NCBI GenBank assembly: GCA_943787625.1
Contig: CALSND010000004.1
Span: 4,401-68,400, forward strand
Source of the DNA: an uncultured Gammaproteobacteria bacterium
GTDB taxonomy: Bacteria > Pseudomonadota > Gammaproteobacteria > Ga0077536
Length of the DNA: 64,000 nt
Reading direction: 5' to 3'
Made by a program: the position numbers and the translations under genes. Numbering within the stretch: position 1 is the first letter of the stretch; the number at the start of each line of letters is the position of its first letter. The notes under the pieces are model-generated. The model made no database searches, was not told the origin of the DNA, and saw nothing but the letters and a program-made list of their open reading frames with translations. This document shows positions 1 to 64,000 of this stretch, piece by piece.

Positions 1-828
1 ATCGCTGGAGGAGTTCCCACGGTGTGGTTGCCATTGCTCGAACACCTGAAAAAAACCGGACAGGGGGTTCCTACTTTAAGTCGCACGGTTATTGGTGGCT
101 CGGCCTGTCCGTTATCGATGATAGAAGAGTTTCGAGATGATTTTGGTGTGCAGGTCTTGCATGGGTGGGGAATGACAGAAATGAGTCCGCTTGGAACAGT
201 CAACACGCATAACCCTCAAACGATTGAATACACTGGCGCGGCTATGCAGGAGCACTTGGTCAAGCAAGGCAGAGGGCTGCCAGGAGTAGAGTTAAAGATA
301 ACCGATGAACAAGGACAAGACCTACCCTGGGACGGCGAAGCCTTTGGAACGTTGAAAGTCAGGGGGCCTTGGGTTTGTTCGGACTATTATAAATTATCAA
401 CCGCTTCGTCTGCTCATGATGGCGACGGTTGGTTCGACACTGGGGATGTTGCTAGCATCGATGCTAACGGCTACATGAAAATAACCGACCGAACTAAAGA
501 CGTTATTAAATCAGGAGGTGAATGGATAAGTTCTATAGATCTAGAAAATGTAGCCATGTCTTTCCCGGGTATCCGCGAGTGTGCTGTAGTGGGAATGCCT
601 CACTCTAAGTGGCAAGAGCGTCCGTTGTTAGTTGTCGTTAACAAGGACAACGACAACCCAGTTGAAGTTTCTGAAGTATTGCGTTTTTTTGAAGGAAAGG
701 TCGCGAAGTGGTGGATCCCGAGTGACGCGGTTTTTGTTGGTGAACTGCCTCATACCGCCACAGGGAAGGTTAGTAAGTTAACTTTGCGTGAAGAGTTGAA
801 AGGTTATCAATTTCCGGATGACGGCTAA
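1..828 (+). CDS. AMP-forming acyl-CoA synthetase (fatty-acid--CoA ligase), C-terminal part; the 5' end lies outside the window
   Basis: Frame 1 is open from nt 1 ([13 protein letters not shown]...). It contains the adenylate-forming-enzyme C-terminal block [36 protein letters not shown]. Confidence 0.85.
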
Positions 829-971
829 GTGGTGAGTTTGAACATCACTGAGTTCGCGCATATTACTAGCCAACTTCGCGGGTATGATTTTACCAACAAA
901 AATATGCTTTAATAGGCACAGGTTTTTCAAAAATTTCGAAATTATTACTACTGATTTGAGGAGATGAGTTT

Positions 972-2153
972 ATGTCTGAATCAACGATTATCGCGGGTCT
1001 AGCTAGAACACCGATGGGGGGCATGCAAGGCGACCTTTCAGAAGTTTCGGCGCCGGTCCTTGGCGAAACCGCTATACGTGGAGCATTGAGCCGAGCAGGA
1101 ATTTCTCCGGATCAAGTTGACGAAACGATAATGGGGTGTGTGTTGCCTGGAGGGCTAGGGCAAGCGCCGGCTAGGCAGGCGTCTATTGGCGCAGGCATTC
1201 CTGAATCGACACCGTGTAGTACGGTTAATAAAATGTGCGGGTCGGGCATGAAAACGGTAATGATGGCGCACGATGCTATAAACGCAGGTTCTGCTGAGGT
1301 TGTCGTCGCAGGCGGAATGGAGAGTATGACGAATGCGCCATACATCTTACCCAAAGTACGCAGTGGAATGCGGCTTGGTCATGGGGAAGTTTTGGACCAT
1401 ATGTTTGTTGATGGTCTTGAGGACGCATTTGACAAAGGGAGGTTGATGGGTAGCTTTGCTGAGGACTGTGCTAGCAAGTACGACTTTTCGAGAGAAGCGC
1501 AAGATGCCTATGCGATCGAGTCACTGAAAAGAGCAAAAAATGCGATTGACAAGGGCCTCTTCACCGAAGAAATCGAACCTGTCAAAATTTCTACACGAAA
1601 AGGTGATTTCGTTGTTGATACTGACGAGCAGCCTGGCAAAGCTCAGCTTGATAAAATTCCAAATTTGAGGCCTGCTTTTGCGAAAGACGGTACTGTAACT
1701 GCTGCAAATTCTAGTTCTATTTCTGATGGCGCTGCGGCAGTCGTATTGTGTTCTGAATCTAAGGCTAGTGAGCTAGGTCTGAAGCCCGTAGCGCGTATAC
1801 TAGGACACAGCTCTCACGCGCAGGCGCCGGGATGGTTTACTACTGCTCCTGTTGATGCCATTAAAAAGTTAATGAAGAGGCTTGAGTGGACCGTGGAGGA
1901 TGTTGATCTGTTTGAGGTAAACGAAGCGTTTGCCGTTGTGCCTATGGCGGCGATGCATGATATAGGCATACCTCATGAAAAATTAAATGTGCGAGGCGGG
2001 GCTTGCGCTTTAGGCCATCCTGTAGGAGCTTCTGGCGCCCGTATTATTGTCACACTTGCTCAAGCGCTGAAAGATTCAGGTGGTAAAAAAGGCGTAGCCA
2101 GTTTGTGCATAGGTGGTGGAGAAGCGACTGCCGTGGCGATTGAACTGGCATAA
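972..2153 (+). CDS. acetyl-CoA C-acetyltransferase (thiolase II)
   Basis: 393 aa. Thiolase motifs VNKMCGSGMK (nucleophilic Cys), GHPVGASGARI and CIGGGEATAVAIE. GAGGAG Shine-Dalgarno upstream of the ATG. Confidence 0.9.
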   Translation: MSESTIIAGLARTPMGGMQGDLSEVSAPVLGETAIRGALSRAGISPDQVDETIMGCVLPGGLGQAPARQASIGAGIPESTPCSTVNKMCGSGMKTVMMAHDAINAGSAEVVVAGGMESMTNAPYILPKVRSGMRLGHGEVLDHMFVDGLEDAFDKGRLMGSFAEDCASKYDFSREAQDAYAIESLKRAKNAIDKGLFTEEIEPVKISTRKGDFVVDTDEQPGKAQLDKIPNLRPAFAKDGTVTAANSSSISDGAAAVVLCSESKASELGLKPVARILGHSSHAQAPGWFTTAPVDAIKKLMKRLEWTVEDVDLFEVNEAFAVVPMAAMHDIGIPHEKLNVRGGACALGHPVGASGARIIVTLAQALKDSGGKKGVASLCIGGGEATAVAIELA

Positions 2154-2208
2154 AGCAGAGCTCTAGGCCGTATGATTTTTCATTAGCTTTTTTTGTTAAT
2201 CTTAAGAA

Positions 2209-2796
2209 GTGATGTCCGGTCTGAAAGGTCAAAAAACCAGTCGGTGCGCGTGGGTCGATCTGTCTAAGCCAGACTATGTGGCGTATCACGATGAGGAGTG
2301 GGGTGTTCCTCAGCTAGATGATAATAAGTTACTTGAGGCACTGTGTCTTGAAGGAGCTCAGGCTGGTTTGAGTTGGTACACTATTTTGAAGAAGAGAAAG
2401 GGTTATCGAGAAGCCTTTTCTCAGTTTAATTTGGTTGAGGTGGCTGCCTATTCGGAGTCCGACATAAGTTTGCTGTTGTCCGATTCGCGTATCGTAAGGC
2501 ACGAGGGTAAGATCCGTTCCGTTGTAAGTAACGCGAAGGCAAGTATGCGAGCCGCTTCCGAACTAGGTTCACTGAAGGAGTTCATTTGGAGTACTTGGGC
2601 AGACTGCTCAGGAGATCAGCGCTATAAGATGTTTAGTAGCCGGATGAAGAAGGCGGGTTTTAAATTTGTCGGGCCGAAGACATTGGAGGCATTTGCGCAA
2701 GCCGTAGGACTTGTAAACGATCATTCTCAACAATGTTTTAGATACCCTGTTATTAAGTCCTTGATAGAGAGGTCACGCCCCACCTCCCATTTATGA
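2209..2796 (+). CDS. tag: DNA-3-methyladenine glycosylase I
   Basis: Tag-family N-terminal block CAWV...YVAYHDEEWGVP followed by LLEALCLEGAQAGLSW. Length about 195 aa. Confidence 0.85.
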   Translation: MMSGLKGQKTSRCAWVDLSKPDYVAYHDEEWGVPQLDDNKLLEALCLEGAQAGLSWYTILKKRKGYREAFSQFNLVEVAAYSESDISLLLSDSRIVRHEGKIRSVVSNAKASMRAASELGSLKEFIWSTWADCSGDQRYKMFSSRMKKAGFKFVGPKTLEAFAQAVGLVNDHSQQCFRYPVIKSLIERSRPTSHL

Positions 2797-2807
2797 TGAG
2801 GGTGGGG
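2778..2807. terminator. imperfect hairpin between convergent genes (possible bidirectional terminator)
   Basis: CCCCACC (2778-2784) pairs with GGTGGGG (2801-2807). It overlaps the tag stop codon. No clear U-tract. Confidence 0.35.
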
Positions 2808-2822
2808 AAAACACATCAATAA

Positions 2823-4068
2823 TTACTTAAGCAAAGGTACCCTAGAAACCGACTCATTATCCACTAAGATAGCTGTACCCCGTCCTCCGAGGACCAGCAG
2901 TTTTCCGTCGGGTAGTTCAACCGGTGTTTTGATCCATGACAGGAGCTTTAATTCAGTTCTGTCGGCAAGCGTCCATTCGTCGCCTTTTAATGTTCCAATA
3001 AGGCCAACCGCGCCTGAAATCACTGGAGTCCCATCTTGAGTTAGAATAACTCCGAATATGCCCTCGCGTCCTGGTTTGGGATTATCTTCCCACGTTTCGC
3101 CGTTATCTAAACTCTTTTGATTTACCCCCGCGGCTCCAGTCAACCAAGCTTCATTTCCTCGTTGATAACCAGCCATCCAGTATGCAGGCTCAGGTTCTCT
3201 AGGCACGATTTCAGTGTCACGTCTTATCCAAGTTTCGCCACCGTCATCACTTTGTAAAATCATGCCAAATTCACCAGCCAGAGTTACTCTTCCTTCATTC
3301 AGCATTACGACATTCCAAGAAACATCTCCCTTTCGAAAAGGCGGGCCTGGTGCGAATTTAGCTCGCGACTGTAGGAGCTGGGTCCATGTCGAGTTCTTTT
3401 TGAAACTGTATGAATCCCTCGTCAGGATATAAAATATAATCTTCTTCCTCTATCGCAGGCTTACCACCAACACTAGCGGTAAATTTCAAACTGTCGGTGT
3501 CAAGATTGGAAACCCCTAGATACCAATCAGCGGGGAAACTTCCAGGAAATTCTGTGACAGGAAGAGTGACTTCATCGATGACGACCTCTTCGTAGTTAGC
3601 CATGTCAGTGCTGCGATATATCAAACCGCGCCCGCCTACAACCCAGATACTTTTGCCATCTGATGTTATGTCAAGAATTGGCTCGTTATACTCCGATAGC
3701 TGCGCTATCTCGGATACATTTTCTCCGTCAAATTTGTATAGCATTCCAGTAGAACTTCCTAGGAGAGCTTCTTGGTCTGAAATCGCGTGCAGGCTAGTGA
3801 AGTCTACGTTTGGTGTATTTTCGACAAGAGTCAGTAGGGCAGCGTTATCGGTCAATTCGACCAACCCGACTGTGCCGTGCTGCCCCGCGACTATAATTCG
3901 TCCCATACCATTTAGGTAGTCAGCATCCATTACGTCGATGAATGTTGCGCTAGGCGCTGTTGCAACATCAGTCGAACTAGACGCCGAGTCTTGCGCCAGG
4001 GTTATGGTCGAGCCAAAACCTAATATTACGCAGGTAAATATTTGTGCGAATTTTGATTTGCAGATCAT
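2823..4068 (-). pseudogene. secreted BNR/Ycf48-like beta-propeller repeat protein, split by one frame disruption (pseudogene or sequencing error)
   Basis: The N-terminal ORF 3358-4068 has a signal peptide (MICKSKFAQIFTCVILGFGSTITLA). The C-terminal ORF 2823-3305 carries the BNR motif SDDGGETW. Removing one base near 3360 joins ...PAPTVAS|KFAPGPPFRKGDVSWNVVMLNEG. The two ORFs sum to about 396 aa, which fits this family. Confidence 0.65.
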
Positions 4069-4212
4069 GAAATGTTTCCTGTTTTTATCGTAAAACGTAT
4101 AGAGTAAATTTTAGAAATGCTCACTGCCCGTAAGCTCCCCATCTTTTTAAAATAGGCCTATCGTGACCTTTTGGCCGTTAAAATACCAGCAATTGCCCTC
4201 GTCACACAATAG

Positions 4213-4703
4213 TCAAGATTTAAATTCCTGATAACCGCCACGATAATATAGTAGTGGGCCGGCGTCCGCATTGTCGTTGATCCAGCCTTTAACTAAGCCG
4301 CAAACGATTTGATGATCGCCACCCTCATAAACATTATAGACCGAGCATTCTATCGATAAAAGAGCTCCTGAGATCAATGGAGCACCGAATTCGCCCAAGC
4401 TCCAATCTATGTTATCGAATTTGTCGGTCCCTTTTTTGGCAAAGTTATTAGAAATAGCTTGTTGTGATGAACATAGCATATTTATCCCAAATTTCTGGGT
4501 TTCAAGCATGGGGCCTAAGGTGTCAGAATTATTATCGACACAAACAAGAAACATTGGGGGGCGTCAACGAGAGAGAACTTACCGCGTTCATAGTGAGCCC
4601 AAAAGGAGTACCGGCTTTATCGGTTGTTGTGATGATAGATACTCCAGACGCCCACAGACCGCAGGCCTTTCTGAAGGCATCCTGAATCAAATTTGTCGTT
4701 CAT
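4213..4703 (-). pseudogene. flavin reductase-like (FMN-binding split-barrel) protein, frameshifted in a homopolymer (pseudogene or sequencing error)
   Basis: ORF 4213-4554 is the C-terminal two-thirds of a flavin reductase domain. The upstream frame reads IQDAFRKACGLWASGVSIITTTDKAGTPFGLTMNAVSSLSLTPP and joins MFLVCV... if the G6 run at 4556-4561 were G5. The start is either TTG at 4690, or ATG at 4703 with a second 1-nt shift. Confidence 0.65.
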
Positions 4704-5115
4704 AATTTAGAGCTTTGTAAATTGAAGGATTGTGTAATGTGCAACAAAACTGCCGATGGGTGCAAGAAAAACAATTTTGATACACGCTGGATAGTCGATT
4801 CTTACCCTGCTCTAAACTTAGCCCGGTAAATTAGCTCTATCGCGGCAGTTGTTGCCACTCATGGCTCTCAAAAAGATTTATATCCGCGTAAAGAAATCCC
4901 CAGTCAAGTCAATTAAAATACTAGTGTAGAAGCCATTTAGAGCCATCTTCTGCGCCAACTATACTGTGTGGTTTAAAAGCAACGTAATTAATGTTTACCT
5001 TTTACCACAAACGTGACAGAATCACGCGTGATGAATCTTTAGCTTTCAGGTAACTTGGTTGCGGGTTCGTTATTTTGAAACACCACATCTGGAGTTGGTG
5101 GCTGGTTAACATTAC

Positions 5116-7530
5116 GTGCGGGAGGAAAGGACATTGTCTGAGAACGGATTAACGAGAGGCCAGAGAATGGCGAACTGGATGTTGGATAACCGTATGACCA
5201 CGGTACTCGGCATCGTTATCCCAACATTAATATTAGCCTGGTCTTTGCCTTCAATTGAAGTTTACTCTCGGTTTGCAGATCTTCTTCCTGCGAAGCACGA
5301 TTACATAAAGAATTACAATCGAATGAAACAAACGTTTGGCGGGGCTAACGTTGTCACTATGTCAATCGAGGTCGAGGGCGATCGGGATATCTTCACTACA
5401 GAGACGCTGAATCAAATCAAGTACGTAACCGATGAGGTCGACATGATTCAGGGCGTAAATCACTATCAAGTCGCTAGTATCGCCCATCCAAAGATACGCA
5501 GAATTAGGACTACGGCTGGTGGATTGATCAAATCTGAACCAGTACTCCCGCGGGACATTCCAACTCAACCAGATAAGCTGAAACAACTCCGGGAAGAATC
5601 TTTTAATAACGATATTGTTTATGGCACATACATTTCGACAGACGGTAAAGCTGCCCTGATCCTAGCTGGGTTTGATGAAGAGCGGTTAGATTACAATAAG
5701 ATATTTACCCGACTAAAAGAGCTGAAGGTTGAGATAGAGGAGGTTGGGGACACCAAATTATACATAGCTGGTGAGCCGATGCTGAAAGGTTGGATTTATT
5801 ATCATTCTGCCGAGCTAACTCTCATTTTTGGCATCACTTTTGCTGTTATGGTTCTTCTGCTGTACCTACATTTTCGGTCTCTCGCGGGCGTGTTCGTTCC
5901 GCTGCTGGGAACGGGTATGGCCTGTGTGTGGGGTTTGGGCTTCGTAGGGTGGATGGACTTTAATCTAGATCCGCTCATCCTTGTTGTGCCCATCTTAATT
6001 TCCGCCCGTACCGCAAGCCACTGTGTGCAAATGATGGAACGGTTTCATGATGAGATCCGAAAAGGAGAGTCTCGAGACGCCGCTGTCAGAACCAGTATGG
6101 GTGAATTGCTAGTTCCGGCGTCGATAGCCATCTTTACTGACGCAGCCGGCCTTTACGTGCTCACCGTGTCTTCTATCCCGATAATAGCGAAACTCGGGTA
6201 TTTTTGTAGTTTCTGGTCGCTAAGTAACTTAATTACTGTGACTATCTTGGTGCCAATTGTACTATCCTACTTACCGTCACCTAAGGTCAGTCAAGAGGAA
6301 GACAAGCATGTTTACTCAATGATTATGAGTAAATGGTCGAACTTTTTAGTTTCTGACCGCGCTCCAAAGCCTATTTTCGGCGCGGCGCTGATATTGATTG
6401 GCTTTGCGGTATTTTATGCCAAGGACATGGTCGTTGGGGAAAATATGCCTGGTTCGCCAATATTGTTTCCTGATTCAGAATACAACGTTGCAGCTAAAGC
6501 TATAGCTGATAAGTTCGCGGGTGCGAATCAATTCAGCATCTATTTCGAGGCTGATGAAGCGCATAAGATGAAAGATCCTGAAGTTGTGGCCGTAATGGAG
6601 AAGTTTGGGTTGTACATGGCTGATACTCTGGGTTATGGCGGAACAAGAACGATTCCTCACTTAGTTCGTTCGATAAACCGACTCTACCATTACGATGACC
6701 CGCGGTGGTCGTTGGTTCCATCGAGCCAGCGGGACATAGGTAATACCTTATTTATGTACGAAGCGGGTGCTGCGATACCTGGTGTCATTTTAGAATATAT
6801 GGATTTAGAAGGGCGAACGGCTAATTTTGTGGTGTTTTACAAAGATGCCACTGGACCTACAGTTACCGAAGCTGTTATTAAGGCGAAGGAGTTTTTGGCT
6901 GAGCATCCGATGGAAGGAGTAACCCCACGATTCGCTGGCGGAATTATCGGAACCACCGCGGCAGGTAACGAAGAAGTGGAGCAGTCCGAATTAAATCAGA
7001 CTATCCTAATTATGGTGGTTGTAATGGCTTCAGTCATCGCCACATACAGATCTATTACGGCGGCATTACTTGTGTTTGTGGTGCTTGCTATGGCAGTGGT
7101 TATTAATAGGGCGTATATGGGATTTAGGGGTATCGGCTTAAACATTAACACTCTACCGGTAACAGCGGTTGGTATTGGTATTGGGGTCGATTACGCAATC
7201 TATATGCTCGATAGGATTCGTGAGGAAGTTAGGCACAGATCTATTGACGATGCTGTGAAGGTCGCGCTATCAACGACCGGCGCAGCGGTACTGTTTACGG
7301 CAGTGACGGTCGTGGCCGGTATAGCTTACTGGATATTTGGTTCATCGCTCCGATTTAACAGTGAGATGGCAATGCTATTATCGCTGCTAATGGTGAGCAA
7401 TATGATCGGGGCGATTTCTCTGTTGCCTCTGTTAGTTAAAGTGTTTAAACCGAGCTTTGTAATGAAGTCACAGGTGGATGAGTCATCCACTGGAGACGAA
7501 TCTACAGAGCCTGCAAACACCGCGGCATAG
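5116..7530 (+). CDS. RND/MMPL-superfamily membrane transporter
   Basis: About 800 aa with two blocks of multiple hydrophobic helices (roughly aa 230-400 and 640-790) separated by large soluble domains. ATG at 5167 (MANWMLDN..., GAGAGG upstream) is the more likely start. It sits in the known DUF1302/DUF1329/BNR/RND gene neighbourhood. Confidence 0.8.
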   Translation: MREERTLSENGLTRGQRMANWMLDNRMTTVLGIVIPTLILAWSLPSIEVYSRFADLLPAKHDYIKNYNRMKQTFGGANVVTMSIEVEGDRDIFTTETLNQIKYVTDEVDMIQGVNHYQVASIAHPKIRRIRTTAGGLIKSEPVLPRDIPTQPDKLKQLREESFNNDIVYGTYISTDGKAALILAGFDEERLDYNKIFTRLKELKVEIEEVGDTKLYIAGEPMLKGWIYYHSAELTLIFGITFAVMVLLLYLHFRSLAGVFVPLLGTGMACVWGLGFVGWMDFNLDPLILVVPILISARTASHCVQMMERFHDEIRKGESRDAAVRTSMGELLVPASIAIFTDAAGLYVLTVSSIPIIAKLGYFCSFWSLSNLITVTILVPIVLSYLPSPKVSQEEDKHVYSMIMSKWSNFLVSDRAPKPIFGAALILIGFAVFYAKDMVVGENMPGSPILFPDSEYNVAAKAIADKFAGANQFSIYFEADEAHKMKDPEVVAVMEKFGLYMADTLGYGGTRTIPHLVRSINRLYHYDDPRWSLVPSSQRDIGNTLFMYEAGAAIPGVILEYMDLEGRTANFVVFYKDATGPTVTEAVIKAKEFLAEHPMEGVTPRFAGGIIGTTAAGNEEVEQSELNQTILIMVVVMASVIATYRSITAALLVFVVLAMAVVINRAYMGFRGIGLNINTLPVTAVGIGIGVDYAIYMLDRIREEVRHRSIDDAVKVALSTTGAAVLFTAVTVVAGIAYWIFGSSLRFNSEMAMLLSLLMVSNMIGAISLLPLLVKVFKPSFVMKSQVDESSTGDESTEPANTAA

Positions 7531-7655
7531 CAGATAAACTGAGAAATCGTGAATAGAAAGCTTTAAAACATGTTAAATGTGGTTTAAAGTAATAAAAAAG
7601 GGAGCTGCCGGGCGTCCGTGAGGGTAACCGAAAGCTAAACAATAAGAGGGGACAC

Positions 7656-10077
7656 ATGGGAGATTTAACCATGAGACACTTAAAAGGCACTTTTAAAGTA
7701 GCTGCATTTGCGTTGGTACTAGCATTATTTGCTGGCCAGTCGCAAGCCCGCATCACAGTCGACGCTTTTGGCGGCGAACTGGAAGTGGAAGGCTTTTTGA
7801 AGAGTGAGGTTCGTTCACGAGTATTGAACGGTAAGACTTATCTAGGCCAGTGGATTAATCAGTTTCAAGTCGAGGCTGCATTAAACTACGTTGATGTCGG
7901 TATATTTGACGAATTAACATTCGTAGCGATAGCTCGACCTGAGTACGATATTGTGCAAGACATGGGCGACCTGTCTAGCAACCATATCGGTGAAGGTACC
8001 ACGGGCGTGTCCGTAAGTGATCGGGCAACATTCACTGCTGAAAACGACCGATTAGGCTATGGCGGATTCGAGTTCATCGGGTTCGGTAAAACAAGTACTG
8101 GTGGTATTGGTCAGTACGAACGTCAAGGGTTGAAGAACCCATCATGGTTCGCACAGAACTTTGAGGTTGCGTTTGGTACGGATGCCAGTCTTACTAAAAT
8201 AAGCAATAGCGGGACTTACTCACTGAGTGATAGCGCGACAGGCCATCTGTATCAAGGCGGTGGATTTCCACTGGTTGTGCAAAAAGCATCTAACCTAAAT
8301 CTTGATTGTAAAGGTTGTACAGATCTAAACATCGACAACATTGACGTTGCTACTGGTAATACTGATTCAAATGGTCGTCTTTATCCATTCCGTGAATTAT
8401 ATGCGGATGCGATTATAGGTGACTTCTGGATAAGATTAGGTAAACAACAAATTGTTTGGGGTAAAACAGATTTCTTCCGTTTACAGGATTTAATCAACCC
8501 AGTCGATTACGGACGTCACTTTTTCTTTGACTCTTTTGAAGACATACGTATTCCTCAGTGGATGGCCTCCATCCAGTGGAAAGCGGGATCCATTGGTCCT
8601 CTTACGGATAACGCAATTCAGGTTGTTTGGAATTTCGACGAGTTTCAAGGCATAGGCCTTGGGAACCCATCGCAATTTTGGGCACATCCATTCTCAAAAG
8701 ACATCAGTACGTTTGCAATATATAACACGTACTTTTCTCCAGAGCCTTGTTTGACCGCTTCAGCGCGAGACAAGGACTACTCTTCCGGCTACGCTGGAAG
8801 CGCAGTTATTAATACGGCTAAACTACGTCCTGAAGACACTTGCGGTTACCTCGGAGCGAACGATAATCGTACGCCCTCTGGATTTGGTCAACCTGTTGGC
8901 TTGAGTGCGAACTTAAGGCCTGATTGGGATATTAAAAATACTGAAGCAGGTTTTAGATGGGAATTCCGTCTAGCTGATTTCAGGTTTGCGGTATCGCATT
9001 GGTATGGCTGGAACGATGTTCCAGTGTTCAAGTTCCATTCAGTTAACTTGCCGACAAGGCACTTGACTGCCGCTGGTATTAAGGCAAATGCGCCAACTGA
9101 CATACTTATTGGTGATTTAGCATGGGCACGTTCAGTGAACGCGACAACATCCGGTGTTGCGGGTGGTGCAGATTACTCTACAGGTGATATGTTAGCATTA
9201 GCACAAGCCGAAGCAGCATCAAACGGTACATCCAGTTTGGGAACAGGCACTGGTGGTTACAATGACCCGATAATCGTAACTGATCCACTAAACGCGGCCA
9301 TATACTGGCAGCACATGCGAAAAGTTCGATATGGCCGGAGCGGCATCTGCAGCAATTAAAATGGGCACTTTTCTAACCTCTGGGCTGCGCTAGACGAAAC
9401 ATACTTCGGTGCAGGATCCAACTGGCAGAATTGCGGAAGCAATGGTGGAGTGTTCTGTAGCCCGCTTGCAGGTGGACAGACCTCAATGGTTTACAAGCAG
9501 GCTCACACAGTCGGCCTAGCTATGGACTACTTTGAGTCACATTCCGGTGTTGTAATGCGAATTGAGTCTTCTTGGACTTTCGATGAGCTGTTACAACAAC
9601 ACAATGCGCTCTGACTGGGTTGATGAAGGAGACGTAATGCGCTTCTCACTCGGCTTTGACAGACCGACATTTATACCGTTCTTGAACAAAGACCGTACGT
9701 TCTTCCTATCATTGCAGATCTTTGATACCTGGTATCTAGATCACGAAGGTGACAAGAACACTGGTATGTTCGTAGATGAGCATAACTGGATAACTACTTT
9801 CTTCTTTATCGGTAACTATATGCGCGATAAAGTGAAACCAATCGGTTTCTATGTTTGGGAAGAAGCGTCCAACTCACATGTTGCTGGTTTCAATGTTGAG
9901 TGGTTGATTGACAACCATTGGTCAATCAAGTCTGGGTTTCACCTGATTTGGGGTGGCGACAGAAACACTACACATGATACAGGACCATTTACAAACTACA
10001 TCACTGAAGGCTCAAACGGGCCTACAGAATCCTTTCGTAACATCAGTCTTTGGACCAGGACGACAGGGTATTGGTAG
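7656..10077 (+). pseudogene. DUF1302-family outer-membrane protein, disrupted at two or three points (pseudogene or sequencing error)
   Basis: Signal peptide MRHLKGTFKVAAFALVLALFAGQSQA (ATG at 7671). The reading frame breaks around 9300-9360 (TAA at 9357; frame +1 reads YTGSTCEKFDMAGAASAAIKMGTF). It then resumes in the original frame (NLWAALDETYFGAG...MRIESSWTFDEL). It shifts again near 9590-9612 into ORF 9562-10077 (NNTMRSDWVDEGDVMRFSLGFDRPTF...). A strong terminator follows at 10155. Confidence 0.65.
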
Positions 10078-10154
10078 TGTGAGAAACTATGACGAAGTTA
10101 CATTTGAATTGAAATACCAGTTCTAATATACTCGCTAAGTTAATAAAATTAAGG

Positions 10155-10185
10155 GCGGAAGGGTAAAACCTTCCGCTTTTTTTTT
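10155..10185 (+). terminator. rho-independent terminator
   Basis: GCGGAAGG (10155-10162), loop GTAAAA, CCTTCCGC (10169-10176), followed by a T9 run. Confidence 0.85.
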
Positions 10186-10255
10186 GTGGTAACATAAGTC
10201 CATTGGACACATCATGGTCGTATATAGTTTGTGCATAGTTAATAGGAAAGGTTAT

Positions 10256-11428
10256 ATGTCGAGGGTGCTAATATTCAAACTGCTCATCACGTTTTTAGTG
10301 AGTTGTATGCTTACAACAGCATCGTATGCGCTCGAGGGTGATGACGCAAAGGAGTTAGTTCGAGAGGCGATACAAGTGGCAAAAGAACTGCGAGCGAGTG
10401 AGAGCTACTACGATCAGTATGCTGGCGCAGGTATATTGGTTGATATAGGCGATAAGGACTCGCTCCAGTTTCTAGTGGACGGCCTTGCAGATAACGATTG
10501 GGTCTTAATGAGAAGTGCAATTGATACGTTGCTGACAGTTCGGCATCCTTATGGTCTTGACGTGCTCTATCGATATGCTGAGCAAACGACTGATGCAATA
10601 TTTATGAAATTCTTGTCTGAATCATTGGCGAGTCGTCCTAGAGATGATCTCTCTGAGTTTTTAATTAGGCTAATAGAATCAGACGACGAGTGGGTCAAAA
10701 AGCATGCTATGCAATCTCTGGCGTCTAGCGAATATCCTGGAAAAGAACAGCTAATGACTAATCTAGGAGATGACCACAATCAAGATCCATTGACGAGAGC
10801 TTACGGCTATTATGGGCTTATTGGGACAGATTCTGAGAGTTATGCTGTCAAAGAATTGCTTTCAATTACGGATAATTGGGGCGCGGATGCTTTGGAGGTG
10901 TTGGCAGTAGCGTTGGGGCAGCACGATTCTCAAGAAACCAGGTTGCGATTAAAAGAGCTAAGGGCAGCAAATACCTATAAAATACAAATTGCGGCAATGG
11001 CTAGTCAGGCTGGGTTCGGTAATGAGGAAGCGACGGAAACCTTAATTTCGATCATCGCTAATGGAAAAGGTCTTGACCCGTCCGTTGCCGCGGCTAGTTT
11101 AAGAAGGATGAACCCGGGAACAGTAAGTGCGATCACCGCTGAACTATTAAAATGTTGCGAACTGGATTCTGATACGGGCACTCGTTTACTTGAATCGTGG
11201 GAAAAAATAGATGGCGATCCGACTGCATTATATAATTGGGGGTTTAATCATAAAAATCCTGACATACAGATGCAGACAGTATGGCTTGTTGGAGCGAGAG
11301 GAGATGCTGAACATGCGCCCTCTATCGCGAGTATGCTAACTAGTCCAGATTCAGGGATTAGGGCGATGGCATCATGGGCTATCGTGCGCTTATTCGGCGA
11401 AAAATACGCACCAGAGTTGTCTGTATAA
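10256..11428 (+). CDS. secreted HEAT/armadillo-type repeat protein, function unknown
   Basis: ATG at 10256 is preceded by AGGAAAGG. Signal peptide MSRVLIFKLLITFLVSCMLTTASYA. The sequence is repetitive and helical, with recurring D.WV...A...L motifs typical of HEAT-like repeats. Confidence 0.55.
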   Translation: MSRVLIFKLLITFLVSCMLTTASYALEGDDAKELVREAIQVAKELRASESYYDQYAGAGILVDIGDKDSLQFLVDGLADNDWVLMRSAIDTLLTVRHPYGLDVLYRYAEQTTDAIFMKFLSESLASRPRDDLSEFLIRLIESDDEWVKKHAMQSLASSEYPGKEQLMTNLGDDHNQDPLTRAYGYYGLIGTDSESYAVKELLSITDNWGADALEVLAVALGQHDSQETRLRLKELRAANTYKIQIAAMASQAGFGNEEATETLISIIANGKGLDPSVAAASLRRMNPGTVSAITAELLKCCELDSDTGTRLLESWEKIDGDPTALYNWGFNHKNPDIQMQTVWLVGARGDAEHAPSIASMLTSPDSGIRAMASWAIVRLFGEKYAPELSV

Positions 11429-11470
11429 AACTTCTAAAACATTAGGGGCAATAGCGCTAAATAGCGCGTA

Positions 11471-12793
11471 ATGAGACGTGGGAACGATATGGAAAAATAC
11501 GGTGTAACGCGATTTTGTCAGTGTCTTCAACTACTTGTTTGTGCGATATGCATGCTGAGTCTCGAAGCTACTGCGGACGAGTTTAGGTTTGATGTAGAAA
11601 ACGCATTAGAGCTTAGTCCGCCCATGGGTATGGTGGTCACTGCAAGCAATCTTGAGCAGGTGCGTCAGCTGTTGGACGAAGACTTAGCAGGACTCATCGA
11701 AAAGGGATGGCTCACGCTAACTGTTGGAAAGCCTCAGTCTTTTCGGCCTCACTCTAACTACATAGAAGCCACCAAGAGACATCGAGGTAAGACTAAACTA
11801 GGTGATAGTCCCGGTGTACTGTTGAATTACGTTGCAGGCAGGCCTTTTTCGGGGGTTCCTAACTCTGACGATCCGAAGGCTGGAGAAAAGCTTATCTGGA
11901 ACATGCGGTATCTCTACGGGGGAGACGGTGGAAAAATACCTGAAATGTATTGGCAGTACCGAGACATGAAATCGCAGAAAATGGAACGAGAGTTAGAATT
12001 CAAAGCTGCAATGATGAGGTTTATGTATCGGCACGTGGTAGAGCCAACTCCAGCGATTAAAGACAATCGCTATAAGACTTATAGCGCTATTACTTTGACT
12101 GCGATAGAGCCCGGGGATGTGGCGAAAACAAAGTTACTAATATTTTATAACAGTGATGATACAGCCGAAGAGCAAGGTTGGATGTATGTACCTCTGTTGA
12201 GGCGAGTTAGACGCGTCGCGACTACTATGCGGACAGACTCGTTTTTGGGCAGTGATATTATGATTGAAGATTTTCTCGGTTACACTGGGCGTATTATGGA
12301 TATGAATTGGTCTTATGGGGGGACAAAAAATATTCTCTTACCTATGTATAACCATGATGAAATACCGCATTCAGATCGAAAAGCGCGTCGACATGATTAT
12401 AACTTTGTTGATTTCCATGGACATTCTGGCTGCTTCCCAAATATCACATGGCAGGTACGTAAGGTTTATATTCTGGAGGGAAAACCAAAGCGAAGTGATC
12501 ACCCAGTGGGTAACAGATATTTTTATTTAGACGCTCAGACCATGTCTCCAATTTTTGGAAAGTTGTATGATCGAGCAGGTGTGTTGTGGAAGTATATTAT
12601 TGGTGGCGTCGCACACCCGGATAGTCATCTTCCGTCAAACAAAGGCACAGGCGTACCGCTGATAGATACTGCCTCGGTAGTAGACATACAGAGCATGCAT
12701 TGCACCACGGTTCAGATGGTCACGATGGCGAATTTGCCAAAATTAAAGAAGCGCGACTTTGAGCCGTCCGCTCTCAATACTATGGCTAGATGA
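11471..12793 (+). CDS. DUF1329-family (LolA-like) periplasmic/outer-membrane protein
   Basis: Signal peptide, and the family-typical block WMYVPLLRRVRRVATTMRTDSFLGSDIMIEDF. Alternative start ATG at 11489. Confidence 0.75.
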   Translation: MRRGNDMEKYGVTRFCQCLQLLVCAICMLSLEATADEFRFDVENALELSPPMGMVVTASNLEQVRQLLDEDLAGLIEKGWLTLTVGKPQSFRPHSNYIEATKRHRGKTKLGDSPGVLLNYVAGRPFSGVPNSDDPKAGEKLIWNMRYLYGGDGGKIPEMYWQYRDMKSQKMERELEFKAAMMRFMYRHVVEPTPAIKDNRYKTYSAITLTAIEPGDVAKTKLLIFYNSDDTAEEQGWMYVPLLRRVRRVATTMRTDSFLGSDIMIEDFLGYTGRIMDMNWSYGGTKNILLPMYNHDEIPHSDRKARRHDYNFVDFHGHSGCFPNITWQVRKVYILEGKPKRSDHPVGNRYFYLDAQTMSPIFGKLYDRAGVLWKYIIGGVAHPDSHLPSNKGTGVPLIDTASVVDIQSMHCTTVQMVTMANLPKLKKRDFEPSALNTMAR

Positions 12794-12882
12794 ATCACGA
12801 TATAGTATTGTGAGGTATAATTAATTCTTGTTGAAAATTACCGAGTCTTGTTCGGTTAGATGTAACACTAAAGGGGAAAAAA

Positions 12883-13788
12883 ATGGCCAGTAGCCAATCG
12901 GATGCGATAAAGGTTCTATATAAAGGCTGGATCGATGCTATGTCTGCTAATCCTGAGATGGGTTTGGAGGAGATGCGCGATATCTTTGAGCATTGGGGTG
13001 ATATCACGGATGAACCGGGAGAGGTTGACTATTCTGAAGTCGATGCTGGTGGTGTACAAGCAATGTGGGCTGTTCCAAAAGGTTGTGCAGAAGATAGGGT
13101 CGTAGTGTGTACACACGGGGGAGGGTACGTTACCGGGTCTATGTACACTCACCGTAAGGTTTTCGGACATCTAGCAAAGCAGATAGGCTGTAAGGCTCTC
13201 ATACTTCATTATAGGAGAGCACCAGAGGCGCCTCATCCGGCACAGGTGGACGACGCAGTTGCAGCTTATGAATGGCTGTTAAGTCAAGGGTATACAAACG
13301 ACCATATATGCACTAGCGGCGATTCAGCCGGAGGTGCGTTATGCACATCAATGTTGTTAGCTATCCGCGACCAAGGTCTACCTATGCCAGTTGCAGCTAT
13401 GCCGATGTCGCCCTGGTATGACCCAGAAGGTACCGGAGATTCTTTGGTAACTAATGCCGATAAAGATGCGATAGTTAATAAGGATGTGCTTATGGGCATG
13501 GCTGGTATGTTTTTAGGAGACGGGTCTTCCAAGGATCCATTAGCCAATCTACTATGTGCCGATTTGAAAGGTTTACCATCCGATTTATATACAAACCGGT
13601 GGTGATGAAGGGCTGCTAGATGATTCTGTTCGTTTTGAAGAAAAAGCTAGGGCGGCTGGAGTAGACGTTACCTTGGATATATTTCCAGAAATGCAGCATG
13701 TCTTTCATTTTATGGCTGGAAGGGCACCTGAAGCAGACGATGCTATCGCAAAATATGCAGCTTGGGTAAAACCGAAATTAGGATTGTA
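12883..13788 (+). pseudogene. alpha/beta-hydrolase, HSL-type (family IV) esterase/lipase, frameshifted (pseudogene or sequencing error)
   Basis: HGGGY oxyanion motif and GDSAGG nucleophile elbow. The frame breaks at about 13579 (cca-t-ccg). The shifted frame continues PIYIQTGGDEGLLDDSVRFEE...MQHVFH, which holds the catalytic Asp/His region, to a TAG at 13786-13788. A terminator follows immediately. Confidence 0.75.
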
Positions 13789-13806
13789 GTTGTATGACTT
13801 GAAGTA

Positions 13807-13835
13807 AGGTGAGCCCTAGCGCTCACCTTTTTTTT
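13807..13835 (+). terminator. rho-independent terminator
   Basis: AGGTGAGC (13807-13814), loop, GCTCACCT (13821-13828), followed by a T-run. Confidence 0.8.
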
Positions 13836-13862
13836 GAAAGAATTTTGTTAAACGGTGGAATT

Positions 13863-14657
13863 ATGAATAGTGACGATGTGAAAGCGACCGCTGATCCAAG
13901 AGATCAATTCGACTTGTCGGGAAAGCGGGCCCTAATTACCGGTGCATCCTCGGGATTGGGACGTCGATTTGCCTGGACTTTAGCCCGTGCGGGTGCGGAG
14001 GTTTTGATAGCCGCGCGGAGCGAGGATAAGCTAGCAAGCCTTAAGAAAGAGATTGAACAATTTGGTGGCAGCGCGATTTGTGTATCGCTTGATGTTCGAG
14101 ATAGGCGAAAAATCAGGGACACAATTGACGCGTTAGAGTTGGAGGCACCCATTGATGTTTTGGTAAACAATGCTGGGGTTGCTATCGTAAAAGCACCTGA
14201 GCGATACAAGGATGAAGACTGGGACGCCGTTTATGAAACGAATCTTAGAGGTCCTTGGGTTTTAGCACAAACTGTCATAAAACATAGGATTAACGATGGA
14301 AAGCCCTGTAGCATCATCAATATTGCTTCGGTATTAGGGGTGAGGCCTTTAGGACATATACCACCCTATGCTGCGGCAAAAGCGGGGATGATTAACCTTG
14401 GTCGAGATCTCTGTGTCGATTTAGCTTCAAAAGGAATTAGAATAAATGCTATCGCTCCAGGTTACTTTGAAACCGAAATGAATAGGGAATGGTTGAAGAC
14501 ACCTGCAGGTGAAAAACTACTTCAAGGGATCCCAGCAGGAAGGTTTGGCCAACCAAGTGATCTGGATGGCGCGATATTGTTTCTCGCATCTGATGCCTCT
14601 AGTTTTATGAATGGTAACCTAATGACGATAGATGGTGGGCATAGCGCTGGTCTCTAG
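13863..14657 (+). CDS. short-chain dehydrogenase/reductase (SDR)
   Basis: TGxxxGxG motif (ALITGASSGLGR) and YAAAK active-site motif. I chose the ATG at 13863 because the longer track ORF (13809) begins inside the upstream terminator. Confidence 0.85.
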   Translation: MNSDDVKATADPRDQFDLSGKRALITGASSGLGRRFAWTLARAGAEVLIAARSEDKLASLKKEIEQFGGSAICVSLDVRDRRKIRDTIDALELEAPIDVLVNNAGVAIVKAPERYKDEDWDAVYETNLRGPWVLAQTVIKHRINDGKPCSIINIASVLGVRPLGHIPPYAAAKAGMINLGRDLCVDLASKGIRINAIAPGYFETEMNREWLKTPAGEKLLQGIPAGRFGQPSDLDGAILFLASDASSFMNGNLMTIDGGHSAGL

Positions 14658-15673
14658 CTTGCCCAGAGGATCAGTCGCCAATCGAGTACTTGTGTTTCCT
14701 CGTACTCATTATCGCGGTTTAGTCGTTTGGCAAAAGTATCAACTTTCAGTTCTTTTAAGGTGCCACCCGATGGGACCTGGTTAACGCGCAGAACTTCAAA
14801 TTCTGAACGGATTATGTCTTCCTCTAGCACTGGAGCCAGGTGATCACACCCTTGCCATCCGATTAAGGTCACCGTGTCAGGTATAGCTCGCATTATTTGC
14901 GCGTAAGCGAGCGATATTGTATGCCCGCCGTAGACGAGACGCTTTTTTAAATAACTTCGTGACGCATCTGTGTGAGCAAACGCTATGTTGCCAGTTAGCC
15001 TTACTAACTCCGCAGCGCACGTAATAGTATCTTGTCCGGTCACGACTACTCGATCCTGTTGCTGTAGATTTGGCAGCGATGGTTCAAACGAGCTGTTCGT
15101 TAAAGGTTCGATATTCCAAGCCGATGGCACAGACGCTAGGATAGCTTCTTCCGGTAACCCTTTAGGGATCTGACTGAAATCGTCTAAGTGACCAGTTTCG
15201 GCAGACGGGTCTCGACATGGGATCATAGGGCATCGCCAATAACGCATTACACACTCATTGTTCTGATTTAGAGTCTCTATCTCTAATGCCACCATTCCTG
15301 TCGCATTCCTTCCAGGCTTGTTTTTATTTTGATTGAGACCCACTACCTTGGTTGTCGTAGTTAGCGTGTCGCCTATGAAAACGGGTGACTTCATTATCAA
15401 GCCACGGTAAAAGAGATTTCCTTTAACATTTTGTGAAGCATAGGTTGTTTGTCCGTTCACAATATTGATAACAAGCATCGGATGGACCATTCCGCTATTG
15501 CTACCGGTAACCTTTTTAGTTAGCTCGTGGTCAAGTGACAGACGCATACGATCGCCTATAATTGACTGGTAGATAGAGCAAAAGCCTTCAGTGACTGTTA
15601 CTGCAGGCGCTCCAAATATTTGTCCGTTATAAAAATCCTCGAAAAAAGGTCCGTCAATTATATGTATTGCCAT
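14654..15673 (-). CDS. MaoC-like double hot-dog acyl-CoA hydratase/dehydratase (mesaconyl-/itaconyl-CoA-hydratase-like)
   Basis: 339 aa, the size of two hot-dog folds. N-terminal pattern GPFFEDFYNGQ...TVTEG...GDRMRLSLDHE and PVFIGDTL are typical of MaoC-family hydratases. Confidence 0.65.
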   Translation of the reverse strand: MAIHIIDGPFFEDFYNGQIFGAPAVTVTEGFCSIYQSIIGDRMRLSLDHELTKKVTGSNSGMVHPMLVINIVNGQTTYASQNVKGNLFYRGLIMKSPVFIGDTLTTTTKVVGLNQNKNKPGRNATGMVALEIETLNQNNECVMRYWRCPMIPCRDPSAETGHLDDFSQIPKGLPEEAILASVPSAWNIEPLTNSSFEPSLPNLQQQDRVVVTGQDTITCAAELVRLTGNIAFAHTDASRSYLKKRLVYGGHTISLAYAQIMRAIPDTVTLIGWQGCDHLAPVLEEDIIRSEFEVLRVNQVPSGGTLKELKVDTFAKRLNRDNEYEETQVLDWRLILWAS

Positions 15674-15811
15674 AGTTCAAACTATCCGTATTACTGAAGC
15701 CAATTTTATTGTTAAGTGCATTAGGATATCCGGCACAGTTTATTGGAGCAATGCACGATACATCCCGATGATAGTTGCTACATTTTGTGGTAGCTTTTAT
15801 CTTGACGTTAT

Positions 15812-16747
15812 TTATCTTATAGCTATAGGGTTGATAATCATTTGGACTGCTCCTGAAATTCTTGCCGGCCCGAGGACGAACATAAACTCATAAGCCTTGT
15901 CTGCAGCGAGCTCCCGAGTATCCATGTTTTCCAGTATATAAATACCATTGTAATTAATTAGTATCTGGTGGACGGGGAAGAGTATATTTGGATCCTCTCC
16001 TGGGATAAGTTCAAGCGCTGAATTGTCAGAGCCTACCGCCATTACTTCTTTTTCGACTAAGTAGTTGGCACCATCAGCTGTAATCCCAGGCTGCTCCTTG
16101 ATGAACTTTTCGGGATCTGATTCTAAGTAAGTCAGCCAACCAGAATGGAATAAGACGACATCGCCTTTTTCAATATTTACGCCCAGTTTTTTCTCACACG
16201 CGACGATATCTCGTTTATTGTAGGGAGTTTTAGCAGGTAATAATTCTTTCCCTTTACAAGCAGCCATATCGAGTAGCACACCGCGGGTCACTACAGGTGG
16301 ATAGTCTTCCACACCCATCTTAGTAAGCCCGTCGACTTTGGCAAAATCGCTTGCTTTATACCCGTTATAAAAAACTCCATCAGTGGCGGCATGTCCAAGG
16401 CCATCAATTTGAGAACCCACACCCATCCAGCCAGAGACATGATCATCGAAATAATTGAATTTGTTACCTCCAATGGGGTGATGATGGCTGTATTGATTAG
16501 GATACAGCACATGAACTTCAAAAGTTCGTGTCCCATAGGCGGGAGTGTCGCTGTTAGTCTCTATACCTAATCTGTACGTCTTACCTGTTTTTACAAGTTT
16601 ACTCGCTTTAAGCGTTAGTTCAGGTCCGAGCATGTTAAAGGAACCCAGTGTGTCGGTTGGTCCCCATTTAGATGGCCACCACTTGTCGTCGGCGCTTACA
16701 GCTGCAATAGCAAGAAGCACGGTAACTAAACTAGCGAAATACTTCAT
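15812..16747 (-). CDS. secreted cyclase-family protein (putative cyclase/arylformamidase fold)
   Basis: Signal peptide MKYFASLVTVLLAIAAVSA. Cyclase-family layout: GSQIDGLGH, TRGVLLDM, GDVVLFHSGW, PGI...A.YL, AVGSDN, ...NPIAIR at the C-terminus. Confidence 0.65.
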   Translation of the reverse strand: MKYFASLVTVLLAIAAVSADDKWWPSKWGPTDTLGSFNMLGPELTLKASKLVKTGKTYRLGIETNSDTPAYGTRTFEVHVLYPNQYSHHHPIGGNKFNYFDDHVSGWMGVGSQIDGLGHAATDGVFYNGYKASDFAKVDGLTKMGVEDYPPVVTRGVLLDMAACKGKELLPAKTPYNKRDIVACEKKLGVNIEKGDVVLFHSGWLTYLESDPEKFIKEQPGITADGANYLVEKEVMAVGSDNSALELIPGEDPNILFPVHQILINYNGIYILENMDTRELAADKAYEFMFVLGPARISGAVQMIINPIAIR

Positions 16748-16827
16748 CTCAGTCCCCTTATATAAAGTAGAACTCCATTTAATTAGAAATTGAGTACTTC
16801 GGCAAGTTTAATTTTGAAAAGTTTGGT

Positions 16828-17937
16828 TTAAGAAAACTCGCGCCGGACGCTATTAGAATGTGCGCCCAGTTCAGGGACTTGTAAGTTTTTATTTTCGTCT
16901 CCGACTCTCCGGATAAGACTGAAATTATTGCCAGAACTTAAGACATTTTTACGCTTCAAAGCGTCGTGCTTGGAGAGATCTTTTAAGGTATTAATACTAC
17001 CGCAAGCTACGCCAGCTTTTTGTAGTGAGTCCATAAGTTGGTTGCGATCTGAAAGCTTGAACACTGCTTCAATCTCTAGCTTTAAAGCGTTTCGATTTTC
17101 AGTTCGTTTCATATTCGAATCGTAGAGAGGATCAGAAACTAGCGCCGGTTTGCCCAGCACTTGTTCACACAATCTAACCCACTCCATATGATTTTGCACT
17201 ACTATGAAAATTTTCCCGTCTTTAGTGTCATAGGCACCGTATGGACATATTTGTCCATGATCCATACCTGTTCCTTGCAGTAATTTATCGGCGTACTCAT
17301 AGTAAGAGAGGGGTACGGATAGCCATTCGGAGAGGACTTCAAACAGTGATAATTCGATATGAGAACCACTTCCTGATTTAATGCCTCTTTTGATGAGCTT
17401 CTTGAGGATCTCCCCATAAGCCGTGAGGCCAGTCGCGATATCAACAATTGATGCGCCGACTTTGGATGGTTCGCCTGGGGGACCTGTTACAGAGCACAAA
17501 CCTGTTTCTGCTTGAATTAAAGCATCATACGCTTTCATTTTAGAGTAACTTCCCTTGCTACCATAACCGCTGATAGAACACATTATGATATTGGGGTTTA
17601 TTCTTTGGATCGATTGGTAACCGAAGCCGAGCCGCTCCACAGCACCAGGTCGAAGATTTTGTATAAAAATATCTGCTTTCTTGATCAGGTTCTGCAATAA
17701 CGCGATGTCCATATCAGACTTTAAGTCAACAGTAACCGATTCTTTCCCAGAGTTCAGCCAGACAAAATAGGCACTATCACCGTCAAGAATATCGTCATAT
17801 TTTCTCGCAAAATCTCCTTCTGGGCGCTCAAGTTTAATAACCCGAGCACCAGCCTCGCGCAATAATCTAGAGCAATAGGGTGCCGCCACCGCCTGCTCAA
17901 GACTAATTACTAGAAGGCCATCAAGATCACTTGTCAT
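16828..17937 (-). CDS. family-III CoA-transferase (CaiB/BaiF type)
   Basis: N-terminal signature LDGLLVISLEQAVAAPYCSRLLREAGARVIKLERPEGD. 369 aa. Confidence 0.85.
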   Translation of the reverse strand: MTSDLDGLLVISLEQAVAAPYCSRLLREAGARVIKLERPEGDFARKYDDILDGDSAYFVWLNSGKESVTVDLKSDMDIALLQNLIKKADIFIQNLRPGAVERLGFGYQSIQRINPNIIMCSISGYGSKGSYSKMKAYDALIQAETGLCSVTGPPGEPSKVGASIVDIATGLTAYGEILKKLIKRGIKSGSGSHIELSLFEVLSEWLSVPLSYYEYADKLLQGTGMDHGQICPYGAYDTKDGKIFIVVQNHMEWVRLCEQVLGKPALVSDPLYDSNMKRTENRNALKLEIEAVFKLSDRNQLMDSLQKAGVACGSINTLKDLSKHDALKRKNVLSSGNNFSLIRRVGDENKNLQVPELGAHSNSVRREFS

Positions 17938-17961
17938 TGCAATAGTTTACCTTACACGAAT

Positions 17962-19143
17962 CTAGTATGACCTAGGCAGACCTAGTTCTCTTTCTGCAAG
18001 GTAAGACAGGATCAGATTAGTTGAAATAGGTGCAATCTGGTAAAGCCGCGCCTCTCGAAACTTACGTTCGACATCGTATTCCTCCGCTACTGCAAAGCCT
18101 CCAAAGGTCTGCATGCAAGTGTCGGCAGCGGCCCATGAAGCCTCTGAAGTAAGAAGTTTTGCCATATTGGCATAGGTACCTGAGGTGTCTCCGGATTCAT
18201 ATAGGCGGCATGCCTTATCTAAAACAGCCTCCGCTGCTTCGGTTTGAGCGAACGCTCGTGCTATAGGAAATTGGATACCCTGATTGCGGCCAATAGGACG
18301 ACCGAAAACCTCTCGCTCACTAGCATAATCAGATGCCTTTTTAATAAACCAGCGCGCATCACCAACGCATTCGGCTGCAATAAGGATCCGTTCCGCGTTC
18401 ATTCCTGAAAGAATATACTTGAATCCTTTGCCTTCCTCTCCAATCAAGCTATCGGCAGGTATTGGCACATTATCGAAAAAAACTTCAGTGGTCGCATGGT
18501 TTAGCATTGTTCTAATTGGGTTGATGGTCATTCCATTTTTAAGAGCATCTCTCATATCAATAAGAAAGACTGAAAGGCCATCAGACTTCTTTTTCACTTC
18601 ATCTTTTGGTGTAGTCCGCGCAAGGAGTACCATTAAGTCTGAATGCTCGGCACGAGATGTCCAAATTTTTTGTCCATTGACGATATACTTATCGCCATCT
18701 TTAACAGCCATAGTAGTAATGCTGGTAGTGTCTGTACCAGCAGTCGGTTCGGTGACTCCGAATGCTTGTAGCCTTAAGTCTCCAGAAGCAATTTGTGGCA
18801 AATATTTCTTTTTTTGTTCTTCACTACCATGACGAAGGACCGTCCCCATTGTATACATCTGAGCGTGGCAAGCGGCAGCATTTCCTCCAAATTCATGGAT
18901 CGCTTTGAGTGTCTCAGAGCCGACAGTTATCGGCAGACCACTACCTCCATATTCTTCGGGTATTAAGGACGCCAGCAAGCCAAGCTCAGTAAGTCGTGTC
19001 ACAAACTCAGTCGGATATTTGCGTTCACGATCTTTTTCTCTCCAGTATTCTCCGGAAAACTCTTCACAGACTTTAAATACCGTATCTCGTATTTGGGATA
19101 TTGTTTCTTGTAGTTCTTCTTGGCTCATATTTAGGTAGCTCAC
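17962..19143 (-). CDS. acyl-CoA dehydrogenase
   Basis: 393 aa. VTEPTAGTDTTS motif, FGRPIGRNQGIQFPIA, and an ACAD-type C-terminal helix bundle. Confidence 0.9.
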   Translation of the reverse strand: MSYLNMSQEELQETISQIRDTVFKVCEEFSGEYWREKDRERKYPTEFVTRLTELGLLASLIPEEYGGSGLPITVGSETLKAIHEFGGNAAACHAQMYTMGTVLRHGSEEQKKKYLPQIASGDLRLQAFGVTEPTAGTDTTSITTMAVKDGDKYIVNGQKIWTSRAEHSDLMVLLARTTPKDEVKKKSDGLSVFLIDMRDALKNGMTINPIRTMLNHATTEVFFDNVPIPADSLIGEEGKGFKYILSGMNAERILIAAECVGDARWFIKKASDYASEREVFGRPIGRNQGIQFPIARAFAQTEAAEAVLDKACRLYESGDTSGTYANMAKLLTSEASWAAADTCMQTFGGFAVAEEYDVERKFREARLYQIAPISTNLILSYLAERELGLPRSY

Positions 19144-19189
19144 CGTTTGGTTGGTTTATTAAAATGACCTGTAACTAGACAGGATTCCA

Positions 19190-19221
19190 TAAAAAAAGGG
19201 TTGCCGCTATCACGGCAACCC
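19190..19221 (-). terminator. rho-independent terminator (minus strand)
   Basis: On the minus strand: GGGTTGCCG, loop TGATAG, CGGCAACCC, followed by T7. It lies immediately downstream of the hydrolase gene that ends at 19251. Confidence 0.8.
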
Positions 19222-19250
19222 TCCCCAGTTTACTTTAGTATCATGTTCCG

Positions 19251-20099
19251 CTAACTCGCAGCCACAATTTTATCTAAAACAGGCATCAGATAACTATTGA
19301 ATAGCTCTGGATTTTCACTCATTGGAAAGTGCCCGATTTCTTCCATGATAATACATTCTGAGTTTTTAGTTTTCGCAGCACTTTCTTCAGTCATCTCTGG
19401 TGTACACGCGAAGTCATAAACACCTGTCATGTAGTACATAGGTACTTTACCAGAAAGTTTTTCGGTCCGGCCTCTAAAGTCATGATCTTGACTATAGAAA
19501 TAAAGATCGCCTTTGAATATTCCAGGGCCTCCCTGCGCGTAATACCACCAGGTCTCCCATCGATACTTATCAGGACTTTGCGGAGCCATTAACCCAAAGA
19601 CAGACTGAGCTGCCGCTTCACCGCCGTGGATGTGGGAGTGTCTTAACCAATCAATATGCCAGCCTAATGAATGCTCGCACGCTTCTACGGCTATCAAGGC
19701 TCTGAGCTCATCTTCGTGTTTTTCCGCTAAATGAAGGCAAATATTACCACCCATTGAACTTCCTAAGATTACCGGCTTATCGAGTTCTAGAGCGTGGCAG
19801 AATGCCATCACTATGCCCATATAGAATTCTGCAGTTAGTTTGTACTCTTCATCTTCTTTATACCAATCATATGGAGGAATGGATTTGCCATGACGAGGAA
19901 TATCAATAGCAATTACTCTAAAGTTAGCGTTTATTGCAGGATCACACAGTTGATGTCTCCATTCTCTGGAGTCGGTTCCAGCGGTATGTAAACAGACCAT
20001 TGGTATTCCTTGGCCAGCTTCTTCAAAAAATATTCTGTACTCGGTCCCGTTATAAGGAACCCAGACATAACGTCCAGTTATTGGTTCGATTTTTCCCAT
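19251..20099 (-). CDS. alpha/beta-fold hydrolase
   Basis: 282 aa. Nucleophile elbow GSSMGG and a C-terminal EEIGHFPMSE His motif. Confidence 0.8.
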   Translation of the reverse strand: MGKIEPITGRYVWVPYNGTEYRIFFEEAGQGIPMVCLHTAGTDSREWRHQLCDPAINANFRVIAIDIPRHGKSIPPYDWYKEDEEYKLTAEFYMGIVMAFCHALELDKPVILGSSMGGNICLHLAEKHEDELRALIAVEACEHSLGWHIDWLRHSHIHGGEAAAQSVFGLMAPQSPDKYRWETWWYYAQGGPGIFKGDLYFYSQDHDFRGRTEKLSGKVPMYYMTGVYDFACTPEMTEESAAKTKNSECIIMEEIGHFPMSENPELFNSYLMPVLDKIVAAS

Positions 20100-20126
20100 T
20101 TTTATGTCTCCTAATTCGTTCCTTAA

Positions 20127-20504
20127 TTAAATCTCACGCATCCGATCGAGTGCCCAGCATAGCGCACGCATATTTTGCCAGAGGACCATTTGGTCTCCCT
20201 CTAGCGTTAATCTACCGTGAAGAGGATGAGCCATAGCCCAAATATCGTTATACATAGGTGGTGGTGTTTTTTGACAGAATTTTTCCCAACTGACAGCAGG
20301 GCCTTTTATAGCCAGTTGGTAGCAAGTTTCTGGGGTAAATTCACTTTCTATATTAGCTATCTTTCCTTTATAAAATTCGATGACATATTCAGTTTCACCA
20401 AACCCAAAAAGTAGATTGGTTGTGAAATGCTTTCCGATCCAACTCATTGGACCATTAGTGTTCACCAGCTTTTGCCAGCTCTCCATCCAAGACTTTTCAA
20501 ACAT
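20127..20504 (-). CDS. small SCP2/sterol-carrier-like protein (tentative)
   Basis: 125 aa. The C-terminal pattern ...LTLEGDQMVLWQNMRAL... resembles the SCP2 fold. It lies 27 nt upstream of the hydrolase in the same operon. Confidence 0.4.
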   Translation of the reverse strand: MFEKSWMESWQKLVNTNGPMSWIGKHFTTNLLFGFGETEYVIEFYKGKIANIESEFTPETCYQLAIKGPAVSWEKFCQKTPPPMYNDIWAMAHPLHGRLTLEGDQMVLWQNMRALCWALDRMREI

Positions 20505-20769
20505 GAGTTACCTCCTCATTCATTCTCGAGCGCCTTACTCTTAACTTATAAGTTACTACTATTCGCATAGTTGCAAATTTACTGCTTTATTTATAATTAG
20601 TATTTTAAATCAATTACCGTATTTTCTCATGAAAATTTAGAGCCAATCAGGTAAAAAAACTGGGGAAATGCAGCTTCACCTCAATTATCTTATAGTACTT
20701 CAACTACTTTGAAACTCTTTATACCAGACTCAATCAGCAGAACCTAGTAGCAGCCTAATAATATTTATG

Positions 20770-21312
20770 TTAATTGCTAATCTTTTTTTTTACCAGTGCG
20801 GACAAGTTATCTTTAGCTCGTTTTCGATTAAAGTCGACTTTGAACCGCGTCATCTCGATGGGCGTTATGTATTCGGTTGGGAACAAGTGATATCTCGCGC
20901 CGGCTAGAACAAGTTCTTTATACCAATCATATGGCTCTTGCTGGTAATCGACAAATGATTGTTGCGCCACATACACATTACACGCGCCGACACTGGGCAC
21001 ATGTATTACAGACGACCGATAGCCTTTGCCGACACCTTCAATCACGTCAAGCTGTTTGAGGTCTTTTATCGATATTTTATATACGGTGCCCCACACGGCG
21101 TCCTTATCACTTTTCACGATATTGCACTTGCCAGATCCGTCGCGGCCAATTTTAGAAAAATTAAGGCTCCAGCCGTGTAGCATCGCTGTAGTACTAAAAG
21201 CCGCTGAACTAATTCTTGCTTGAAGGCGAGCGGGATGCAAATTAGAGCCATAAGCTAGATAACGTATGACCCGCATATGGTTATTTGGCAGATTGTTATT
21301 AGACTTGCTCAT
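20770..21312 (-). CDS. gamma-glutamylcyclotransferase (AIG2/GGCT-like) family protein
   Basis: N-terminal YLAYGSNLHPARLQARI motif typical of the GGCT fold. 180 aa. Confidence 0.65.
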   Translation of the reverse strand: MSKSNNNLPNNHMRVIRYLAYGSNLHPARLQARISSAAFSTTAMLHGWSLNFSKIGRDGSGKCNIVKSDKDAVWGTVYKISIKDLKQLDVIEGVGKGYRSSVIHVPSVGACNVYVAQQSFVDYQQEPYDWYKELVLAGARYHLFPTEYITPIEMTRFKVDFNRKRAKDNLSALVKKKISN

Positions 21313-21387
21313 GATTTAGCCATGCTGAGTTTTTATATTTTAGTTGCTATTATAGGGCCTAGATTATTTTATAGACATGGAGCAGCA

Positions 21388-22554
21388 ATGAGCCAAAGTA
21401 TCGAACAGATCTCATCACAAGAGGAAACCCAAGTTATTGACGCTATTGACGTCTGGCTTAGGAAAGAGGTAGCTCACCAAGTAAAGCATTTCGATCACGA
21501 AGATGAATACCCACATGAAATAGTCGCTCAAATGAAAGATATGGGGCTGTTTAGTCTTATGTATCCAATAAAGTATGGGGGGTTAGGGTTCTCAGCCAGT
21601 TCTTACACCAAGGTGATAACAAAATTAAGCGAAACGTGGATGAGTCTGGCGGGCGTGATAAATACCCATATGATGTTGGGGCAACTCATTGAACGATTCG
21701 GTACCCCAGAGCAACAATCTTACTTTTTACCCCGGCTTACTAATGCTGAGTTACACGGTGCGTTGTGCTTGACTGAGCCCGATGCCGGCACGGATCTACA
21801 AGGGATTAAAACACATGCGAAGCGAGACGGTGATCGGTACGTTCTAAATGGATCTAAAATGTGGGTCACTAATGGGATGTATGGTTCTTTATACGCGGTG
21901 CTTACTAAGACGGATCCGAGTGCTCAACCAGCACACCGAGGGATGACGATGTTTTTAGCCGAAAAAGACACCGGCTTTAATGTAGACGGTAAGTTGAAGA
22001 AACTTGGTTATCGGGGCGTTGAGAGTGCGGCGCTAAGTTTTGATGACTATTCGATCTCTGCCGATCGGGTTCTTGGTGGGGTTGAGGGTAAAGGACTTCA
22101 GCATGCGATGGGAGGATTGGAATTGGGACGTATAAATGTGGCGGCTCGAGCTGTAGGCGTTGCGCGGGCTGCGATGGATGACGCGGTCAAATATGCGCAA
22201 GAAAGAGAGACTTTTGGCAAACCCATTTGTGAGCACCAGTCGATACAAATAAAGCTCGCGGATATGGCAACAAGAGTTGAAGCGTCTCGATTGTTAGTTG
22301 AACAGGCTGCGGACAAATATGATAAAGGAGAGCGCTGTGACATGGAGGCAGGTATGGCAAAATTATTCGCTTCTGAATCGGCGCTCGAAAATGCTACAGA
22401 GGCGATGCGAGTTCACGGAGGCTACGGTTATTCCAAAGAGTTTGACGTAGAACGGTATTATCGGGATGCGCCCCTTATGTGCATAGGCGAGGGAACAAAC
22501 GAGCTTCAACGGCTACTAATAGCTAAACAGCTGGTTAAACGATCTCCTATCTAG
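21388..22554 (+). CDS. acyl-CoA dehydrogenase
   Basis: ATG at 21388 with GGAG 5 nt upstream. LTEPDAGTDLQ and GGYGYSKEFDVERYYRDAPLMCIGEGTNELQRLLIAKQL, which includes the catalytic Glu context. Confidence 0.9.
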   Translation: MSQSIEQISSQEETQVIDAIDVWLRKEVAHQVKHFDHEDEYPHEIVAQMKDMGLFSLMYPIKYGGLGFSASSYTKVITKLSETWMSLAGVINTHMMLGQLIERFGTPEQQSYFLPRLTNAELHGALCLTEPDAGTDLQGIKTHAKRDGDRYVLNGSKMWVTNGMYGSLYAVLTKTDPSAQPAHRGMTMFLAEKDTGFNVDGKLKKLGYRGVESAALSFDDYSISADRVLGGVEGKGLQHAMGGLELGRINVAARAVGVARAAMDDAVKYAQERETFGKPICEHQSIQIKLADMATRVEASRLLVEQAADKYDKGERCDMEAGMAKLFASESALENATEAMRVHGGYGYSKEFDVERYYRDAPLMCIGEGTNELQRLLIAKQLVKRSPI

Positions 22555-22559
22555 CACTT

Positions 22560-22940
22560 TTAGCCATAAGCGATCGCCTCGATCTCAACCAGAGCCAAGG
22601 GGAGAGCTAATTGCGAGCATACTGTCGAGCGTGCTGGGGGCAGTTTTGGAAAGGCTGTTTGATACACTTCGTTAAACTCAGAGAAGTTGCTTAAATCAGT
22701 AAGCCAAATGGTTGTTTTTATTATGTTGGATATGTCGAGAGACGCCTCTTGAAGAATGTTAGCAATGTTTTTTATGCAGTGACTGGTTTGAGCTTTTATT
22801 CCACTCGGGATAGTTCCAGCATCGTCGAAACCAAGTTGACCTGACAGGAATACAAAGTCACCTGCTCTAACTGCCTTAGATAGTGGCAAAGGAGTTCCGT
22901 CGGCTAAAGTAAAATTACCACCAATGATTTCGTGTTTCAT
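22560..22940 (-). CDS. RidA/YjgF/L-PSP family reactive-intermediate deaminase
   Basis: About 126 aa starting at MKHEIIGG. GDFVFLSGQLG motif. The ATG overlaps the stop of the upstream membrane-protein gene (ATGA). Confidence 0.8.
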   Translation of the reverse strand: MKHEIIGGNFTLADGTPLPLSKAVRAGDFVFLSGQLGFDDAGTIPSGIKAQTSHCIKNIANILQEASLDISNIIKTTIWLTDLSNFSEFNEVYQTAFPKLPPARSTVCSQLALPLALVEIEAIAYG

Positions 22941-24031
22941 AGTTTTTGTTCCTTTTTGAGAAGTCTTTTTAAACCAATTGTTAGAAGTGGCAGCGTGAAT
23001 ATAGCCATGAAGCCCCAAGAAAGAGCTCCGTAGCCATTGGCAATGAGGTTAATGAGTCCAAACTGGGAAAGTAAAAGGCTCGCCATGGTTATGCTAAATG
23101 ATGAGAAGCTTCGAGCGCTATTAGATAGCCCGCAATTTCGAACCTCTCTGAGCCATGAGTCTATGCGATCATTTACTCCTTGAAGTACTCCGATTGCGGT
23201 AAGGAGGATAGTACCAATCAGGATGAAGAAATAGATGTGAACAGCAAAATGTATTCCAGACTGCTCCACTAAATGATACGTTGGTACTGGTAGTTGATTT
23301 ATCTCAGGGTAAAATCCGACAAAGCCAACATGGAGCAGCAGGGCGGGCAACACCCCAAAAAGTCCAGCTATTATCCCACTTTTGACTGCTTGGTCGCTAG
23401 TTTCAATTTCCGATGCTGCGTACATCAGTACAGGGATGAGCGCACTGTTGTATATAGCAAATCGCATGCCACTGATGGATGCTCCTAGCCAATCAATAGT
23501 ATCGGTGTTACTTAGTAACGCTAGATCTTTTATGGAGACCATCGAAACAATTAGTGATACTAGAAATCCCATTAGAAGAAGAGTCCAAATAGTGAGCGCG
23601 AACTTGACTATTGAGCGACCGAAATACGTAAAGCTTAATATCGCGAGTGAAAGGATAAGCCACACTTGGTAAATCCCGATACCATATGCAGTCTCTGCTA
23701 GTGTGGTCGTAGCGGAAGTGACAATTGCAAGCACTAGCACCAATAGCAAAACGAAGAGAACTTCGTAGATTATCCAAATTGGCCCTAAAAGCTCTTTTAA
23801 AAAATCCCGATAGTTGAAGACTTTAAACCTAACTGCGAACGCAAAGCTAGATGACAAAACCAAAACAAATATACCGGCAATGACTGCGATCGCTAACAAA
23901 CCTCCAGCAGGGCCAAATCGGGTCACATATTCGACTATTTCCCGACCAGTACCGTAGCCTCCGCCTATAATGACACTCTGGAAAATAGCGGCCGGGATGA
24001 TGTAAACCGCACAAAATTTACGCCAGTGCAT
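22937..24031 (-). CDS. polytopic membrane protein, about 10-11 TM, possible YkvI/permease-like transporter
   Basis: 364 aa and almost entirely hydrophobic helices. The N-terminal GGGYGTGREIVEYV resembles YkvI-type membrane proteins. The functional call is tentative. Confidence 0.5.
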   Translation of the reverse strand: MHWRKFCAVYIIPAAIFQSVIIGGGYGTGREIVEYVTRFGPAGGLLAIAVIAGIFVLVLSSSFAFAVRFKVFNYRDFLKELLGPIWIIYEVLFVLLLVLVLAIVTSATTTLAETAYGIGIYQVWLILSLAILSFTYFGRSIVKFALTIWTLLLMGFLVSLIVSMVSIKDLALLSNTDTIDWLGASISGMRFAIYNSALIPVLMYAASEIETSDQAVKSGIIAGLFGVLPALLLHVGFVGFYPEINQLPVPTYHLVEQSGIHFAVHIYFFILIGTILLTAIGVLQGVNDRIDSWLREVRNCGLSNSARSFSSFSITMASLLLSQFGLINLIANGYGALSWGFMAIFTLPLLTIGLKRLLKKEQKL

Positions 24032-24057
24032 TACCTAAGTCCTAAAATTGAAATAGT

Positions 24058-24876
24058 TTACTTACCTTTAAATTCTGGAGTACGCTTCTCAAAAAAAGCA
24101 TTGACCGCTTCCATATGGTCTTCAGTATGCTGCAACGTCACTTGCAAGGCGGCAGACATTTCCATAATTGAGTCAAAACTTGCCATTGTACCGTCTCGCA
24201 TCAGCTTTTTAGTCATCCTTAGTGCTTGAGGGGGTTGGACACAAATTTTTTCCGCCAAAGCTTCTGCCTCAGCTAAAACATCTTGATCGGGATACACTTC
24301 AGATACCAAACCCCAATCTTTAGCAGTATCGGCGTCAATTAGATCACCAGTGAAGAATAACTGAGCTGCTCTGGACCAGCCGATCTGCCGAGGCAGTAAC
24401 CAGGCGCCGCCATCACCGGGCAGTATGCCTAGCTTTAGAAAAGTCGCTCCAAACTTGGCTGATTTCGCAGCTAACCTGATATCGCAGAGGGAGGCGATGT
24501 CGCCACCCAGGCCTATTGCCGCCCCATTGATGGCACCAACAATAGGAACTTCGATATTCCACATTGCTTTTACGATTCCATGAATACTTTCGCGGTAATG
24601 GTCTCGCAGCTGGAGGGCATTGCCACCAAAGTGACCAGTTCTTTCTTTCATGGACTTTAAATCGCCACCAGCAGAGAAGGCTTTTCCCGCACCAGTCATA
24701 ATGACACATCTTAAATTCTTATTACTGTTTATAACATTAGCAGCTTCGGAGAAGCGTTCCCCATCACGCGCGTGCCCTAAAGGGTTTCTCGTGTCAGGTC
24801 TATTAATAGTTAGCCTGGCTATGACACCTTTAGTTTGAAGAATTAATTCATCGTCAATTGAGATTTCATTTTTCAT
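24058..24876 (-). CDS. enoyl-CoA hydratase/isomerase (crotonase family)
   Basis: GAGKAFSAGGDLK oxyanion-hole motif. 272 aa. Confidence 0.9.
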   Translation of the reverse strand: MKNEISIDDELILQTKGVIARLTINRPDTRNPLGHARDGERFSEAANVINSNKNLRCVIMTGAGKAFSAGGDLKSMKERTGHFGGNALQLRDHYRESIHGIVKAMWNIEVPIVGAINGAAIGLGGDIASLCDIRLAAKSAKFGATFLKLGILPGDGGAWLLPRQIGWSRAAQLFFTGDLIDADTAKDWGLVSEVYPDQDVLAEAEALAEKICVQPPQALRMTKKLMRDGTMASFDSIMEMSAALQVTLQHTEDHMEAVNAFFEKRTPEFKGK

Positions 24877-24891
24877 AATAAACTCCGTCTG

Positions 24892-25923
24892 TTAAGCCGT
24901 GATAATAGGCCAAATTTCGTTGCCGCCGTTTTCTACAGCGAGCTTACCTAGCTCTTCTCCCCAATACGCTACACCCCCATATTCTGTGCGCCAAGCCCAC
25001 ATCCTGCGAGTGAGGAAATGAAGCCCGTATTCGTATGTAAACCCAATGGCACCATGGATTTGATGACTTAAGCGGGTAATTTTTTCCACCGCCTCACTAG
25101 CTCGACATTTCGCGGCTGCTATTTCAAATCGCGCATTACGTTGGTTATCAGTTATTCCTGAGAGGTCCAACCGAGCACAAGCGGCAATTGCGATAGCATC
25201 AACTGATGCTACAAGGCCAGCTAAGTCTGCGAGGTGATGTTGGATTGCTTGGAATTTAGCCAACGATCTACCAAACTGCTCTCGGTCGCTGGCGTATGTT
25301 ACCGCGAGATCTAAAGCGGCAGCGCTGGCACCACCTATTTGGATACTTCGTACCAATGCGCCTAGGTATAGCAAAGAGTCGTTGTCTAGATTGGTCGGAA
25401 ATCTATCTAAAATTCTGGCTTCTCCTGAAATTCGATCCCGAGGGTCACGCCCCAAATTATTTTGATTTGCTACCTCTTGTTTTTGCGCTTCCAATATAAA
25501 AAGTTCCGAGTCATGAATCGCCATGTAGTAGCTACAGCGGCTTCCCCATGGGACAATACTTTTGTTCAGAGAAAACTTACTTTCTTTGATGGAAAACCCT
25601 TGAGTTAATAGGCCAGGAATTCCTTCGGGCAGTTCTGCCCCAGATTGTCGCGCAACCCATTGTCCCAAAATTGCTTCAGATACGGGGAGGGGAACGGTAT
25701 ATCTCCCACAAGCTCTTAGTACGGGGTATGCGTCACTCCAAGAGGCTTCAATACCACCTGAGGATTCACTGGCCAGGACCTTGTCAATTCCTTGCTCTAT
25801 TACTCTGCCCCAGAGTGACTCAGGCCATTCTATTTTTTCGTAGCGCGTGAGGGCATCCCAATCAAGTTCATCCTCAAATAACCTAGACACGCTCTCGTGC
25901 AGCATATTCTGTAATTCGTTCAT
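24892..25923 (-). CDS. short acyl-CoA-dehydrogenase-family protein (probable partner subunit of a heteromeric ACAD)
   Basis: 343 aa. ACAD C-terminal domain (FGRSLAKFQAIQHHLA; IGFTYEYGLHFLTRRMWAW). Its start overlaps the stop of the upstream ACAD gene by 4 nt. Confidence 0.75.
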   Translation of the reverse strand: MNELQNMLHESVSRLFEDELDWDALTRYEKIEWPESLWGRVIEQGIDKVLASESSGGIEASWSDAYPVLRACGRYTVPLPVSEAILGQWVARQSGAELPEGIPGLLTQGFSIKESKFSLNKSIVPWGSRCSYYMAIHDSELFILEAQKQEVANQNNLGRDPRDRISGEARILDRFPTNLDNDSLLYLGALVRSIQIGGASAAALDLAVTYASDREQFGRSLAKFQAIQHHLADLAGLVASVDAIAIAACARLDLSGITDNQRNARFEIAAAKCRASEAVEKITRLSHQIHGAIGFTYEYGLHFLTRRMWAWRTEYGGVAYWGEELGKLAVENGGNEIWPIITA

Positions 25924-27086
25924 CTGATCCCCATCCCTTTAGCGATTATTCCGCGCATTATTTCCGGTGTACCCCCTCTTAATGAAAAAGACGGAGCGAT
26001 TTGTATCAAGTTCCCAAGGATCTGTTGGTATGGCACCCCATGACCCTCAAGGGTTGGTTCTAGATCGCAGAGTTCTTGTGCTAGGCCTGGCAGGGTTTGC
26101 TCGAATTGACATCCTAGGTCTTTCACCACGGACGCGGCTAAAGTTGGATTCTCGCCCGCGTGTAGTTGTGAGGCAATGCTTAGAGACATTGTTCTAAGTG
26201 TCGTTGCCCACGCAACCTGAGTACCTATTTTTGCCAATATTGCCGGATTTGCGCAATCTTTTAATACGTCGATGAGTTCACGTAAAAGGTAGAAGCAGGA
26301 CAAGTATCGCTCTGGTCCGCTTCGTTCTAGCGCTAGTTCTTCGGTCACCTGCTTCCAGCCTTCCCCTTCAGTGCCTATCAAGGCATCGGCAGGGAGCTCT
26401 ACATCGACAAAGGATACTTCGTTGAAATTTTTTCCACCCGCAAGATTTTCTATCGTTCTGGGCGTTATACCTTTAGTTTTTTTCAGATCTATTAAAAATT
26501 GAGATAGTCCCGCATGCTTTTTATCTGGATCGGGATCGCTTCTGAATAGGGCTATCATATAGTCGGCGCGATGCGCCTGGCTGGTCCATATTTTAGTTCC
26601 GTTGACAAGCCAACCGTTTTCAGTTTTTTCCGCTTTGGTCCTAAGAGAAGCCAAATCGGAACCAGAATTAGGCTCACTCATCCCAATACAAAAGCACGCC
26701 TTCCCTGCTGTTATTTTAGGAATGATCTCTTTTTTTTGCGCCTCATTACCGTATCGAGTTAAAAGTGTTCCACTTTGTCTATCCGCAACCCAGTGAAAAC
26801 CTGTCGGCGCACCGGCTACCAAGCATTCCTCGACCACGACATAGCGCTCGAAGGCAGAGCAACCTTGTCCGCCATATTGTTTAGGGAGTGTCATGCCGAG
26901 CCATCCACGTTCACCGAGCTTGGCACTGAATTCTGCGTCATATGCTTCCCAACTATGACTACGTTTTACCACTGAATATTCTTGCAACTCGTCCGTTAAA
27001 AAAGCCCGAACTTCTTGCCGTAATACATGCAAATCAGCTGGTAATTGACAAGGATCAAACCTAAGTTTATCTGCAATAGACTCCAT
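25920..27086 (-). CDS. acyl-CoA dehydrogenase family protein
   Basis: 388 aa. MSEPNSGSDLAS motif, WTSQAH, and a C-terminal GGTPEIMRGIIAKGMG. Confidence 0.85.
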   Translation of the reverse strand: MESIADKLRFDPCQLPADLHVLRQEVRAFLTDELQEYSVVKRSHSWEAYDAEFSAKLGERGWLGMTLPKQYGGQGCSAFERYVVVEECLVAGAPTGFHWVADRQSGTLLTRYGNEAQKKEIIPKITAGKACFCIGMSEPNSGSDLASLRTKAEKTENGWLVNGTKIWTSQAHRADYMIALFRSDPDPDKKHAGLSQFLIDLKKTKGITPRTIENLAGGKNFNEVSFVDVELPADALIGTEGEGWKQVTEELALERSGPERYLSCFYLLRELIDVLKDCANPAILAKIGTQVAWATTLRTMSLSIASQLHAGENPTLAASVVKDLGCQFEQTLPGLAQELCDLEPTLEGHGVPYQQILGNLIQIAPSFSLRGGTPEIMRGIIAKGMGIR

Positions 27087-27143
27087 AATTAAACCTTATA
27101 TTTTTCAGTTAGTTGAAATATTAAAGTGATATTTAAGATTAAG

Positions 27144-28211
27144 TTATACTAATTGAGCATACTTCCATGCTTCTTCCGCAAATACCTCCACATACTCTGT
27201 TGAACGGTAAGCGTCAGCACTGGCGGCAGTACCATCTTCTACGCGTTTAACGATACCCTGATAGATAGCGGCGAGCCTCCACATAGTGTACGCCTTGTAA
27301 AATTCTAAGTTTTCAATTTCATTGCGATCAGTAAGTTTACAGTACATTGAAATGTATTCTTCTTCTGTAGGTATCCCCATCTCTGACAGATTGAGTCCGG
27401 ATAAACTTGAGATACCTTCCATGTTCGGAAGCATCCAAGGAGCAAGATGATAAACAAAATCCCCCAAAGGATGGCCTAACGTAGATAACTCCCAGTCGAG
27501 TACTGCTATCACTTTAGGTTCTGTTGGATGACATACCATATTGTCAAGTCTGTAGTCTCCGTGTATTACTGAAAGCTCTTGGGAGTCTGGGATGTTGTCG
27601 GGAAGCCATTTATTCAATTTGTCCATTAGAGGAATCTTTTTAGTTTCCGATGCTACATAAATTTTACTCCATCTATGAACTTGTCTTGCGATATAGTTTT
27701 CGGTCTTACCGAATCCATCAAGGCCAATCTCTGATGGATTTATTTTCTGCAGTCGCGCTAAAGTTTCCAACTTTGAGCGATAGATGTTTGTTCGTTCCGA
27801 TTTAGTCTGATCGGGTAATGATAGGTCCCAAAAGATCCTGCCATCGACCATTTCCATGACATAAAACATAGTCCCAATTACGTCCACATCTTCACAAAGC
27901 GCATATGCTTTCGGTATGGGGAAGTCGGTTTTTCCTAAGGCAGCGATAACACGATACTCTCTATCCACCGCGTGTGCTGACGGCATAAGAACACCTGGGG
28001 GTTTCCTTCTCAGTACATAGCGATTAGTTGGAGTAATGAGTTGGTACGTCGGGTTTGATTGACCACCTTTGAATTCTTTGACAGTCAATGGGCCGGAGAA
28101 ATCCGCCACATTTTCGTCCATCCAAGCACTAAGCTTAAGGTGATCGAACGACAAGTGTTGTTGTACCTCTTTCGTTCCAGAAAATTTGTGCTGCCTTTCA
28201 GTCATTATCAA
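27144..28211 (-). CDS. APH-type phosphotransferase (the kinase family associated with ACADs, as in the ACAD10/11 N-terminal domain)
   Basis: Catalytic loop HGDYRLDNM and VLDWELSTLGHPLGD. 355 aa. Confidence 0.8.
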   Translation of the reverse strand: MIMTERQHKFSGTKEVQQHLSFDHLKLSAWMDENVADFSGPLTVKEFKGGQSNPTYQLITPTNRYVLRRKPPGVLMPSAHAVDREYRVIAALGKTDFPIPKAYALCEDVDVIGTMFYVMEMVDGRIFWDLSLPDQTKSERTNIYRSKLETLARLQKINPSEIGLDGFGKTENYIARQVHRWSKIYVASETKKIPLMDKLNKWLPDNIPDSQELSVIHGDYRLDNMVCHPTEPKVIAVLDWELSTLGHPLGDFVYHLAPWMLPNMEGISSLSGLNLSEMGIPTEEEYISMYCKLTDRNEIENLEFYKAYTMWRLAAIYQGIVKRVEDGTAASADAYRSTEYVEVFAEEAWKYAQLV

Positions 28212-28228
28212 CCTTCCTATTGTATTAG

Positions 28229-29437
28229 TTACGCTACGATATTAGTGTCGTGTAGCTTTCCGATTGTCGCACTATCTAGGTTAAGCAATTCAGATAGTAT
28301 CTCGTCAGTGTGTTGACCCACGATTGGCGCTGGCTGAGGCGACTTCCTCTCTATTTCTGAAAAATGCATCGCACCGCTGGGCACAGGATATTTTCCGATG
28401 CCCGGCTGTTCAATAGTTTCAAATATAGGGTTGTCGTCGGAACAATCGGGATCTTCCTCTACCAATTTTTTTACGGATTGGTATTTATCCCAACAGATCC
28501 CGCATGCATCAAACATTTTCCCAACAACCTCTAGGGGATTTCTGCTGAACCATGGCTCAAGCAACCGAGACAATTCCACTCGACCTTCAAAACGCCCGCC
28601 TTCAGTGGAGAAGTCTAGTTGCATAAGATGCTCTAGCTGCGCCACCTCATCGCTGATTCCGGTCGCTTTAAGTAAACCGGCCCATTGTTTCGCATTTATC
28701 GCTATCAGCATTATTCGCTCGCCGTCGGACGTTTTGAAATCTCGACCAAGCGCGCCGTACAAGTAGTTACCATGTCGTTGTCGTTCGTGCTTGTTGACCA
28801 TGACCTCTCCAATGTAGCCCAGGTGTCCCATTGTACTTAGCGCTACATCAGCTAAAGCCAACTTAATTTGCTGACCTTTACCTGTTATTCTCCTGTGCCT
28901 CTCAGCTGCCAATATATCTATGGCTGCAAGGTAGGCTGTGGTGATGTCCCAAGCGGGTAGCACATGATTGACAGGCCGGTCGTCATCTGGATGACCAGTG
29001 AGATAAGGAAAGCCGACTTTTGCGTTTACCGTATAATCTAGTGCAGTACCGCCATGGCGATCTCCGACGATTTCGTGTTGTATCAGATCATTTCGTCTTT
29101 TTGACAACTCTTCGTATGAAAGCCAACCTCGCGCTGGTAAGTTGGTGGAGAAAATCCCTGCGTCGGATCCTTCAGCACAGATCAACTGACAGACAATTTC
29201 TTTTCCTTCGTCCGACTTTAAGTCTACTGCGATAGATCGCTTTCCTTTGTTCATCTCCGCCCAATATATACTCGTATTATCTTCAGTGACTGGCCAGCGA
29301 CGATAATCCATGCCGCCACCGATCTGATCAAATCTGATCACGTCGGCACCTAATTGCGCTAATGTCATTCCACACATTGGGGCTGCGATAAAAGCAGAAC
29401 CTTCAATTATCCGTAGACCTTTTAGTATTGGCTGCAT
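28229..29437 (-). CDS. family-III CoA-transferase
   Basis: LKGLRIIEGSAFIAAPMCGMTLAQLGADVIRFD. 402 aa. Confidence 0.85.
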   Translation of the reverse strand: MQPILKGLRIIEGSAFIAAPMCGMTLAQLGADVIRFDQIGGGMDYRRWPVTEDNTSIYWAEMNKGKRSIAVDLKSDEGKEIVCQLICAEGSDAGIFSTNLPARGWLSYEELSKRRNDLIQHEIVGDRHGGTALDYTVNAKVGFPYLTGHPDDDRPVNHVLPAWDITTAYLAAIDILAAERHRRITGKGQQIKLALADVALSTMGHLGYIGEVMVNKHERQRHGNYLYGALGRDFKTSDGERIMLIAINAKQWAGLLKATGISDEVAQLEHLMQLDFSTEGGRFEGRVELSRLLEPWFSRNPLEVVGKMFDACGICWDKYQSVKKLVEEDPDCSDDNPIFETIEQPGIGKYPVPSGAMHFSEIERKSPQPAPIVGQHTDEILSELLNLDSATIGKLHDTNIVA

Positions 29438-29464
29438 AGTATTTTGATACCTGTGAGTAAGTGT

Positions 29465-30319
29465 TTATTCTATGCCAGCGTTACCGTTATTCAGCACTAA
29501 TACATCTCTTTCTATAGACGATGCTCTAAACTGGATTTTAGAACCTTCGGACCATATCTCAGTGCGTAATGTTTCTCCCGGCATAAATGGCGCAGAAAAT
29601 CGCACACCCAATGACGTAAGCCTATGCGCTTGATAATTGCAACAACTTCGGATGAGTGCGTGCATGGCGACTCCTAACGTACAGCGACCATGTAAGATTG
29701 GCGCACTAAAGCCAACAGACGTTGCGACACTTGGATCGGCGTGTAGGGGATTCATGTCACCATTTAATCGGTATAGTAGCGCCGCTTGGGGAAGAGTAGG
29801 CAGATCGCAGACTATGTCGGGCTTTCGTTCCGGTGGAGCTGGCATAGCACTTCTTGGCTTGCTGTCTCCTCCGAACCCCCCATCACCTCGGGCTAACGTA
29901 TTAGATGTCACTGTTGCATAGTGCTTACTTTTATCTGCCGAATATAGGTCTTTCTTAGAATATACGAAGCATCCTTTGTCAGAACCTCGGTCAACAACAT
30001 CTTCTACCACCGTTTTGCCGTAGATCTTGCCTTCAATTGGCAGTGGGCAATGGATTTCGATAAATTCTTCAGCGTGCAGCACTTTTTGCCATTCGAAGCC
30101 ATAGCTTTTTTCTTTCATCCAGAAGCCTGGATAGTTTACAACCATTGCCATTCCTGGCAGCGATTGGCCACCATCTTCATAGACATAAGGCAATTGTCTG
30201 GAGTCCAGCGGATCACTCCCGAATCCAAGCGAGAGAGCATAAATTAGCGTGTCTTTGATGTCTACTTGAGTGACACTTTCGTGAATAGTTTTACCGATAA
30301 GGTCGGAATGATCTTTCAT
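29465..30319 (-). CDS. MaoC-type (R)-specific enoyl-CoA hydratase 2, double hot-dog (MFE-2 hydratase-like)
   Basis: Hydratase-2 motif YRLNGDMNPLHADPSVA. 284 aa. Confidence 0.8.
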   Translation of the reverse strand: MKDHSDLIGKTIHESVTQVDIKDTLIYALSLGFGSDPLDSRQLPYVYEDGGQSLPGMAMVVNYPGFWMKEKSYGFEWQKVLHAEEFIEIHCPLPIEGKIYGKTVVEDVVDRGSDKGCFVYSKKDLYSADKSKHYATVTSNTLARGDGGFGGDSKPRSAMPAPPERKPDIVCDLPTLPQAALLYRLNGDMNPLHADPSVATSVGFSAPILHGRCTLGVAMHALIRSCCNYQAHRLTSLGVRFSAPFMPGETLRTEIWSEGSKIQFRASSIERDVLVLNNGNAGIE

Positions 30320-30390
30320 GAGGATACCCTAAAATTATGGAGCCGAATGTCTCACCTATAGCTCTTCAGTTAAAATTTCTACTATTTTAT

Positions 30391-31302
30391 CTATACCGGA
30401 TCCCAAGGCCAGATATCTTGAGACCGTGCAAGGTCATAGAAGTCTGACTTGAGTGCAGGAGCGGCGTGCTCAGCAATAGTTTCTGGGGTCCAACCCTCAC
30501 CGCGGTGTATAGATCGAATAGGTCGATTTTGGCTCATGAGAAAAATTTCATTATTCCTCACTGCAAAAATTTGTCCCGAAACCTCATGGGCTTGATCGGA
30601 GAGCAGATATATTGCCATGGGGGCAATTTTATCTGGCGTCATTTCTTTCAGCCTCTCTACACGTTCCTTTTGGGCCTCGTCGGTGATGGGGATCGTGCCT
30701 ATCATCCGGGTCCAGGCGAAAGGGGCTATACAGTTACTCCGCACATTATAGCGCCCCATATCCAAGGCAATACTTTTTGAAAGAGCGACTATTCCTAGCT
30801 TGGCCGCTGCATAATTAGCCTGTCCAAAGTTCCCAATCAAGCCACTAGTCGAAGTCATGTGCACAAACGAACCAGTTTCTCGTTCCCGAAAATGATCTGC
30901 TGCCGCACGACTTACATAAAAGGTACCGTTTAAATGGACATCAATTACAGCCTGCCACTCATCTAAGCTCATTTTATGGAACATTCTGTCCCGTAAAATT
31001 CCCGCGTTATTAATTACGCAGTCCAGCTGACCAAAATTATTTATAGCGTCAGAAACCATAGCTTTTGCATCGTCATAGTTTGATACACTTCCGAAATTAG
31101 CAACAGCCTCGCCCCCTAGCGCAGTTATTTCCTTGACTACTTCTTGAGCAGGACGTCCCTCGATATCTTGTCCATCGGTGCTGGCGCCTAAATCGTTCAC
31201 TACTACCTTGGCTCCAGCTTGTGCCATCGCAAGAGAATAATCCCGACCAATTCCTCGTCCTCCACCTGTCACTAGGACTACCTTTCCAGCAAGCATATTC
31301 AT
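30391..31302 (-). CDS. SDR, MFE-2-type (3R)-hydroxyacyl-CoA dehydrogenase-like
   Basis: VLVTGGGRGIGR and YAAAKLG. About 300 aa with the C-terminal extension typical of MFE-2 dehydrogenase domains. Confidence 0.8.
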   Translation of the reverse strand: MNMLAGKVVLVTGGGRGIGRDYSLAMAQAGAKVVVNDLGASTDGQDIEGRPAQEVVKEITALGGEAVANFGSVSNYDDAKAMVSDAINNFGQLDCVINNAGILRDRMFHKMSLDEWQAVIDVHLNGTFYVSRAAADHFRERETGSFVHMTSTSGLIGNFGQANYAAAKLGIVALSKSIALDMGRYNVRSNCIAPFAWTRMIGTIPITDEAQKERVERLKEMTPDKIAPMAIYLLSDQAHEVSGQIFAVRNNEIFLMSQNRPIRSIHRGEGWTPETIAEHAAPALKSDFYDLARSQDIWPWDPV

Positions 31303-31511
31303 TCTGTTCTCCCGTAATATAGTTTAGCCCAAGGCTTAGGCCGTTAATTATCCCGCGTGCAAATCATATATGTTTTCAATACGTTCTAATAAGCCTTTTT
31401 AGTCTACGCGGCTTATAGTTTTTATCATCTGAGCCTATTTGGTATCATATCACTCCGATATCGTTATTCAATACAGTAACGGTCCGCGCGCATAATTGAA
31501 GGAGTTGATAG

Positions 31512-32282
31512 GTGGCGAACCCGATTTCAAGTTTACATATACAGGCTATAAAAGGTATTCCACTAATCCATGATGGCGATCAGTTGGACTCGATTATCCT
31601 GAGCGGTCTTAAATCAAATGGAGTCGAACTTGAAAGCGGGGACATCGTGGTTGTTGCGCAAAAAATAGTATCTAAAGCCGAAGGAAGGTTAGTTAGGCTG
31701 AGTGATGTAAATGCAGGGGAAGATGCCACGAAATTGGCGGAAGAAACTGAGAAGGACCCAAGACTGGTGCAACTCATTCTAAACGAGTCGACTGAGGTAG
31801 TGCGAAAAAAAGCCGGCGTACTAATAGTACGACATAATCTCGGACATATTGGGGCTAATGCTGGTATCGATCAATCAAATATCGAGAATGATGATGAATA
31901 CGCGCTTCTATTGCCCTCCGATCCTGATAGTTCTGCAGTGAAATTGAAATTTCAACTTGATTCTGCATTAGATGTTGACCTAGGGGTGTTAATTGTTGAC
32001 AGCCATAACAGACCCTGGAGGATGGGCACAATAGGTGGAGCAATCGGCTGTGCTGGATTTCAAGTGTTAGACGATCAAAGAGGCGGGGTCGATCTTTTTG
32101 ATAGAGAACTGAAAGTAACGCTTATAAACAGAGCTGATTCCATTGCGGCGTTAGCTACTTTAATAATGGGCGAAACCACAGAGATGACACCAGTCGCGAT
32201 AGTAAAAGGGTTCGCCAATGACGAACTCGATGGCAGAGCAAGTGAGATTAATCGTCCGAAAGAAGAAGATTTGTTCCAATAA
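31512..32282 (+). CDS. cofE: coenzyme F420-0:L-glutamate ligase (stand-alone CofE, no FbiB-type C-terminal domain)
   Basis: GTG start with AAGGAG upstream. CofE blocks VVVAQKIVSKAEGR, GANAGIDQSN, DSHNRPWR. 256 aa. Confidence 0.85.
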   Translation: MANPISSLHIQAIKGIPLIHDGDQLDSIILSGLKSNGVELESGDIVVVAQKIVSKAEGRLVRLSDVNAGEDATKLAEETEKDPRLVQLILNESTEVVRKKAGVLIVRHNLGHIGANAGIDQSNIENDDEYALLLPSDPDSSAVKLKFQLDSALDVDLGVLIVDSHNRPWRMGTIGGAIGCAGFQVLDDQRGGVDLFDRELKVTLINRADSIAALATLIMGETTEMTPVAIVKGFANDELDGRASEINRPKEEDLFQ

Positions 32283-32297
32283 ACTCTGGTAAACAGT

Positions 32298-33257
32298 ATG
32301 AAAAAATTTTTAGCAATTTCTGGTGGAGTCGGCGGAGCAAAACTTGGTCTGGGTTTAACAAAAATATTAAATGAGGACCAGTTGTCATTTCTAGTGAATA
32401 CTGGAGACGACTTTAAGCACGCCGGTGTCAATATTAGCCCAGATATTGATACGTTAATGTATACATTGTCAGGCTTAAACAATCAAGAACTGGGCTGGGG
32501 ACGGGCTGACGAATCTTGGGCTTTTTTGGACTCATTTAAAACTTTAGGAGGAGAATCGTGGTTCCAATTAGGTGACAGAGATCTTGCGGTACATCTGCGT
32601 AGAACTGAGTTACTTGATAGCGGACAATCACTTTCAGAGGTGACAGCTGAGCTTTTTAGTCGACTCGGGGTCAAGTATCGATGCTGGCCAATGAGTGAAA
32701 CTCAGGTATCCACAAAAGTCTATACTGATGATGGTTTGCTGAGCTTCCAACATTATTTTGTGCGTGATCATTGCGGGCACGAAGTCAAATCCATCATGTT
32801 TGATGGATTTGAACAGGCGCAGCCACCACAAGGCCTAATTGATTATTTTGACGACCCAGATTTGGCAGGAGTAATCATTTGCCCCTCTAATCCATATTTG
32901 AGTATTGATCCAATTCTGTCTGTTAAAAGTATCCGTAAAGCATTATCGAGTTGTGGCGCCCCAGTGATAGCGATATCTCCGATAATAAATGGCGAAGCTG
33001 TCAAAGGGCCAACTTCAAAAATTATGGCGGAACTTAAATTAGAACTCTCCGCCAAAACTGTCGCGCTGCACTACGACGGCCTAATCAATGGGTTTGTACT
33101 GGATACACTCGACCAGCAGATAGTTGGCGAAATTGAAGACACGGGATGTGCGGTTTTAGTTACGAACACTATGATGAATACACTAGACGAAAAGGCAGTT
33201 CTAGCGCAGACTGTTTTAGAATTTTGTGATAATTTGGGCGAATTGAAATGTGGGTAG
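32298..33257 (+). CDS. cofD: 2-phospho-L-lactate (or analogue) transferase
   Basis: ISGGVGGAKLGLGL, NTGDDFKHAGVNISPDIDTLMYTL, GWG..ESW, LGDRDLAVHL, CPSNPYLSIDPIL, SPIINGEAVKGP. These are all CofD/FbiA family hallmarks. Confidence 0.85.
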   Translation: MKKFLAISGGVGGAKLGLGLTKILNEDQLSFLVNTGDDFKHAGVNISPDIDTLMYTLSGLNNQELGWGRADESWAFLDSFKTLGGESWFQLGDRDLAVHLRRTELLDSGQSLSEVTAELFSRLGVKYRCWPMSETQVSTKVYTDDGLLSFQHYFVRDHCGHEVKSIMFDGFEQAQPPQGLIDYFDDPDLAGVIICPSNPYLSIDPILSVKSIRKALSSCGAPVIAISPIINGEAVKGPTSKIMAELKLELSAKTVALHYDGLINGFVLDTLDQQIVGEIEDTGCAVLVTNTMMNTLDEKAVLAQTVLEFCDNLGELKCG

Positions 33258-33949
33258 TTGTTCCCGTCAAACGATTTTATAACGCAAAAACCCGGCTAGC
33301 AAACATCCTATCCGACGCGGAGCGAGAATCACTTGCCCAAGTTATGCTTAATGATGTACTTTTGGCTATCTCTAATTCTCATTTGGTATCTGGCATTCTT
33401 GTAATCTCAACTGAAATCCGAGCACGCTACTCAGTGGAGAGGTTAGGAGGACTTTTTTTAGAAGAAAAGCAAGCCGGCTTGTCGGCTGCGGTCGCGCAGG
33501 CTGGGGGTTGGCTTTCTAAGCACGGTCAGCGTGGGCTAATGATGATTCCCGGTGATGTGCCACTGGTAAGAAGCGCGGATTTAGATCATATTATTCAAAG
33601 TCACGATAGTGAGTCAGGTCTAACCATCGTTCCAGATATTGAGCGAGATGGAACAAACGCGTTAGTGGTAAGTCCGGTAGATTTGATTGATTTTTCGTTC
33701 GGTCGGCAAAGTTTTGCAAAGCATTTGAAGGCATCCAAAAAGAAAGGGGTGTCAACAAAGATCCTCGAGTCTAGTGGGCTTTCGTTGGATGTGGATAACG
33801 TGATGGATCTTCAAATGCTATTATCGTTCGATAATGAAACAGAAACACTCGCGTATCTAGCGGATAGCGGTATAGCCAGGCGAGTCTTGCCAAGGTTAGA
33901 TAAGAATGCTGATAATGTGGGTATTGGTGCAGCATCCCGACTCATGTAG
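33248..33949 (+). CDS. cofC: phospho-C3-acid guanylyltransferase (CofC/FbiD type)
   Basis: VVPVKRFYNAKTRL N-terminus and ERDGTNALVVSP. It overlaps the cofD 3' end by 10 nt. 233 aa. Confidence 0.75.
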   Translation: MWVVVPVKRFYNAKTRLANILSDAERESLAQVMLNDVLLAISNSHLVSGILVISTEIRARYSVERLGGLFLEEKQAGLSAAVAQAGGWLSKHGQRGLMMIPGDVPLVRSADLDHIIQSHDSESGLTIVPDIERDGTNALVVSPVDLIDFSFGRQSFAKHLKASKKKGVSTKILESSGLSLDVDNVMDLQMLLSFDNETETLAYLADSGIARRVLPRLDKNADNVGIGAASRLM

Positions 33950-36283
33950 TTGAAAGTGGCGCAGTATGAAAAACAGGTTCTTTTAATGAAACATGAATAC
34001 ATAACACGTGAAGAAGCGTTAGCTTTATCTGATAGAGAAGACCTCGCAACACTTATGGCGCTTGCGGCTGATCTGAGAGATTCAGAGTTTGGAAACTGCG
34101 TCACTTACTCTCGAAAAATTTTCATCCCTTTGACTCAGTTGTGTCGAGACGTCTGTCACTACTGTACCTTCGCAAAGGCTCCAAAAAAATTGGGCAATGC
34201 TTACCTGCCACTTGATCAAGTTGTCGAGATCGCTGTTGAAGGTAAAGCGAGAGGCTGCAAAGAGGCGCTATTTACACTAGGCGAGAAGCCGGAACTTAGA
34301 TACAAAACTGCTAGGACTGCCTTGTCGAAAATGGGTTATGAGACGACCTTAGAGTACTTGCGTGATGCTGCTGATGCAGTCTTTCAAGAGACTGGTATAT
34401 TGCCTCACATGAATCCAGGAACATTGACTTCTGATGAATGCGCTATGCTCAGGAAAGTGTCGCCTAGCATGGGTATCATGCTGGAATCGGCAAGTGAGAG
34501 ATTATGTGAGAAGGGGATGCCTCATTTTGGATCTCCAGATAAGGCGCCAAAAGTTAGACTGGAAACGCTTCGAAACGCTGGTGTCGCCAAAATCCCGTTT
34601 ACTACCGGTATATTAATAGGTATTGGAGAAACTCGTCGGGAGCGTGTTGAATCCCTTTTGGCTATCCGAGACATACATATAGAATACGGTCATATACAAG
34701 AAATTATTGTACAAAATTTTAGAGCAAAGCCTGATACAAAAATGCACAACAACCCGGATCCTGATCTGGAAGAGATGCTCTGGACTCTAGCGATTGCCAG
34801 GATTATTTTTGGTTCGAAAATGAGTATACAAGCGCCGCCTAATCTGAGTCCTGATAGTTTGCCTCGTTTGGTAGAGGCTGGTATCAATGATTGGGGTGGG
34901 GTATCACCGTTAACTCCAGATCATGTAAATCCGGAGGCACCGTGGCCACACTTGGATAAATTATTTGACGACACAGCGGCTGTTGGAAAATTCCTGCACG
35001 AACGACTCACCATTTATCCCCACTATGTGAATAATTCTGGCGAATGGGTTGACGATCGGTTCGTCGCGCCACTGATGCAATGTACGGATTCCGAGGGTTA
35101 TCCTAGAACCGATGATTGGTCACCCGGTGATGAAGTAGAACCCCCTGAATCAATAATCAATTTGATTACCTCTCCCGTTCGGAAGGTTTCTAATGAAGTG
35201 TCGGTCATTTTAGACAAGGTAGTACAGCAGCAGTTACTAGACGACGAGGAAATCTCGAGATTATTTAAAGTTAGAGGTGACGACTTCAGCGCTGTGTGTC
35301 AATTAGCAAACCAACTTAGGGAAACAGCTAATAACGACGAGGTATCATTTGTTGTTAACAGAAACATAAATTATACAAACGTCTGTTATTTCAAATGCCA
35401 ATTTTGTGCTTTTTCAAAAGGCAAGTTGAGTGAAAACCTCAGAGGTAAACCTTATAATTTAGATCATGCAGAAATTCAAAGACGGGTAAAGGAGGCATGG
35501 GATCGAGGTGCGACCGAGGTCTGTATGCAAGGGGGTATACATCCTCAGTATACCGGAGAGACTTATGTCGAAATCCTGAAATCCGTGAAAACTATATCTC
35601 CTGATATGCATGTACACGCTTTTTCACCGCTCGAAGTCTGGCAAGGTGCGGCCACACTGGGTCTTGCATTAGAAGATTACCTACTTCGTTTAAAAGAGGC
35701 TGGTTTGAACACACTCCCGGGTACGGCTGGCGAAGTTTTAGATGATGAAGTCAGAGCAATTATCTGTGCCGATAAAATAAATACTGAAGAATGGTTGAGC
35801 GTGATGAGGGCGGCGCATCATGTCGGGTTTCAGACTACCGCTACTATCATGTATGGGCATGTCGATCGGGCGATCAATTGGGCTCGGCATCTAAGACGTG
35901 TTCGTGATTTGCAGATAGAGACGGGCGGTTTTACCGAATTTGTTCCACTGCCATTCGTTCACATGGAGGCGCCATTATACCTCAAAGGTAAAGCACGGAA
36001 GGGGCCTACTTTCCGAGAATCTATCTTAATGCATGCTGTTGCTCGAGTAGTGCTATATCCCTATATAAAGAATATTCAAACGTCATGGGTAAAGATGGGC
36101 CATTCTGGGGTAGTGGCTTGTCTTAATGCTGGCGCCAATGATCTCGGGGGCACATTAATGAATGAGAGTATTACCAGAGCTGCTGGCGCATCGTATGGTC
36201 AAGAAACATCTCCTGATGAAATGTTGTCTATGATTCGATCAGCAGGTAGAGTGCCTAGGCAGAGAAATACGGCTATACGGTGA
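33950..36283 (+). CDS. fbiC: FO (7,8-didemethyl-8-hydroxy-5-deazariboflavin) synthase, fused CofG/CofH
   Basis: Two radical-SAM cysteine triads, CRDVCHYCTF (N-terminal half) and CYFKCQFCAF (C-terminal half). About 770 aa. The start is uncertain (TTG 33950, GTG 33956 or ATG 33986). The 3' end may be truncated by a 1-nt insertion near 36267; the shifted frame reads ...RNTLYGDVSDERVRAG... to a stop at 36411-36413. Confidence 0.9.
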   Translation: MKVAQYEKQVLLMKHEYITREEALALSDREDLATLMALAADLRDSEFGNCVTYSRKIFIPLTQLCRDVCHYCTFAKAPKKLGNAYLPLDQVVEIAVEGKARGCKEALFTLGEKPELRYKTARTALSKMGYETTLEYLRDAADAVFQETGILPHMNPGTLTSDECAMLRKVSPSMGIMLESASERLCEKGMPHFGSPDKAPKVRLETLRNAGVAKIPFTTGILIGIGETRRERVESLLAIRDIHIEYGHIQEIIVQNFRAKPDTKMHNNPDPDLEEMLWTLAIARIIFGSKMSIQAPPNLSPDSLPRLVEAGINDWGGVSPLTPDHVNPEAPWPHLDKLFDDTAAVGKFLHERLTIYPHYVNNSGEWVDDRFVAPLMQCTDSEGYPRTDDWSPGDEVEPPESIINLITSPVRKVSNEVSVILDKVVQQQLLDDEEISRLFKVRGDDFSAVCQLANQLRETANNDEVSFVVNRNINYTNVCYFKCQFCAFSKGKLSENLRGKPYNLDHAEIQRRVKEAWDRGATEVCMQGGIHPQYTGETYVEILKSVKTISPDMHVHAFSPLEVWQGAATLGLALEDYLLRLKEAGLNTLPGTAGEVLDDEVRAIICADKINTEEWLSVMRAAHHVGFQTTATIMYGHVDRAINWARHLRRVRDLQIETGGFTEFVPLPFVHMEAPLYLKGKARKGPTFRESILMHAVARVVLYPYIKNIQTSWVKMGHSGVVACLNAGANDLGGTLMNESITRAAGASYGQETSPDEMLSMIRSAGRVPRQRNTAIR

Positions 36284-36431
36284 CGTAAGCGATGAGCGGG
36301 TTCGGGCAGGTAGAGAGGCTCAAGAGCTTGAGCTTATCGTGAACACACCAGCGAAGAAATATCAGCGCTCGGATCGAATCCCATTACACCGCCATCGTGC
36401 GGGTATAAAGTAGCTTCGGAGGGAAATTGTA

Positions 36432-37645
36432 GTGAATGTGCCTAAGCATCTAATGAACGGCTATCGCGTGTTGGATATGACTCATGTTTTGGCAGGACCC
36501 AGTGCGACTCGACTGTTCGCGGAGATGGGCGCGGAAGTCATTAAAATAGAATTCCCACCTGATGGAGACATCACCCGTGCACTTCCTGCTATCAAAGAAG
36601 GGCGTAGTGCCTATTTTGCCCAGCAAAATAGGGGCAAGCTCAGTGTTTGTTTGGACGTGAAGACGGAGGAAGGCAAACAAGTACTGAGAGACCTGATCAA
36701 GATATCGGATGTGTTTGTTGAGAATTTTGCTCCTGGAGTGATCAAACGCTTAGGGTTTTCATGGGACGATGTGAAGGCGATTAATCCAAAAATTATCATG
36801 TGCTCAATTTCTGCATTTGGTCAAGAAGGCGAACTATCTGCGCTGCCCGGCTTCGATTATATCGCGCAAGCCTATAGTGGAATAATGGGAATGATTGGAG
36901 AAAAAGACGGCCCTCCCATGTTTCCGATGGCTGGTATAGGAGACGTAATGACTGGCGCTCATGCTGCGTGTGCTGTAGGTTTTGCGCTTCTTCATAGGGA
37001 GAAGGGGGGAGAGGGTCAATACCTAGATATCTCTCTTTTAGATTCCTACATGCATTGTCACGAACTCAATTTACAGGTGTATAGTGCGGCAGGTATTGAG
37101 ACGACGCGGTCGGGTCACCACCATTGGGCTGTTTGTCCTCTGGGACTATTTAAAGGAAAGGATCATTATATCTGCATTATTGCGCTACAACCGCAGTGGC
37201 CTGGTGTTTGTAAGGCAATCGGACGGCCTGAACTGATAGACGACCCCAAATACAGTACTAATGAGAAACGTTTGGAAAATTCGGCAGAGGTTATTGAGAT
37301 TGTTCAATTCTGGTTAGATTTGCAAGATTCTGATGAGTCAATATTAGCGGCATTAGAGTCGGAACGAGTACCCTGTGCTCCAGTCCTTAGTATTCCCGAG
37401 GTTATCAACCACAACCATATGAAAGAGCGAGGGTGTGGTCAGAAAGATCAGCGATCCGAAGTTAGGCGAGGTGGAGGTTCCAGGCATGCCGCTGCGGTTT
37501 TCCGCGTTTGAGCATAACCAACATCTTGGAGACCGCCGCTTTGGGTGAGCACAACTGCGAAGTTTTGAACGGCTTGCTCAAATACTCGCCGCAGAAGACT
37601 GAGGAGCTCAATCAGTCGGGCGTTCTGTATATCGGAATACACTGA
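36432..37645 (+). pseudogene. family-III CoA-transferase with two C-terminal frameshifts (pseudogene or sequencing error)
   Basis: The N-terminus MNGYRVLDMTHVLAGPSATRLFAEMGAEVIKIE is intact. Near 37430 the frame must shift to read GVVRKISDPKLGEVEVPGMPLRFSAFEHNQHL. Near 37530 it must shift again to read ETAALGEHNCEVLNGLLKYSPQKTEELNQSGVLYIGIH, with a stop at 37643-37645. Confidence 0.75.
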
Positions 37646-37659
37646 AACGTAGTAAGTCG

Positions 37660-39194
37660 TTACTGCTGCTGTCGGCTGAGTTCTGTGTCCGCGTCTATAA
37701 ATCTCCTCGAGAAGCTCAGGACAATTGTGCTGACGAGTCCCAGGATTGTTAGAGCCATAAAAATATGAGCGAGCGGCATGGCCTCATAAAGTCCTGCCAC
37801 GCGTCCGCCTGCGTAAGATCCTATCGAACTTGCTAAAAACCAGATACCCATTGTGAGGCTGGCTATTCTCTGGGGAGCGAGTTTACTCATCGCGCTCAAC
37901 CCGACCGGGCTTAAGCACATTTCGCCCATCGTATGCAGTAGGTACATAACCACCAGCCACAATGGGCTTACTAACTTGACCGGAGTCTGCGATTATGGCA
38001 GCGCCAATCATCACGCCATAGCCCATTGATATTAATAGACAGCCCAATCACAAATTTCGCAGTTGTGTTAGGACCCTTTGAACCTAGCTTGAACCACAAC
38101 CAGCTAAAGGCTGGACCCAGGAGAAAAATAATGAAACAGCGGATTCAGCGATTGCATCCAACTGGCTGGGAAATCTGATCCCTACAATCGTCCTCGAGGT
38201 GTTTCGTTCGGCGAACAGCGTCAGTGTTGATCCGCCCTGTTCGAAAAGCGACCAAAACACAGTAGCCGCTAGAAATAGACAGTAGTATCTTGGTCATGAC
38301 TCGCCGTCTGTCCTCCGCGATATTCCAGGATGATCCGAGTAGCCACGCGAAAAACGCAATGGTTGTGCCAAGCAGGATCAAGCCAAAGACATTGCCGAAC
38401 TGAGATGGCGATAGACGAATATTACGCTCACGCTATATATCCACGCAGCGATTAAACTGACACACGAATATCATGACGCACATTCTGAGCGAGAAGCTGC
38501 TTGCCTTCAGGAGGGTCTCCTATTTTCACTAACGTACTTCTGCCATAAACATAGTGCAGGAGCCCCAGCGCCATTCCTACGGCTGCCGCGCCGAAAGAGA
38601 AATGCCAGGCATTGACAGGGTTTATGCCTCGTCGCTAGAAAGTAGTCTCTCGGAAATAGACGCCTTGGCCCAGCCAACCGCACACTAGAGGCGATGCGAA
38701 CGCTCCTATATTTATGCCCATGTAATAAAGCGAGTAGCCGGCATCTCGACGTTGGTCGCGCTCGGAGTAAAGTTGCCCAACCATGGAACTGATGTTTGGC
38801 TTTAGTAAACCTGTACCTATGACTAGTAGGGCCAGTCCGGTATAGAAATACGTGATGCTTAGGGAGTGCCAGTACTATGTGTCCACACATGATGATGCAC
38901 CCACCTACTGAGTGTAGCTCGTCTTTGGCCGACAAAGCGGTCGGCAATCCAACCGCCAGGAAGACAGGCAAGATAAACCATGGAGGTATATATCCCGTAT
39001 ATAGCGCCAGCGTCTGCAACGCCTAAACCCAAACCTCCTTTTGCCAAAGGCGTGGTCATAAAAAGGATTAATATAGCGCGCATTCCATAGTAAGAAAAAC
39101 GCTCCCACATTTCAGTAAAGAAGAGAGTTTGGAGTCCTTTTGGGTGTCCAAAAAAAGTAGGTGTCGTGTCAGTCATTATGCGCTTGTGGTCCAT
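37660..39194 (-). pseudogene. POT/PTR2-family di-/tripeptide:proton symporter, heavily degraded
   Basis: Fragments in all three minus-strand frames. N-terminus: MDHKR...[23 protein letters not shown]...[14 protein letters not shown]. Middle: [15 protein letters not shown]; [64 protein letters not shown]; NAWHFSFGAAAVGMALG. C-terminus: ORF 37660-37962. There is also an in-frame TAG at 38635-38637. The overall length (about 511 codons) is preserved. Confidence 0.8.
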
Positions 39195-39226
39195 GCCATT
39201 TGAGAAATGTAACGTGCGTTATTGCG

Positions 39227-40082
39227 TCACATATTACTAATTTTTTTTCTACTTTTGAATCCTAGGTAAGTCAACAGTGTTAATCCCGCCAGAATTAATA
39301 CCATTCCGACAGAATCGTCTCTTTGTATCGTCTCTCCAAGGTGCCACGAGGCAGTGGCTAAGCGCGATCACTGGAACCAGCAGTGTGAGCATGCTCGTCA
39401 TCCCAGCATTGAGCTTATCAAGCAAATAGACCCACAGTAACCAGCCTAGACCAGTGGATAGAAAACCAGTCGCACAAAGCGCAAAAGTGAATCTAGCTGT
39501 TATTGTTGGGAGCTGTTCGTTCATGAAGAATGCTATAGCAAATAAGCCGATTGCTCCGACTGCCATTTGTGACGCAGTGAGTACGAGAAGATCCATCGGT
39601 CGATTTTCCAGAATATACTTTACAATTATCGATGCTATCGCCCAACTTATCGCCGCGGCTAGGGCAGCTAAGTTACTTGTCGTGATGCCATATAAATCAT
39701 GCGGTTTTAGCATTAAAATTAGTCCAGAGAATGCTAATATTATTGCAAACCACTGTATTCCTCTTATCCGCTCGTCTAGGATTGGCCAAGCTAATAACAA
39801 TGTCCAAAACGGGTAAGTAAACATAAGCATCGATGTTCGAGTCGCTGAGGCATCAACCAGTGCGAATTGTATTAATCCGACTGAGCCAAGGGTATTAAAG
39901 AGACTAAGAAGAAGGATATCTTTATATCTCGATAGCGGAATAGTTCGATGAGTAGCAACTATTACAACAAATAGCATCAAGGAACCGAGTAGGGTCCTCA
40001 AACCGGAAAATACGAAAGGTCCTGAATCTAATAGGCCGATTTTCATGAAAACCCATGAATAACCCCAGAAAAGCGATAGCAC
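39227..40082 (-). pseudogene. EamA/DMT-family transporter with a C-terminal frameshift (pseudogene or sequencing error)
   Basis: Ten-helix hydrophobic profile. Near 39365 the frame must shift to read ...VIAL|ATASWHLGETIQRDDSVGMVLILAGLTLLTYLGFKSRKKISNM, with a stop at 39227-39229. The N-terminus may extend to 40115 (LKNKYTIVAVAV...), but only with a non-ATG codon. Confidence 0.7.
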
Positions 40083-40166
40083 AGCGACTGCTACTATCGT
40101 ATATTTATTTTTCAGCGATAGTCTCCAGGAATAGATTTGGAAATTTAAGGCGCAGGCAAGTCGGGA

Positions 40167-40955
40167 TTAATTCCCCGTAAAATCAGGATCACCTTCATTA
40201 AGATACACGTTTTTCGCGACTTGTTGATCAGAGGTCTTCGCCACGAATAAATGCTGATCTGCATCCATATGCATTAATCCTTGATCCAGCACGCCGCAAA
40301 TATTGTTAATACTACGCTTAATCATTTGCGCGGCGATCGGAGACTTGTTGATATAGTCTTGCGCAAATTTAATACAAGAATCAATCAATTGATCGTCAGG
40401 CACCACACTTTCTAGCAAGCCCCAGCTAAGTAATTTCTCGGAAAAAACTTTCTCGGCTCCAATGACTAAACGTTTAGCCCGAGTAGGTCCGATAAGCCGT
40501 ATGGTCAGAGGTAAGCTTTGCCACATAAGATTTAGTCCTAGCTCTATCTCCGGGTAGTGCATGAATGATTTATCCGTACCTATCCTAAAGTCAGCCGCGG
40601 TCGCAAGACACGCTCCACCGCCGATAGCACCTCCGTTCCACGCGGCGATAGTTATCTGATCCATGGAAAGGATCGCCTTGAGAACCCTTTCGCCCATTCG
40701 CAGTTTTCTCCGAAGCAAAACGATGGGCGTGTCGGTTTTAGTCTCCATTTCGGTGATATCGGCTCCGGAGGAAAAGTGCTTGCCCTCACCTGTAAAAATA
40801 ACGACTCTGGTTTCAGCGTCTTCTCGGAATGAGAGAGCACAGTGCTCAATTTCATTTAAGTGACCATAGCTAAGAGCGTTTGCTGTTTCGGGACGACTAA
40901 ATCTAACGATTGCCAGATGACCATCTCGTTTTACATTCAAGTAGTTATAAGTCAT
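40167..40955 (-). CDS. enoyl-CoA hydratase/isomerase (crotonase family)
   Basis: GEGKHFSSGADI oxyanion motif. 262 aa. Confidence 0.85.
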   Translation of the reverse strand: MTYNYLNVKRDGHLAIVRFSRPETANALSYGHLNEIEHCALSFREDAETRVVIFTGEGKHFSSGADITEMETKTDTPIVLLRRKLRMGERVLKAILSMDQITIAAWNGGAIGGGACLATAADFRIGTDKSFMHYPEIELGLNLMWQSLPLTIRLIGPTRAKRLVIGAEKVFSEKLLSWGLLESVVPDDQLIDSCIKFAQDYINKSPIAAQMIKRSINNICGVLDQGLMHMDADQHLFVAKTSDQQVAKNVYLNEGDPDFTGN

Positions 40956-40964
40956 AACAATGTT

Positions 40965-41843
40965 TTAAAACAAGCCTCCGGCAAGCTCAGATAACTCCTC
41001 GAGCATTGAGGATTGCTCGGAGGATTGCAGCCAAACAACAATACCATCGGCTCCTGCATCGGCTACCGCTGCCATATCAGTTTTTGTTCGGAAAAAACCA
41101 TCAGGGGCAAACATTGTTATGTCTAGCTCGGAGGGGTTTCGGTCGAAAGCTTTCGCATGCTTGGTAATTTCTTTCCTTCCATCAACTAACTCTTGAGGAT
41201 CTACGCTGAAAGGCAACCAGCCATTCCCCCATTTTGCTACACGCTTAAAGACCAATGGGGTACCGATGCTACCTAGGAGAACTGGCGGGTGAGGTCTACG
41301 GTGAGGCATTGGCTTACAAATAATTCTAGGGAAGTCATAATATTTGCCGTGATGCTCAACATACTCGCCAGTCCACAGGGCTTTCATTACGTCAACGTTC
41401 TCTTTTGTTTGCGTCCATCGGTGATCAAAATCACCGCCCAATACTTCACATTCTGGTTTGTTCCATCCGGCACCAATACCCAAGAGGAACCTCCCCTTGG
41501 AATAATGATCGAGGCTGGCAATAGCTTTAGCGGTCATTATGGGATTGCGTTCAGGTAAAAGTGTAATCCCCGTGCCTAGTTCGATCGTGGTTGTGTTCGC
41601 AGACGCCCTGGTCAGAGCAATCAAAGGATCTGGCATTTTGAATAAGTAGTCAGGAGTTTCTTGACCTGGCACTTTCCCGGGATAATCGTCTGCTGAGCCT
41701 TCGGGTATGACGGTATGTTCGGCTGTCCAATAAGAAGAAAAACCAAGTTCTTCAGCTTTTTTTGCTATAACCGCGGGGTCACCAGTCTCCATGTCGGATA
41801 AGACTTGGAAAACTCCCACTTTCATTCCTTTAAATAATTTCAT
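40965..41843 (-). CDS. luciferase-like monooxygenase (LLM) family oxidoreductase, resembles F420-dependent subfamilies
   Basis: ATG at 41843 is preceded by GAGGGG. LLM blocks AEHTVIP, LLPERNPIMTAKAIASLDHYSKGRFLLGIGAGWNKPE, HHGKYYDF. Confidence 0.75.
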   Translation of the reverse strand: MKLFKGMKVGVFQVLSDMETGDPAVIAKKAEELGFSSYWTAEHTVIPEGSADDYPGKVPGQETPDYLFKMPDPLIALTRASANTTTIELGTGITLLPERNPIMTAKAIASLDHYSKGRFLLGIGAGWNKPECEVLGGDFDHRWTQTKENVDVMKALWTGEYVEHHGKYYDFPRIICKPMPHRRPHPPVLLGSIGTPLVFKRVAKWGNGWLPFSVDPQELVDGRKEITKHAKAFDRNPSELDITMFAPDGFFRTKTDMAAVADAGADGIVVWLQSSEQSSMLEELSELAGGLF

Positions 41844-42127
41844 AGTTGCCCCTCGGTTCAAATTATTGTTATCCACTACTACCGCAACAAGGCTTTGACC
41901 TTCCCGCGCAATTTTCAAGAAATTATAGGCATAACCGTTTCGTTTTGTCAGCTTTGATAGCGTGTGCGGTATTAACGGGCTTTTTTGCGTGTAGCGATAC
42001 TGATAAACCTAAGTGTGGGAAGATCTTGATTTTAAACCTTTTCGGGAACAGAATTAGGATTAGTGGCGAGTACGTAACTTATTAGCACGCAGGATAAGAC
42101 TTAATTAGTATAACGGGAGATAAAGCA

Positions 42128-43231
42128 ATGAAGTTGGGCTATTTCATGATGCCATTGCATCACATAGATCGGGATTATCACGAGACGCTGCAGGAAGATA
42201 TTGAGGCTATCGTGCTTGCTGACGAACTAGGCTATTCAGAGGCGTGGGTTGGTGAGCATTATTCTTCTGCCGTCGAACAAATTACTTCTCCCCTCATGTT
42301 TCATGCAAATCTTATTAACAGGACAAAGCAGATCAAATTTGCAACTGGAGTAATGTGTTTGCCACAATACCATCCAGCAGTTCAAGCGGGGCAAGCTGCA
42401 ATGTTCGATCACCTAAGTGAGGGTCGGTTTATCATGGGAGTTGGACCTGGTGGTTTATTGAGTGATTTTGAGTTGTTTGGTGTTTTAGAAAAAGATCGTA
42501 TGGAAATGATGGAAGAGTCCTTAGATATGATCCTTGAACTTTGGGACACAGAACCACCGTACAAGATGCACGGCAAGCACTGGAACATTGAAATGAAAGA
42601 TTGGACCCACCACGACATCAAGTTAGGATATGTTCCCAAACCTTTACAGCAACCTCATCCACCGATAGCGATGTCGGCGATGAGTCCATCATCGAGTTCT
42701 CTTACTTTTGCGGGCCAGCGTGGCTATATTCCGGTTAGCGCAAACTTTATAGCCCCATGGTCAGTTAAGACTCATTGGCCAGCTTATTGCGCTGGGGCTG
42801 ATAGTGCAGGAATGACAGCAGATCCAAATGAATGGCATGTAGCTCGAAGTATATTTGTGGCGGATACCGACACCGAAGCGGAAGAATTTGTTAAAACTTC
42901 TGGTGGTGCTTATGATTACTACTACGATTATTTATTTAAGATTTTTGATCGATCTGGTTTCAAGGGACCTTTTGTAACCAATCAAGGAGATGATCCCGAA
43001 TCACTAACACCCACTGCTGTCCGCGATGCGTGTGTCATCTACGGTAGCCCCGAAACTGTCGCTAAAAAGATTATAGATTTTAAAGATGATGTTGGTGATT
43101 TTGGAACATTGCTTTATGCAGCACATGATTGGACTGATAAAGCCGCTATGAAAAAGTCGATGCGTTTAATGGCTGAACATGTAATGCCGATGGTCAATAA
43201 AGACTCTATTGGCCTTGCATCCGCAGGTTGA
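42128..43231 (+). CDS. LLM-family flavin-dependent monooxygenase (LimB/alkanal-monooxygenase-like, probably two-component FMN type)
   Basis: MKLGYFMMPLHH...LGYSEAWVGEHYSS..EQITSPLMF...LSEGRFIMGVGPGG. 367 aa. Confidence 0.75.
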   Translation: MKLGYFMMPLHHIDRDYHETLQEDIEAIVLADELGYSEAWVGEHYSSAVEQITSPLMFHANLINRTKQIKFATGVMCLPQYHPAVQAGQAAMFDHLSEGRFIMGVGPGGLLSDFELFGVLEKDRMEMMEESLDMILELWDTEPPYKMHGKHWNIEMKDWTHHDIKLGYVPKPLQQPHPPIAMSAMSPSSSSLTFAGQRGYIPVSANFIAPWSVKTHWPAYCAGADSAGMTADPNEWHVARSIFVADTDTEAEEFVKTSGGAYDYYYDYLFKIFDRSGFKGPFVTNQGDDPESLTPTAVRDACVIYGSPETVAKKIIDFKDDVGDFGTLLYAAHDWTDKAAMKKSMRLMAEHVMPMVNKDSIGLASAG

Positions 43232-43286
43232 TATAAATTTATTTTTAGTAATATTTAATGATTTTACGTTTAGGAGAAAATGTCGG

Positions 43287-44300
43287 GTGAGTAACAAAAA
43301 ATTAAGATTTGGACTTTGGTATGACTTCAGAAATCCTCCACAATGGCAGCGTGACAATACTGAGCTGTATCATGAGTGCTTTGATCAAATAGTGCGCGCT
43401 GAGGAGGCGGGCTTTGATGATATTTGGTTGTCCGAACATCATTTCCTAGATGATTGCTACTCGCCTTCGATGTTGCCTATAGGCTGTGCTATTGCAGCTA
43501 GGACAAAAAAAGTACACATTGGGACGAGCGTACTGTTACTACCCCTGCACGATCCGGTTCGTGTTGCCGAAGATGCTGCCACGCTTGATGTGATCTCTGG
43601 CGGACGCTTGGAGCTCGGGTTAGGTGTTGGATATAAAGCTGAAGAGCTTAAAGCATGGGGAGTTGAACCTAAATCAAGAGGCAAGCGCATGGATGAAGGT
43701 ATTGAAATTATTCAACGTCTTTTTGCGGGAGAACGCTTCAGTTTCCATGGAGAGTACAACAACTTTGAAGACATACAGTTAAGACCGTTGCCGGTACAAA
43801 AAAATCCTCGGCTTTGGATCGCGGGCTTCAGTAATATCGCGGTTCGAAGAGCAGCTAGAGTAGGGGCGGGGTATATAGCGATAGGTCCCGTCGGTCCTTT
43901 TACTAAAGTCTATAGAGATGAACTAGCTAAAACTGGGAAGAATCCGGAGGATTTTGAAATTGCGGCAGGCTATGCTTGGTTGCATGTAGCAAAAGATCCT
44001 GAAAAGAGATGGAAAGAGGCGGTTGAACACCTGGCATATCAGCAAAATGAATACGGGAAGTGGTTCAGTGGTGCGGGCATGGATTTTATTAAGCCCGTGG
44101 AGGCAACTAGAGAGTCTATTGAGCAGAACGATGTTTACATCGTCAGTCCTGAGCAAGCATGCGAAATGATAGAAAAATACCAAGAAGCAACAGGATGCCA
44201 ACGGTTTTACACTTGGGCTGTCCCACCCGGCATGAGTCCGAGTTGGTCGGATGAACACATTGAGTTAATGGCAAGCGAGGTAATGCCCGCTTTTCGGTAG
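43287..44300 (+). CDS. LLM-family oxidoreductase
   Basis: GTG at 43287, 10 nt after TAGGAG. The longer track ORF (43209) overlaps the previous gene. LRFGLWYDF, GFDDIWLSEHHF, ATLDVISGGRLELGLGVGY. Confidence 0.75.
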   Translation: MSNKKLRFGLWYDFRNPPQWQRDNTELYHECFDQIVRAEEAGFDDIWLSEHHFLDDCYSPSMLPIGCAIAARTKKVHIGTSVLLLPLHDPVRVAEDAATLDVISGGRLELGLGVGYKAEELKAWGVEPKSRGKRMDEGIEIIQRLFAGERFSFHGEYNNFEDIQLRPLPVQKNPRLWIAGFSNIAVRRAARVGAGYIAIGPVGPFTKVYRDELAKTGKNPEDFEIAAGYAWLHVAKDPEKRWKEAVEHLAYQQNEYGKWFSGAGMDFIKPVEATRESIEQNDVYIVSPEQACEMIEKYQEATGCQRFYTWAVPPGMSPSWSDEHIELMASEVMPAFR

Positions 44301-44357
44301 CAGCCTGCGATGGGCACGCACCTAGGCTTTTGGGGTCAGCGGCTGTTGTAGGACAGA

Positions 44358-45416
44358 TTATAGAACCTGTATAGTCTCATTCTCATTGATTAATTTTATA
44401 TTTGAGAACTCAGCGCGTGCGCTAGCATGTTGAAATGTAGCCACACCAATTAGCCAAATTGCGGTTACTTTATGTGGAGTGAATTTCATCGACTTGCCAA
44501 CATCTGTATAAAGATTTCGCGACTCACGCAGCCATTCGTTTTTTTGCTCGGTGCCTTTACGAATTACGTAATGAGTTTCTCGATCAGACCAGGATTTGAT
44601 CGGGCAATCAAAATAATGGTCGACGTCGAGTTGGCTACTCCATATCCATGTTAGGTCACGACCGTTATCGAATTCGGCTGCGACCGATATATAGTCATGG
44701 TATCTAGCTTCGTCTTCCTTATTTTGGCTGGGATGTTCTAAAAGCTTCCAATCCCACTGCAATTGCGTGGAAGGGAAGACATTAAATTCAATAGGCTTGC
44801 GCAGGATCCCTTGATCGTCTTTGGCATTGAGCGAAATACATTTATTGTTGTTCTGTACATTGCTTGAGTAGATGTCACTAATTCCCGTGTCTTTCAGATA
44901 CTCCCAGCCAAATGGAGTTATTACAGGACATTGTAATTGCGCGAGAGCCTCACTTAATAATGTCGAGTTACAAGCTGTTATAAGCTTTTTTAGTCCGTTT
45001 ATAACGTTATCTTTCCACAGAATAACAATTACTTCCAAGCTTCCGCTTAATGCTCTGTAATTACCGCTTTCTGTTTGTAGGTCACCTTGAGCATTAGCCC
45101 ATGTACCAAAGTAAATAGCTAGCTCGAGCGATCCAGTTCGATCAGCTACGAACGTACCGGTATTACGAACAACATTATTTGTCTGTCCTCTCGGCACACG
45201 GCTCCACAAATGGAAGCCTGGTCCTCCATACAAGCTAGGGTCGCGGCTCGACCATTGAATTTTTCCAGCAGCGAGTAGGGTGTAGGTTTGGCCTACTTGT
45301 ACCTGGAGATCCGATCTATACCATGGTGGCTCATTGCCAGCCAAGGAAATATAAGATACTTTTTGAACTTCTGAGATTGAACTTTCTTCTATTGCTTTTG
45401 CTAATTGACGCACCAT
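44358..45416 (-). CDS. two-domain hypothetical protein with a DUF3047-like C-terminal domain (tentative)
   Basis: 352 aa, with no signal peptide or TM helix. The C-terminal half (WDWKLLEHPSQNKEDEARYHDYISVAAEFDNGRDLTWIWSS...VTAIWLIGVATFQHASARAEFSNIKL) matches my recollection of the DUF3047 pattern. I do not recognise the N-terminal half. Confidence 0.4.
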   Translation of the reverse strand: MVRQLAKAIEESSISEVQKVSYISLAGNEPPWYRSDLQVQVGQTYTLLAAGKIQWSSRDPSLYGGPGFHLWSRVPRGQTNNVVRNTGTFVADRTGSLELAIYFGTWANAQGDLQTESGNYRALSGSLEVIVILWKDNVINGLKKLITACNSTLLSEALAQLQCPVITPFGWEYLKDTGISDIYSSNVQNNNKCISLNAKDDQGILRKPIEFNVFPSTQLQWDWKLLEHPSQNKEDEARYHDYISVAAEFDNGRDLTWIWSSQLDVDHYFDCPIKSWSDRETHYVIRKGTEQKNEWLRESRNLYTDVGKSMKFTPHKVTAIWLIGVATFQHASARAEFSNIKLINENETIQVL

Positions 45417-45606
45417 TAACGCCTTTCTTAATTTAGAGGAACTTTAAGTATTCTCATAAAATTTTAATTGGTAGTAAAGTGTTGTAATAAGTTGCAAAAA
45501 ATACGGATTAATTAGTATCAAAATTAGTTTATTATCTATCTATGGTTCTGGGCTTAAGATAGCTTTGTGGTCTTGGTAAGATTTTGATTAGACAAAAGGT
45601 GTAGAG

Positions 45607-46530
45607 ATGAAAATTAGACTTGGTTTTGGGTTACTCAATTATCCGTTTGAGGATGGCAAAGGTTTTTTTCGCTGGGTAGAAATGCTGGAGCAGGCGGGAG
45701 TTGATTCTGTGTGGCAATCTGACCGTCTTATCTCGTCCGATAATTATTTAGAGTCATTAAGTGCTTTAGCCTCTTTAGCGGGGTGCACTGAGAAAATAAA
45801 ATTTGGTATGAACGCTATCGTGGCACCGTTGCGAGATCCTCTTGTTTTAGCAAAACAGTGTGCGACGATCGATTATCTCAGTGGAGGACGGTTGCTACCA
45901 ATGTTTGGTGTCGGGTACCCCAAAGCTGCGGAATGGGAGGCTACTGGTCGAAGTTCAGACCATCGAGGCTCTAAAGCAAATGAAATGTTCCAGCTGTTGT
46001 CGCGTCTGTGGAGTGAAGAATCAGTGACTTTTGAAGGAAAGTATTACCAGTATAAAAATGCGACTATTGCACCGCGGCCTGTTCAACAGCCGTTGCCTTT
46101 GTGGATTGGAGGCTCTAGCAATGCAGCGATTAATCGAACTGGAGTGCTAGGATCTGGTTGGATAGGGGGAATCACGAGTCCTGAAGATGTGAAACGCGTT
46201 ATATTAGGTATAAAGGCGAAGGCTAAAGAAGTTGGACGGGATATCGATGATGATCATTACGGAACTTCGATAGGGTTCCGCATAGGAACTCCGCAAGATG
46301 ATGCAGTGGTAAACTCTCCTTTCGTAAAGAGAACAGGAATAGGAGAAAATTTAGACCTTAATCCACTCTTTGCTATTGGTACCACACAGGAAATAATCGC
46401 ACGTATCCAGCAGTACATCGACGCCGGGGCGAGTAAGTTTGTCATGTTCCCCATAGCTTCAGGTGAGGCAGATATGATCGACCAAACGAGGCGTGTCGTA
46501 GCTGAAATTAAACCAGCTATCGAAAATTAA
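45607..46530 (+). CDS. LLM-family oxidoreductase, resembles F420-dependent subfamilies
   Basis: 307 aa. APLRDPLVLAKQCATIDYLSGGRLLPMFGVGY, FEGKYYQY, PLPLWIGGSS. Confidence 0.75.
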   Translation: MKIRLGFGLLNYPFEDGKGFFRWVEMLEQAGVDSVWQSDRLISSDNYLESLSALASLAGCTEKIKFGMNAIVAPLRDPLVLAKQCATIDYLSGGRLLPMFGVGYPKAAEWEATGRSSDHRGSKANEMFQLLSRLWSEESVTFEGKYYQYKNATIAPRPVQQPLPLWIGGSSNAAINRTGVLGSGWIGGITSPEDVKRVILGIKAKAKEVGRDIDDDHYGTSIGFRIGTPQDDAVVNSPFVKRTGIGENLDLNPLFAIGTTQEIIARIQQYIDAGASKFVMFPIASGEADMIDQTRRVVAEIKPAIEN

Positions 46531-46542
46531 GAGAAATTAAAA

Positions 46543-46580
46543 CCAGCCGCGTTACCTTTCATCTAAGATAACACGGCTGG
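46543..46580 (-). terminator. hairpin between convergent genes, probable terminator of the RRM-protein gene
   Basis: 12-nt arms at 46543-46554 and 46569-46580 with one mismatch. On the minus strand it is followed by TTTTAATTTCTC. Confidence 0.45.
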
Positions 46581-46592
46581 TCTAAACAACTT

Positions 46593-46847
46593 TTATCGTC
46601 TATCTTCTCTCGGACGAGCTTCGTTTACTCTAGCTTCACGTCCTTTAAGCATTGCTCCGTTTAGCTCTGAGATGGCGGCCTCGCCTTCATTCTGATTTGG
46701 CATTTCAACGAAACCAAACCCTTTCGAGCGACCAGTGTCTCGATCTGAAATTATTTTGCAGCTGTTTACCTGCCCGTGTTGTTCGAAAGATTCTCTTAGC
46801 TCTTCAACACTGATGTCGTAAGATAGGTTTCCAACATAAATATCCAT
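46593..46847 (-). CDS. RRM-domain RNA-binding protein
   Basis: 84 aa. RNP2 IYVGNL and RNP1 KGFGFVEM. Short Arg-rich tail. Confidence 0.9.
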   Translation of the reverse strand: MDIYVGNLSYDISVEELRESFEQHGQVNSCKIISDRDTGRSKGFGFVEMPNQNEGEAAISELNGAMLKGREARVNEARPREDRR

Positions 46848-47303
46848 AAACTTATACCTTTTTATAAATGCCGTCTTATATTGTTAGTAGTTCTTGCCCG
46901 ACAGCAAAATGGCCAGAACCGTTTAGAAACTATTTTGTCCTTAAGTGTAGAAATGTGTTTTCTCGGCTCCAATGTAACTTGATCAATCGTATGCCACAGC
47001 GAACGCGATTGATTGTGTGATTATGTGTGGTTTAGTTAGCAAGAATCGGAGCCTGAAAGAGATATTGGGTCATGTGGAAACTGATAATTTCATGACAGAC
47101 ACTTACAAATTAATTTGTGGTGACGTCTGATTTTCAAGTCAGTTATTTTCGACTATTTCTACTATCCTCATTGATCATACGCCTTGCGCGTGAGACTTCA
47201 TAATAATCATGTATTTGATAGGTAGCAACACTTTGGTGCGATATTTAATGGAAAACTACTGCCGTTATATAGAAAAAACTATTAGAATCAGTGCTTTATA
47301 ATC

Positions 47304-48312
47304 CTATCGGGTAATCACTATTTTGCCGTAGAATCCCCGGTTTTCGAGCAAATCGAGACCTGAATGGACGTCTTCGAAGGTCAGAGTACTATAAATTACC
47401 GGGCTAATGGCGCCTATATCGAGAAGATTGTAGAGATGGTTCTGCACAGAATTAACTTTCTCTGGTGCTCGCTCTATGTATTGACCCCATGCTAATCCAA
47501 TAACTGCACAATTCTTAAGTAGCATCCGATTGCATTCAATTTTAGGGATCGAGCCTCCGGCAAATCCAACAATGATGATGCGTCCATCCCATGCGACGCA
47601 GCGTTTCGTCTGCTCGAAGATATCACCACCGACGGGATCGTATATAACATTCGCTCCCTTCCCATCTGTAAGGCGCTTAACTTCATCAACCAAATCTTGG
47701 GTATTGTAATTTATAGTGTGATCGGCGCCTTGACGTGCGCACACATCAATTTTTTTCCTGATTTCCAGCTGCTGCGATCACTTTTGCACCTAGCAATTTT
47801 CCTAACTGGATCGCGGCGAGGCCGACGCCACCGGCGGCCCCAAGTATTAAAAGAGTTTCACCAGGACGTAAATCAGCACGGTGGATTAGTCCAAAATATG
47901 ATGTTCCGTAGGTTACGCTTAAAGCGGCGAGAGTAGTATCAGGTATATGCTCAGGTACACGCCAAGCGCTATTGTTGGAGACTTCAAAGTAATCAGCCAG
48001 AGTGCCTCCACCATGGCAGAATCCCACCACTTTATCACCAACACGGAACTTACTATTGTCGCCAGTCTCTGTAACGACACCAACCCCTTCAACGCCGGGT
48101 ACAGCTGGTAGTGGCGCTTTTACCTGATAGAGGCCCTGAGTCACCAGTAGATCAGGGAAATTCAAGGAGACAGCTGATGTCTGAACAATTGCACCCTCAT
48201 TGGATGGTGTGGGAATATCTCTGTCAACCCAATGCAGTACATCTTTATGATTTCCATATTCACTGAATTGCCAAGCTTTCATTAGAGAGATTACTCCAAT
48301 TGGTTTACGCAC
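47304..48312 (-). pseudogene. NADPH:quinone oxidoreductase / zeta-crystallin-type MDR, frameshifted in a homopolymer (pseudogene or sequencing error)
   Basis: N-terminal ORF 47746-48312 and C-terminal ORF 47304-47744. If the T7 run at 47750-47756 (A7 on the coding strand) were one base shorter, the junction reads ...AAGNQEKIDVCARQGADHTINY. Rossmann motif LILGAAGGVGLAAIQL. Confidence 0.8.
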
Positions 48313-48322
48313 GAATTATCGC

Positions 48323-49180
48323 TTATATGAGTTTAGTAGAAGCGGGCTCCGGCACTACTGTATTTTCAATATAGCCTAACTTTTCTATTTCTACGCGTAC
48401 TCGATCTCCGGCACATAGAAACTTTTTAGGATCAAATCCTATTCCGACGCCACTGGGTGTTCCAGTAAGTATCACGTCACCAACTTCTAATGTGAAGGCG
48501 GCAGTTAAAGTAGCAATTTGATCATAGCAATCAAAGACTAAATGCCGGGTATTTGAATTCTGTCTTAGCTCATCATTTACCCAGGTTTTGATAGTAAGAT
48601 TATGTGGATCCTGAATCTCGTCCGCAGTTGTTAACCAAGGTCCGAATGGACTGTGGGTATCGAACGATTTTCCAAGAGTGAAAGTCTGGGCTTTCATCTG
48701 CCAATCTCGAACACTGACATCGTTACACACGACATATCCGGCGATGACATTACTGGCTTCCTCTCGGGATACATGCCTACATTTTTTGCCGATAACAAAG
48801 CCCAACTCCCCTTCGTAATCGAGTTTGTCAGATACTTTAGGCAGATGAATGTCGTTATAAGGTCCATTTACTGCTGTCGATTGTTTGTTAAAGAACATTG
48901 GAAATTCTGGGGTAGCCAATCCAGTTTCCTCTATATGATCTTTATAGTTCAGCCCGATAGCTATAATCTTTTTAGGATTCGGTATAGGTGAGAGTAGCTC
49001 CAAATCGCTTAATAAATGGGATTCGCCTGATATACTCTGAGCAATTTTTAACGATTCAGGACAAGAGATTAAAGGTATCATGTCATCGGGAAGGCTAGCA
49101 CTGGATAAATCAATTATTTTATCTCCTTCTAACCGACCTATCTTGCGTTCGCCCTTCTCTAAAAAAGTTACTAATTTCAT
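48323..49180 (-). CDS. fumarylacetoacetate hydrolase (FAH) family protein
   Basis: 285 aa. IGLNYKDHIEE, DYEGELGFVIGKK, and GTPSGVG at the C-terminus. Confidence 0.85.
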   Translation of the reverse strand: MKLVTFLEKGERKIGRLEGDKIIDLSSASLPDDMIPLISCPESLKIAQSISGESHLLSDLELLSPIPNPKKIIAIGLNYKDHIEETGLATPEFPMFFNKQSTAVNGPYNDIHLPKVSDKLDYEGELGFVIGKKCRHVSREEASNVIAGYVVCNDVSVRDWQMKAQTFTLGKSFDTHSPFGPWLTTADEIQDPHNLTIKTWVNDELRQNSNTRHLVFDCYDQIATLTAAFTLEVGDVILTGTPSGVGIGFDPKKFLCAGDRVRVEIEKLGYIENTVVPEPASTKLI

Positions 49181-49196
49181 AATTGACCTACGTATA

Positions 49197-51365
49197 TTAG
49201 CTGTAATGCAAAATAAGGTATTCGTCTAACCTCATTTGTTTATCAGGTGGGATAACTACGGTGGTCATCGGATCCCTTATGATAGATGGACCTTTGACGA
49301 CATTTCCTGGTAAAAGTTCCGCCATTTCCCAAACGTTAAATTCTACCCATTTATCTTTATGGTATACCTGTCGAGCCTCAACAAAGGCGTTCTGCTGCGG
49401 CACCTCAGAGGTTAGTTCATGTTTTATTAGGTGTGGTTGGGGTTTGTCAGCAATTGCTTCAAGGTGAATATCAGTTAGGGAATAACCTGCAGCTCCAAAT
49501 TTCGCTCCTTCTGGGTAAACTTTTGCATACATATCCTCGTACGCTTCTATTAAATTTTGAATGTCTGCCGGACCATTCATCCGACCTGAACTCAGGGCAG
49601 TATTGAAGCTCTCTATTTGACCCATATATCGTGCTGAGACAGCGTATCTAAACGTTATTGTGTCCGGATCAATTCCTTCTGCCTTCATTTGTGTGAATGC
49701 TTCTTTTTCTAAATCTCTCCAGGCTTGGCTTATTTCGTCCGCTACACTTTGGAGATGTTCGTCGCTGGAACCGTTAGGAATCAAGGCTCTTGTCCCGCGG
49801 TCGTAACGATGCATGTATTCAGCGCACGCGGCTCCGAACGCCGAGAATCCAGCCGCCCAGGGAACTGTTATTACGTCTTTAAACTCTATTCCTTCGGCAA
49901 AACCATACATGTGAACGGGGCCCGCCCCTCCATAATAGAGCATGGTGAAGTCATGCGTATCATATCCTTTCGAAGCTACCATAGTTCTGAGGAGGTCATT
50001 CATCTCCTCATTTATCATGGCGAGTAAGCCAGCGCCCGCCTCATACACGTCTAAGCCCAAAGGGTCAGCGACAGTCTCTTTCAATGCCTTTAGAGCTTTT
50101 TCTCGGTCAAGAGATACCTGTCCGCCAAGAAAGTAATTAGGGTCGACATAGCCAAGAGCCACATTGATATCAGTAACAGTTAGCTTGTCATAATTAAGAC
50201 AAATGCCTACCTTAGCGCCTGCAGAGTCGGGACCTACATGCAGTCGCTTATATTCATCTACCCAAACCACTGAGCCCGCCCCTTGACCAGCCGAGTCGAG
50301 TTCCACCATTGGCAACGCCAAACGATGACCGGCGATATCAGCACTTTTAGCTATATTTATTCTTCGGTCTATTATTAATCCGACATCAAAGCTTGTGCCG
50401 CCCATATCTGCAGTAACTATATTATCTAGGTCCAAAACGTTAGCTAAAAACTGTGCGCCGATTAAACCGCCAACGGGTCCCGATATCATAGTTTCGTAAA
50501 GACGCGTGTAGTCCATATTGACAGCGCCGCCATACGAAAGTAGTGTCAGAAGCCTGCCTTGAAAACCAAGTTCTTGAGCCGACTTCTCTACATCTAGAAG
50601 CGACTCTTTTACTTGTTCCGCAGCAAAGCACTGGAACATCAAACTTTTTAGTCGGCTATTTTCTTTCGCTACCGGAGCAATATCTGCCGAACAAACTACC
50701 GACACGGAAGTTCCTGCTTTTTTAATTTCATCCTCTGCAATTAATTTTGCCTGATGCTCATGTCGTGGGTCTACGAAAGAATAAAGAAACAGTATCCCTA
50801 TAACTTCACATTCTTCTGCAATAAGCTTTTTGGTCGCAGTTCTGACTTGTTCCTCATTTAAGGGTATTAGTACATGTCCAGCGGGGAGATGTATTTCACC
50901 TAAGTAGCAACCACCACCAATTCGTTCGCTCACGCCCAGTACATTCTTAGGATCTACCAGTGGGGTAGTGTGTTTATGGAGTTGCTGATGTAACGCCTCT
51001 GCTTGGCTCTGGCCAAGGTAAGTTAAGCCGCCTTCCATTACGGTTAAATCTTCAAAACCTCTAGTTACTATGAGGCCGATTTTTCTCCCGTCGCCGGTCA
51101 AAATAGTATTTAACATACCCGTTCCGCAGTAAACGTCTGCAGCAAGTCTAGAATGTACTGTTTCAGAAGTGAGCCCTATAGATTGCGCTGCGTCGGCAAC
51201 AGAATCGCGGTAGCTTTTTTGTTGGTCATCTTTACGACTAATTGATTTACCTACTGTAAACGTTCCGTCAGGCTTTACTAGTATGGCATCGGTCATGGTC
51301 CCACCCGCGTCTAGCGCTAGGATTAGATCTTGGTCAGCATCGCCTTTGGGAGCTATAGTGCTCAT
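49197..51365 (-). CDS. hydantoinase A / acetone-carboxylase beta-subunit-like protein (HyuA family)
   Basis: 722 aa. N-terminal ALDAGGTMTDAIL (ASKHA ATPase fold) and DMGGTSFDVGLI. Confidence 0.85.
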   Translation of the reverse strand: MSTIAPKGDADQDLILALDAGGTMTDAILVKPDGTFTVGKSISRKDDQQKSYRDSVADAAQSIGLTSETVHSRLAADVYCGTGMLNTILTGDGRKIGLIVTRGFEDLTVMEGGLTYLGQSQAEALHQQLHKHTTPLVDPKNVLGVSERIGGGCYLGEIHLPAGHVLIPLNEEQVRTATKKLIAEECEVIGILFLYSFVDPRHEHQAKLIAEDEIKKAGTSVSVVCSADIAPVAKENSRLKSLMFQCFAAEQVKESLLDVEKSAQELGFQGRLLTLLSYGGAVNMDYTRLYETMISGPVGGLIGAQFLANVLDLDNIVTADMGGTSFDVGLIIDRRINIAKSADIAGHRLALPMVELDSAGQGAGSVVWVDEYKRLHVGPDSAGAKVGICLNYDKLTVTDINVALGYVDPNYFLGGQVSLDREKALKALKETVADPLGLDVYEAGAGLLAMINEEMNDLLRTMVASKGYDTHDFTMLYYGGAGPVHMYGFAEGIEFKDVITVPWAAGFSAFGAACAEYMHRYDRGTRALIPNGSSDEHLQSVADEISQAWRDLEKEAFTQMKAEGIDPDTITFRYAVSARYMGQIESFNTALSSGRMNGPADIQNLIEAYEDMYAKVYPEGAKFGAAGYSLTDIHLEAIADKPQPHLIKHELTSEVPQQNAFVEARQVYHKDKWVEFNVWEMAELLPGNVVKGPSIIRDPMTTVVIPPDKQMRLDEYLILHYS

Positions 51366-51432
51366 GTATTATTTCTCCAAAAAAATTAGTGCCAATCGCG
51401 TAATTTGCAATCGACAGAACAGATAGATTTGC

Positions 51433-52001
51433 CTACTGGTTCCAAGTGGCAGTAGTTTCTGCCGTTCTGTCTCTATACCAGTCCTCAGAGGCATCCGCGA
51501 GAGGGCGTCCTAAGTAGTCAGCGTAAAATTTATCAAGATCGGGAAGCATTTCAAAAATCACTGGGTATCCTGGAGGCACTACTTCAACTGCATGCTGAGT
51601 ACCACAGTCGGGACAAAAGTACTCACGGACTTCTTGCCAGCCTGCCTCAGGAACCGCAGGGGCGGGATCGTACACAGCCTTCATCTCTTCGGCAGTTTTT
51701 CGGGTGCGAATTTTACTGGCAAGTTTCCAATTCGTTCTATAATCACCAAACTCGAAGCCGCATTCGCATTGGGTTTACGCGCTTTCCATGCCCTTTACTT
51801 ACGATATAAAGTTTGTCAGAGAGCCTCAGGAGGATGGGATCATTCCATGATACACGATCCTGAAGTACCTCAATGTAAGTAAAGAATCTGTCACTGTCTT
51901 TTCTTTGGCAACTTGAGAAGTCTATCGACGTTGTCATCGTCTATGGTACCTTCAACAAGTTGTTCAATAATGCCTTTGCTGATCGAGATATCATCTTCCA
52001 T
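51433..52001 (-). pseudogene. acetone-carboxylase gamma-subunit-like protein, at least 2 frameshifts (pseudogene or sequencing error)
   Basis: ATG at 52001 is preceded by GGAGG. Three pieces lie in different frames: MEDDISISKGIIEQLVEGTIDDDNVDRLLKLPKK; KDSDRFFTYIEVLQDRVSWNDPILLRLSDKLYIVSKG; and ORF 51433-51684, which has the zinc-ribbon-like EYFCPDCGTQHAVEVVPPGYPVIFEMLPDLDKFY. Confidence 0.7.
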
Positions 52002-52018
52002 TTCACCCCTCCAGCACG

Positions 52019-54245
52019 TTAAAATTCTAGAGGCAAATTCCAAAATGACGTGAATTCTTTTCTAAATTTGTCGAAGCTCAAGCTCTCGTTGTACATAAGA
52101 CCCACCTCTGGGAAGAACGCAGCATTTTGCACGATATCTCGCTCTTCTGCCCACCAATCTTTAAGGTCAGATGACTCGCTGAGCCTTTTTTTGCGCAAAT
52201 CAACGCGTTTTGCGTCAGTAGACGCTTGGTCTAAAGTCCAAGTGCCATCAGAAGCTTGCTCAGCAACAACGCCATGCATTTCTTTTACGAAGTCGTAGTC
52301 AGGACAAACGCCTGAGTTTAGATCTTCGATAACTGCATTGGGATTCGCGGTCAAGTGGATCTCCCCAACCTCCAGAGGATCCGGCCGCGTCGACAAATAG
52401 ATCATTATTTTTCATGGATAGCTCTGGACAGTCCATTTTCCAAACTTGCAGATCATCAACTTTAAGTTCACCACTGTCCGTCATCTCCAATAGTTCTCGA
52501 GCATCTCTTGGGGCTAATCCTTTTTTGTTGACTTCATCTAAATTAGTGCCGCGAGCCGATATCATGAAGCTGGAAGGGCCGGGGTAAGCTCCGTTCATGC
52601 CGAGTGCGACTGAAGCAGTTGAAGAAAGCCCGCCATTGGGTCTAGTAATTCCAATATGTTTGCCGGGTTCTACGCACCAGTGAACTGCAGATTCCCCTGG
52701 GCCACCCCGATATTTGCCAGAACCAAAGTAACCTGGGAGCAATTTTCGTCCCAAATAAAACATCGGAGGCACAGTACTTTCAAATTCTTCCGCATCGCCT
52801 ATAGTCGCCATTTGAGACCAAGCAGCCCATGCTAATGGTTCACCATCTTTGAAGCACCAGGCACCTCGAGCAGATCCTCCAAGCCATTCAAAGTTCGTGA
52901 AACCATATGCAGTTCCGTCTTTCGCCGTTCCTTGCCCTTGCCAAGCTCCCCAGTTGCCGTCTATGCAGAACGCTTCCTCAAGATAGCCAAAACAGAACAT
53001 TGCGCGACTAACCGCGCCGAATCCTATGTTATTCAGAGTCACGGTCTGGGCCCATGGATTCGCGTTGCTGGTATACTCATTATCAGGGTTCAGTATTGAG
53101 CCCTTGGGATAATTTCGCTGAACTGCTAACTCTATGCCAGCGGTGACTTTTGTATTGTGAGAAAATGAATTGATCATCCCCAAAAACAACGCAGCATCGG
53201 TGGCCCCAGGGGTGGCGTTATAGGCGTGGTTCCCCCACCGAGAGGTCCCTTCTGTATCTACCATTAGCCCATTTTCATTGGGCTCGACACTGGCTCTGAT
53301 GTGGATCAGGGTATTTTTGTCGGCATGCGACCAGATTGTTTGCAGCCCTTTGTATTGCGCCATACGAAAAGCGGCCCCATTATAGGTGCCGGGCACCATT
53401 GTGGATTTCATATTATCCACAACGCGCCGTCTCGACTCTTCAACAATTTCTCTAATCGCTTGCTTATAGTAATCGAGCCCAAATTCGTCGATAAGCTTAT
53501 GTGTTGCTTCGTGGATCATGGCGCATCCGGCCAACCGCATTTTGTCGTCTAGAATGTTCATGGTCCCAGCTCGCGTTCTTCTCTCCCACATGGCCTTCCA
53601 CCAAGTTTCTTGTTTCAGTTTCCTGCCAGTGCGCATAGGAGGGACCACTAAACCATCCATGAAGGTATCAACAGAGAAGGTTGCCCAAGAGCCGGCCACA
53701 GGAGCACCGTTTTCCATAAGGTGATTGATTCCAACAGCCCACGCGACGACTTCTCCCTCGATACATATGGGGACAAAGGAATAGAAATCTCCTGGATGGG
53801 GGACTCCGCCAGTTAAGCCATCACTTACGCCGTAGACATCACCGTCTTCTATGCCATCGTTGACGTCATAATCGTTGGCTGCCATATACCGGACAGCTAC
53901 AGGAAATATGGCAGTATGCGATAGAAAACCAGTTGATACGGCTAGAGTATCGCCTTCCGCAGTCGTGATACCCCATAGGCATTCGCCCATCTCTCTAGAG
54001 CCAGGGCTGGCGGCTACGAACCTAGCTGACTCGCGGGCGCCTAAAACGGAAGAGTGGATCTTTGAGTAGAATCTTTCATATTTAATCGGGTCTGAGGCTT
54101 TTAGCGATAGTTCTTTAACCCCGTAATAGTGGCCGCTAGACTCAGTCAACTCATCTCTTTTATCTACTGCTTGCCTCAGGGTTGGTGGGCTTAACTCTGA
54201 GACCGAACCCACTTCATTGTTGATTTCTTTAGCAATTGTAGCCAT
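52019..54245 (-). pseudogene. hydantoinase B / acetone-carboxylase alpha-subunit-like protein (HyuB family), one frameshift near the 3' end (pseudogene or sequencing error)
   Basis: A 648-aa ORF (52299-54245) and a 128-aa ORF (52019-52405) overlap in different frames. Removing one base near 52343 joins ...GGWGDPLDRE|PNAVIEDLNSGVCPDYDFVKEMHGVV... The total is about 740 aa, the size of an acetone-carboxylase alpha subunit. Confidence 0.8.
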
Positions 54246-54623
54246 TAGTTAACTCCTCAGATGGTTAGCCTCGTCGAACATGCCGATTTAGCGGGGAACG
54301 CACACGTTGTATTTCCCCAGTCTATGGATAAAAAAAAATATTATCTTTGATGCCTATTTCAGATATTACATAGGTTTGCTGGATTTGTTAAATATTTTCA
54401 CCGTATTTTATGGTGCGGCGGAGCGGGTATTTTTAAGTATATGTTTTTGCGAGAAAAATTAAATTCTATAAACCTTGTATTTAATGTGGTATTGACCGAT
54501 GTGGATAATTTTGTTGTATGAAAGGACGCTCCAAATTTTCATTTAAAACGTTCGAAAAATAGCTACACTCTTGTTACAGTCAAGCAAATCAACTATTGAA
54601 AAAAGCTCTTAAGAGGTAGTGAT

Positions 54624-55647
54624 ATGAAAATTGCTTTTATGCCCGACACCCATTTTGGTGAGTACGATCAGCAGGAACCGCCCAAACCCTGATGAAGTTG
54701 CTGACGCGATGGATCATTGTATCGCTGAGGCACGTTTAGCAGAGGAGGTTGGTTTCGATGGTCTATGGGTGCCTGAGCGACACCAAAGACCAGAGACGTG
54801 GTGGCCAAATGTTACCTCGCTGCTCGCGGTTATCGCGGCGAACACAAAAACTGTCCAAATCGCCAGCACGGTAATACAACCAACTTTCCATCATCCGATA
54901 CATCTAGCTGAGGCGCTAGCAGCAGTAGATAATTTGAGCCGAGGTCGTTTTGTGTTCGGTGCAGGTGTTGGATATCACCAAGATTATTTTAAATGCTTTG
55001 GTGTGCCTTTCGAGAAACGTGGCAGGCGGTTTGAAGAGACCATGGATTGTATTGTTGGAGCTTGGACGCAAGAAGAATTCAATTATAGCGGAGAGTTCTA
55101 TAATTATGAGGGAGTGAAACTAAACCCGAAACCGTTTCAAAGGCCTCGTCCCCCTATTTGGATAGGCGCGTTTGCACCTAAAGCAATGGAGCGAGCGCTT
55201 GATTATGAAGGTTGGTGCTTATGGTTCCCGCCTCACCTCGACATATTGGCTCCCGCGGTAGCAGATATGCGTCAGAGAGCATCAGATAAAGGGAAAACTA
55301 ATTTTCAGATCACGATTGGATTTGAAGGTTGGTTAGGCGACGATCCTAAACTGAGAGAAAAACATGTGCACAGATGGGTTCGCGAGTGGAGCTTTTACGC
55401 AGATAATGGACTTTCGCCAGAAGCTGAGTCAAAGGATATGGCGGAGCAAGTAGAAAGCATGTTTGTCTGTGTGGGTAATAAACAGAAATGGATTGACAGG
55501 ATGTCAGAAATGAAAGAAAGGGTCAATCCAGATTGGCTTTGTATTAGAACTCGCAACCCTAAAAATGGATCGGAATTCTACCCATCTCGGAGCGAATGTT
55601 TAGATGTCATAGAAGCGTTTGGTGAGATACTAGACGAGTTGCGATAG
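54624..55647 (+). pseudogene. LLM-family oxidoreductase with an N-terminal frameshift (pseudogene or sequencing error)
   Basis: ATG at 54624 after AAGAGG reads MKIAFMPDTHFGEYDQQEPPKP, then TGA. The track ORF continues ...PNPDEVADAMDHCIAEARLAEEVGFDGLWVPERH. The shift lies within the CCCAAACCC tract at 54681-54689. Confidence 0.75.
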
Positions 55648-55738
55648 TGTAGAGAGGTCTTACTGGCATTCAAATAATGTCACGCGATGAGTCAAATGAA
55701 GTAAGATAACTTGGTAGTTTTTTTTAAGGAGTAGAAGT

Positions 55739-56779
55739 GTGAAGCTTGGCTTGGTTTTTGGTTATTCAGGTGCAAAGGTTCAAATTCCAATGGATTTGAT
55801 ACTTGAGGCGGAAAAAATTGGTTATGAGTCTGTTTGGAGTGCGGAAGCTTGGGGCTCAGACGCAGTAACTCCGATAGCTTGGATACTTGCCCAAACGTCA
55901 AGAATCAAAGCAGGTACCGCTATCATGCAGATGGCAGCGCGAACCCCGTCAATGACCGCAATGACTGCAATGACGCTAGATCAACTTTCTGGCGGAAGAT
56001 TCCTTCTGGGTATTGGCCCCTCTGGCCCGCAAGTTGCGGAAGGTTGGTACGGCCAGGCGTATGGGAAGCCTTTAACACGGACAAAAGAATACATTTCGAT
56101 TATTCGTAAAATCCTCGCTAGAGAAAATTCGCTAACTCACGAAGGTGAACACTATCAGATCCCTTTTGTCGGCGAGGGCAGTACGGGATTAGGTAAACCT
56201 CTCAAAAGTATATTGCATGGAAATCCTAAGCTCCCAATCTACACGGGAGTTGTGACAGAGAAAGGAGCACAGACTGCCGCTGAGGTGGCGGATGGAGCTT
56301 TTCTTGTTTGGGCTAATCCTGATAAGTTTGATTTGTTTCAACCTGCGTTGGAGCGAGGGTTCTCCAAATCCAGTGATGAAAGATCGATGGAGGATTTTGA
56401 TTTCGCTCCGTTTGTTAGGATGGTAATGGGGGATGATCTTGATGCGTGTAGACGTGAAGTTAAAAGTCAGTTCGCATTGTACGTGGGCGGGATGGGTGCG
56501 CGCGAGAAAAACTTCTACAATGACTACGCGAAGCGACTTGGATATGTTGATGCTGCGGAAGAGATTCAGGATTTATTTCTCACGGGTCAAAAGCAACAAG
56601 CTTGCGATGCCGTTCCAGATCAATTAATTGATGATTGCTGTTTGGTAGGTCCCGCTGAGCATATCAAAGAACAATTAACCCGTTGGAAAAGTGCGGGCTC
56701 GAGAGGAGAGATTGGAACAATGGTTATATCAGCTACTAAGCCCGAAGAGCTCAGGCTGGTTGCGGAGGAACTATTGTAA
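55739..56779 (+). CDS. LLM-family oxidoreductase resembling the F420-dependent Rv3520c-type subfamily
   Basis: GTG start. MKLGLVFGYSG..., SVWSAEAWGSDAVTPIAWILAQTSRIK, ARTPSMTAMTAMTLDQLSGGRFLLGIGPSGPQVAEGWYG, TGLGKPLK. This matches my recollection of that subfamily's conserved pattern. Confidence 0.8.
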   Translation: MKLGLVFGYSGAKVQIPMDLILEAEKIGYESVWSAEAWGSDAVTPIAWILAQTSRIKAGTAIMQMAARTPSMTAMTAMTLDQLSGGRFLLGIGPSGPQVAEGWYGQAYGKPLTRTKEYISIIRKILARENSLTHEGEHYQIPFVGEGSTGLGKPLKSILHGNPKLPIYTGVVTEKGAQTAAEVADGAFLVWANPDKFDLFQPALERGFSKSSDERSMEDFDFAPFVRMVMGDDLDACRREVKSQFALYVGGMGAREKNFYNDYAKRLGYVDAAEEIQDLFLTGQKQQACDAVPDQLIDDCCLVGPAEHIKEQLTRWKSAGSRGEIGTMVISATKPEELRLVAEELL

Positions 56780-56817
56780 AGTTGAGAAAAAAAGAGTAGG
56801 CGAAAGGGAGAACGTTT

Positions 56818-57684
56818 ATGAAATGGGATATAGGTGATATTAGAGTAACAAGGATTCAAGAAGTTGTGTTCCCTAAATTTTCGGATGTCATTCCGGCGGC
56901 GACTCCAGAAGTGGTTAAACAAATAAAATGGTTGTTCCCTCATTTTGTGACCGAGGACGGTCATCTAAGTTTGAGCATCCATTCTTTAATTGTCGAAACG
57001 CCACATGATAAGTTGGTAGTTGATACCTGTATTGGGGATGGTCGGTCTCGGGAGCCTTTTGAAGGTTTTCACATGTTGGCGACTAATTATATGGAAGATA
57101 TGTTAGCCGAAGGTTACCGACCTGAGGAGATAGATTACGTATTGTGTACTCACCTTCATGTCGACCACGTCGGTTGGAATACACAGCTTGTTGATGGCGA
57201 GTATATCCCTACTTTCCCAAATGCGTCTTATCTCATGGGTAAGCAGGATTTGGAGTTTTGGAGTAATATTGATCAGGCCACGGACGTCGACTTCATGAAG
57301 TTGCAGCGAACTGTGTTTGAGGAGTGTTTGAAACCGATTTTAGACGCTGGATTAGCCCGTGCTGTAGAGGCACCTGCTCCGGTTTGTGAGGGCGTCAGTC
57401 TGATTCCCACTCCGGGTCATACTCCTGGTCATTGCTCGGTTTTACTGGAATCGAATGGCTCTACCGGATTGATAACTGGAGATTTCATTCATCACCCAAT
57501 TCAGTTTCATGATGCTGCGTTAGTGAGTCCGTTTGATGTCGATAATGAACAAGCGATTGAGACTAGGAGAAAGATTTTTGGAGAATATGCCGACACACCG
57601 ACTTTGATAATTGGAACCCATTTCGCCGGTCCAACAGCGGGAAAATTGATAACCGAAAACGGAACTTATCGGCTGCAAGTTTAG
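56818..57684 (+). CDS. metallo-beta-lactamase-fold hydrolase (lactonase-like)
   Basis: HxHxDH motif in CTHLHVDHVGWN, and TPGHTPGH. 288 aa. Confidence 0.8.
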   Translation: MKWDIGDIRVTRIQEVVFPKFSDVIPAATPEVVKQIKWLFPHFVTEDGHLSLSIHSLIVETPHDKLVVDTCIGDGRSREPFEGFHMLATNYMEDMLAEGYRPEEIDYVLCTHLHVDHVGWNTQLVDGEYIPTFPNASYLMGKQDLEFWSNIDQATDVDFMKLQRTVFEECLKPILDAGLARAVEAPAPVCEGVSLIPTPGHTPGHCSVLLESNGSTGLITGDFIHHPIQFHDAALVSPFDVDNEQAIETRRKIFGEYADTPTLIIGTHFAGPTAGKLITENGTYRLQV

Positions 57685-57717
57685 CAGCCGATAAAGTTCC
57701 GAGAGAAGGGACTGTAC

Positions 57718-58809
57718 TTAAAACATGTATTGCAAGCCACTAGTGATTGAGAAGTCGGTCTCCATTTGCAGCCCGTGCAGGTTCTGAGAAATCGGTAAAC
57801 CCGCTTCTATCCCGATTCGTAGGCCTCGCGCAGGACTATTTGGTTGAGCTGCCCAGTTTAATCCGACTAATAAGGTGGTGGTTTCGCCACCATAATTCCT
57901 AGGATCGGCTGCTTGCGTTGGAAGCATGATGTTGGTGTCTATGCCCGAGATAGATCCTTGGTCAGAATATTTAATTCTTAAAGAACCGCTCAGTGCATTA
58001 ATCGGCTGATAGCTAACCCATCCAGTGAGATCGTATTTGTCTCCTCGAGTGTAGCCATTATCATCACCGAGATAGTTTGTTGCTGAATATTGGGTTCCCC
58101 ATTTGACCTTTTCCCTGGTTCCAACATAAGTCAATCCATGTAATAAGGCGTATGTTCCTGCACCAAGTTGCATCCCATACGGCAGACGGACAGTCGGGGT
58201 CATCCCCATCGGATTTAAGATGCTATCGGTTTCATTAGTTGAACCAGTTGGTAAAGACGTGCCTAGGTGGGCGTGCAGTTTGTGATGACTTGACGTGTAC
58301 AGTTTGACTAGTCCACTCACTTTGGTATCTCCCCATCCGTCCGATTTTGTGGTGAATTTGCCTCTTACTTCAGTACCCATCATGCCCTTGTAGGTAGTCA
58401 GGGTCATTTGTTTTTCTTGGTAGCTAGCCATAACCATCAACGTGAGCCAATCACTAGGCGCATACATTGCTCCGATCATATGCATATGCATTTCCATTTT
58501 CTCGGGAACAACTCTGATGTTGGCAGGCTGACCGGATGCGCCGTAAAATCGATTCGCTATTGTAGTTACAATAGTATCGTCAGAAATATTCCTGCCGTTA
58601 TATTCGTTGCCACTCATATCCATGTACATGTGCCGATAGGAAAGCATATACTCGCCTTTTTTGTGCATGTGATCCGCCATCATACCGATAGGGGCATGGG
58701 AATCGGCACGTATTCTTTTTTTGACGGGTTCATGTGCATTGACTTGGATTAGTGACATAAGTGCACACACGAGTGCGCAAGTTTGTATTAGGTAAATTGG
58801 TAGTCTCAT
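57718..58809 (-). CDS. outer-membrane beta-barrel protein with His/Met-rich segments (MetA-pathway/transporter-type barrel, tentative)
   Basis: Signal peptide ending ...IQVNA. Alternating beta-strand pattern and a C-terminal ...LQYMF. His/Met clusters: HAPIGMMADHMHKKGEYMLSYRHMYMDMSG and PEKMEMHMHMIGAMY. Confidence 0.6.
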   Translation of the reverse strand: MRLPIYLIQTCALVCALMSLIQVNAHEPVKKRIRADSHAPIGMMADHMHKKGEYMLSYRHMYMDMSGNEYNGRNISDDTIVTTIANRFYGASGQPANIRVVPEKMEMHMHMIGAMYAPSDWLTLMVMASYQEKQMTLTTYKGMMGTEVRGKFTTKSDGWGDTKVSGLVKLYTSSHHKLHAHLGTSLPTGSTNETDSILNPMGMTPTVRLPYGMQLGAGTYALLHGLTYVGTREKVKWGTQYSATNYLGDDNGYTRGDKYDLTGWVSYQPINALSGSLRIKYSDQGSISGIDTNIMLPTQAADPRNYGGETTTLLVGLNWAAQPNSPARGLRIGIEAGLPISQNLHGLQMETDFSITSGLQYMF

Positions 58810-58881
58810 CGTATTTTAACTCGCAATAATGCGAAGCACGTCGCATTGCGAGGTGCTCCTTAGTTGTAAACTGATTGTTGT

Positions 58882-59361
58882 TTAACTAAGAGTTCTTAGG
58901 GGTGGCGCTCGAGTCTGCTTTCGATTGTAAATGTTCCGATTTGAGGTGACATTTCTGTAGACAGATAATGCTTTTACAGATAGAAGACCGGATTTCCATT
59001 GAGTAAGCTCGATGTTCGCTGTGCTTGCCGAACTCTCTGACCAAAGGTGGCATGAGTCGTGAGAAGTTAAATTGTCACTGTGTCCCTGATGAGGGTTCCC
59101 TTTGGACATTTCTGGTGTTGAATGATGGCCCGTATGGCCATGGCCGACTGTTTTTTTGTGATGAGAGAGATGGGAATGGACATTAATATCAGCAGAGACT
59201 TCATCAAGGTCGAAATTATTTTGGGTAGGGCAAAGATCTAAATGCAGGCTAAAGCCACTGGTTTGCTCGACGCTGGATAACATGTATCCGACAGGAACAG
59301 CGGACCTCGTTAGGACAGCGAGAACGAGAAATACCGAAATCGTACGAAAATTGAATTTCAT
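58882..59361 (-). CDS. secreted His-rich protein (DUF2946-like, tentative), possible metal-binding
   Basis: N-terminal signal/anchor followed by AVPVGYM, ...LCP..., the His-rich core HSHLSHHKKTVGHGHTGHHSTPEMSKGNPHQGHSD, and CHLW. Confidence 0.5.
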   Translation of the reverse strand: MKFNFRTISVFLVLAVLTRSAVPVGYMLSSVEQTSGFSLHLDLCPTQNNFDLDEVSADINVHSHLSHHKKTVGHGHTGHHSTPEMSKGNPHQGHSDNLTSHDSCHLWSESSASTANIELTQWKSGLLSVKALSVYRNVTSNRNIYNRKQTRAPPLRTLS

Positions 59362-59403
59362 GATGATATGCTAACTAATAACCAACTTCAGTAAAAGATA
59401 ATT

Positions 59404-60639
59404 ATGCTGGACGCTGTAAACGTAGGAGTGGACATGGAACAGAAAGAAGTTAAGGCATTTTCTAAAGGAGCGCTGAAGGGTGTCAGGGTTATCGATTTCT
59501 CAAGATACATTGCAGGACCCTATTGTGCGAGACTGCTTGCTTATTTGGGGGCTGATGTCATCAGGGTAGAAAAACCATCAGGGGGAGAAGATCGTTTCGT
59601 GACGCCGCTTTACGGGGATACGAGTGCATTACTTTCTATGACTGGTTTGGGTAAAAGGGGTCTTACCCTAGACTTAAAGTTGCCAGATTCAAGAGTCGTT
59701 GTTGAACGGTTAGTGAAAGCTGCCGACGTAGTTATTGTTAATATGCCTGCCAAAGTGCTGAAGCGTATGGGTCTTGATTATGACAGTCTTAAATCAATTA
59801 AAAGAGACATTATCCTGACTACGCAAACATGTTTTGGCCATGATGGCCCTTGGAGTGATTGGGCAGGATTTGACGGTATCGCTCAGGTGATGTCGGGTTC
59901 TGCTTTCATGTCGGGTACCGAGGAGGAACCGCGACGATCTGCAGCCCCCTATGCTGACTACACTACGGCTGTGTTGGGAGCATTTGGAACGATGGCCGCT
60001 TTGCGTCAAAGGGACCAAGATGGAGAGGGTCAGCACGTGCAGACGTCTCTGTTGGGTTCCGCTATCGGCGTTTTTAGTAGCGCGATTATTGAGCAGGAGA
60101 CCTTAGGTACCGACCGACGCCCCGATGGCAATCGCGGTCAAACTACTGCACCCACTGATATTTTTAAAACACGCGATGGCAGTATCATTACCCAAGTCGT
60201 GGGTAATGGGTTGTTTGCTAGAATAGCCAAAGTGGTAGGCAAGCCAGAGTGGATCGACGACATACGCTTCCAGTCTGATGAATCGAGAGCAGAACATCGA
60301 AATTTTATCTGTGAAACTGTAGGTGAATGGGCAAGCAAGTTTACCACGGAGAAAGTACTTGAACAGTTGTCGGATTTAGGAGTGCCTTGTGGTCCTGTTC
60401 TTGGGGTCACTGAAGTTGCGTCTCACCCCCAGGTTGACGCAATGAGCTTCATCGAATCAATTAACCCTGTGTCGTCTGAAGGCAAGATCCATGCGACACG
60501 GGTACCTTTGGATTTTTCAAGCTATAAGTCTTCCCTTGGACAGCCGCCGAGCATAGGCGAGCATTCAGAAGAAGTCTTAAAAGAGATCGGATTCAACGAT
60601 TCTGAAATCCGGCGATTTAGAAATAGTCGTGTCATTTGA
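59404..60639 (+). CDS. family-III CoA-transferase
   Basis: LKGVRVIDFSRYIAGPYCARLLAYLGADVIRVEKP. Alternative start ATG at 59434. Confidence 0.85.
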   Translation: MLDAVNVGVDMEQKEVKAFSKGALKGVRVIDFSRYIAGPYCARLLAYLGADVIRVEKPSGGEDRFVTPLYGDTSALLSMTGLGKRGLTLDLKLPDSRVVVERLVKAADVVIVNMPAKVLKRMGLDYDSLKSIKRDIILTTQTCFGHDGPWSDWAGFDGIAQVMSGSAFMSGTEEEPRRSAAPYADYTTAVLGAFGTMAALRQRDQDGEGQHVQTSLLGSAIGVFSSAIIEQETLGTDRRPDGNRGQTTAPTDIFKTRDGSIITQVVGNGLFARIAKVVGKPEWIDDIRFQSDESRAEHRNFICETVGEWASKFTTEKVLEQLSDLGVPCGPVLGVTEVASHPQVDAMSFIESINPVSSEGKIHATRVPLDFSSYKSSLGQPPSIGEHSEEVLKEIGFNDSEIRRFRNSRVI

Positions 60640-60762
60640 GTTTATATGTCCGATGAGCGCATAATATCCTTTTTGGGGAGTTGCATTATTACGCTGATAA
60701 TTTATAGCGTTTTCCCTCGCGATTATAATGTTGTTAACCACTCACTTTGAGAGAATAAATTT

Positions 60763-62196
60763 ATGAGTTATGGGATTTTATCGTTTGGCGCTTACGTGCC
60801 TGCATTACGATTAGATAGAAAAGCAATTTTTGGAGCAGTGGGTTGGGCCGCGCCGAATCTTCGAGCTCTGGCTTCAGGTGAGAGAACCGTGGCAAATTGG
60901 GACGAGGATTCTATTACAATGGCCGTTGAGGCCGGTTTAGATTGTCTTAGCGACGTCAGCTCGAAAGTTGATCACGTCAGTATGATTTCGACTACCTTTC
61001 CTTTCGCAGATCGCTCTAACAGCGGATTGATTGCGGATGCTCTAAACTTGGGTACCGATGTCGGAACTGAGGATCTAGCGGGAAGTCGTCGAGCTGCTAC
61101 CAGTGGCCTCAGTCGGGCTTTAAAGAACGGGGTGTCAAGTAACTTATTGATTGCAAGTGACTGCCGTGAAGCGAAGCCTGCCAGTGCGCAAGAAATGTCC
61201 TATGGTCATGGAAGCGGTGCATTGCTCTTAGGTGAAGGCGAGCCCATCGCTGAATTTCTTGGCGGCGCCTCGGAGCATGAGGATTTAGTTGATCAATATC
61301 GTTCTACCGGAAGTGACTACGACTATAGCCTCGAAGAACGATGGGTGCGAGAAGAAGGTTGGTTGAAAATCGCACCCGCGGCTATGGCTAACGCGGCGAC
61401 TGCAGCGAATGTAAAGTTGTCGGACATTGATCACTTTGTGGTACATGGGGCTACAGGTGCGATGAAAGGTTTGGCTAAGACGATTAAAGTCGACCTTTCT
61501 CGTTTTGAAGATAACTTAGCGTCGTCTTGCGGGGATACTGGGGCTGCTCATCCGTTTTTAATGCTTGCCAGTTCACTAGAAAAGGCCAGTCCCGGAGAGA
61601 CTATCATGCTGGTTGGTTTTGGTCAGGGGGTTGATGCAGTTGTTATCAAAACGACCTCCGCACTCATCGGTATGCGTGCCAAGAAAGGCCTCAAGAAATT
61701 TATGGAACGACGCCGGTTGACTGAAAACTATACTTTCTATTTGTCACTGAGAGAACGACTGGGTTTGGATTTTGGTTTGCGTGCGGAACGTGATAACAGG
61801 ACTGCTCTCTCTGCATACTATCGAAAGAGACGGGATATTAATTCGATGATAGGAGGAAGATGCTCCAAATGTAACGCGCTTCAATACCCTCTGAGTATAG
61901 TATGCGTAAGCTGCGGAGCTAGTGGTACACAGAGTGAAGAGACTTTATCCACTAAACTTGGCAGAGTTAAATCATTTACTGAGGATTGGCTAGCGTATAC
62001 TCCTTCTCCCCCGTGCATATATGGTAATGTAGAATTTGATGGGGGAGCGAATGTGATGCTCGAATTTACTGATTTCGAGTCTGGTAGTGTCTCGGTTGGA
62101 GATGTGGTTCGGTTAGTGTATAGAGTAAAAGATCGCGATGATAAACGAAATTTTCATCGGTATTTTTGGAAACCTGCGCCTGTGATAAGCGCGTAA
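60763..62196 (+). CDS. fusion protein: HMG-CoA-synthase/KAS-III-like domain + DUF35 (zinc ribbon + OB fold)
   Basis: N-terminal GILSFGAYVP...ANWDEDSITMAVEAG and GHGSGALLLGE resemble HMGCS-like condensing enzymes. The C-terminal CSKCNALQYPLSIVCVSCGA plus an OB-like tail is the DUF35 architecture. 477 aa. Confidence 0.7.
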   Translation: MSYGILSFGAYVPALRLDRKAIFGAVGWAAPNLRALASGERTVANWDEDSITMAVEAGLDCLSDVSSKVDHVSMISTTFPFADRSNSGLIADALNLGTDVGTEDLAGSRRAATSGLSRALKNGVSSNLLIASDCREAKPASAQEMSYGHGSGALLLGEGEPIAEFLGGASEHEDLVDQYRSTGSDYDYSLEERWVREEGWLKIAPAAMANAATAANVKLSDIDHFVVHGATGAMKGLAKTIKVDLSRFEDNLASSCGDTGAAHPFLMLASSLEKASPGETIMLVGFGQGVDAVVIKTTSALIGMRAKKGLKKFMERRRLTENYTFYLSLRERLGLDFGLRAERDNRTALSAYYRKRRDINSMIGGRCSKCNALQYPLSIVCVSCGASGTQSEETLSTKLGRVKSFTEDWLAYTPSPPCIYGNVEFDGGANVMLEFTDFESGSVSVGDVVRLVYRVKDRDDKRNFHRYFWKPAPVISA

Positions 62197-62214
62197 ATGT
62201 AAAGGATTCTAGTT

Positions 62215-63417
62215 ATGGCTAAAGGTATCAAGGATAAAGTCGCAATTATTGGTATGGGTTGTACGCGCTTTGGCGAGAGATGGGACTGTGGGCCTGAAGA
62301 GTTAATGGTTGAGGCTTTTTCAGAAGCGTTAAGTGATTCTGGCGTGGCTAGGGAACAAATCGAGATGGCTTGGCTTGGGTTATTTATGCAAGAGCAAAGT
62401 GCAGGTAAATCAGGATTGCCCCTTAGTATGTCCCTTAGGTTACCCAATATTCCCGTTACGAGAGTGGAGAATATGTGCGCTACAGGCACAGAAGCGTTGC
62501 GCGGAGCTGTCTACGCGGTCGCGGCGGGAGCCTGCGATGTTGCCATGGCAGTCGGAGTAGAAAAATTAAAAGACACGGGATATCCCGGATTGCCAGAACG
62601 GAGTAAAGGTACATTCGATGATCTCTGGCTCCCAAATGCAACTGCCCCTGGCGCTTTCGCGCAATTGGCAAGTGCTTATCGGGCAAAGCACAAGTGCGAC
62701 GCAAGTGACCTAAAAAGGGCAATGGCTCACGTATCTGTGAAAAGTCATGCTAATGGCGTGTTAAATCCGAAGGCACATTTGAGACGGGAGATCACCGAGG
62801 AACAGGCGATGAACGCTCCGATGATTGCAGCGCCTTTAGGTTTATATGACTGCTGTGGCGTCAGTGATGGCGCGGCATGTGCGATAGTCACAAGCGTCGA
62901 AAAAGCCAAGGAAATGGGTATAACTGATATGGTTACTGTTAAGGCTATGCAGTTAGCTCCCAGTAATGGGTTTGAAATGTCTACGACTGGCTGGGATGGG
63001 AGTTACTTGGAGACTACACGAATTGCGGCCGGACGTGCTTACCAAGAAGCGGGAATCAAAAATCCTGATAAAGAGCTTAACATGACCGAAGTGCATGATT
63101 GTTTCTCGGTGACTGAACTTGTGGTGATGGAAGACCTCGGGCTGTGCGACGAGGGACGAGGGATAAATGCTGTTTTGGACGGGAAGTTTGACAAAGATGG
63201 ACAAGTGCCGTGTCAAATTGATGGGGGGCTTAAGTGCTTTGGGCATCCTATAGGTGCGAGTGGTTTGCGAATGGCGTATGAGATATATTTGCAATTGCAA
63301 GGCCGAGCCGGCGAGCGACAGTTAAATAGCCCAACTATGGGGCTGACTCATAATTTAGGTGGACACCCCTTTCGCAATGTAGCTAGTGTGTCGGTTTTCG
63401 GATTGCATGCTGCATAA
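62215..63417 (+). CDS. SCP-x/Ltp-type thiolase-family protein
   Basis: 400 aa. VENMCATGTEALRGA (nucleophilic Cys context), GLKCFGHPIGASGL, and NLGG near the C-terminus. Confidence 0.8.
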   Translation: MAKGIKDKVAIIGMGCTRFGERWDCGPEELMVEAFSEALSDSGVAREQIEMAWLGLFMQEQSAGKSGLPLSMSLRLPNIPVTRVENMCATGTEALRGAVYAVAAGACDVAMAVGVEKLKDTGYPGLPERSKGTFDDLWLPNATAPGAFAQLASAYRAKHKCDASDLKRAMAHVSVKSHANGVLNPKAHLRREITEEQAMNAPMIAAPLGLYDCCGVSDGAACAIVTSVEKAKEMGITDMVTVKAMQLAPSNGFEMSTTGWDGSYLETTRIAAGRAYQEAGIKNPDKELNMTEVHDCFSVTELVVMEDLGLCDEGRGINAVLDGKFDKDGQVPCQIDGGLKCFGHPIGASGLRMAYEIYLQLQGRAGERQLNSPTMGLTHNLGGHPFRNVASVSVFGLHAA

Positions 63418-63503
63418 GGATCATACAAATCCTTATGTAGATTTAATTTTCCCGGTTCGAGACAATGAGTCCTAAATAAACTTGCTTTTGTTGGAGAGAG
63501 AAT

Positions 63504-64000
63504 ATGAACGCTTACAGATCACCTTGGATGACCGAAGATCACGATATGTATCGAGATGGAGTTCGTAAGTTTCTTGAGTCTGAATTTTTGCCGCAAAGGG
63601 ACCATTGGGTTGAGCAAGGTTACCCTGAGAAAGAATATTGGAAAAAAGCGGGTGAAATGGGCCTTCTTTGCCCTGACGTCCCAGCAGAGTATGGCGGTGG
63701 TGGTGGGGATTTCGGCTTTGATGTGATTACTTATGAAGAATTATTGAGGCTATGTATTTCAAGTTTTGGTAATGGGATACAAAGCATAGTTGCTCATTAT
63801 ATTGTCAAATATGGCACCGAGGAACAAAAGCATCGCTGGTTACCGGGTATGGCGTCAGGCGATATAATTACATCAATTGCAATGACTGAGCCTGGCACAG
63901 GTTCAGATCTGCAGTCGATCACAACTAAGGCTGTTAGGGACGGCGACGAATACTGTACTCAACGGTTCTAAAATATTTATCACGAATGGCTACAACGCGA
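63504..64000 (+). pseudogene. acyl-CoA dehydrogenase, 3' end beyond the window, with a 1-nt frame disruption near 63951 (pseudogene or sequencing error)
   Basis: MTEPGTGSDLQS motif. The frame stops at 63969-63971 after ...DGDEYCTQRF. Removing the t at about 63951 gives ...DGDEYVLNGSKIFITNGYNA, a canonical ACAD middle-domain sequence, which continues to the window edge. Confidence 0.8.

Follow-up and report, generated by a model that had tools for sequence, protein, structure and literature searches.

Does the APH-type kinase encoded in a cluster of acyl-CoA enzyme genes act together with the ACAD genes directly beside it, or is its partner encoded elsewhere in the genome? The cluster is located at positions 22560-31302 of the window, the whole stretch of 64,000 nucleotides that was analysed, and belongs to an uncultured aquatic gammaproteobacterial lineage with a source genome of 2.08 Mb. 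According to the initial annotation, the kinase phosphorylates a 4-hydroxyacyl-CoA and the adjacent ACADs eliminate the phosphate. Here we propose instead, with roughly even confidence, a composite acyl-CoA catabolic operon that would combine a 4-hydroxyacyl-CoA kinase bypass with β-oxidation enzymes of both stereochemistries and an Mct-type CoA-transferase. The kinase bypass itself is already known.

Organisation of the gene cluster

All nine ORFs of the minus-strand cluster were present as initially described, and profile searches against Pfam and NCBIfam agreed with the gene families assigned to them. The cluster and its upstream flank comprise the following features:

30391..31302, minus strand: SDR, 303 aa, (3R)-hydroxyacyl-CoA dehydrogenase-like, one half of an MFE-2 (Pfam adh_short, 3e-44)
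29465..30319, minus strand: hydratase-2, 284 aa, (R)-specific enoyl-CoA hydratase-like (Pfam MaoC_dehydratas and MFE-2_hydrat-2_N)
28229..29437, minus strand: family III CoA-transferase, 402 aa, with Mct, the intramolecular mesaconyl-CoA C1-C4 transferase, as its closest relative
27144..28205, minus strand: ACAD10/11-type APH-fold kinase, 353 aa, putative 4-hydroxyacyl-CoA kinase (homology and motifs)
25920..27086, minus strand: large (alpha) ACAD subunit, 388 aa, whose GPER motif contains a Glu base of the IVD/ChsE4 type
24892..25923, minus strand: small (beta) ACAD subunit, 343 aa, overlapping the large-subunit gene by 4 nt
24058..24876, minus strand: crotonase-family enoyl-CoA hydratase, 272 aa (ECH_1, 2e-53; NCBIfam PRK09245)
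22937..24031, minus strand: YkvI-family membrane protein, 364 aa, putative APC-type permease (atlas score, hydropathy)
22560..22940, minus strand: RidA (Rid family), 126 aa (Ribonuc_L-PSP, 6e-29)
31303..31511, no strand: intergenic region common to the operon and the divergent cofE, with a promoter-like site inside
31512..36283, plus strand: cofE, cofD, cofC and fbiC, F420 biosynthesis (Pfam families)

The intergenic gaps along the cluster are 71, 27, 23, 57, -4, 15, 26 and -4 nt. For the kinase, ATG 28205, located 6 nt past a GGAAGG site, is the most probable start codon in place of TTG 28211; RidA begins at ATG 22940, sharing an ATGA with the YkvI stop codon, and is therefore 126 rather than 152 aa long. 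No thiolase, lyase or ligase is encoded among the genes of the operon.

In related species, 45 of the 46 informative loci have the kinase directly upstream of the large ACAD gene and adjoining it. The order from SDR to crotonase recurs in at least 14 genera of the family, also in non-streamlined genomes of 3-5.7 Mb. The arrangement is thus non-random, and together with the short gaps and the two 4-nt overlaps this conservation bears out the earlier view of a tightly packed unit. The YkvI-RidA pair, however, is directly attached in some relatives only, with opposite-strand genes inserted in others. The membrane protein is thus a lineage-variable appendage, and the conserved unit consists of seven genes, extended to nine in the present genome.

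The kinase belongs to the ACAD10/11 type

Both catalytic motifs of the kinase are retained, HGDYRLDN (residue 215) and DWE (residue 237). [quoted passage not shown] It also has an Arg at the position of the CoA-contacting R176 of ACAD11. In agreement with the initial annotation, this single-copy kinase is a genuine member of the ACAD10/11-type 4-hydroxyacyl-CoA kinase family, with a correspondingly predicted activity. Members of the family are also found fused to crotonase, SDR, acyl-CoA synthetase and ACAD10-type ACAD domains.

The same kinase family occurs in mammalian ACAD10/ACAD11 (PMC12440821; 8V3U, 8V3V) and in split bacterial kinase and ACAD pairs such as that of Burkholderia pseudomallei, in which a stand-alone kinase and an ACAD of the ACAD10/11 type substituted for the ACAD10 domains on 4-hydroxyhexanoyl-CoA (PMC11342911). 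Unlike in these systems, the kinase studied here is neither fused nor adjacent to an ACAD10/11-type ACAD but lies between the Mct-like CoA-transferase and a two-subunit ACAD. The cluster also resembles lvaABCDE of Pseudomonas putida, which, as far as it is described in PMC12440821 and PMC11342911 (from Rand et al. 2017), handles 4-oxo or 4-hydroxy acids as their CoA esters by means of an SDR, a kinase and a member of the ACAD family. The present kinase, however, is much closer to ACAD10/11 than LvaA, whose identity to the ACAD10 kinase domain is only ~29% (PMC11342911). Moreover, the cluster differs from the lva operon in having neither an LvaC-type ACAD nor an LvaE-type ligase and in its SDR, which is of the MFE-2 type.

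The adjacent ACAD pair resembles two-subunit dehydrogenases

The best solved relatives of the large subunit are 4X28_A and 6WY8_B/6WY9_A, while those of the small subunit include 6WY8_A and 4X28_D. Like ChsE4-ChsE5 (4X28), Tcur3481-Tcur3483 of Thermomonospora curvata (6WY8/6WY9) and PimC-PimD, the two subunits are encoded by an adjacent, overlapping gene pair, and as in other α2β2 ACADs the Glu base resides in the large subunit; the small subunit has no recognisable middle domain or base, and its strong Pfam match covers the C-terminal domain only. Its nearest NCBIfam models are IpdE2, which is also matched by the small subunit of Tcur3481-Tcur3483, and pimD_small.

The defining features of LvaC and ACAD10/11 are a catalytic Asp and an HCMR motif (PMC12440821). 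Alignment revealed Gly in the large and Tyr in the small subunit at the Asp position and SCFY in place of HCMR. The large subunit does possess an Arg aligned with R626 of ACAD11; nevertheless, neither this residue nor any of the flanking motifs varies among orthologues without a nearby kinase, and ACAD-pair orthologues with the same active-site motifs but without any kinase occur in Sphingomonadales, Burkholderiales, Nocardia and others. The nearest solved structures, the residues of the active site and these kinase-less orthologues lead us to read the pair as an ordinary two-subunit dehydrogenase of the ChsE4-ChsE5/PimCD kind with a Glu base of the IVD type. The missing Asp and HCMR, the IVD-type Glu and the orthologues lacking a kinase argue strongly against a role as phosphate-eliminating partner. 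The pair scores 145 bits to ChsE4 and 176 bits to pimC_large, the nearest NCBIfam model of the large subunit, which has a cut-off of 624; with similarity to known enzymes this low, it appears by its sequence to form an uncharacterised subfamily of its own, recognisable by the motifs ERSGPER and SLRGGT.

Candidate partners are encoded elsewhere. Two LvaC/ACAD10/11-type ACADs, located on contigs C3 and C5 and unlinked to the operon, are 53-56% identical to ACAD10/11 ACAD domains and contain the R...HHCMR motif and the catalytic Asp, as in the ACAD10/11 systems. The kinase and an ACAD of this type show identical presence patterns, occurring in the same 24 of 41 relatives. Among 401 Pseudomonadota genomes, such an ACAD was found in 118 of 121 kinase-positive but only 21 of 280 kinase-negative ones, and the two genes directly adjoin one another in 11 of 29 Pseudomonadota loci that were sampled. 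It therefore looks as if the true partner of the kinase is an ACAD10/11-type ACAD elsewhere in the genome, an assignment made by co-occurrence, in which related genomes do not count as independent samples, and not by linkage. The pairing with the adjacent ACADs proposed initially is not supported.

CoA-transferase and β-oxidation enzymes

The CoA-transferase had been annotated as an enzyme of substrate activation. Its assignment to family III holds, but a generic activator is not what its relationships suggest. It scores 504 bits to the Mct structure 8APQ over the full length and 495 bits to 7XKG, and retains the equivalents of the catalytic Asp165, the carboxylate-binding Arg47 and Tyr136, and Asn100 and Arg104. 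On the other hand, the 532 bits to NCBIfam TIGR04253 are below the Mct equivalog cut-off of 725, and the mouth-closing Leu43 is replaced by Met, Arg75 by Lys and Phe101 by Leu. Owing to the subthreshold score and the exchanges of Leu43 and Phe101, the protein may instead be an ordinary intermolecular transferase. Unlike Mct, it is encoded in a catabolic operon of a heterotroph and is not part of a CO2-fixation cycle.

Of 32 related loci, 20 carry a (2S)-methylsuccinyl-CoA-dehydrogenase-like gene (560 bits to 8CIW) within the operon; no such gene was found in the present genome, which is 92% complete. In addition, pimeloyl-CoA dehydrogenase subunits are the nearest NCBIfam models for the ACAD pair, and ThnP/ThnO of anaerobic naphthalene degradation provide a precedent for an intramolecular CoA-transferase and an ACAD acting on a dicarboxyl-CoA (PMC11659651). 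The likeness is one of logic alone, the repositioning of CoA on a dicarboxylic acid for an ACAD, with no homology claimed: ThnP is a family I transferase, in contrast to the family III enzyme here, and ThnO is a homotetramer. Based on these findings and the likeness to Mct, a dicarboxylic acid seems a better candidate for the substrate than a plain fatty acid. The kinases of this clade have not acquired additional basic residues that would hint at a carboxylated substrate.

The split MFE-2 recognised earlier was corroborated by solved structures. The SDR is closest to the (3R)-hydroxyacyl-CoA dehydrogenases of MFE-2 (2ET6, 1ZBQ, 1GZ6, 3OML) and hydratase-2 to the MFE-2 hydratases (3KHP, 1S9C, 7MKU, 3OML), thus matching best the two catalytic parts of the peroxisomal D-bifunctional protein, although here they are encoded by two separate genes and without an SCP-2 domain. 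The crotonase, with 366 bits above the PRK09245 cut-off of 354, accompanies the ACAD pair in this clade; outside the clade, weaker ECH-family neighbours of the pair (26-46% identity) occur in many loci.

Proposed function and alternative explanations

Gene families, motifs, synteny and co-occurrence were directly observed, and on this basis activities, step order and substrate class can be predicted as follows. The Mct-like transferase, proposed for a dicarboxylic acyl-CoA because the catalytic Asp and the carboxylate-holding Arg/Tyr pair are kept, would shift CoA between the carboxyls or load it. The two-subunit ACAD would act as an ordinary dehydrogenase yielding a 2-enoyl-CoA, and the S-specific crotonase, the R-specific hydratase-2 and the (3R)-hydroxyacyl-CoA dehydrogenase would perform hydration, epimerisation and oxidation. 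A hydroxyl group at C4 would be phosphorylated by the kinase and the phosphate removed by either of the unlinked ACAD10/11-type ACADs rather than by the neighbouring pair, with the resulting 2-enoyl-CoA re-entering the cycle. The thiolase or lyase step would be supplied from elsewhere, and the putative permease YkvI and RidA would be variable add-ons.

That the adjacent ACAD pair itself eliminates phosphate from the 4-phosphoacyl-CoA, in the manner of an Lva-like module in cis, would be in line with the conserved position of the kinase directly upstream of the large subunit and with the Arg aligned to R626. We nevertheless consider this very unlikely in view of the missing Asp and HCMR, the IVD-type Glu base, the invariance of that Arg and its flanking motifs in kinase-less loci, and the true ACAD10/11-type ACADs that track the kinase across genomes; moreover, in one relative, G013, the operon retains the kinase but lacks an adjacent ACAD pair. 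Prokaryotic homologues are reported to phosphorylate chimyl alcohol, in some cases with stimulation by acetyl-CoA, and prokaryotic ACAD10-type kinases to phosphorylate 1-O-alkylglycerols in vitro (bioRxiv 10.1101/2025.09.10.675409); phosphorylation of lipid alcohols of this kind is also reported for ACAD10 itself. This raises the thought that the kinase acts on such a lipid alcohol, CoA esters being mere activators. To this we assign the smallest chance of all: each of the seven conserved neighbours is an enzyme of CoA esters, the kinase family co-occurs with the ACAD10/11-type ACAD, and the residue corresponding to R176 is still an Arg.

The genes might also represent independent modules (CoA-transferase and kinase; ACAD pair and crotonase; split MFE-2; YkvI and RidA) without one common substrate, packed together by a streamlined genome. 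The small genome, the variable YkvI-RidA attachment and the many other lineages in which the ACAD pair stands by itself, frequently next to an ECH-family gene and once in a housekeeping-like context, argue for this explanation, which we rate as improbable: the order from SDR to crotonase is kept in non-streamlined genomes across genera, and the genes are closely spaced and partly overlapping. The composite operon accordingly remains our preferred reading.

Transcription and flanking regions

We infer co-transcription within the operon. RNA-library contigs span five of the eight gene junctions; since the flanks are equally covered and one contig bridges a convergent gene pair, these contigs may reflect DNA carry-over. 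A promoter-like site for the operon at 31471-31444, matching the consensus only, consists of TTGAAT, a spacer of 16 nt and TATGAT with a TG, whereas the region 31303..31511 as a whole contains fewer promoter-like sites than its shuffles. RidA scores 97 bits to TIGR00004, below the cut-off of 106. For the YkvI-family protein no Pfam match was obtained; hydropathy indicates ~10-11 hydrophobic or transmembrane spans, and YkvI-family clusters are nearest with an atlas score of 0.98. At the other end of the cluster, the operon core is flanked by divergent F420 biosynthesis genes in each of the 32 in-clade loci extending to this point.

Structure and Conservation of the Operon

The ORF listing agreed with the nine minus-strand genes of the initial annotation, and the families named there agreed with Pfam and NCBIfam assignments. 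The genes and sites concerned are as follows.

22560-31302, minus strand: operon, in the order SDR, hydratase-2, family III CoA-transferase, kinase, large ACAD, small ACAD, crotonase, YkvI-family membrane protein, RidA
21277-22554, convergent with the operon: 425-aa ACAD
17962-19143: 393-aa ACAD
31471-31444: promoter-like site in the region common to the operon and the divergent cofE gene

The intergenic gaps along the operon are 71, 27, 23, 57, -4, 15, 26, and -4 nt. ATG 28205, which is preceded by a GGAAGG site, is the most likely start codon of the kinase; RidA begins at ATG 22940, where start and YkvI stop codon overlap as ATGA, and has a length of 126 aa. Among solved structures, the SDR is closest to the (3R)-hydroxyacyl-CoA dehydrogenase portion of MFE-2 (yeast, human, rat, and fly), and the MaoC protein contains the MFE-2 hydratase-2 N domain with MFE-2 hydratases as top solved relatives; the label "split MFE-2" given to these two genes was thus appropriate. 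The membrane protein, with ~10-11 hydrophobic spans, matched no family in the Pfam search, and its nearest atlas clusters were YkvI-family membrane proteins (score 0.98). A scan for promoters and terminators yielded counts at or below chance overall, the promoter-like site listed being the sole well-placed one. Just 5 nt separate the RidA stop codon from the end of the convergent 425-aa ACAD gene (FadE3-like, 436 bits to 4IV6), and no terminator-like hairpin was predicted between the two (22554-22560).

The window corresponds to C4:4401-68400 of its genome. This genome (2.08 Mb, 19 contigs, 92% complete) has MAGs and one single-cell genome, labelled uncultured (Gamma)proteobacteria, as nearest public records. 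Of 24 genomes sampled from the family, 22 have a kinase orthologue (58-97% identity), and the order SDR, hydratase-2, CoA-transferase, kinase, large ACAD, small ACAD, crotonase was seen again in at least 14 genera. The clade is represented by 48 species-level loci. Of the 46 with upstream sequence, 45 have the kinase beside the large ACAD, and the F420 genes cofE-cofD-(cofC)-fbiC lie divergently upstream of the operon in all 32 loci reaching that far. The cluster is both real and conserved. In the window's genus and some others, YkvI and RidA come immediately downstream, and elsewhere unrelated opposite-strand genes intervene; as this attachment varies among relatives, the conserved core comprises seven genes. 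The inserts that separate crotonase from YkvI in relatives encode an epimerase and a member of the enolase superfamily. One related locus (L044, genome G013) retains SDR, hydratase, transferase, kinase, and crotonase and has no ACAD pair between the latter two. At C4:71115-71793, ~2.7 kb past the right end of the window, an HpcH/HpaI-type (citryl/malyl-CoA-lyase-like) gene was found which is apparently split over two frames.

Metatranscriptomic contigs from four RNA libraries of three studies match the operon at 95-100% identity and span five of its junctions (kinase/transferase, transferase/hydratase, hydratase/SDR, small/large ACAD, and YkvI/crotonase). Since coverage of the flanks was equal and one contig also spans the convergent genes for ACAD and RidA, these contigs are not proof of co-transcription. 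They show that the operon sequence is present in RNA libraries, which does not in itself demonstrate a transcript.

The Kinase

Family scores, catalytic motifs, and identity to animal ACAD10/11 all confirmed that the kinase is of the ACAD10/11 type, as originally proposed. It matched Pfam APH at 8e-50, the Cupriavidus homologue 3DXP with 376 bits, and the mouse ACAD11 kinase domain (8V3V) with 265 bits, and shares 43-51% identity with ACAD10/11 from many animals and with fused forms from bacteria; the NCBIfam models for aminoglycoside APH(3') and thiamine kinases reached only ~24 bits. The motifs HGDYRLDN (residue 215) and DWE (residue 237) align with D220/N225 of ACAD11. The CoA-contacting Arg is kept in the sequence YIARQV, corresponding to R175 of the 8V3V chain (ACAD11 R176 in protein numbering), as is the conserved Arg of the DRE motif beside the alpha-C Glu.

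A stand-alone kinase and ACAD of B. pseudomallei have been demonstrated to substitute for both ACAD10 domains on 4-hydroxyhexanoyl-CoA (PMC11342911). Judged by its sequence, the operon kinase is likely to act on 4-hydroxyacyl-CoA as well, and this assignment is not unique, because 1-O-alkylglycerols are also reported to be phosphorylated by ACAD10 and some prokaryotic homologues (preprint, bioRxiv 10.1101/2025.09.10.675409).

A second kinase paralogue (~35% identical) occurs in larger genomes of the family (G009, G014, G023, and G012; loci L048-L051), and within 10 kb on either side of it neither operon gene types nor an ACAD10-type ACAD were found. In metagenomic proteins (P0002, P0005-P0007, P0010, P0018, and P0081), the kinase domain is fused to crotonase, SDR, nitronate-monooxygenase-like, acyl-CoA-synthetase, patatin, or histidine-phosphatase domains.

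The Operon ACAD Pair

The adjacent ACAD pair had been proposed as the partner of the kinase, by analogy with the levulinate operon of P. putida. That operon consists of lvaA (kinase), lvaB (small partner), lvaC (ACAD10/11-like ACAD), lvaD (SDR), and lvaE (ligase), whereas the nine genes described here include neither an LvaC-type ACAD nor a ligase. Phosphate-eliminating ACADs are defined by a catalytic Asp (D753 in ACAD11), an HCMR motif (H634/R637), and an upstream Arg (R626) (PMC12440821). Alignment with the ACAD domains of ACAD10/11 revealed the catalytic Asp and the HCMR motif in neither subunit: the Asp position is occupied by Gly (SLRGGT) in the large and by Tyr in the small subunit, and the large subunit reads SCFY in place of HCMR. 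An Arg of the large subunit (LER) does align with R626, and this residue is likewise invariant among kinase-less orthologues. In place of Asp and HCMR, the large subunit has a Glu directly ahead of the conserved Arg, as in isovaleryl-CoA dehydrogenase and ChsE4. The proposed partnership was not borne out, and the ACAD named in it is most likely the wrong one.

The two ACAD genes are adjacent with a 4-nt overlap. Only the large subunit has a Glu base (GPER); in the small one, Tyr takes that place and no middle domain is recognisable. Among solved structures, the pair is closest to the two-subunit enzymes ChsE4-ChsE5 (4X28) and Tcur3481-Tcur3483 (6WY8/6WY9), and in NCBIfam to the models pimC_large, IpdE2, and pimD_small, all with scores far under their cut-offs. 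Adjacent genes, a base in one subunit, and known heteromers as closest relatives agree at the sequence level with a two-subunit ACAD.

Orthologous pairs (41-54% identity) were found in Sphingomonadales, Burkholderiales, Hydrocarboniphaga, Stellaceae, a Dormibacterota MAG, Nocardia, and Brevibacterium, often close to a gene of the ECH family. Among the loci examined outside the clade, none contained an Mct-like transferase or a kinase adjacent to the pair; at one Brevibacterium locus a cluster of kinase and ACAD10-type ACAD lies 3-6 kb off. The Parerythrobacter locus has housekeeping-like surroundings that give no substrate hint. As the motifs ERSGPER and SLRGGT are invariant across all these orthologues, the pair appears to belong to a widespread, uncharacterised subfamily of two-subunit ACADs and to be an ordinary enzyme within it, not one adapted to the kinase.

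Unlinked ACADs of the ACAD10/11 Type

A genome-wide search with the ACAD domains of ACAD10/11 yielded two genes, on contigs other than that of the kinase (C4).

C3:14837-16051: ACAD10/11-type ACAD
C5:131118-132284: ACAD10/11-type ACAD

Both are 53-56% identical to the ACAD10/11 domains and carry the GRLGPGRIHHCMR motif as well as the catalytic Asp (LADGPDE/QADGPDQ), and a genome-wide search for the HCMR motif detected these two ACADs only. The kinase is thus neither fused nor adjacent to an ACAD of this type. The surroundings of the two genes are unrelated, with an MMPL transporter and SurE at one and a DMFA-like cluster and a hexapeptide transferase at the other. The 425-aa and 393-aa ACADs near the operon were likewise considered as ACAD10/11-type candidates and rejected, as HCMR is present in neither; their best solved relatives are ordinary ACADs, for example, FadE3 (4IV6) and 5LNX.

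The kinase and the ACAD10/11-type ACAD occur in an identical set of 24 genomes among 41 relatives. Across 401 evenly sampled Pseudomonadota genomes, with the overlap tallied by eye from two tables, 121 had the kinase and 139 the ACAD type; both genes were found in 118 of the 121 kinase-positive genomes, and the ACAD type in 21 of the 280 kinase-negative ones. By this co-occurrence, the two unlinked ACADs are the probable partners of the kinase. Among the 29 best kinase loci of other families, kinase and ACAD10/11-type ACAD are direct neighbours in 11. The family of the window's genome is an exception to this adjacency: in the relatives with coordinates compared, the two genes are located on separate contigs or 185-247 kb apart, and they come within ~12 kb of each other in one relative only (G008).

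CoA-Transferase and Substrate Class

The transferase of the operon resembles the intramolecular mesaconyl-CoA transferase Mct (2-methylfumaryl-CoA isomerase), with 504 bits to the Chloroflexus enzyme (8APQ) and 495 bits to that of Roseiflexus; the next solved relative reached only 119 bits. With 532 bits versus 725, it stayed under the equivalog cut-off of the Mct model TIGR04253. Using the Mct reference residues of PMC9813914, D164, R47, and Y135 of the transferase align with the catalytic Asp165 and the carboxylate-binding Arg47 and Tyr136, and Asn100 and Arg104 are also kept. Leu/Ile43, which narrows the mouth of Mct, is replaced by Met43, and the CoA "cork" residues R75, F101, and R104 correspond to Lys74, Leu100, and Arg103; the residues at these positions are alike in character and not identical.

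Many related loci (20 of 32) have a 570-aa ACAD inserted between SDR and hydratase-2 (e.g., L038:3825-5537 in G019), scoring 560 bits against (2S)-methylsuccinyl-CoA dehydrogenase (8CIW). Such a gene was not found in the window's own, 92% complete genome. The Mct-like transferase, the additional ACAD of the relatives, and the likeness of the ACAD pair to pimeloyl-CoA dehydrogenase together point to dicarboxylic, perhaps branched, acyl-CoAs as substrates of the operon. ThnP/ThnO provide a precedent for an intramolecular transferase that repositions CoA ahead of an ACAD (PMC11659651), and routes for branched C5-dicarboxylates are already known (PMC12290011). The family III CoA-transferase model gave 23 matches in the genome, at least 13 of them full-length, and several copies are stop-broken or split (C8:1232-2336, C6:26097-27156, and C7:96614-97672).

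Possible Hydroxylated Dicarboxylic Substrates and the F420 Neighbourhood

Breakdown of 4-hydroxy acids by phosphorylation and subsequent elimination has been established by recent work on Pseudomonas and on mammalian ACAD10/11, and the bacterial form of this route mostly consists of a kinase adjoining the special ACAD. In one lineage, the kinase has been parted from that ACAD and placed together with an Mct-like transferase, a two-subunit ACAD, and both hydratase types beside the F420 genes. This represents a concrete set of candidate enzymes by which abundant uncultured aquatic bacteria may degrade acids that are hydroxylated and probably dicarboxylic or branched. It also calls for caution in neighbourhood-based annotation, as an ACAD adjoining such a kinase is not necessarily its partner.

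An improbable extension is that the kinase itself acts on hydroxylated dicarboxylic acyl-CoA. Such substrates would include 2-(hydroxymethyl)succinyl-CoA and 2-hydroxyglutaryl-5-CoA; with numbering from the thioester end, each is a 4-hydroxyacyl-CoA. Once phosphorylated, they would undergo elimination to mesaconyl- or glutaconyl-type enoyl-CoAs, which might then be passed to the Mct-like transferase and, in relatives, also to the methylsuccinyl-CoA-dehydrogenase-like enzyme. Among clade-specific kinase changes that might hint at a carboxylated substrate, 11 positions consistently differ from canonical kinases, with no gain of a basic residue outside the N-terminus. If the kinase does accept such acids, they would represent a new substrate class for the ACAD10/11-type family, and their hydroxyl group would be removed by an aerobic, ATP-driven route encoded by an operon kept beside F420 biosynthesis in this lineage.

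In the complete 5.7 Mb genome G023, a luciferase-like gene (L039:4903-5802) is located between cofE and the SDR gene in the same direction as the operon; its product is possibly F420-dependent and may represent a link between the operon and F420.

Follow-up and report, generated by a model that had tools for sequence, protein, structure and literature searches.

The 64-kb stretch of DNA analysed here, called the window below, comes from an uncultured marine gammaproteobacterium and carries four genes that likely form a working, vertically inherited coenzyme F420 biosynthesis unit, which would serve adjacent luciferase-like oxidoreductases (LLMs) and acyl-CoA breakdown. By its sequence the gene set is a genuine F420 biosynthesis operon, and a fairly ordinary one. 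Judging from family membership, FbiC would make the deazaflavin core FO, CofC would activate a C3 acid with GTP, CofD would move the activated acid onto FO and a single-domain CofE would attach the gamma-glutamyl tail. The C3 acid is probably 2-phospho-L-lactate (2-PL) or phosphoenolpyruvate (PEP) and not 3-phosphoglycerate (3-PG), which would give ordinary lactyl-type F420; if it is PEP, an unlinked reductase would be needed for the dehydro-F420 intermediate. The cofactor would then serve F420-class LLMs encoded beside the operon, and these may, together with a divergent acyl-CoA operon and a co-oriented CoA-transferase, degrade a hydroxy-, oxo- or branched carboxylic acid. The parts putatively available for such a breakdown are a YkvI-type transporter, a CoA-transferase/isomerase, a homolog of the ACAD11-type 4-hydroxyacyl-CoA kinase, a heteromeric ACAD and a split MFE-2 hydratase/dehydrogenase. 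Among the observations that count against this role, the ACAD partner is closer to ChsE4/5-type enzymes than to the ACAD11 dehydrogenase domain, and one of the luciferase-like proteins, LLM2, fits no class.

The F420 biosynthesis operon

The genes cofE, cofD, cofC and fbiC are four open reading frames on the plus strand, spanning 31512-36283. The first, cofE (31512-32282, GTG start), encodes a stand-alone F420-0:gamma-glutamyl ligase of 256 aa (TIGR01916, PF01996); cofD (32298-33257) a 2-phospho-L-lactate (or EPPG) transferase of 319 aa (TIGR01819, PF01933), identical copies of which are present on 18 metagenome contigs; cofC (33248-33949) a guanylyltransferase of 233 aa (TIGR03552); and fbiC (33950/33986-36283) a fused CofG/CofH FO synthase of 777/765 aa (NF006687). 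All four proteins score above the curated cutoffs in NCBIfam profile searches, namely CofE with 248.5 against TIGR01916 (cutoff 180.65), CofD with 275.8 against TIGR01819 (257.45), CofC with 157.7 against TIGR03552 (105) and FbiC with 1132.4 against NF006687 (CofGH; 1018). Both domain models of FbiC pass as well (CofG, TIGR03550, 489.6; CofH, TIGR03551, 573.0), Pfam concurs, and a chance match is excluded by E-values from 1e-46 to 0. The operon proposed in an earlier, sequence-only reading of this DNA is thus upheld by the profile check that it had suggested for CofC, CofD, CofE, CofG and CofH, and the two radical-SAM CxxxCxxC triads that it described are present in the FbiC translation as CRDVCHYC and CYFKCQFC.

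The genes are closely packed: 15 nt separate cofE from cofD, the last 10 nt of cofD also belong to cofC, and cofC either abuts fbiC, if the latter starts at TTG (33950), or lies 36 nt from it, if the start is ATG (33986), which is the likely one. Upstream of cofE, a divergent intergenic region of 209 bp (31303-31511) is presumed to be a bidirectional promoter region, and it contains a 1-nt insertion near position 31510, 2 nt ahead of the GTG start; scans for promoters and terminators gave no signal above shuffled sequence, promoter sites being no commoner than in the shuffled controls.

Compared with the near-identical contigs L001 and L002, a single T is inserted at 36274, which shifts the frame of fbiC and leads to the stop at 36283. 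The sequence-only reading had read through this frameshift and extended the operon to 36413; no ORF of the window ends at that position, which corresponds to the end of fbiC in its intact 808-aa form in L001 and L002. The out-of-frame remainder (36284-36413, plus strand) encodes in intact relatives the 43-residue, mostly non-conserved C-terminal tail that the insertion costs FbiC. The intact protein of L001 scores 1142.7 and reaches the end of the CofH profile at residue 766, and the truncation loses only the last one to four CofH profile positions besides the tail, lowering the score from 577 to 573 bits. Because the five near-identical contigs with fbiC readable to its end (L001, L002, L003, L004 and L006) carry an intact 808-aa gene without the insertion, the frameshift is probably a sequence or assembly error. 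About ten other isolated 1-nt indels in the window, nearly all of them insertions, break other genes, and the stretch at 37.4-39.5 kb has about 109 substitutions and 25 insertions, with two genes broken.

Gene neighbourhood and conservation

As the sequence-only reading had noted, an acyl-CoA operon is transcribed divergently from the F420 genes; it lies on the minus strand (22560-31302), is conserved and was annotated with Pfam and NCBIfam. Its first gene, an SDR (30391-31302), faces cofE and is followed on the same strand by genes for MaoC/hydratase-2 (29465-30319), an Mct-like family III CoA-transferase (28229-29437), a 355-aa ACAD11-type kinase (27144-28211), a heteromeric ACAD pair (25920-27086 and 24892-25923), a crotonase (24058-24876), a YkvI-type membrane protein of 364 aa with about ten hydrophobic segments (22937-24031) and, last in order, RidA; the operon carries a split MFE-2 (hydratase/dehydrogenase). 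The kinase matches ACAD11 (8V3V) with an E-value of 7.9e-78 and 3DXP with 1.9e-111, the large ACAD subunit resembles 4X28 (ChsE4/ChsE5), and the published function of the ACAD11 kinase domain is the phosphorylation of 4-hydroxyacyl-CoA (PMC12440821, PMC11342911). On the other side, 18 nt after fbiC (counted from 36413), a further family III CoA-transferase gene (36432-37511, plus strand; PF02515) is probably co-transcribed with the F420 genes. Its product has 404 aa in relatives and is cut short in the window by insertions; the intact L001 copy falls below all NCBIfam equivalog cutoffs.

Six LLM genes lie near the operon, three of which pass the NCBIfam cutoffs of F420-dependent LLM classes, whose names come from phylogenetic profiling and not from biochemistry: LLM1 (40965-41918, minus strand; TIGR03619, 224.5 against 166.9), LLM3 (43209-44300, plus; TIGR03619, 172.4 against 166.9; called start near 43287, copies in relatives 82-97% identical) and LLM6 (55739-56779, plus; TIGR03559, 379.7 against 335). 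Two more fall within 6 bits of an F420-class cutoff, LLM4 (45607-46530, plus; TIGR03619, 161.5 against 166.9; TIGR03854, 174.8 against 295.6) and LLM5 (54631-55647, plus; TIGR03619, 161.0 against 166.9), and LLM2 (42128-43231, plus) is below every NCBIfam cutoff and of ambiguous cofactor class. LLMs of the F420-dependent classes require F420, and the three above the cutoffs are therefore likely users of the cofactor present, so that candidate F420 users are likely encoded beside the operon. The six LLM genes, including the three in F420-dependent classes, had been overlooked in the sequence-only reading.

All four F420 genes are under strong purifying selection, with dN/dS of 0.03-0.07 against sister species (cofE 0.036, against L013; cofD 0.064; cofC 0.071). 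The GC content of the operon, 0.43-0.45, is in line with that of its flanks. The homologs of CofC, 233-aa proteins encoded in MAGs of marine Gammaproteobacteria, fall into one large clade, and none of the homologs found is a close relative from another phylum; vertical inheritance of the unit is the best explanation. About 30 marine MAGs, counted at species level, have the acyl-CoA operon next to their F420 genes. Across the 18 clade loci that span 15 kb or more, the SDR is kept in 14, MaoC in 16, the CoA-transferase in 16, the kinase in 15 and the large ACAD in 14, and a family III CoA-transferase directly follows fbiC in 15. Several relatives have an F420-class LLM gene between the SDR gene and cofE, such an insertion between the operons being found in at least eight loci; in L093 a paralog of LLM1, scoring 234.6, directly abuts cofE. 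The linkage to the acyl-CoA operon is conserved clade-wide and is probably not incidental.

Discussion

Operons of Alpha- and Betaproteobacteria (Paracoccus denitrificans, Oligotropha carboxidovorans, Mycetohabitans rhizoxinica; PMC8498797) have the same four dedicated genes, likewise with a fused FbiC, a stand-alone CofE and a Gram-negative host, whereas the host here belongs to an uncultured marine gammaproteobacterial lineage, and Gammaproteobacteria go without mention in that 2021 review. Fno is encoded in Beta- and Alphaproteobacteria and Fgd also in Alphaproteobacteria (PMC8498797), but here neither was found nearby; M. rhizoxinica has no known F420-dependent enzymes (PMC8498797), in contrast to the present operon, with which F420-class LLMs and an acyl-CoA operon are tightly and conservedly linked. 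With the mycobacterial FbiA/FbiB/FbiC/FbiD system, which takes the PEP route, the operon shares homologous CofC/FbiD, CofD/FbiA and FbiC, and its CofC pocket is of the FbiD type (Leu at L92, Gly at G163); mycobacterial FbiB, however, has a C-terminal nitroreductase domain that reduces dehydro-F420-0, which CofE lacks here, and the genes checked included no stand-alone FbiE. The archaeal CofC/CofD/CofE of the 2-phospho-L-lactate route also include a single-domain CofE and need no reductase, and the top NCBIfam matches here are the archaeal-type CofE, CofD and CofC equivalogs, but the FO synthase, fused here, is split into CofG and CofH in archaea.

The neighbourhood recalls mammalian ACAD10/ACAD11 4-hydroxy acid catabolism and stand-alone bacterial homologs such as PDB 3DXP: the kinase matches the kinase domain of ACAD11 over its whole length, and its gene adjoins ACAD genes and MFE-2-type hydratase/dehydrogenase genes. 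It differs in that kinase and ACAD are encoded by separate genes and that the ACAD pair is heteromeric and nearest to ChsE4/ChsE5, not to the ACAD11 dehydrogenase domain. We know of no link between ACAD10/11 and F420. FMN/F420-type LLMs, CaiB-type CoA-transferases and SDRs have also been described in SAR202 (Chloroflexi) of the dark ocean (PMC5395668), and the two systems share a marine setting, multiple LLM paralogs, several family III CoA-transferases, SDRs and clustered acyl-CoA enzymes. Here, in another phylum, the F420 biosynthetic genes are themselves part of the island, and this connects the LLMs with F420, whereas the cofactor was left open in SAR202.

The choice of precursor bears on two alternative readings. 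CofC has Gly152 at the 3-PG-diagnostic Ser position when aligned to 7P97, with Leu78 at the M91 and Val82 at the C95 position as in 2-PL/PEP enzymes (diagnostic residues as defined in PMC8764529). The Gly is invariant in a 29-sequence clade alignment, and S162G and other non-conservative S162 mutants of Mycetohabitans CofC changed its preference from 3-PG to 2-PL and PEP (PMC8764529). Since Gly152 replaces the diagnostic Ser, 3-PG use, and with it 3PG-F420 as the product, is unlikely; that the operon makes 3PG-F420 as in M. rhizoxinica is very improbable, even though this would explain a stand-alone CofE without a reductase and the top solved-structure match of CofC is 7P97, a 3-phospho-D-glycerate guanylyltransferase (E 1.4e-18). 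The sequence-only reading had left 2-PL, PEP and 3-PG side by side, a choice that now narrows to 2-PL or PEP, and to our knowledge 2-PL has no bacterial source. A pathway from PEP, with an unlinked or unrecognised dehydro-F420-0 reductase or with dehydro-F420 itself as the working cofactor, is accordingly a possibility that we hold tentatively; CofC assays are unable to tell 2-PL from PEP (PMC8764529), Chloroflexi have stand-alone reductases (PMC8498797), and our inspection for reductases covered the 64-kb window and the +/-10 kb flanks of relatives. CofE, as described before, is a single-domain protein of 256 aa; its match to the FbiB model NF009810 is limited to positions 11-243 of 449, and it lacks the FbiB-type C-terminal nitroreductase domain. 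In the window, the called genes, which extend from about 1.5 to 64 kb, include no Fno, as had also been reported, and no Fgd or nitroreductase, and the ORFs checked in the flanks of relatives yielded neither Fno/Fgd nor a DF420-0 reductase (FbiE/nitroreductase); nothing found here therefore accounts for redox cycling or, on the PEP route, for maturation of the cofactor. Against PEP, no PF00881-type gene was found among the window-equivalent called genes or checked flank ORFs of clade relatives, and the acyl-CoA operon's sole family-less protein spans the membrane several times and is no reductase. The earlier view of the four genes as the full set of dedicated F420 genes thus holds if 2-PL is the substrate and fails with PEP, for which a DF420-0 reductase is needed.

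Two further alternatives concern decay of the operon and the meaning of its gene order. Decay of the operon in this genome, with the fbiC insertion and the damaged 37.4-39.5 kb stretch as real pseudogenisation, is improbable: fbiC is intact in five other contigs of the population and barely loses profile score here, the remainder of the operon is free of defects and evolves under constraint, and the scatter of insertion-only errors across the window suggests a technical origin. Somewhat more weight, though still rather unlikely, is due to the view that F420 genes, acyl-CoA operon and LLMs stand together as inherited gene order without functional meaning; all syntenic genomes belong to one gammaproteobacterial lineage, so that the order could reflect shared descent, the arrangement is absent from the betaproteobacterial loci L044 and L045, and the promoter and terminator scans did no better than on shuffled sequence. 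The arrangement nevertheless still holds where CofC identity has fallen to 40-49%, whereas the flanks farther out vary, and F420-class LLMs, which need the cofactor, lie directly between the two operons in several relatives.

A functional F420 unit linked to its neighbours remains the reading that we prefer. [quoted passage not shown]

The F420 biosynthesis operon

Four plus-strand genes at 31512-36283 almost certainly form a real operon for the biosynthesis of coenzyme F420, with matches far above chance. The sequence-only reading had proposed the order cofE-cofD-cofC-fbiC, and when the profile HMM check was run, all four proteins scored above the curated equivalog cutoffs of their families. 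CofE (31512-32282, +; 256 aa) matches TIGR01916 with 248.5 bits against a cutoff of 180.65, over profile positions 2-244 of 244 (NCBIfam), and PF01996 with 242.9 bits (Pfam), while CofD (32298-33257, +; 319 aa; TIGR01819 / PF01933) reaches 275.8 against 257.45 over positions 3-300 of 301 (NCBIfam). CofC (33248-33949, +; 233 aa; TIGR03552 / PF01983) scores 157.7 against 105 (NCBIfam), and its Mg-binding aspartates D103, D181 and D183 are invariant across the clade alignment, D103 aligning as the counterpart of D116 in the Mycetohabitans enzyme. FbiC (33950-36283, +; 777 aa from a TTG start, or 765 aa from the gene callers' start, the ATG at 33986) matches the bifunctional CofGH model NF006687 with 1132.4 against 1018, and both halves also pass on their own (CofG 489.6 against 213, CofH 573.0 against 374; NCBIfam); its translation contains the radical-SAM CxxxCxxC motifs CRDVCHYC and CYFKCQFC. 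For all four proteins the Pfam assignments concur with those of NCBIfam. That CofE is a stand-alone 256-aa ligase also holds: the FbiB model NF009810 covers the CofE half only (positions 11-243 of 449; 189 against a cutoff of 304), and we reject a bifunctional FbiB, as the protein does not have the C-terminal FMN-dependent nitroreductase domain.

The operon belongs to an already known kind, because the presence of F420 genes, and of the cofactor too, is established for Alpha- and Betaproteobacteria (PMC8498797) and public annotation already names these proteins from metagenome-assembled genomes (MAGs) F420 enzymes. Fused FbiC together with stand-alone CofE is the usual layout in Proteobacteria, for which the same 2021 review explicitly gives the role of F420 as unknown (PMC8498797). 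Gammaproteobacteria go unmentioned there (PMC8498797), and our literature search found no paper on F420 in this gammaproteobacterial lineage.

The operon appears to be vertically inherited and under selection, not recently acquired, because dN/dS is low, GC content is the same as in the flanks and CofC has no close donor. Measured against L013, a Tara Oceans MAG of the sister species (CofC identity 92%), dN/dS is 0.036 for cofE, 0.064 for cofD, 0.071 for cofC and 0.033 for the available part of fbiC; dS is saturated against more distant relatives, which makes the ratio unusable there. Homologs of CofC from MAGs of uncultured marine Gammaproteobacteria, 233 aa in length, make up a large clade, and the nearest ones beyond it are spread over many phyla at 31-39% identity. 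With such distant homologs and a composition like that of the flanks, recent horizontal transfer is unsupported.

The fbiC frameshift and other sequence irregularities

The operon had been read as ending at 36413. This is the end of fbiC in close relatives and not in the window: in the five near-identical metagenome contigs readable to the end of the gene (L001-L004 and L006), fbiC encodes 808 aa and ends at window-equivalent 36413, and in the window an extra T at 36274 shifts the frame into a stop at 36283. Six of the 18 metagenome contigs that carry the exact CofD protein, L001-L006, are 99.3-99.9% identical to the window; the C-terminal truncation of FbiC is found in this window only. Its cost to the protein is small. 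In intact FbiC the CofH profile is complete by residue 766, so that the window allele loses the last few profile positions and a non-conserved tail of 39 residues, and the CofH score is 573 bits as opposed to 577 for the intact form. Compared with the same reference contig, which is from the same population, the window has about ten further 1-nt indels, each of them isolated, and all except one are insertions. The isolated insertions, that of fbiC included, lie at 31510, 36274, 47750, 51774, 51899, 52021, 52344, 54681 and 63954, and the deletion at 58813; besides fbiC they put a Zn-ADH, an acetone-carboxylase gamma-like gene and a hydantoinase B gene out of frame. This pattern suggests insertion-biased errors in the window's source assembly. 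Given the intact near-identical contigs, the small profile loss and the ten-odd other insertion-biased indels, the fbiC frameshift is probably an assembly error and not a genuine truncation.

At 37400-39500 the window departs from three contigs to which it is otherwise near-identical: there are about 109 substitutions and 25 insertions but not one deletion. These substitutions are one-directional: 96 of the 109 fall at reference A:T pairs, and all 69 transitions run from reference A/T to window G/C. The changes on both strands are interleaved and have no sequence context; they lift the local GC to 0.49 and disrupt the 3' end of the CoA-transferase and the POT transporter. Either a technical artefact or genuine hypermutation may account for this patch.

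Side chain and reduction of F420

The earlier reading had left the side-chain precursor open between 2-phospholactate (2-PL), phosphoenolpyruvate (PEP) and 3-phosphoglycerate (3-PG). The structure closest to CofC, 7P97, is that of a 3-PG-activating enzyme. In Mycetohabitans CofC, Ser162 is diagnostic for the use of 3-PG, with contributions from Met91 and Cys95 (Hasan et al., PMC8764529). In the alignment to 7P97, the window CofC has Gly152, Leu78 and Val82 at these three positions, and thus has neither the Ser nor the Thr expected of a 3-PG-type enzyme at the position of S162 in Mrhiz-CofC; glycine occupies this position in 29 of 29 CofC sequences of the clade alignment. By alignment, Gly152, Leu78 and Val82 are the states of 2-PL/PEP enzymes, which makes 3PG-F420 unlikely, and we reject it on these residues; the product is very probably a lactyl-type F420 rather than a 3PG-type one. 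The CofC residues fit 2-PL and PEP alike; the two are inseparable by CofC assays (PMC8764529) and are indistinguishable from sequence too.

[quoted passage not shown] No such reductase is present among the genes called in the window equivalents, nor within 10 kb on either side in two distant clade members. We also screened the flanks for this enzyme and for the F420:NADPH oxidoreductase Fno, using 65 clade-locus ORFs (49 clusters) that match no window protein; the 20 size-appropriate flank ORFs scanned from other clade loci yielded neither, their assignments being DUF4124, Fae, HAD, MarR, GNAT, LigB, methyltransferase, hydrolase and transposases, or none. The sole protein of the conserved cluster without a family assignment is a 364-aa product of the divergent acyl-CoA operon. 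It was considered as a hidden DF420 reductase and rejected: with about 10 hydrophobic segments, this is a polytopic membrane protein of the YkvI-like type.

The reduction of F420 presents a similar picture. As had been noted from the sequence, Fno is missing: the genes called in the window equivalents include no PF03807 protein. We counted as Fno or as F420-dependent G6P dehydrogenase (Fgd) a PF03807/TIGR01915 protein or a luciferase-like protein above the TIGR03554 cutoff, and no luciferase-like protein comes near the latter: in those with TIGR03554 among the matches listed, the model gives 43-53 (cutoff 420). Neither enzyme was found in the relatives' flank ORFs checked. Fno is encoded by the Betaproteobacteria that produce F420, and by Alphaproteobacteria together with Fgd (PMC8498797). 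Reduction might proceed here by non-canonical means, with a luciferase-like protein as F420-reducing dehydrogenase in place of Fno or Fgd.

The acyl-CoA operon and candidate F420 users

The operon at 22560-31302 (-), which had been described as a large acyl-CoA catabolic operon divergent from the F420 genes, is confirmed as such, and the arrangement is kept across the clade loci. Among the 18 clade loci that span 15 kb or more, the MaoC hydratase and the Mct-like CoA-transferase are each kept nearby in 16, the kinase in 15, and the SDR and the large acyl-CoA dehydrogenase (ACAD) subunit in 14 each; a CoA-transferase lies directly 3' of fbiC in 15 of the 18, and gene order is unchanged down to a CofC identity of 40-49%. 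The arrangement is missing from both betaproteobacterial loci. As the same genes are kept in 14-16 of 18 loci, the adjacency of the F420 and acyl-CoA operons appears not to be incidental. When the region was scanned for promoters and terminators, the counts were the same as in shuffled sequence, so the scan is uninformative; it showed no terminator between fbiC and the CoA-transferase; Rfam and tRNA scans returned nothing within the window.

Alignment of the kinase-like protein to the ACAD11 kinase domain (8V3V; E 7.9e-78, residues 11-348 against 6-349) runs from end to end, and the protein also aligns with 3DXP, a bacterial homolog that stands alone. ACAD10/11 act on 4-hydroxyacyl-CoAs by phosphorylation followed by elimination of the phosphate, which gives entry into beta-oxidation (PMC12440821, PMC11342911). 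The ACAD pair is closest to heteromeric ACADs of the 4X28 type, ACAD11 being absent from the best 60 structure matches, and looks like a heteromeric enzyme of the ChsE4/5 or PimCD type; SDR and MaoC together make up a split MFE-2. One CoA-transferase scores 532 bits with the model for mesaconyl-CoA transferase (intramolecular), below its cutoff of 725. The operon also has genes for a crotonase, the YkvI-type membrane protein and RidA. We regard it as a candidate bacterial pathway for 4-hydroxy or dicarboxylic acids.

The window further contains six luciferase-like proteins (LLM1-LLM6), overlooked in the earlier reading, three of which pass the cutoffs of F420-dependent classes named for co-occurrence with F420 biosynthesis and not from assays. 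With TIGR03619 (cutoff 166.9), LLM1 (40965-41918) scores 224.5 and LLM3 (43209-44300) 172.4; LLM6 (55739-56779) scores 379.7 with TIGR03559 (cutoff 335). LLM4 and LLM5 stay about 6 bits short of the TIGR03619 cutoff (161.5 and 161.0), and LLM2 matches no class. In at least 8 relatives an LLM1-type gene lies directly between the divergent operon and cofE; the gene at this place in L093 scores 234.6 with TIGR03619. LLM1, LLM3 and LLM6 are therefore best described as candidate, predicted users of F420. Amid the LLM genes lies one for a 352-aa DUF3047 protein (44358-45416, -), as it also does in L093.

The wider window and related loci

Besides four CoA-transferases of family III, the wider window encodes several more ACADs, crotonases, thiolases, an acetone-carboxylase-like hydantoinase set and a metallo-beta-lactamase-fold protein, a catabolic island much like the repertoire of SAR202, which is associated with dark-ocean DOM oxidation (PMC5395668). 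The acetone/acetophenone-carboxylase-like cluster (47300-54245, -) consists of hydantoinase A, hydantoinase B and a gamma-subunit-like gene, accompanied by an FAA-hydrolase-family protein and a Zn-ADH, with LLM genes on its flanks. A set of MMPL/RND-like, DUF1302, HEAT-like and DUF1329 genes occupies 5116-12793. Within the DUF1302 gene, whose ORF is split in the window, 8000-10500 is hypervariable, with symmetric substitutions and indels against strains L009 and L010, a pattern that fits the ordinary divergence of a surface protein between strains.

In L039, a more distant clade member, a gene for the formaldehyde-activating enzyme Fae (L039:14564-15109; PF08714, E 2.5e-57) lies downstream of the F420 operon at a distance of about 5 kb, a hint of H4MPT-linked C1 metabolism in this genome. 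The records of L018, L037 and L039 are labelled Klebsiella pneumoniae or 'uncultured Enterobacteriaceae', yet carry the marine-type F420/acyl-CoA cluster, and these labels look wrong. L018 also has an IS (DUF772 and DDE transposase) just downstream.

A proposed role for F420

Knowledge of F420 biosynthesis itself is unchanged by this locus. The novelty lies in a physical link, kept across the clade, that joins F420 biosynthesis to F420-class luciferase-like proteins and to an acyl-CoA operon containing an ACAD11-type kinase, and in the fact that no F420 or DF420 reductase appears to be linked. We lean slightly towards F420 serving the neighbouring LLM/acyl-CoA pathway, which would handle hydroxy-, oxo- or dicarboxylic acids, with the F420-class luciferase-like proteins supplying or removing hydride. 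We speculate further, and quite tentatively, that throughout a widespread marine gammaproteobacterial clade F420 is a cofactor dedicated to this one catabolic pathway, though we consider so strong a form rather doubtful. The F420-class proteins would act on oxo-, hydroxy- or lactone-type carboxylic acids, which, as CoA thioesters, would then pass through an ACAD11-like kinase/eliminase step into MFE-2-type beta-oxidation.

In about 30 species-level genomes the locus ties the biosynthetic genes to enzymes that are candidate users of F420 and to one particular acyl-CoA pathway, and this conserved link provides a short list of proteins to express and of substrates to test. The locus further narrows the question of the side chain, 3-PG being unlikely, and flags a lineage in which, among the genes checked, no known F420 reductase and no DF420 reductase is linked to the operon. 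The operon is ordinary biosynthesis, yet it offers a concrete way into the question of what F420 does in Proteobacteria; if the proposed role is true, it would be the first defined physiological role of the cofactor in this phylum.

Follow-up and report, generated by a model that had tools for sequence, protein, structure and literature searches.

The stretch of DNA analysed here (64,000 nucleotides, referred to as the window) raises the question of whether an operon for the biosynthesis of F420, a rare redox cofactor, and six genes for luciferase-like (LLM) oxidoreductases found near it serve a common function. An initial annotation had proposed that they form an F420-dependent redox module for catabolism. 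Based on the results described below, we lean somewhat towards the reading that this region is a catabolic island with an embedded F420 operon, in which LLM6, LLM1 and probably LLM4 are F420-dependent, and LLM2 and probably LLM3 are FMNH2-dependent.

The F420 operon and the six LLM genes

The F420 operon is intact and complete, and it consists of the following genes:

31512..32282, plus strand: cofE, F420-0:L-glutamate ligase (TIGR01916, 248.5 bits versus a cut-off of 180.65)
32298..33257, plus strand: cofD, 2-phospho-L-lactate transferase (TIGR01819, 275.8 bits versus a cut-off of 257.45)
33248..33949, plus strand: cofC guanylyltransferase (PF01983, 120.6 bits)
33950..36283, plus strand: fbiC, fused CofG/CofH FO synthase (two Radical_SAM stretches and CofH_C)

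The CofE protein is a single-domain form without the FbiB nitroreductase domain, and FbiC has one CxxxCxxC motif in each radical-SAM half, at residue 65 and at residue 479. Because cofC, cofD and cofE are present, the expected product is full F420, more than FO alone. In an alignment to 7p97 and 6bwg, CofC has a Gly where a Ser is the diagnostic residue for the use of 3-phosphoglycerate (PMC8764529), and lactyl-type F420 is therefore predicted. Neither an F420 reductase (npdG/Fno or Fgd) nor members of other F420-dependent families (FDOR/PNPOx, photolyase) were found within the window.

The six LLM genes are located 4.7-20.5 kb from this operon, in good agreement with the 5-20 kb originally claimed:

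40965..41843, minus strand: LLM1, Rv2161c-family LLM (TIGR03619, 224.5 bits versus a cut-off of 166.9)
42128..43231, plus strand: LLM2, type II Baeyer-Villiger/LimB-like (4uwm, E 5.8e-38)
43287..44300, plus strand: LLM3, GTG start, luciferase-type LLM (TIGR03619, 172.4 versus 166.9)
45607..46530, plus strand: LLM4, uncharacterised LLM subfamily, leaning F420
54624..55647, plus strand: LLM5, cofactor ambiguous (TIGR03619, 161.0 versus 166.9)
55739..56779, plus strand: LLM6, Rv3520c-family LLM of the Mer/fPKR type (TIGR03559, 379.7 versus 335)

In a Pfam search all six ORFs match PF00296 at 161-226 bits (cut-off 27.9 bits) at the positions originally reported, and no other PF00296 gene is present in the remaining 48 kb of the window. 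However, the earlier description of these genes as paralogues does not hold in the sense of recent or close relatives, which is ruled out: their pairwise identity is only 23-37%, and they thus represent distant, old subfamilies.

Catabolic neighbours and conservation of gene order

Genes for ketone and CoA-ester catabolism, the role suggested initially, are encoded around the LLM genes:

24058..31302, minus strand: operon divergent from cofE, conserved beside cof in relatives
36432..37511, plus strand: family III CoA-transferase (PF02515, 352 bits)
40167..40955, minus strand: enoyl-CoA hydratase (PF00378, 140.9 bits)
44358..45416, minus strand: DUF3047 protein (PF11249, 81 bits)
47304..48312, minus strand: MDR/quinone-oxidoreductase-like reductase, split in the window
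48323..49180, minus strand: FAH-family hydrolase (PF01557, 245.5 bits)
49197..54245, minus strand: acetone/acetophenone-carboxylase-like or caprolactamase-like enzyme, with the minus-strand subunits Hydantoinase_A (49197-51365), Acetone_carb_G (about 51433-52001) and Hydantoinase_B (about 52003-54245)
56818..57684, plus strand: metallo-beta-lactamase-fold hydrolase, lactonase-like (PF00753, 71.6 bits)
59404..63417, plus strand: CaiB CoA-transferase, an HMG-CoA-synthase-like domain fused to DUF35, and an SCPx-type thiolase

The operon at 24058..31302 encodes an SDR (PRK07791-like), a MaoC/MFE-2 hydratase, a CaiB-type CoA-transferase, an APH-like kinase, large and small acyl-CoA dehydrogenase subunits and an enoyl-CoA hydratase, and it is kept by cof in the loci L002, L003, L005, L015, L031, L044, L047, L050 and L079. 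The family III CoA-transferase lies immediately 3' of fbiC, where it is kept in relatives, and the placement of the DUF3047 gene between LLM3 and LLM4 is likewise conserved. The enoyl-CoA hydratase gene at 40167..40955 is found 9 bp 3' of LLM1 in a shared operon, whereas the metallo-beta-lactamase-fold hydrolase, which starts 38 bp after LLM6, scores 100.8 bits with an AidB-type lactonase HMM, under its cut-off.

The host is a marine gammaproteobacterium of the GTDB order Pseudomonadales, with relatives labelled OM182, K189A and Ca. Azotimanducaceae. Its Gram-negative nature, as initially claimed, is supported by the presence of DUF1302/DUF1329 genes and by all relatives being Gammaproteobacteria.

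The whole block comprising cof, CaiB, LLM1-3, DUF3047, LLM4, the acetone-carboxylase-like operon and LLM5-LLM6 is kept in related marine Gammaproteobacteria. The order fbiC-CaiB-EamA-ECH-LLM1-LLM2-LLM3-DUF3047-LLM4-MDR-FAH-HydA-HydB-LLM5-LLM6 is retained in L090-L092 and partly in L093-L096, L099-L101 and L108-L110, with LLM4 identity of 69-86% across all of these loci. A conserved order inside the closest clade may reflect simple relatedness. At 66-68% LLM6 identity (L170-L172), LLM5-LLM6 and the divergently oriented carboxylase operon still occur together, but the DUF35/thiolase genes beside LLM6 are not conserved, and no cof genes were found within 10 kb of the carboxylase operon and LLM5-LLM6.

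A genome-contig search identified 569 FbiC relatives, and 80 fbiC-anchored loci (1.44 Mb) contain 75 LLM ORFs, or about one per 20 kb. In 43 of these 80 loci npdG (Fno) lies directly upstream of cofE, and in 30 a TIGR03564 F420-class LLM is found beside npdG-cofE. In 16 loci an LLM4 orthologue precedes cofE at a distance of 0.9-5.8 kb, LLM1-like genes adjoin cofE in L004, L006 and L007, and in L048 a TIGR03619 LLM (233.8 bits) is found downstream of fbiC.

These distributions bear upon an alternative which we consider unlikely, viz. that the operon chiefly supplies FO/F420 for housekeeping use elsewhere (e.g. a deazaflavin photolyase or stress/detoxification reductases) and that the LLM island is adjacent to it by chance. 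The lack of npdG in the window, of cof within 10 kb of the LLM5-LLM6 region in L170-L172, and of cof genes near distant LLM4 homologues (about 50% identity) is in keeping with this explanation. However, F420-class LLMs recur beside cof across clades with differing neighbours, the genes for full F420 are present, and the window encodes no enzyme from other F420-dependent families such as FDOR/PNPOx or photolyases.

Expression of cof and all six LLM genes may be indicated by metatranscriptome contigs from two samples, which cover them all; the RNA coverage is flat and spans a divergent intergenic region, so that DNA carry-over is possible. No operator common to the cof and LLM promoters and conserved across relatives was found.

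Cofactor classes of the LLM proteins

The initial annotation recommended classification with subfamily HMMs, for which the curated F420-class cut-offs are 335 (TIGR03559), 166.9 (TIGR03619) and 295.6 (TIGR03854). LLM6 passes the first of these and LLM1 the second, LLM4 falls below the second and the third, and LLM2 reaches no NCBIfam cut-off. For LLM6 the best FMN-family HMM reaches 40, its only PDB matches at E < 1e-8 are to Mer, which is F420-dependent, and the NCBI name for its relatives is 'LLM class F420-dependent oxidoreductase'; we infer from every available sequence criterion that it is F420-dependent. LLM1, for which the best FMN-family HMM reaches 62, is probably an F420-dependent member of the Rv2161c family.

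The assignment of LLM4 leans towards F420, and the protein is probably dependent on this cofactor. It scores 174.8 versus 295.6 with TIGR03854 and 161.5 versus 166.9 with TIGR03619; its best solved relative is Mer, which matches its family profile at 85.8 bits, above SsuD/MsuD at 71. Its AlphaFold model (pLDDT 79) is equally near to FMN-type and F420-type structures. The initial claim of at least three F420-type LLMs, including the gene at 45607, is nonetheless upheld, as LLM4 is nearest to the F420 families and its orthologues adjoin npdG/cofE in other genomes.

LLM2 is probably FMN-dependent, and the LimB-type FMN monooxygenase claimed at 42128 is supported: residues 2-356 align with 4-373 of 3,6-diketocamphane 1,6-monooxygenase (4uwm), a full-length match (E 6e-38). 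LLM3 starts 55 bp after LLM2, the pair being conserved, and its cofactor is ambiguous, leaning FMN; its family profile, in which an SEHHF motif is invariant, matches 8cbb (129 bits), 7bip (112) and 6ket (103), all above Mer (86). In the PDB, LLM5 similarly matches 7bip best (82.7 bits), followed by 8cbb (70), and Mer reaches 58. LLM3 and LLM5 are close to the TIGR03619 cut-off, yet FMN-like versus solved structures. A Myxococcota homologue of LLM3 is placed among housekeeping genes.

The six proteins therefore appear to be of mixed classes, about half F420-type and about half FMN-type. For the proposed F420-dependent module, the presence of at least three F420-type LLMs is supported; with as many as three of the set appearing to be FMN-type, it is not purely an F420 module. 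The flavin reductase suggested for the FMN-type member is present as follows:

4213..4690, minus strand: flavin reductase (PF01613, 136 bits with two pieces joined)

It is a possible source of FMNH2 for LLM2 and LLM3, but it lies 37 kb away, and in the window its reading frame is broken into two ORFs.

Should all or nearly all of the LLMs be two-component monooxygenases that receive FMNH2 from a flavin reductase (Baeyer-Villiger, luciferase/aldehyde or sulfonate type), the cof operon would have some other purpose and its co-location with them would be functionally meaningless. The DKCMO-like LLM2, the FMN-type solved relatives of LLM3 and LLM5, the reductase gene itself, the failure of Foldseek to separate LLM4 from SsuD, SfnG or MsuD, and an additional SfnG/NtaA-type FMN LLM at the corresponding place in L003 are consistent with such an interpretation. 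We nevertheless judge it improbable, given the wide gaps between F420-class and FMN-family scores for LLM6 and LLM1, the restriction of the LLM6 structural matches to Mer, the distance of the reductase, and the fact that many distant genomes, with otherwise different neighbourhoods, have F420-class LLMs and orthologues of LLM4 directly adjoining npdG-cofEDC-fbiC.

Proposed role of the island

In the catabolic island that we favour, LLM6, LLM1 and probably LLM4 would be hydride transferases that draw on F420/F420H2 in two-electron conversions of catabolic intermediates, e.g. reductions of ketones/secondary alcohols or enones. LLM2 and probably LLM3 would be oxygenases dependent on FMNH2, either type II Baeyer-Villiger or luciferase-like, placing oxygen beside a ketone, after which hydrolases could open the product. 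Two modules can be discerned, one adjoining cof (LLM1-ECH, LLM2-LLM3, DUF3047 and LLM4) and the other consisting of the acetone-carboxylase-like operon, which includes the FAH hydrolase and the MDR reductase, and, in divergent orientation, LLM5-LLM6 and the metallo-beta-lactamase-fold hydrolase. With the many CoA-transferases, acyl-CoA dehydrogenases, hydratases and thiolases, these modules would most likely break down alicyclic or methyl-branched lipids that carry a ketone (terpenoid- or isoprenoid-like), yielding CoA esters. A biosynthetic cluster, in which the LLMs would modify and not degrade a secondary metabolite or lipid, is very improbable: several of the nearest solved LLMs (RslO1, PuwE) and actinobacterial F420 LLMs (PMC8498797) act in natural-product pathways, but the window contains no PKS, NRPS or terpene synthase, and the surrounding genes encode enzymes of the beta-oxidation type, CoA-transferases, thiolases and a ketone-carboxylase-like enzyme.

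Relationship to known systems

LLM6 passes the family HMM of M. tuberculosis Rv3520c, a protein of uncharacterised function that showed no activity when used as a control for NADPH-dependent BVMOs (PMC9044951). Rv3520c belongs to the KstR regulon and is divergent from Rv3521 (DUF35), ltp4 and ltp3, with a KstR operator common to Rv3520c/Rv3521 (PMC1995591). The window similarly has a DUF35 protein, an SCPx/Ltp-type thiolase, an acyl-CoA dehydrogenase and hydratases 4-7 kb downstream of LLM6. However, the host is Gram-negative, and the parallel drawn initially with the Rv3520c-DUF35/ltp setting is weakened, as the more distant relatives do not keep this neighbourhood but do keep the acetone-carboxylase-like operon.

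LLM2 differs from 4uwm and LimB, both FMN-dependent two-component enzymes of the type II Baeyer-Villiger class, in its identity of about one third, its pairing with a second LLM and the non-adjacent reductase. The six proteins share the TIM-barrel LLM fold with Mer, fPKR, Adf, Fgd and fHMAD (Class I types A and B; Mascotti et al. 2021, PMC8518648), and LLM6, LLM1 and LLM4 resemble these hydride transferases most; unlike in those enzymes, F420 use here is a prediction, and the LLM4 subfamily lies under all curated cut-offs.

Other proteobacterial F420 operons (Mycetohabitans rhizoxinica, which has 3PG-F420; Paracoccus; Oligotropha) likewise combine stand-alone cofC, cofD and cofE with a fused fbiC. 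Among solved structures CofC is closest to the Mycetohabitans enzyme, from which it differs by the Gly described above, and whereas M. rhizoxinica has no known F420 enzymes, the operon here is ringed by candidates. According to a 2021 review (PMC8498797), no F420-dependent enzyme has been studied outside Actinobacteria and Archaea and no proteobacterial hydride-transferase LLM has been characterised; the island supplies testable candidates for F420 function in Proteobacteria. The novelty claimed for Gram-negative bacteria agrees with this review. However, the finding is less new than was implied, as public pipelines already label such genes "F420-dependent", and for the marine SAR202 (Chloroflexi), with expanded FMN/F420-dependent monooxygenases, CaiB transferases and SDRs, oxidation of alicyclic dissolved organic matter was proposed (PMC5395668). 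Many LLMs (with DKCMO-like members among them), family III CoA-transferases, SDRs and a proposed ketone to lactone to acid logic are common to both, but in this other phylum the LLMs are dispersed paralogues, whereas here they are clustered and physically linked with a cof operon and with a ketone-carboxylase-like enzyme, with at least two clearly F420-class and not BVMO-like.

Single-base insertions in the window

The frameshift originally reported for LLM5 is present in the letters of the window, where the frame starting at the ATG at 54624 is broken near 54681 by one extra C in a homopolymer C-run. However, no other DNA or RNA assembly spanning the site has this C, and the gene is intact at 340 aa in four further assemblies of this species; a genuine frameshift is thus ruled out in favour of an assembly artefact. 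Extra bases are also found in fbiC at 36274, close to the stop codon, and in the CoA-transferase gene near 37430-37434, and four 1-nt insertions break Acetone_carb_G and Hydantoinase_B. In the MDR reductase gene, an extra T at 47750 splits the copy in the window, and the protein is 325 aa elsewhere.

F420 biosynthesis genes and luciferase-like genes

An F420 operon had been reported in the initial annotation, and all four of its genes were found by means of HMM or motif searches. As judged from these matches, the bacterial set of proteins for F420 biosynthesis (FbiC, CofC, CofD and CofE) is complete and intact in the window:

31512-32282: cofE (TIGR01916, 248.5 bits; cut-off 180.65)
32298-33257: cofD (TIGR01819, 275.8 bits; cut-off 257.45)
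33248-33949: cofC (PF01983)
33950-36283: fbiC (two radical-SAM halves, with CxxxCxxC at residues 65 and 479, and CofH_C)

A tblastn search of the 64 kb with npdG from a related locus (L029) as the query found no npdG; the window is without an F420-reducing enzyme, and the redox cycle of the cofactor is not completed within these 64 kb. The best solved relative of CofC is the 3-phosphoglycerate guanylyltransferase of Mycetohabitans, and the residue that is diagnostic for the use of 3-PG (Ser162) is Gly in the window (motif FGRQS), similar to the enzymes using 2-PL or PEP. From this Gly, F420 with a lactyl rather than a glyceryl tail is predicted. CofE of the window has no nitroreductase domain and, due to this, a separate dehydro-F420 reductase would be required if PEP is the substrate of CofC.

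The luciferase-like oxidoreductase (LLM) genes had been placed within 40965-56779, next to the cof operon, and their coordinates proved correct:

40965-41843 (-): LLM1
42128-43231 (+): LLM2
43287-44300 (+): LLM3, GTG start, with an identical 337-aa database protein
45607-46530 (+): LLM4
54624-55647 (+): LLM5, apparent frameshift
55739-56779 (+): LLM6

All six proteins match PF00296 (Bac_luciferase) at 160.9-226.1 bits (gathering cut-off 27.9), and no further genes of this family were found in the remaining 48 kb of the window. However, the description of these genes as paralogues should not be interpreted as showing that they are close copies, as the identity between any two of the proteins is only 23-37%, due to which they represent old subfamilies assembled at one place rather than recent duplicates. 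The spacing of the genes suggests the operons LLM1-ECH (9 bp), LLM2-LLM3 (55 bp; divergent from LLM1) and LLM5-LLM6-MBL hydrolase (91 and 38 bp), the last of these divergent from an operon encoding Hydantoinase_B (HydB), Acetone_carb_G (gamma), Hydantoinase_A (HydA), FAH and MDR proteins, while LLM4 stands alone and is divergent from DUF3047.

Single-base errors in the window sequence

LLM5 had been described as frameshifted and the break is indeed present in the window, which from 54624 encodes MKIAFMPDTHFGEYDQQEPPKP* and then runs on in a different frame. However, the gene is intact (340 aa) in four other assemblies from the same species, and one C at 54681 is absent from every contig of other DNA or RNA runs covering this site; the frameshift is an artefact of the window sequence. 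In comparison to these four assemblies (99.9% identical over 18 kb), the window contains seven extra single bases (47750, 51774, 51899, 52021, 52344, 54681 and 63954), mostly in short one-base runs, and it lacks one base (T after 58813). The intact lengths of other affected proteins are 325 aa for the MDR reductase, 188 aa for the Acetone_carb_G subunit and 746 aa for Hydantoinase_B. A reading of the genes for LLM5, the MDR protein and the subunits of the carboxylase as pseudogenes is thus rejected, as none of them is disrupted in the four assemblies.

Further single-base indels of the window are seen at 36274 and at about 37430-37434, and Illumina contigs from the same species also differ at the indel sites. 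Such indels give rise to false frameshifts in the genes for the MDR reductase, carboxylase gamma, Hydantoinase_B, LLM5 and the last acyl-CoA dehydrogenase (ACAD), and at the 3' ends of fbiC and CaiB. A flavin reductase gene (PF01613; 4213-4690), which may encode the partner supplying FMNH2 but is located 37 kb from the candidate FMN-type LLM2, is also split in this assembly, which may be an error of the same kind. A gene for a POT/PTR2-type peptide transporter at 37400-39200 is present in many pieces. Dense transitions (C/G in the window, T/A in the runs) and about 25 indels set the window apart here, and only here, from each of the four runs that were compared; it looks like an aberrant assembly patch rather than a true pseudogene.

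Cofactor class of the luciferase-like proteins

The proteins were compared with three F420-dependent LLM classes at their curated NCBIfam cut-offs, viz. TIGR03559 (Rv3520c family; 335), TIGR03619 (Rv2161c family; 166.9) and TIGR03854 (MSMEG_3544 family; 295.6). The likelihoods of F420 dependence that are expressed below are rough estimates, for which both sequence and synteny were considered.

LLM6 scores 379.7 bits on TIGR03559, over profile positions 1-318 of 325, whereas its best score on an HMM of an FMN family is 40 bits, and the only solved structures that it matches at E < 1e-8 are those of the F420-dependent enzyme Mer. It is thus classed as an F420 protein, and its dependence on F420 is very likely. 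LLM1 exceeds the cut-off of TIGR03619 (224.5 bits) against 62 for the best FMN model, and although its structure matches are mixed, it is probably of the F420 class, which we consider likely. The score of LLM4 on TIGR03619 (161.5) is just under the cut-off and that on TIGR03854 (174.8; 163.8 for its orthologue in L029) is far below it. However, when the profile of the LLM4 family is compared with solved structures, Mer (85.8, aligned from the N-terminus) scores higher than SsuD/MsuD (71). The public names of its orthologues are in conflict ("TIGR03619 family F420-dependent" versus "LLM class flavin-dependent"). LLM4 leans towards F420, and its use of this cofactor is fairly probable. A structural comparison was also attempted for LLM4, with an AlphaFold2 model from 42 sequences (pLDDT 79.3, pTM 0.78), and it was dropped, as a Foldseek search of the PDB ranked the FMN enzymes SsuD, SfnG and MsuD and the F420 enzymes Mer and Adf equally, with equal E-values and TM-scores.

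The case of LLM2 is different. [quoted passage not shown] By homology, LLM2 is thus a predicted type II Baeyer-Villiger or LimB-type FMN monooxygenase, in agreement with the earlier assignment of the gene at 42128, and F420 dependence of this protein is very unlikely. LLM3 passes TIGR03619 marginally (172.4), but its family profile gives higher scores with the luciferase-type structure 8cbb (129), RslO1 (112) and PuwE (103) than with Mer (86), and the motif SEHHF is invariant; LLM3 leans towards FMN, and its use of F420 is rather doubtful. A homologue of LLM3 from Myxococcota was set aside as a guide to the cofactor, as it is located among housekeeping genes. For LLM5, the score on TIGR03619 (161.0) is just under the cut-off and unchanged with the intact sequence, and the scores with solved structures are 82.7 for RslO1, 70 for 8cbb and 58 for Mer. 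Its class is ambiguous, with the chances of F420 dependence slightly below even.

Conservation of the linkage between LLM and cof genes

At least 569 relatives of FbiC were obtained when one genome of each species was scanned. The best 80 of these are 64-78% identical to FbiC of the window, and nearly all are from MAGs or SAGs of Gammaproteobacteria or Pseudomonadales, with labels that include OM182, K189A clade, Ca. Azotimanducaceae and Spongiibacteraceae. The loci of these 80 were annotated with the proteins of the window. The nearest relatives retain the operon divergent from cofE (SDR, MaoC hydratase, CaiB, APH kinase, two ACAD subunits and ECH), and after fbiC they carry CaiB followed by LLM1, LLM2 and LLM3 (441, 675 and 664 bits, respectively, in the related locus L003). 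In more distant Pseudomonadales the neighbours of the cof genes differ, but the LLMs persist. Among the best 80 fbiC loci, npdG (Fno; TIGR01915, 188.5 against 149.8) lies directly upstream of cofE in 43 (e.g. L029:6689-7465), a position that in the clade of the window is occupied by the SDR-led CoA-ester operon. An LLM of the F420 class TIGR03564 (310.5 against 234) is divergent from npdG in 30 of the 80, an LLM4 orthologue (about 47% identity) is found 0.9-5.8 kb upstream in 16, and a PhyH dioxygenase lies in between in 10. In total, 75 LLM ORFs are present in 1.44 Mb around fbiC in these 80 loci (about one per 20 kb). The PhyH protein (phytanoyl-CoA dioxygenase family; L029:4584-5474 and nine other loci, in K189A-type genomes) is encoded between the LLM4 orthologue together with its SDR, on one side, and the F420-class LLM, npdG and cof genes, on the other, a position that hints at isoprenoid-type substrates.

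In the reciprocal view, in which metagenome contigs were scanned with an alignment of LLM4 orthologues, the gene order fbiC-CaiB-EamA-ECH-LLM1-LLM2-LLM3-DUF3047-LLM4-MDR-FAH-HydA-HydB-LLM5-LLM6(-MBL) recurs at 69-86% LLM4 identity, with single members missing in some contigs. A compact form, cofEDC-fbiC-CaiB-LLM2-LLM3-LLM4-FAH, is present in two related loci (L108 and L109). No cof genes were found within 10 kb of LLM4 homologues of about 50% identity from other habitats; however, these are uninformative, as many phyla have scattered cof genes.

The carboxylase-like operon and LLM6

In the intact assemblies, Hydantoinase_A (722 aa) is encoded together with the Hydantoinase_B and Acetone_carb_G subunits, and these joint subunits place the predicted enzyme in the acetone/acetophenone carboxylase - caprolactamase family. 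Of the three subunits, Hydantoinase_A alone gives matches to named carboxylase or caprolactamase equivalogs, all far under the cut-off. Three other genomes (L170-L172; LLM6 identity 66-68%) have exactly the same arrangement, with this operon divergent from LLM5-LLM6. The initial annotation had drawn a parallel with Mycobacterium tuberculosis, where the order is Rv3520c-Rv3521(DUF35)-ltp4-ltp3, and Rv3520c and Rv3521 share a KstR operator (PMC1995591). The parallel is true of the window, but it is not conserved in the lineage, as in the same three genomes other genes stand downstream in place of those for CaiB, DUF35 and thiolase. The conserved partner of the Rv3520c-type LLM6 is thus, by sequence family, a putative ATP-dependent ketone-carboxylase- or lactamase-like enzyme.

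Two neighbouring genes at 60763-63417 (+) encode a fusion (477 aa) of an HMG-CoA-synthase-like domain with a DUF35 OB-fold/zinc-ribbon and, after it, an SCPx-type thiolase (PRK06157, 667.8 bits), an order that recalls the archaeal thiolase/HMGCS/DUF35 complexes and BbsAB. The gene at the end of the MDR-FAH-carboxylase block encodes a small RRM_1 RNA-binding protein (84 aa; 46593-46847, -) and is conserved at this place in the species of the window and in the distant relatives L170-L172.

Expression and promoter motifs

Two marine metatranscriptomes contain contigs that are 95-100% identical over the cof genes and all six LLMs. However, genomic DNA may have been carried over into them, since the coverage is of even depth, one contig runs through the spacer between the divergent HydB and LLM5 genes, and no region is left uncovered to act as a control. 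A 13-nt motif, GCACGCRGGATAA, has only two sites in the window, of which one precedes the SDR operon that is divergent from cofE (31348-31360, -) and the other precedes LLM2 (42085-42097, +). The number expected by chance in the window is 0.03, for a pattern that was derived from these same two sites. In related loci, the orthologous sites were found to be without the motif, due to which it is not counted as evidence of co-regulation by a shared cof/LLM operator. An Rfam scan of the window gave no match.

Proposed role of the locus

F420 genes in Proteobacteria are known, and Alpha- and Betaproteobacteria have been shown to produce F420, but according to a 2021 review F420-dependent enzymes were studied only from Actinobacteria and Archaea, and why Proteobacteria make F420 is posed there as an open question (PMC8498797). 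We found no literature linking F420 to Gammaproteobacteria or to the OM182, HTCC2089, Porticoccaceae or SAR92 groups. However, the JGI and NCBI pipelines already name these LLM genes "F420-dependent", and a similar marine physiology, in which alicyclic compounds are the targets of FMN/F420 LLMs together with CaiB and SDRs, has been proposed for SAR202 (PMC5395668). Because of these precedents, the locus is well supported as a testable lead, not as a new system. The earlier interpretation of the region as an F420 module is in part supported, and the observation on which it was based is confirmed.

A possible but tentative reading is that, in a widespread marine gammaproteobacterial clade, F420 serves as a dedicated catabolic cofactor, with F420-dependent LLMs of the LLM1, LLM4 and LLM6 types carrying out redox steps between ketones and alcohols or on enones. 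Isoprenoid or alicyclic ketones would be broken down in this way, with the LLMs feeding an ATP-dependent ketone carboxylase as well as Baeyer-Villiger oxygenases of the FMN type. With F420 from the cof operon, LLM6, LLM1 and probably LLM4 would transfer hydride in reactions of ketone/secondary-alcohol or enone intermediates; for such chemistry there is a precedent, as the Mer-type clade also holds phthiodiolone ketoreductase (PMC8518648). LLM2, and probably LLM3, would oxygenate ketones with FMNH2 and O2, and the hydrolases (MBL-fold, alpha/beta and FAH) would open the oxygenated products, while the carboxylase-like enzyme could provide an alternative route from ketone to beta-keto acid. CoA-transferases, the APH kinase with the ACAD pair, hydratases and thiolases would complete the breakdown. 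Methyl-branched or alicyclic (isoprenoid-derived) ketones fit the gene set and the PhyH of the relatives as candidate substrates.

If F420 is such a dedicated catabolic cofactor, this would be its first defined physiological role in Proteobacteria, with the first enzymes for it. The LLM enzymes could also be of practical use as F420-dependent ketoreductases or ene-reductases. However, with LLMs that all use only FMN, the locus would be a catabolic island of an ordinary kind. In the window and in related loci, a complete cof operon is linked to a small, defined group of candidate F420 enzymes and to a predicted ketone-carboxylase and CoA-ester pathway; the question of why Proteobacteria make F420, which bears on the degradation of ketone-bearing lipids or terpenoids by marine bacteria, is thus approachable with few proteins.

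The APH-family kinase gene adjoins those for the large and small acyl-CoA dehydrogenase pair at 24892-28211 (-). This set resembles the Lva (levulinate) and ACAD10/11 route, in which 4-hydroxyacyl-CoA is phosphorylated and phosphate then eliminated, and it would suit the catabolism of opened lactones.

Host and other genes of the window

The DUF1302, DUF1329 and MMPL/RND-type transporter proteins encoded in the window indicate a Gram-negative host, and the sequence of the window itself is found in many marine metagenomes. The MMPL/RND-type transporter, DUF1302, a HEAT-repeat protein and DUF1329/LolA-like proteins are clustered at 2823-4068 (-) and 5116-12793 (+), a set that is typical of Gram-negative bacteria handling hydrophobic substrates, and the cluster also encodes a BNR/YCF48-like protein, maybe split into two ORFs.
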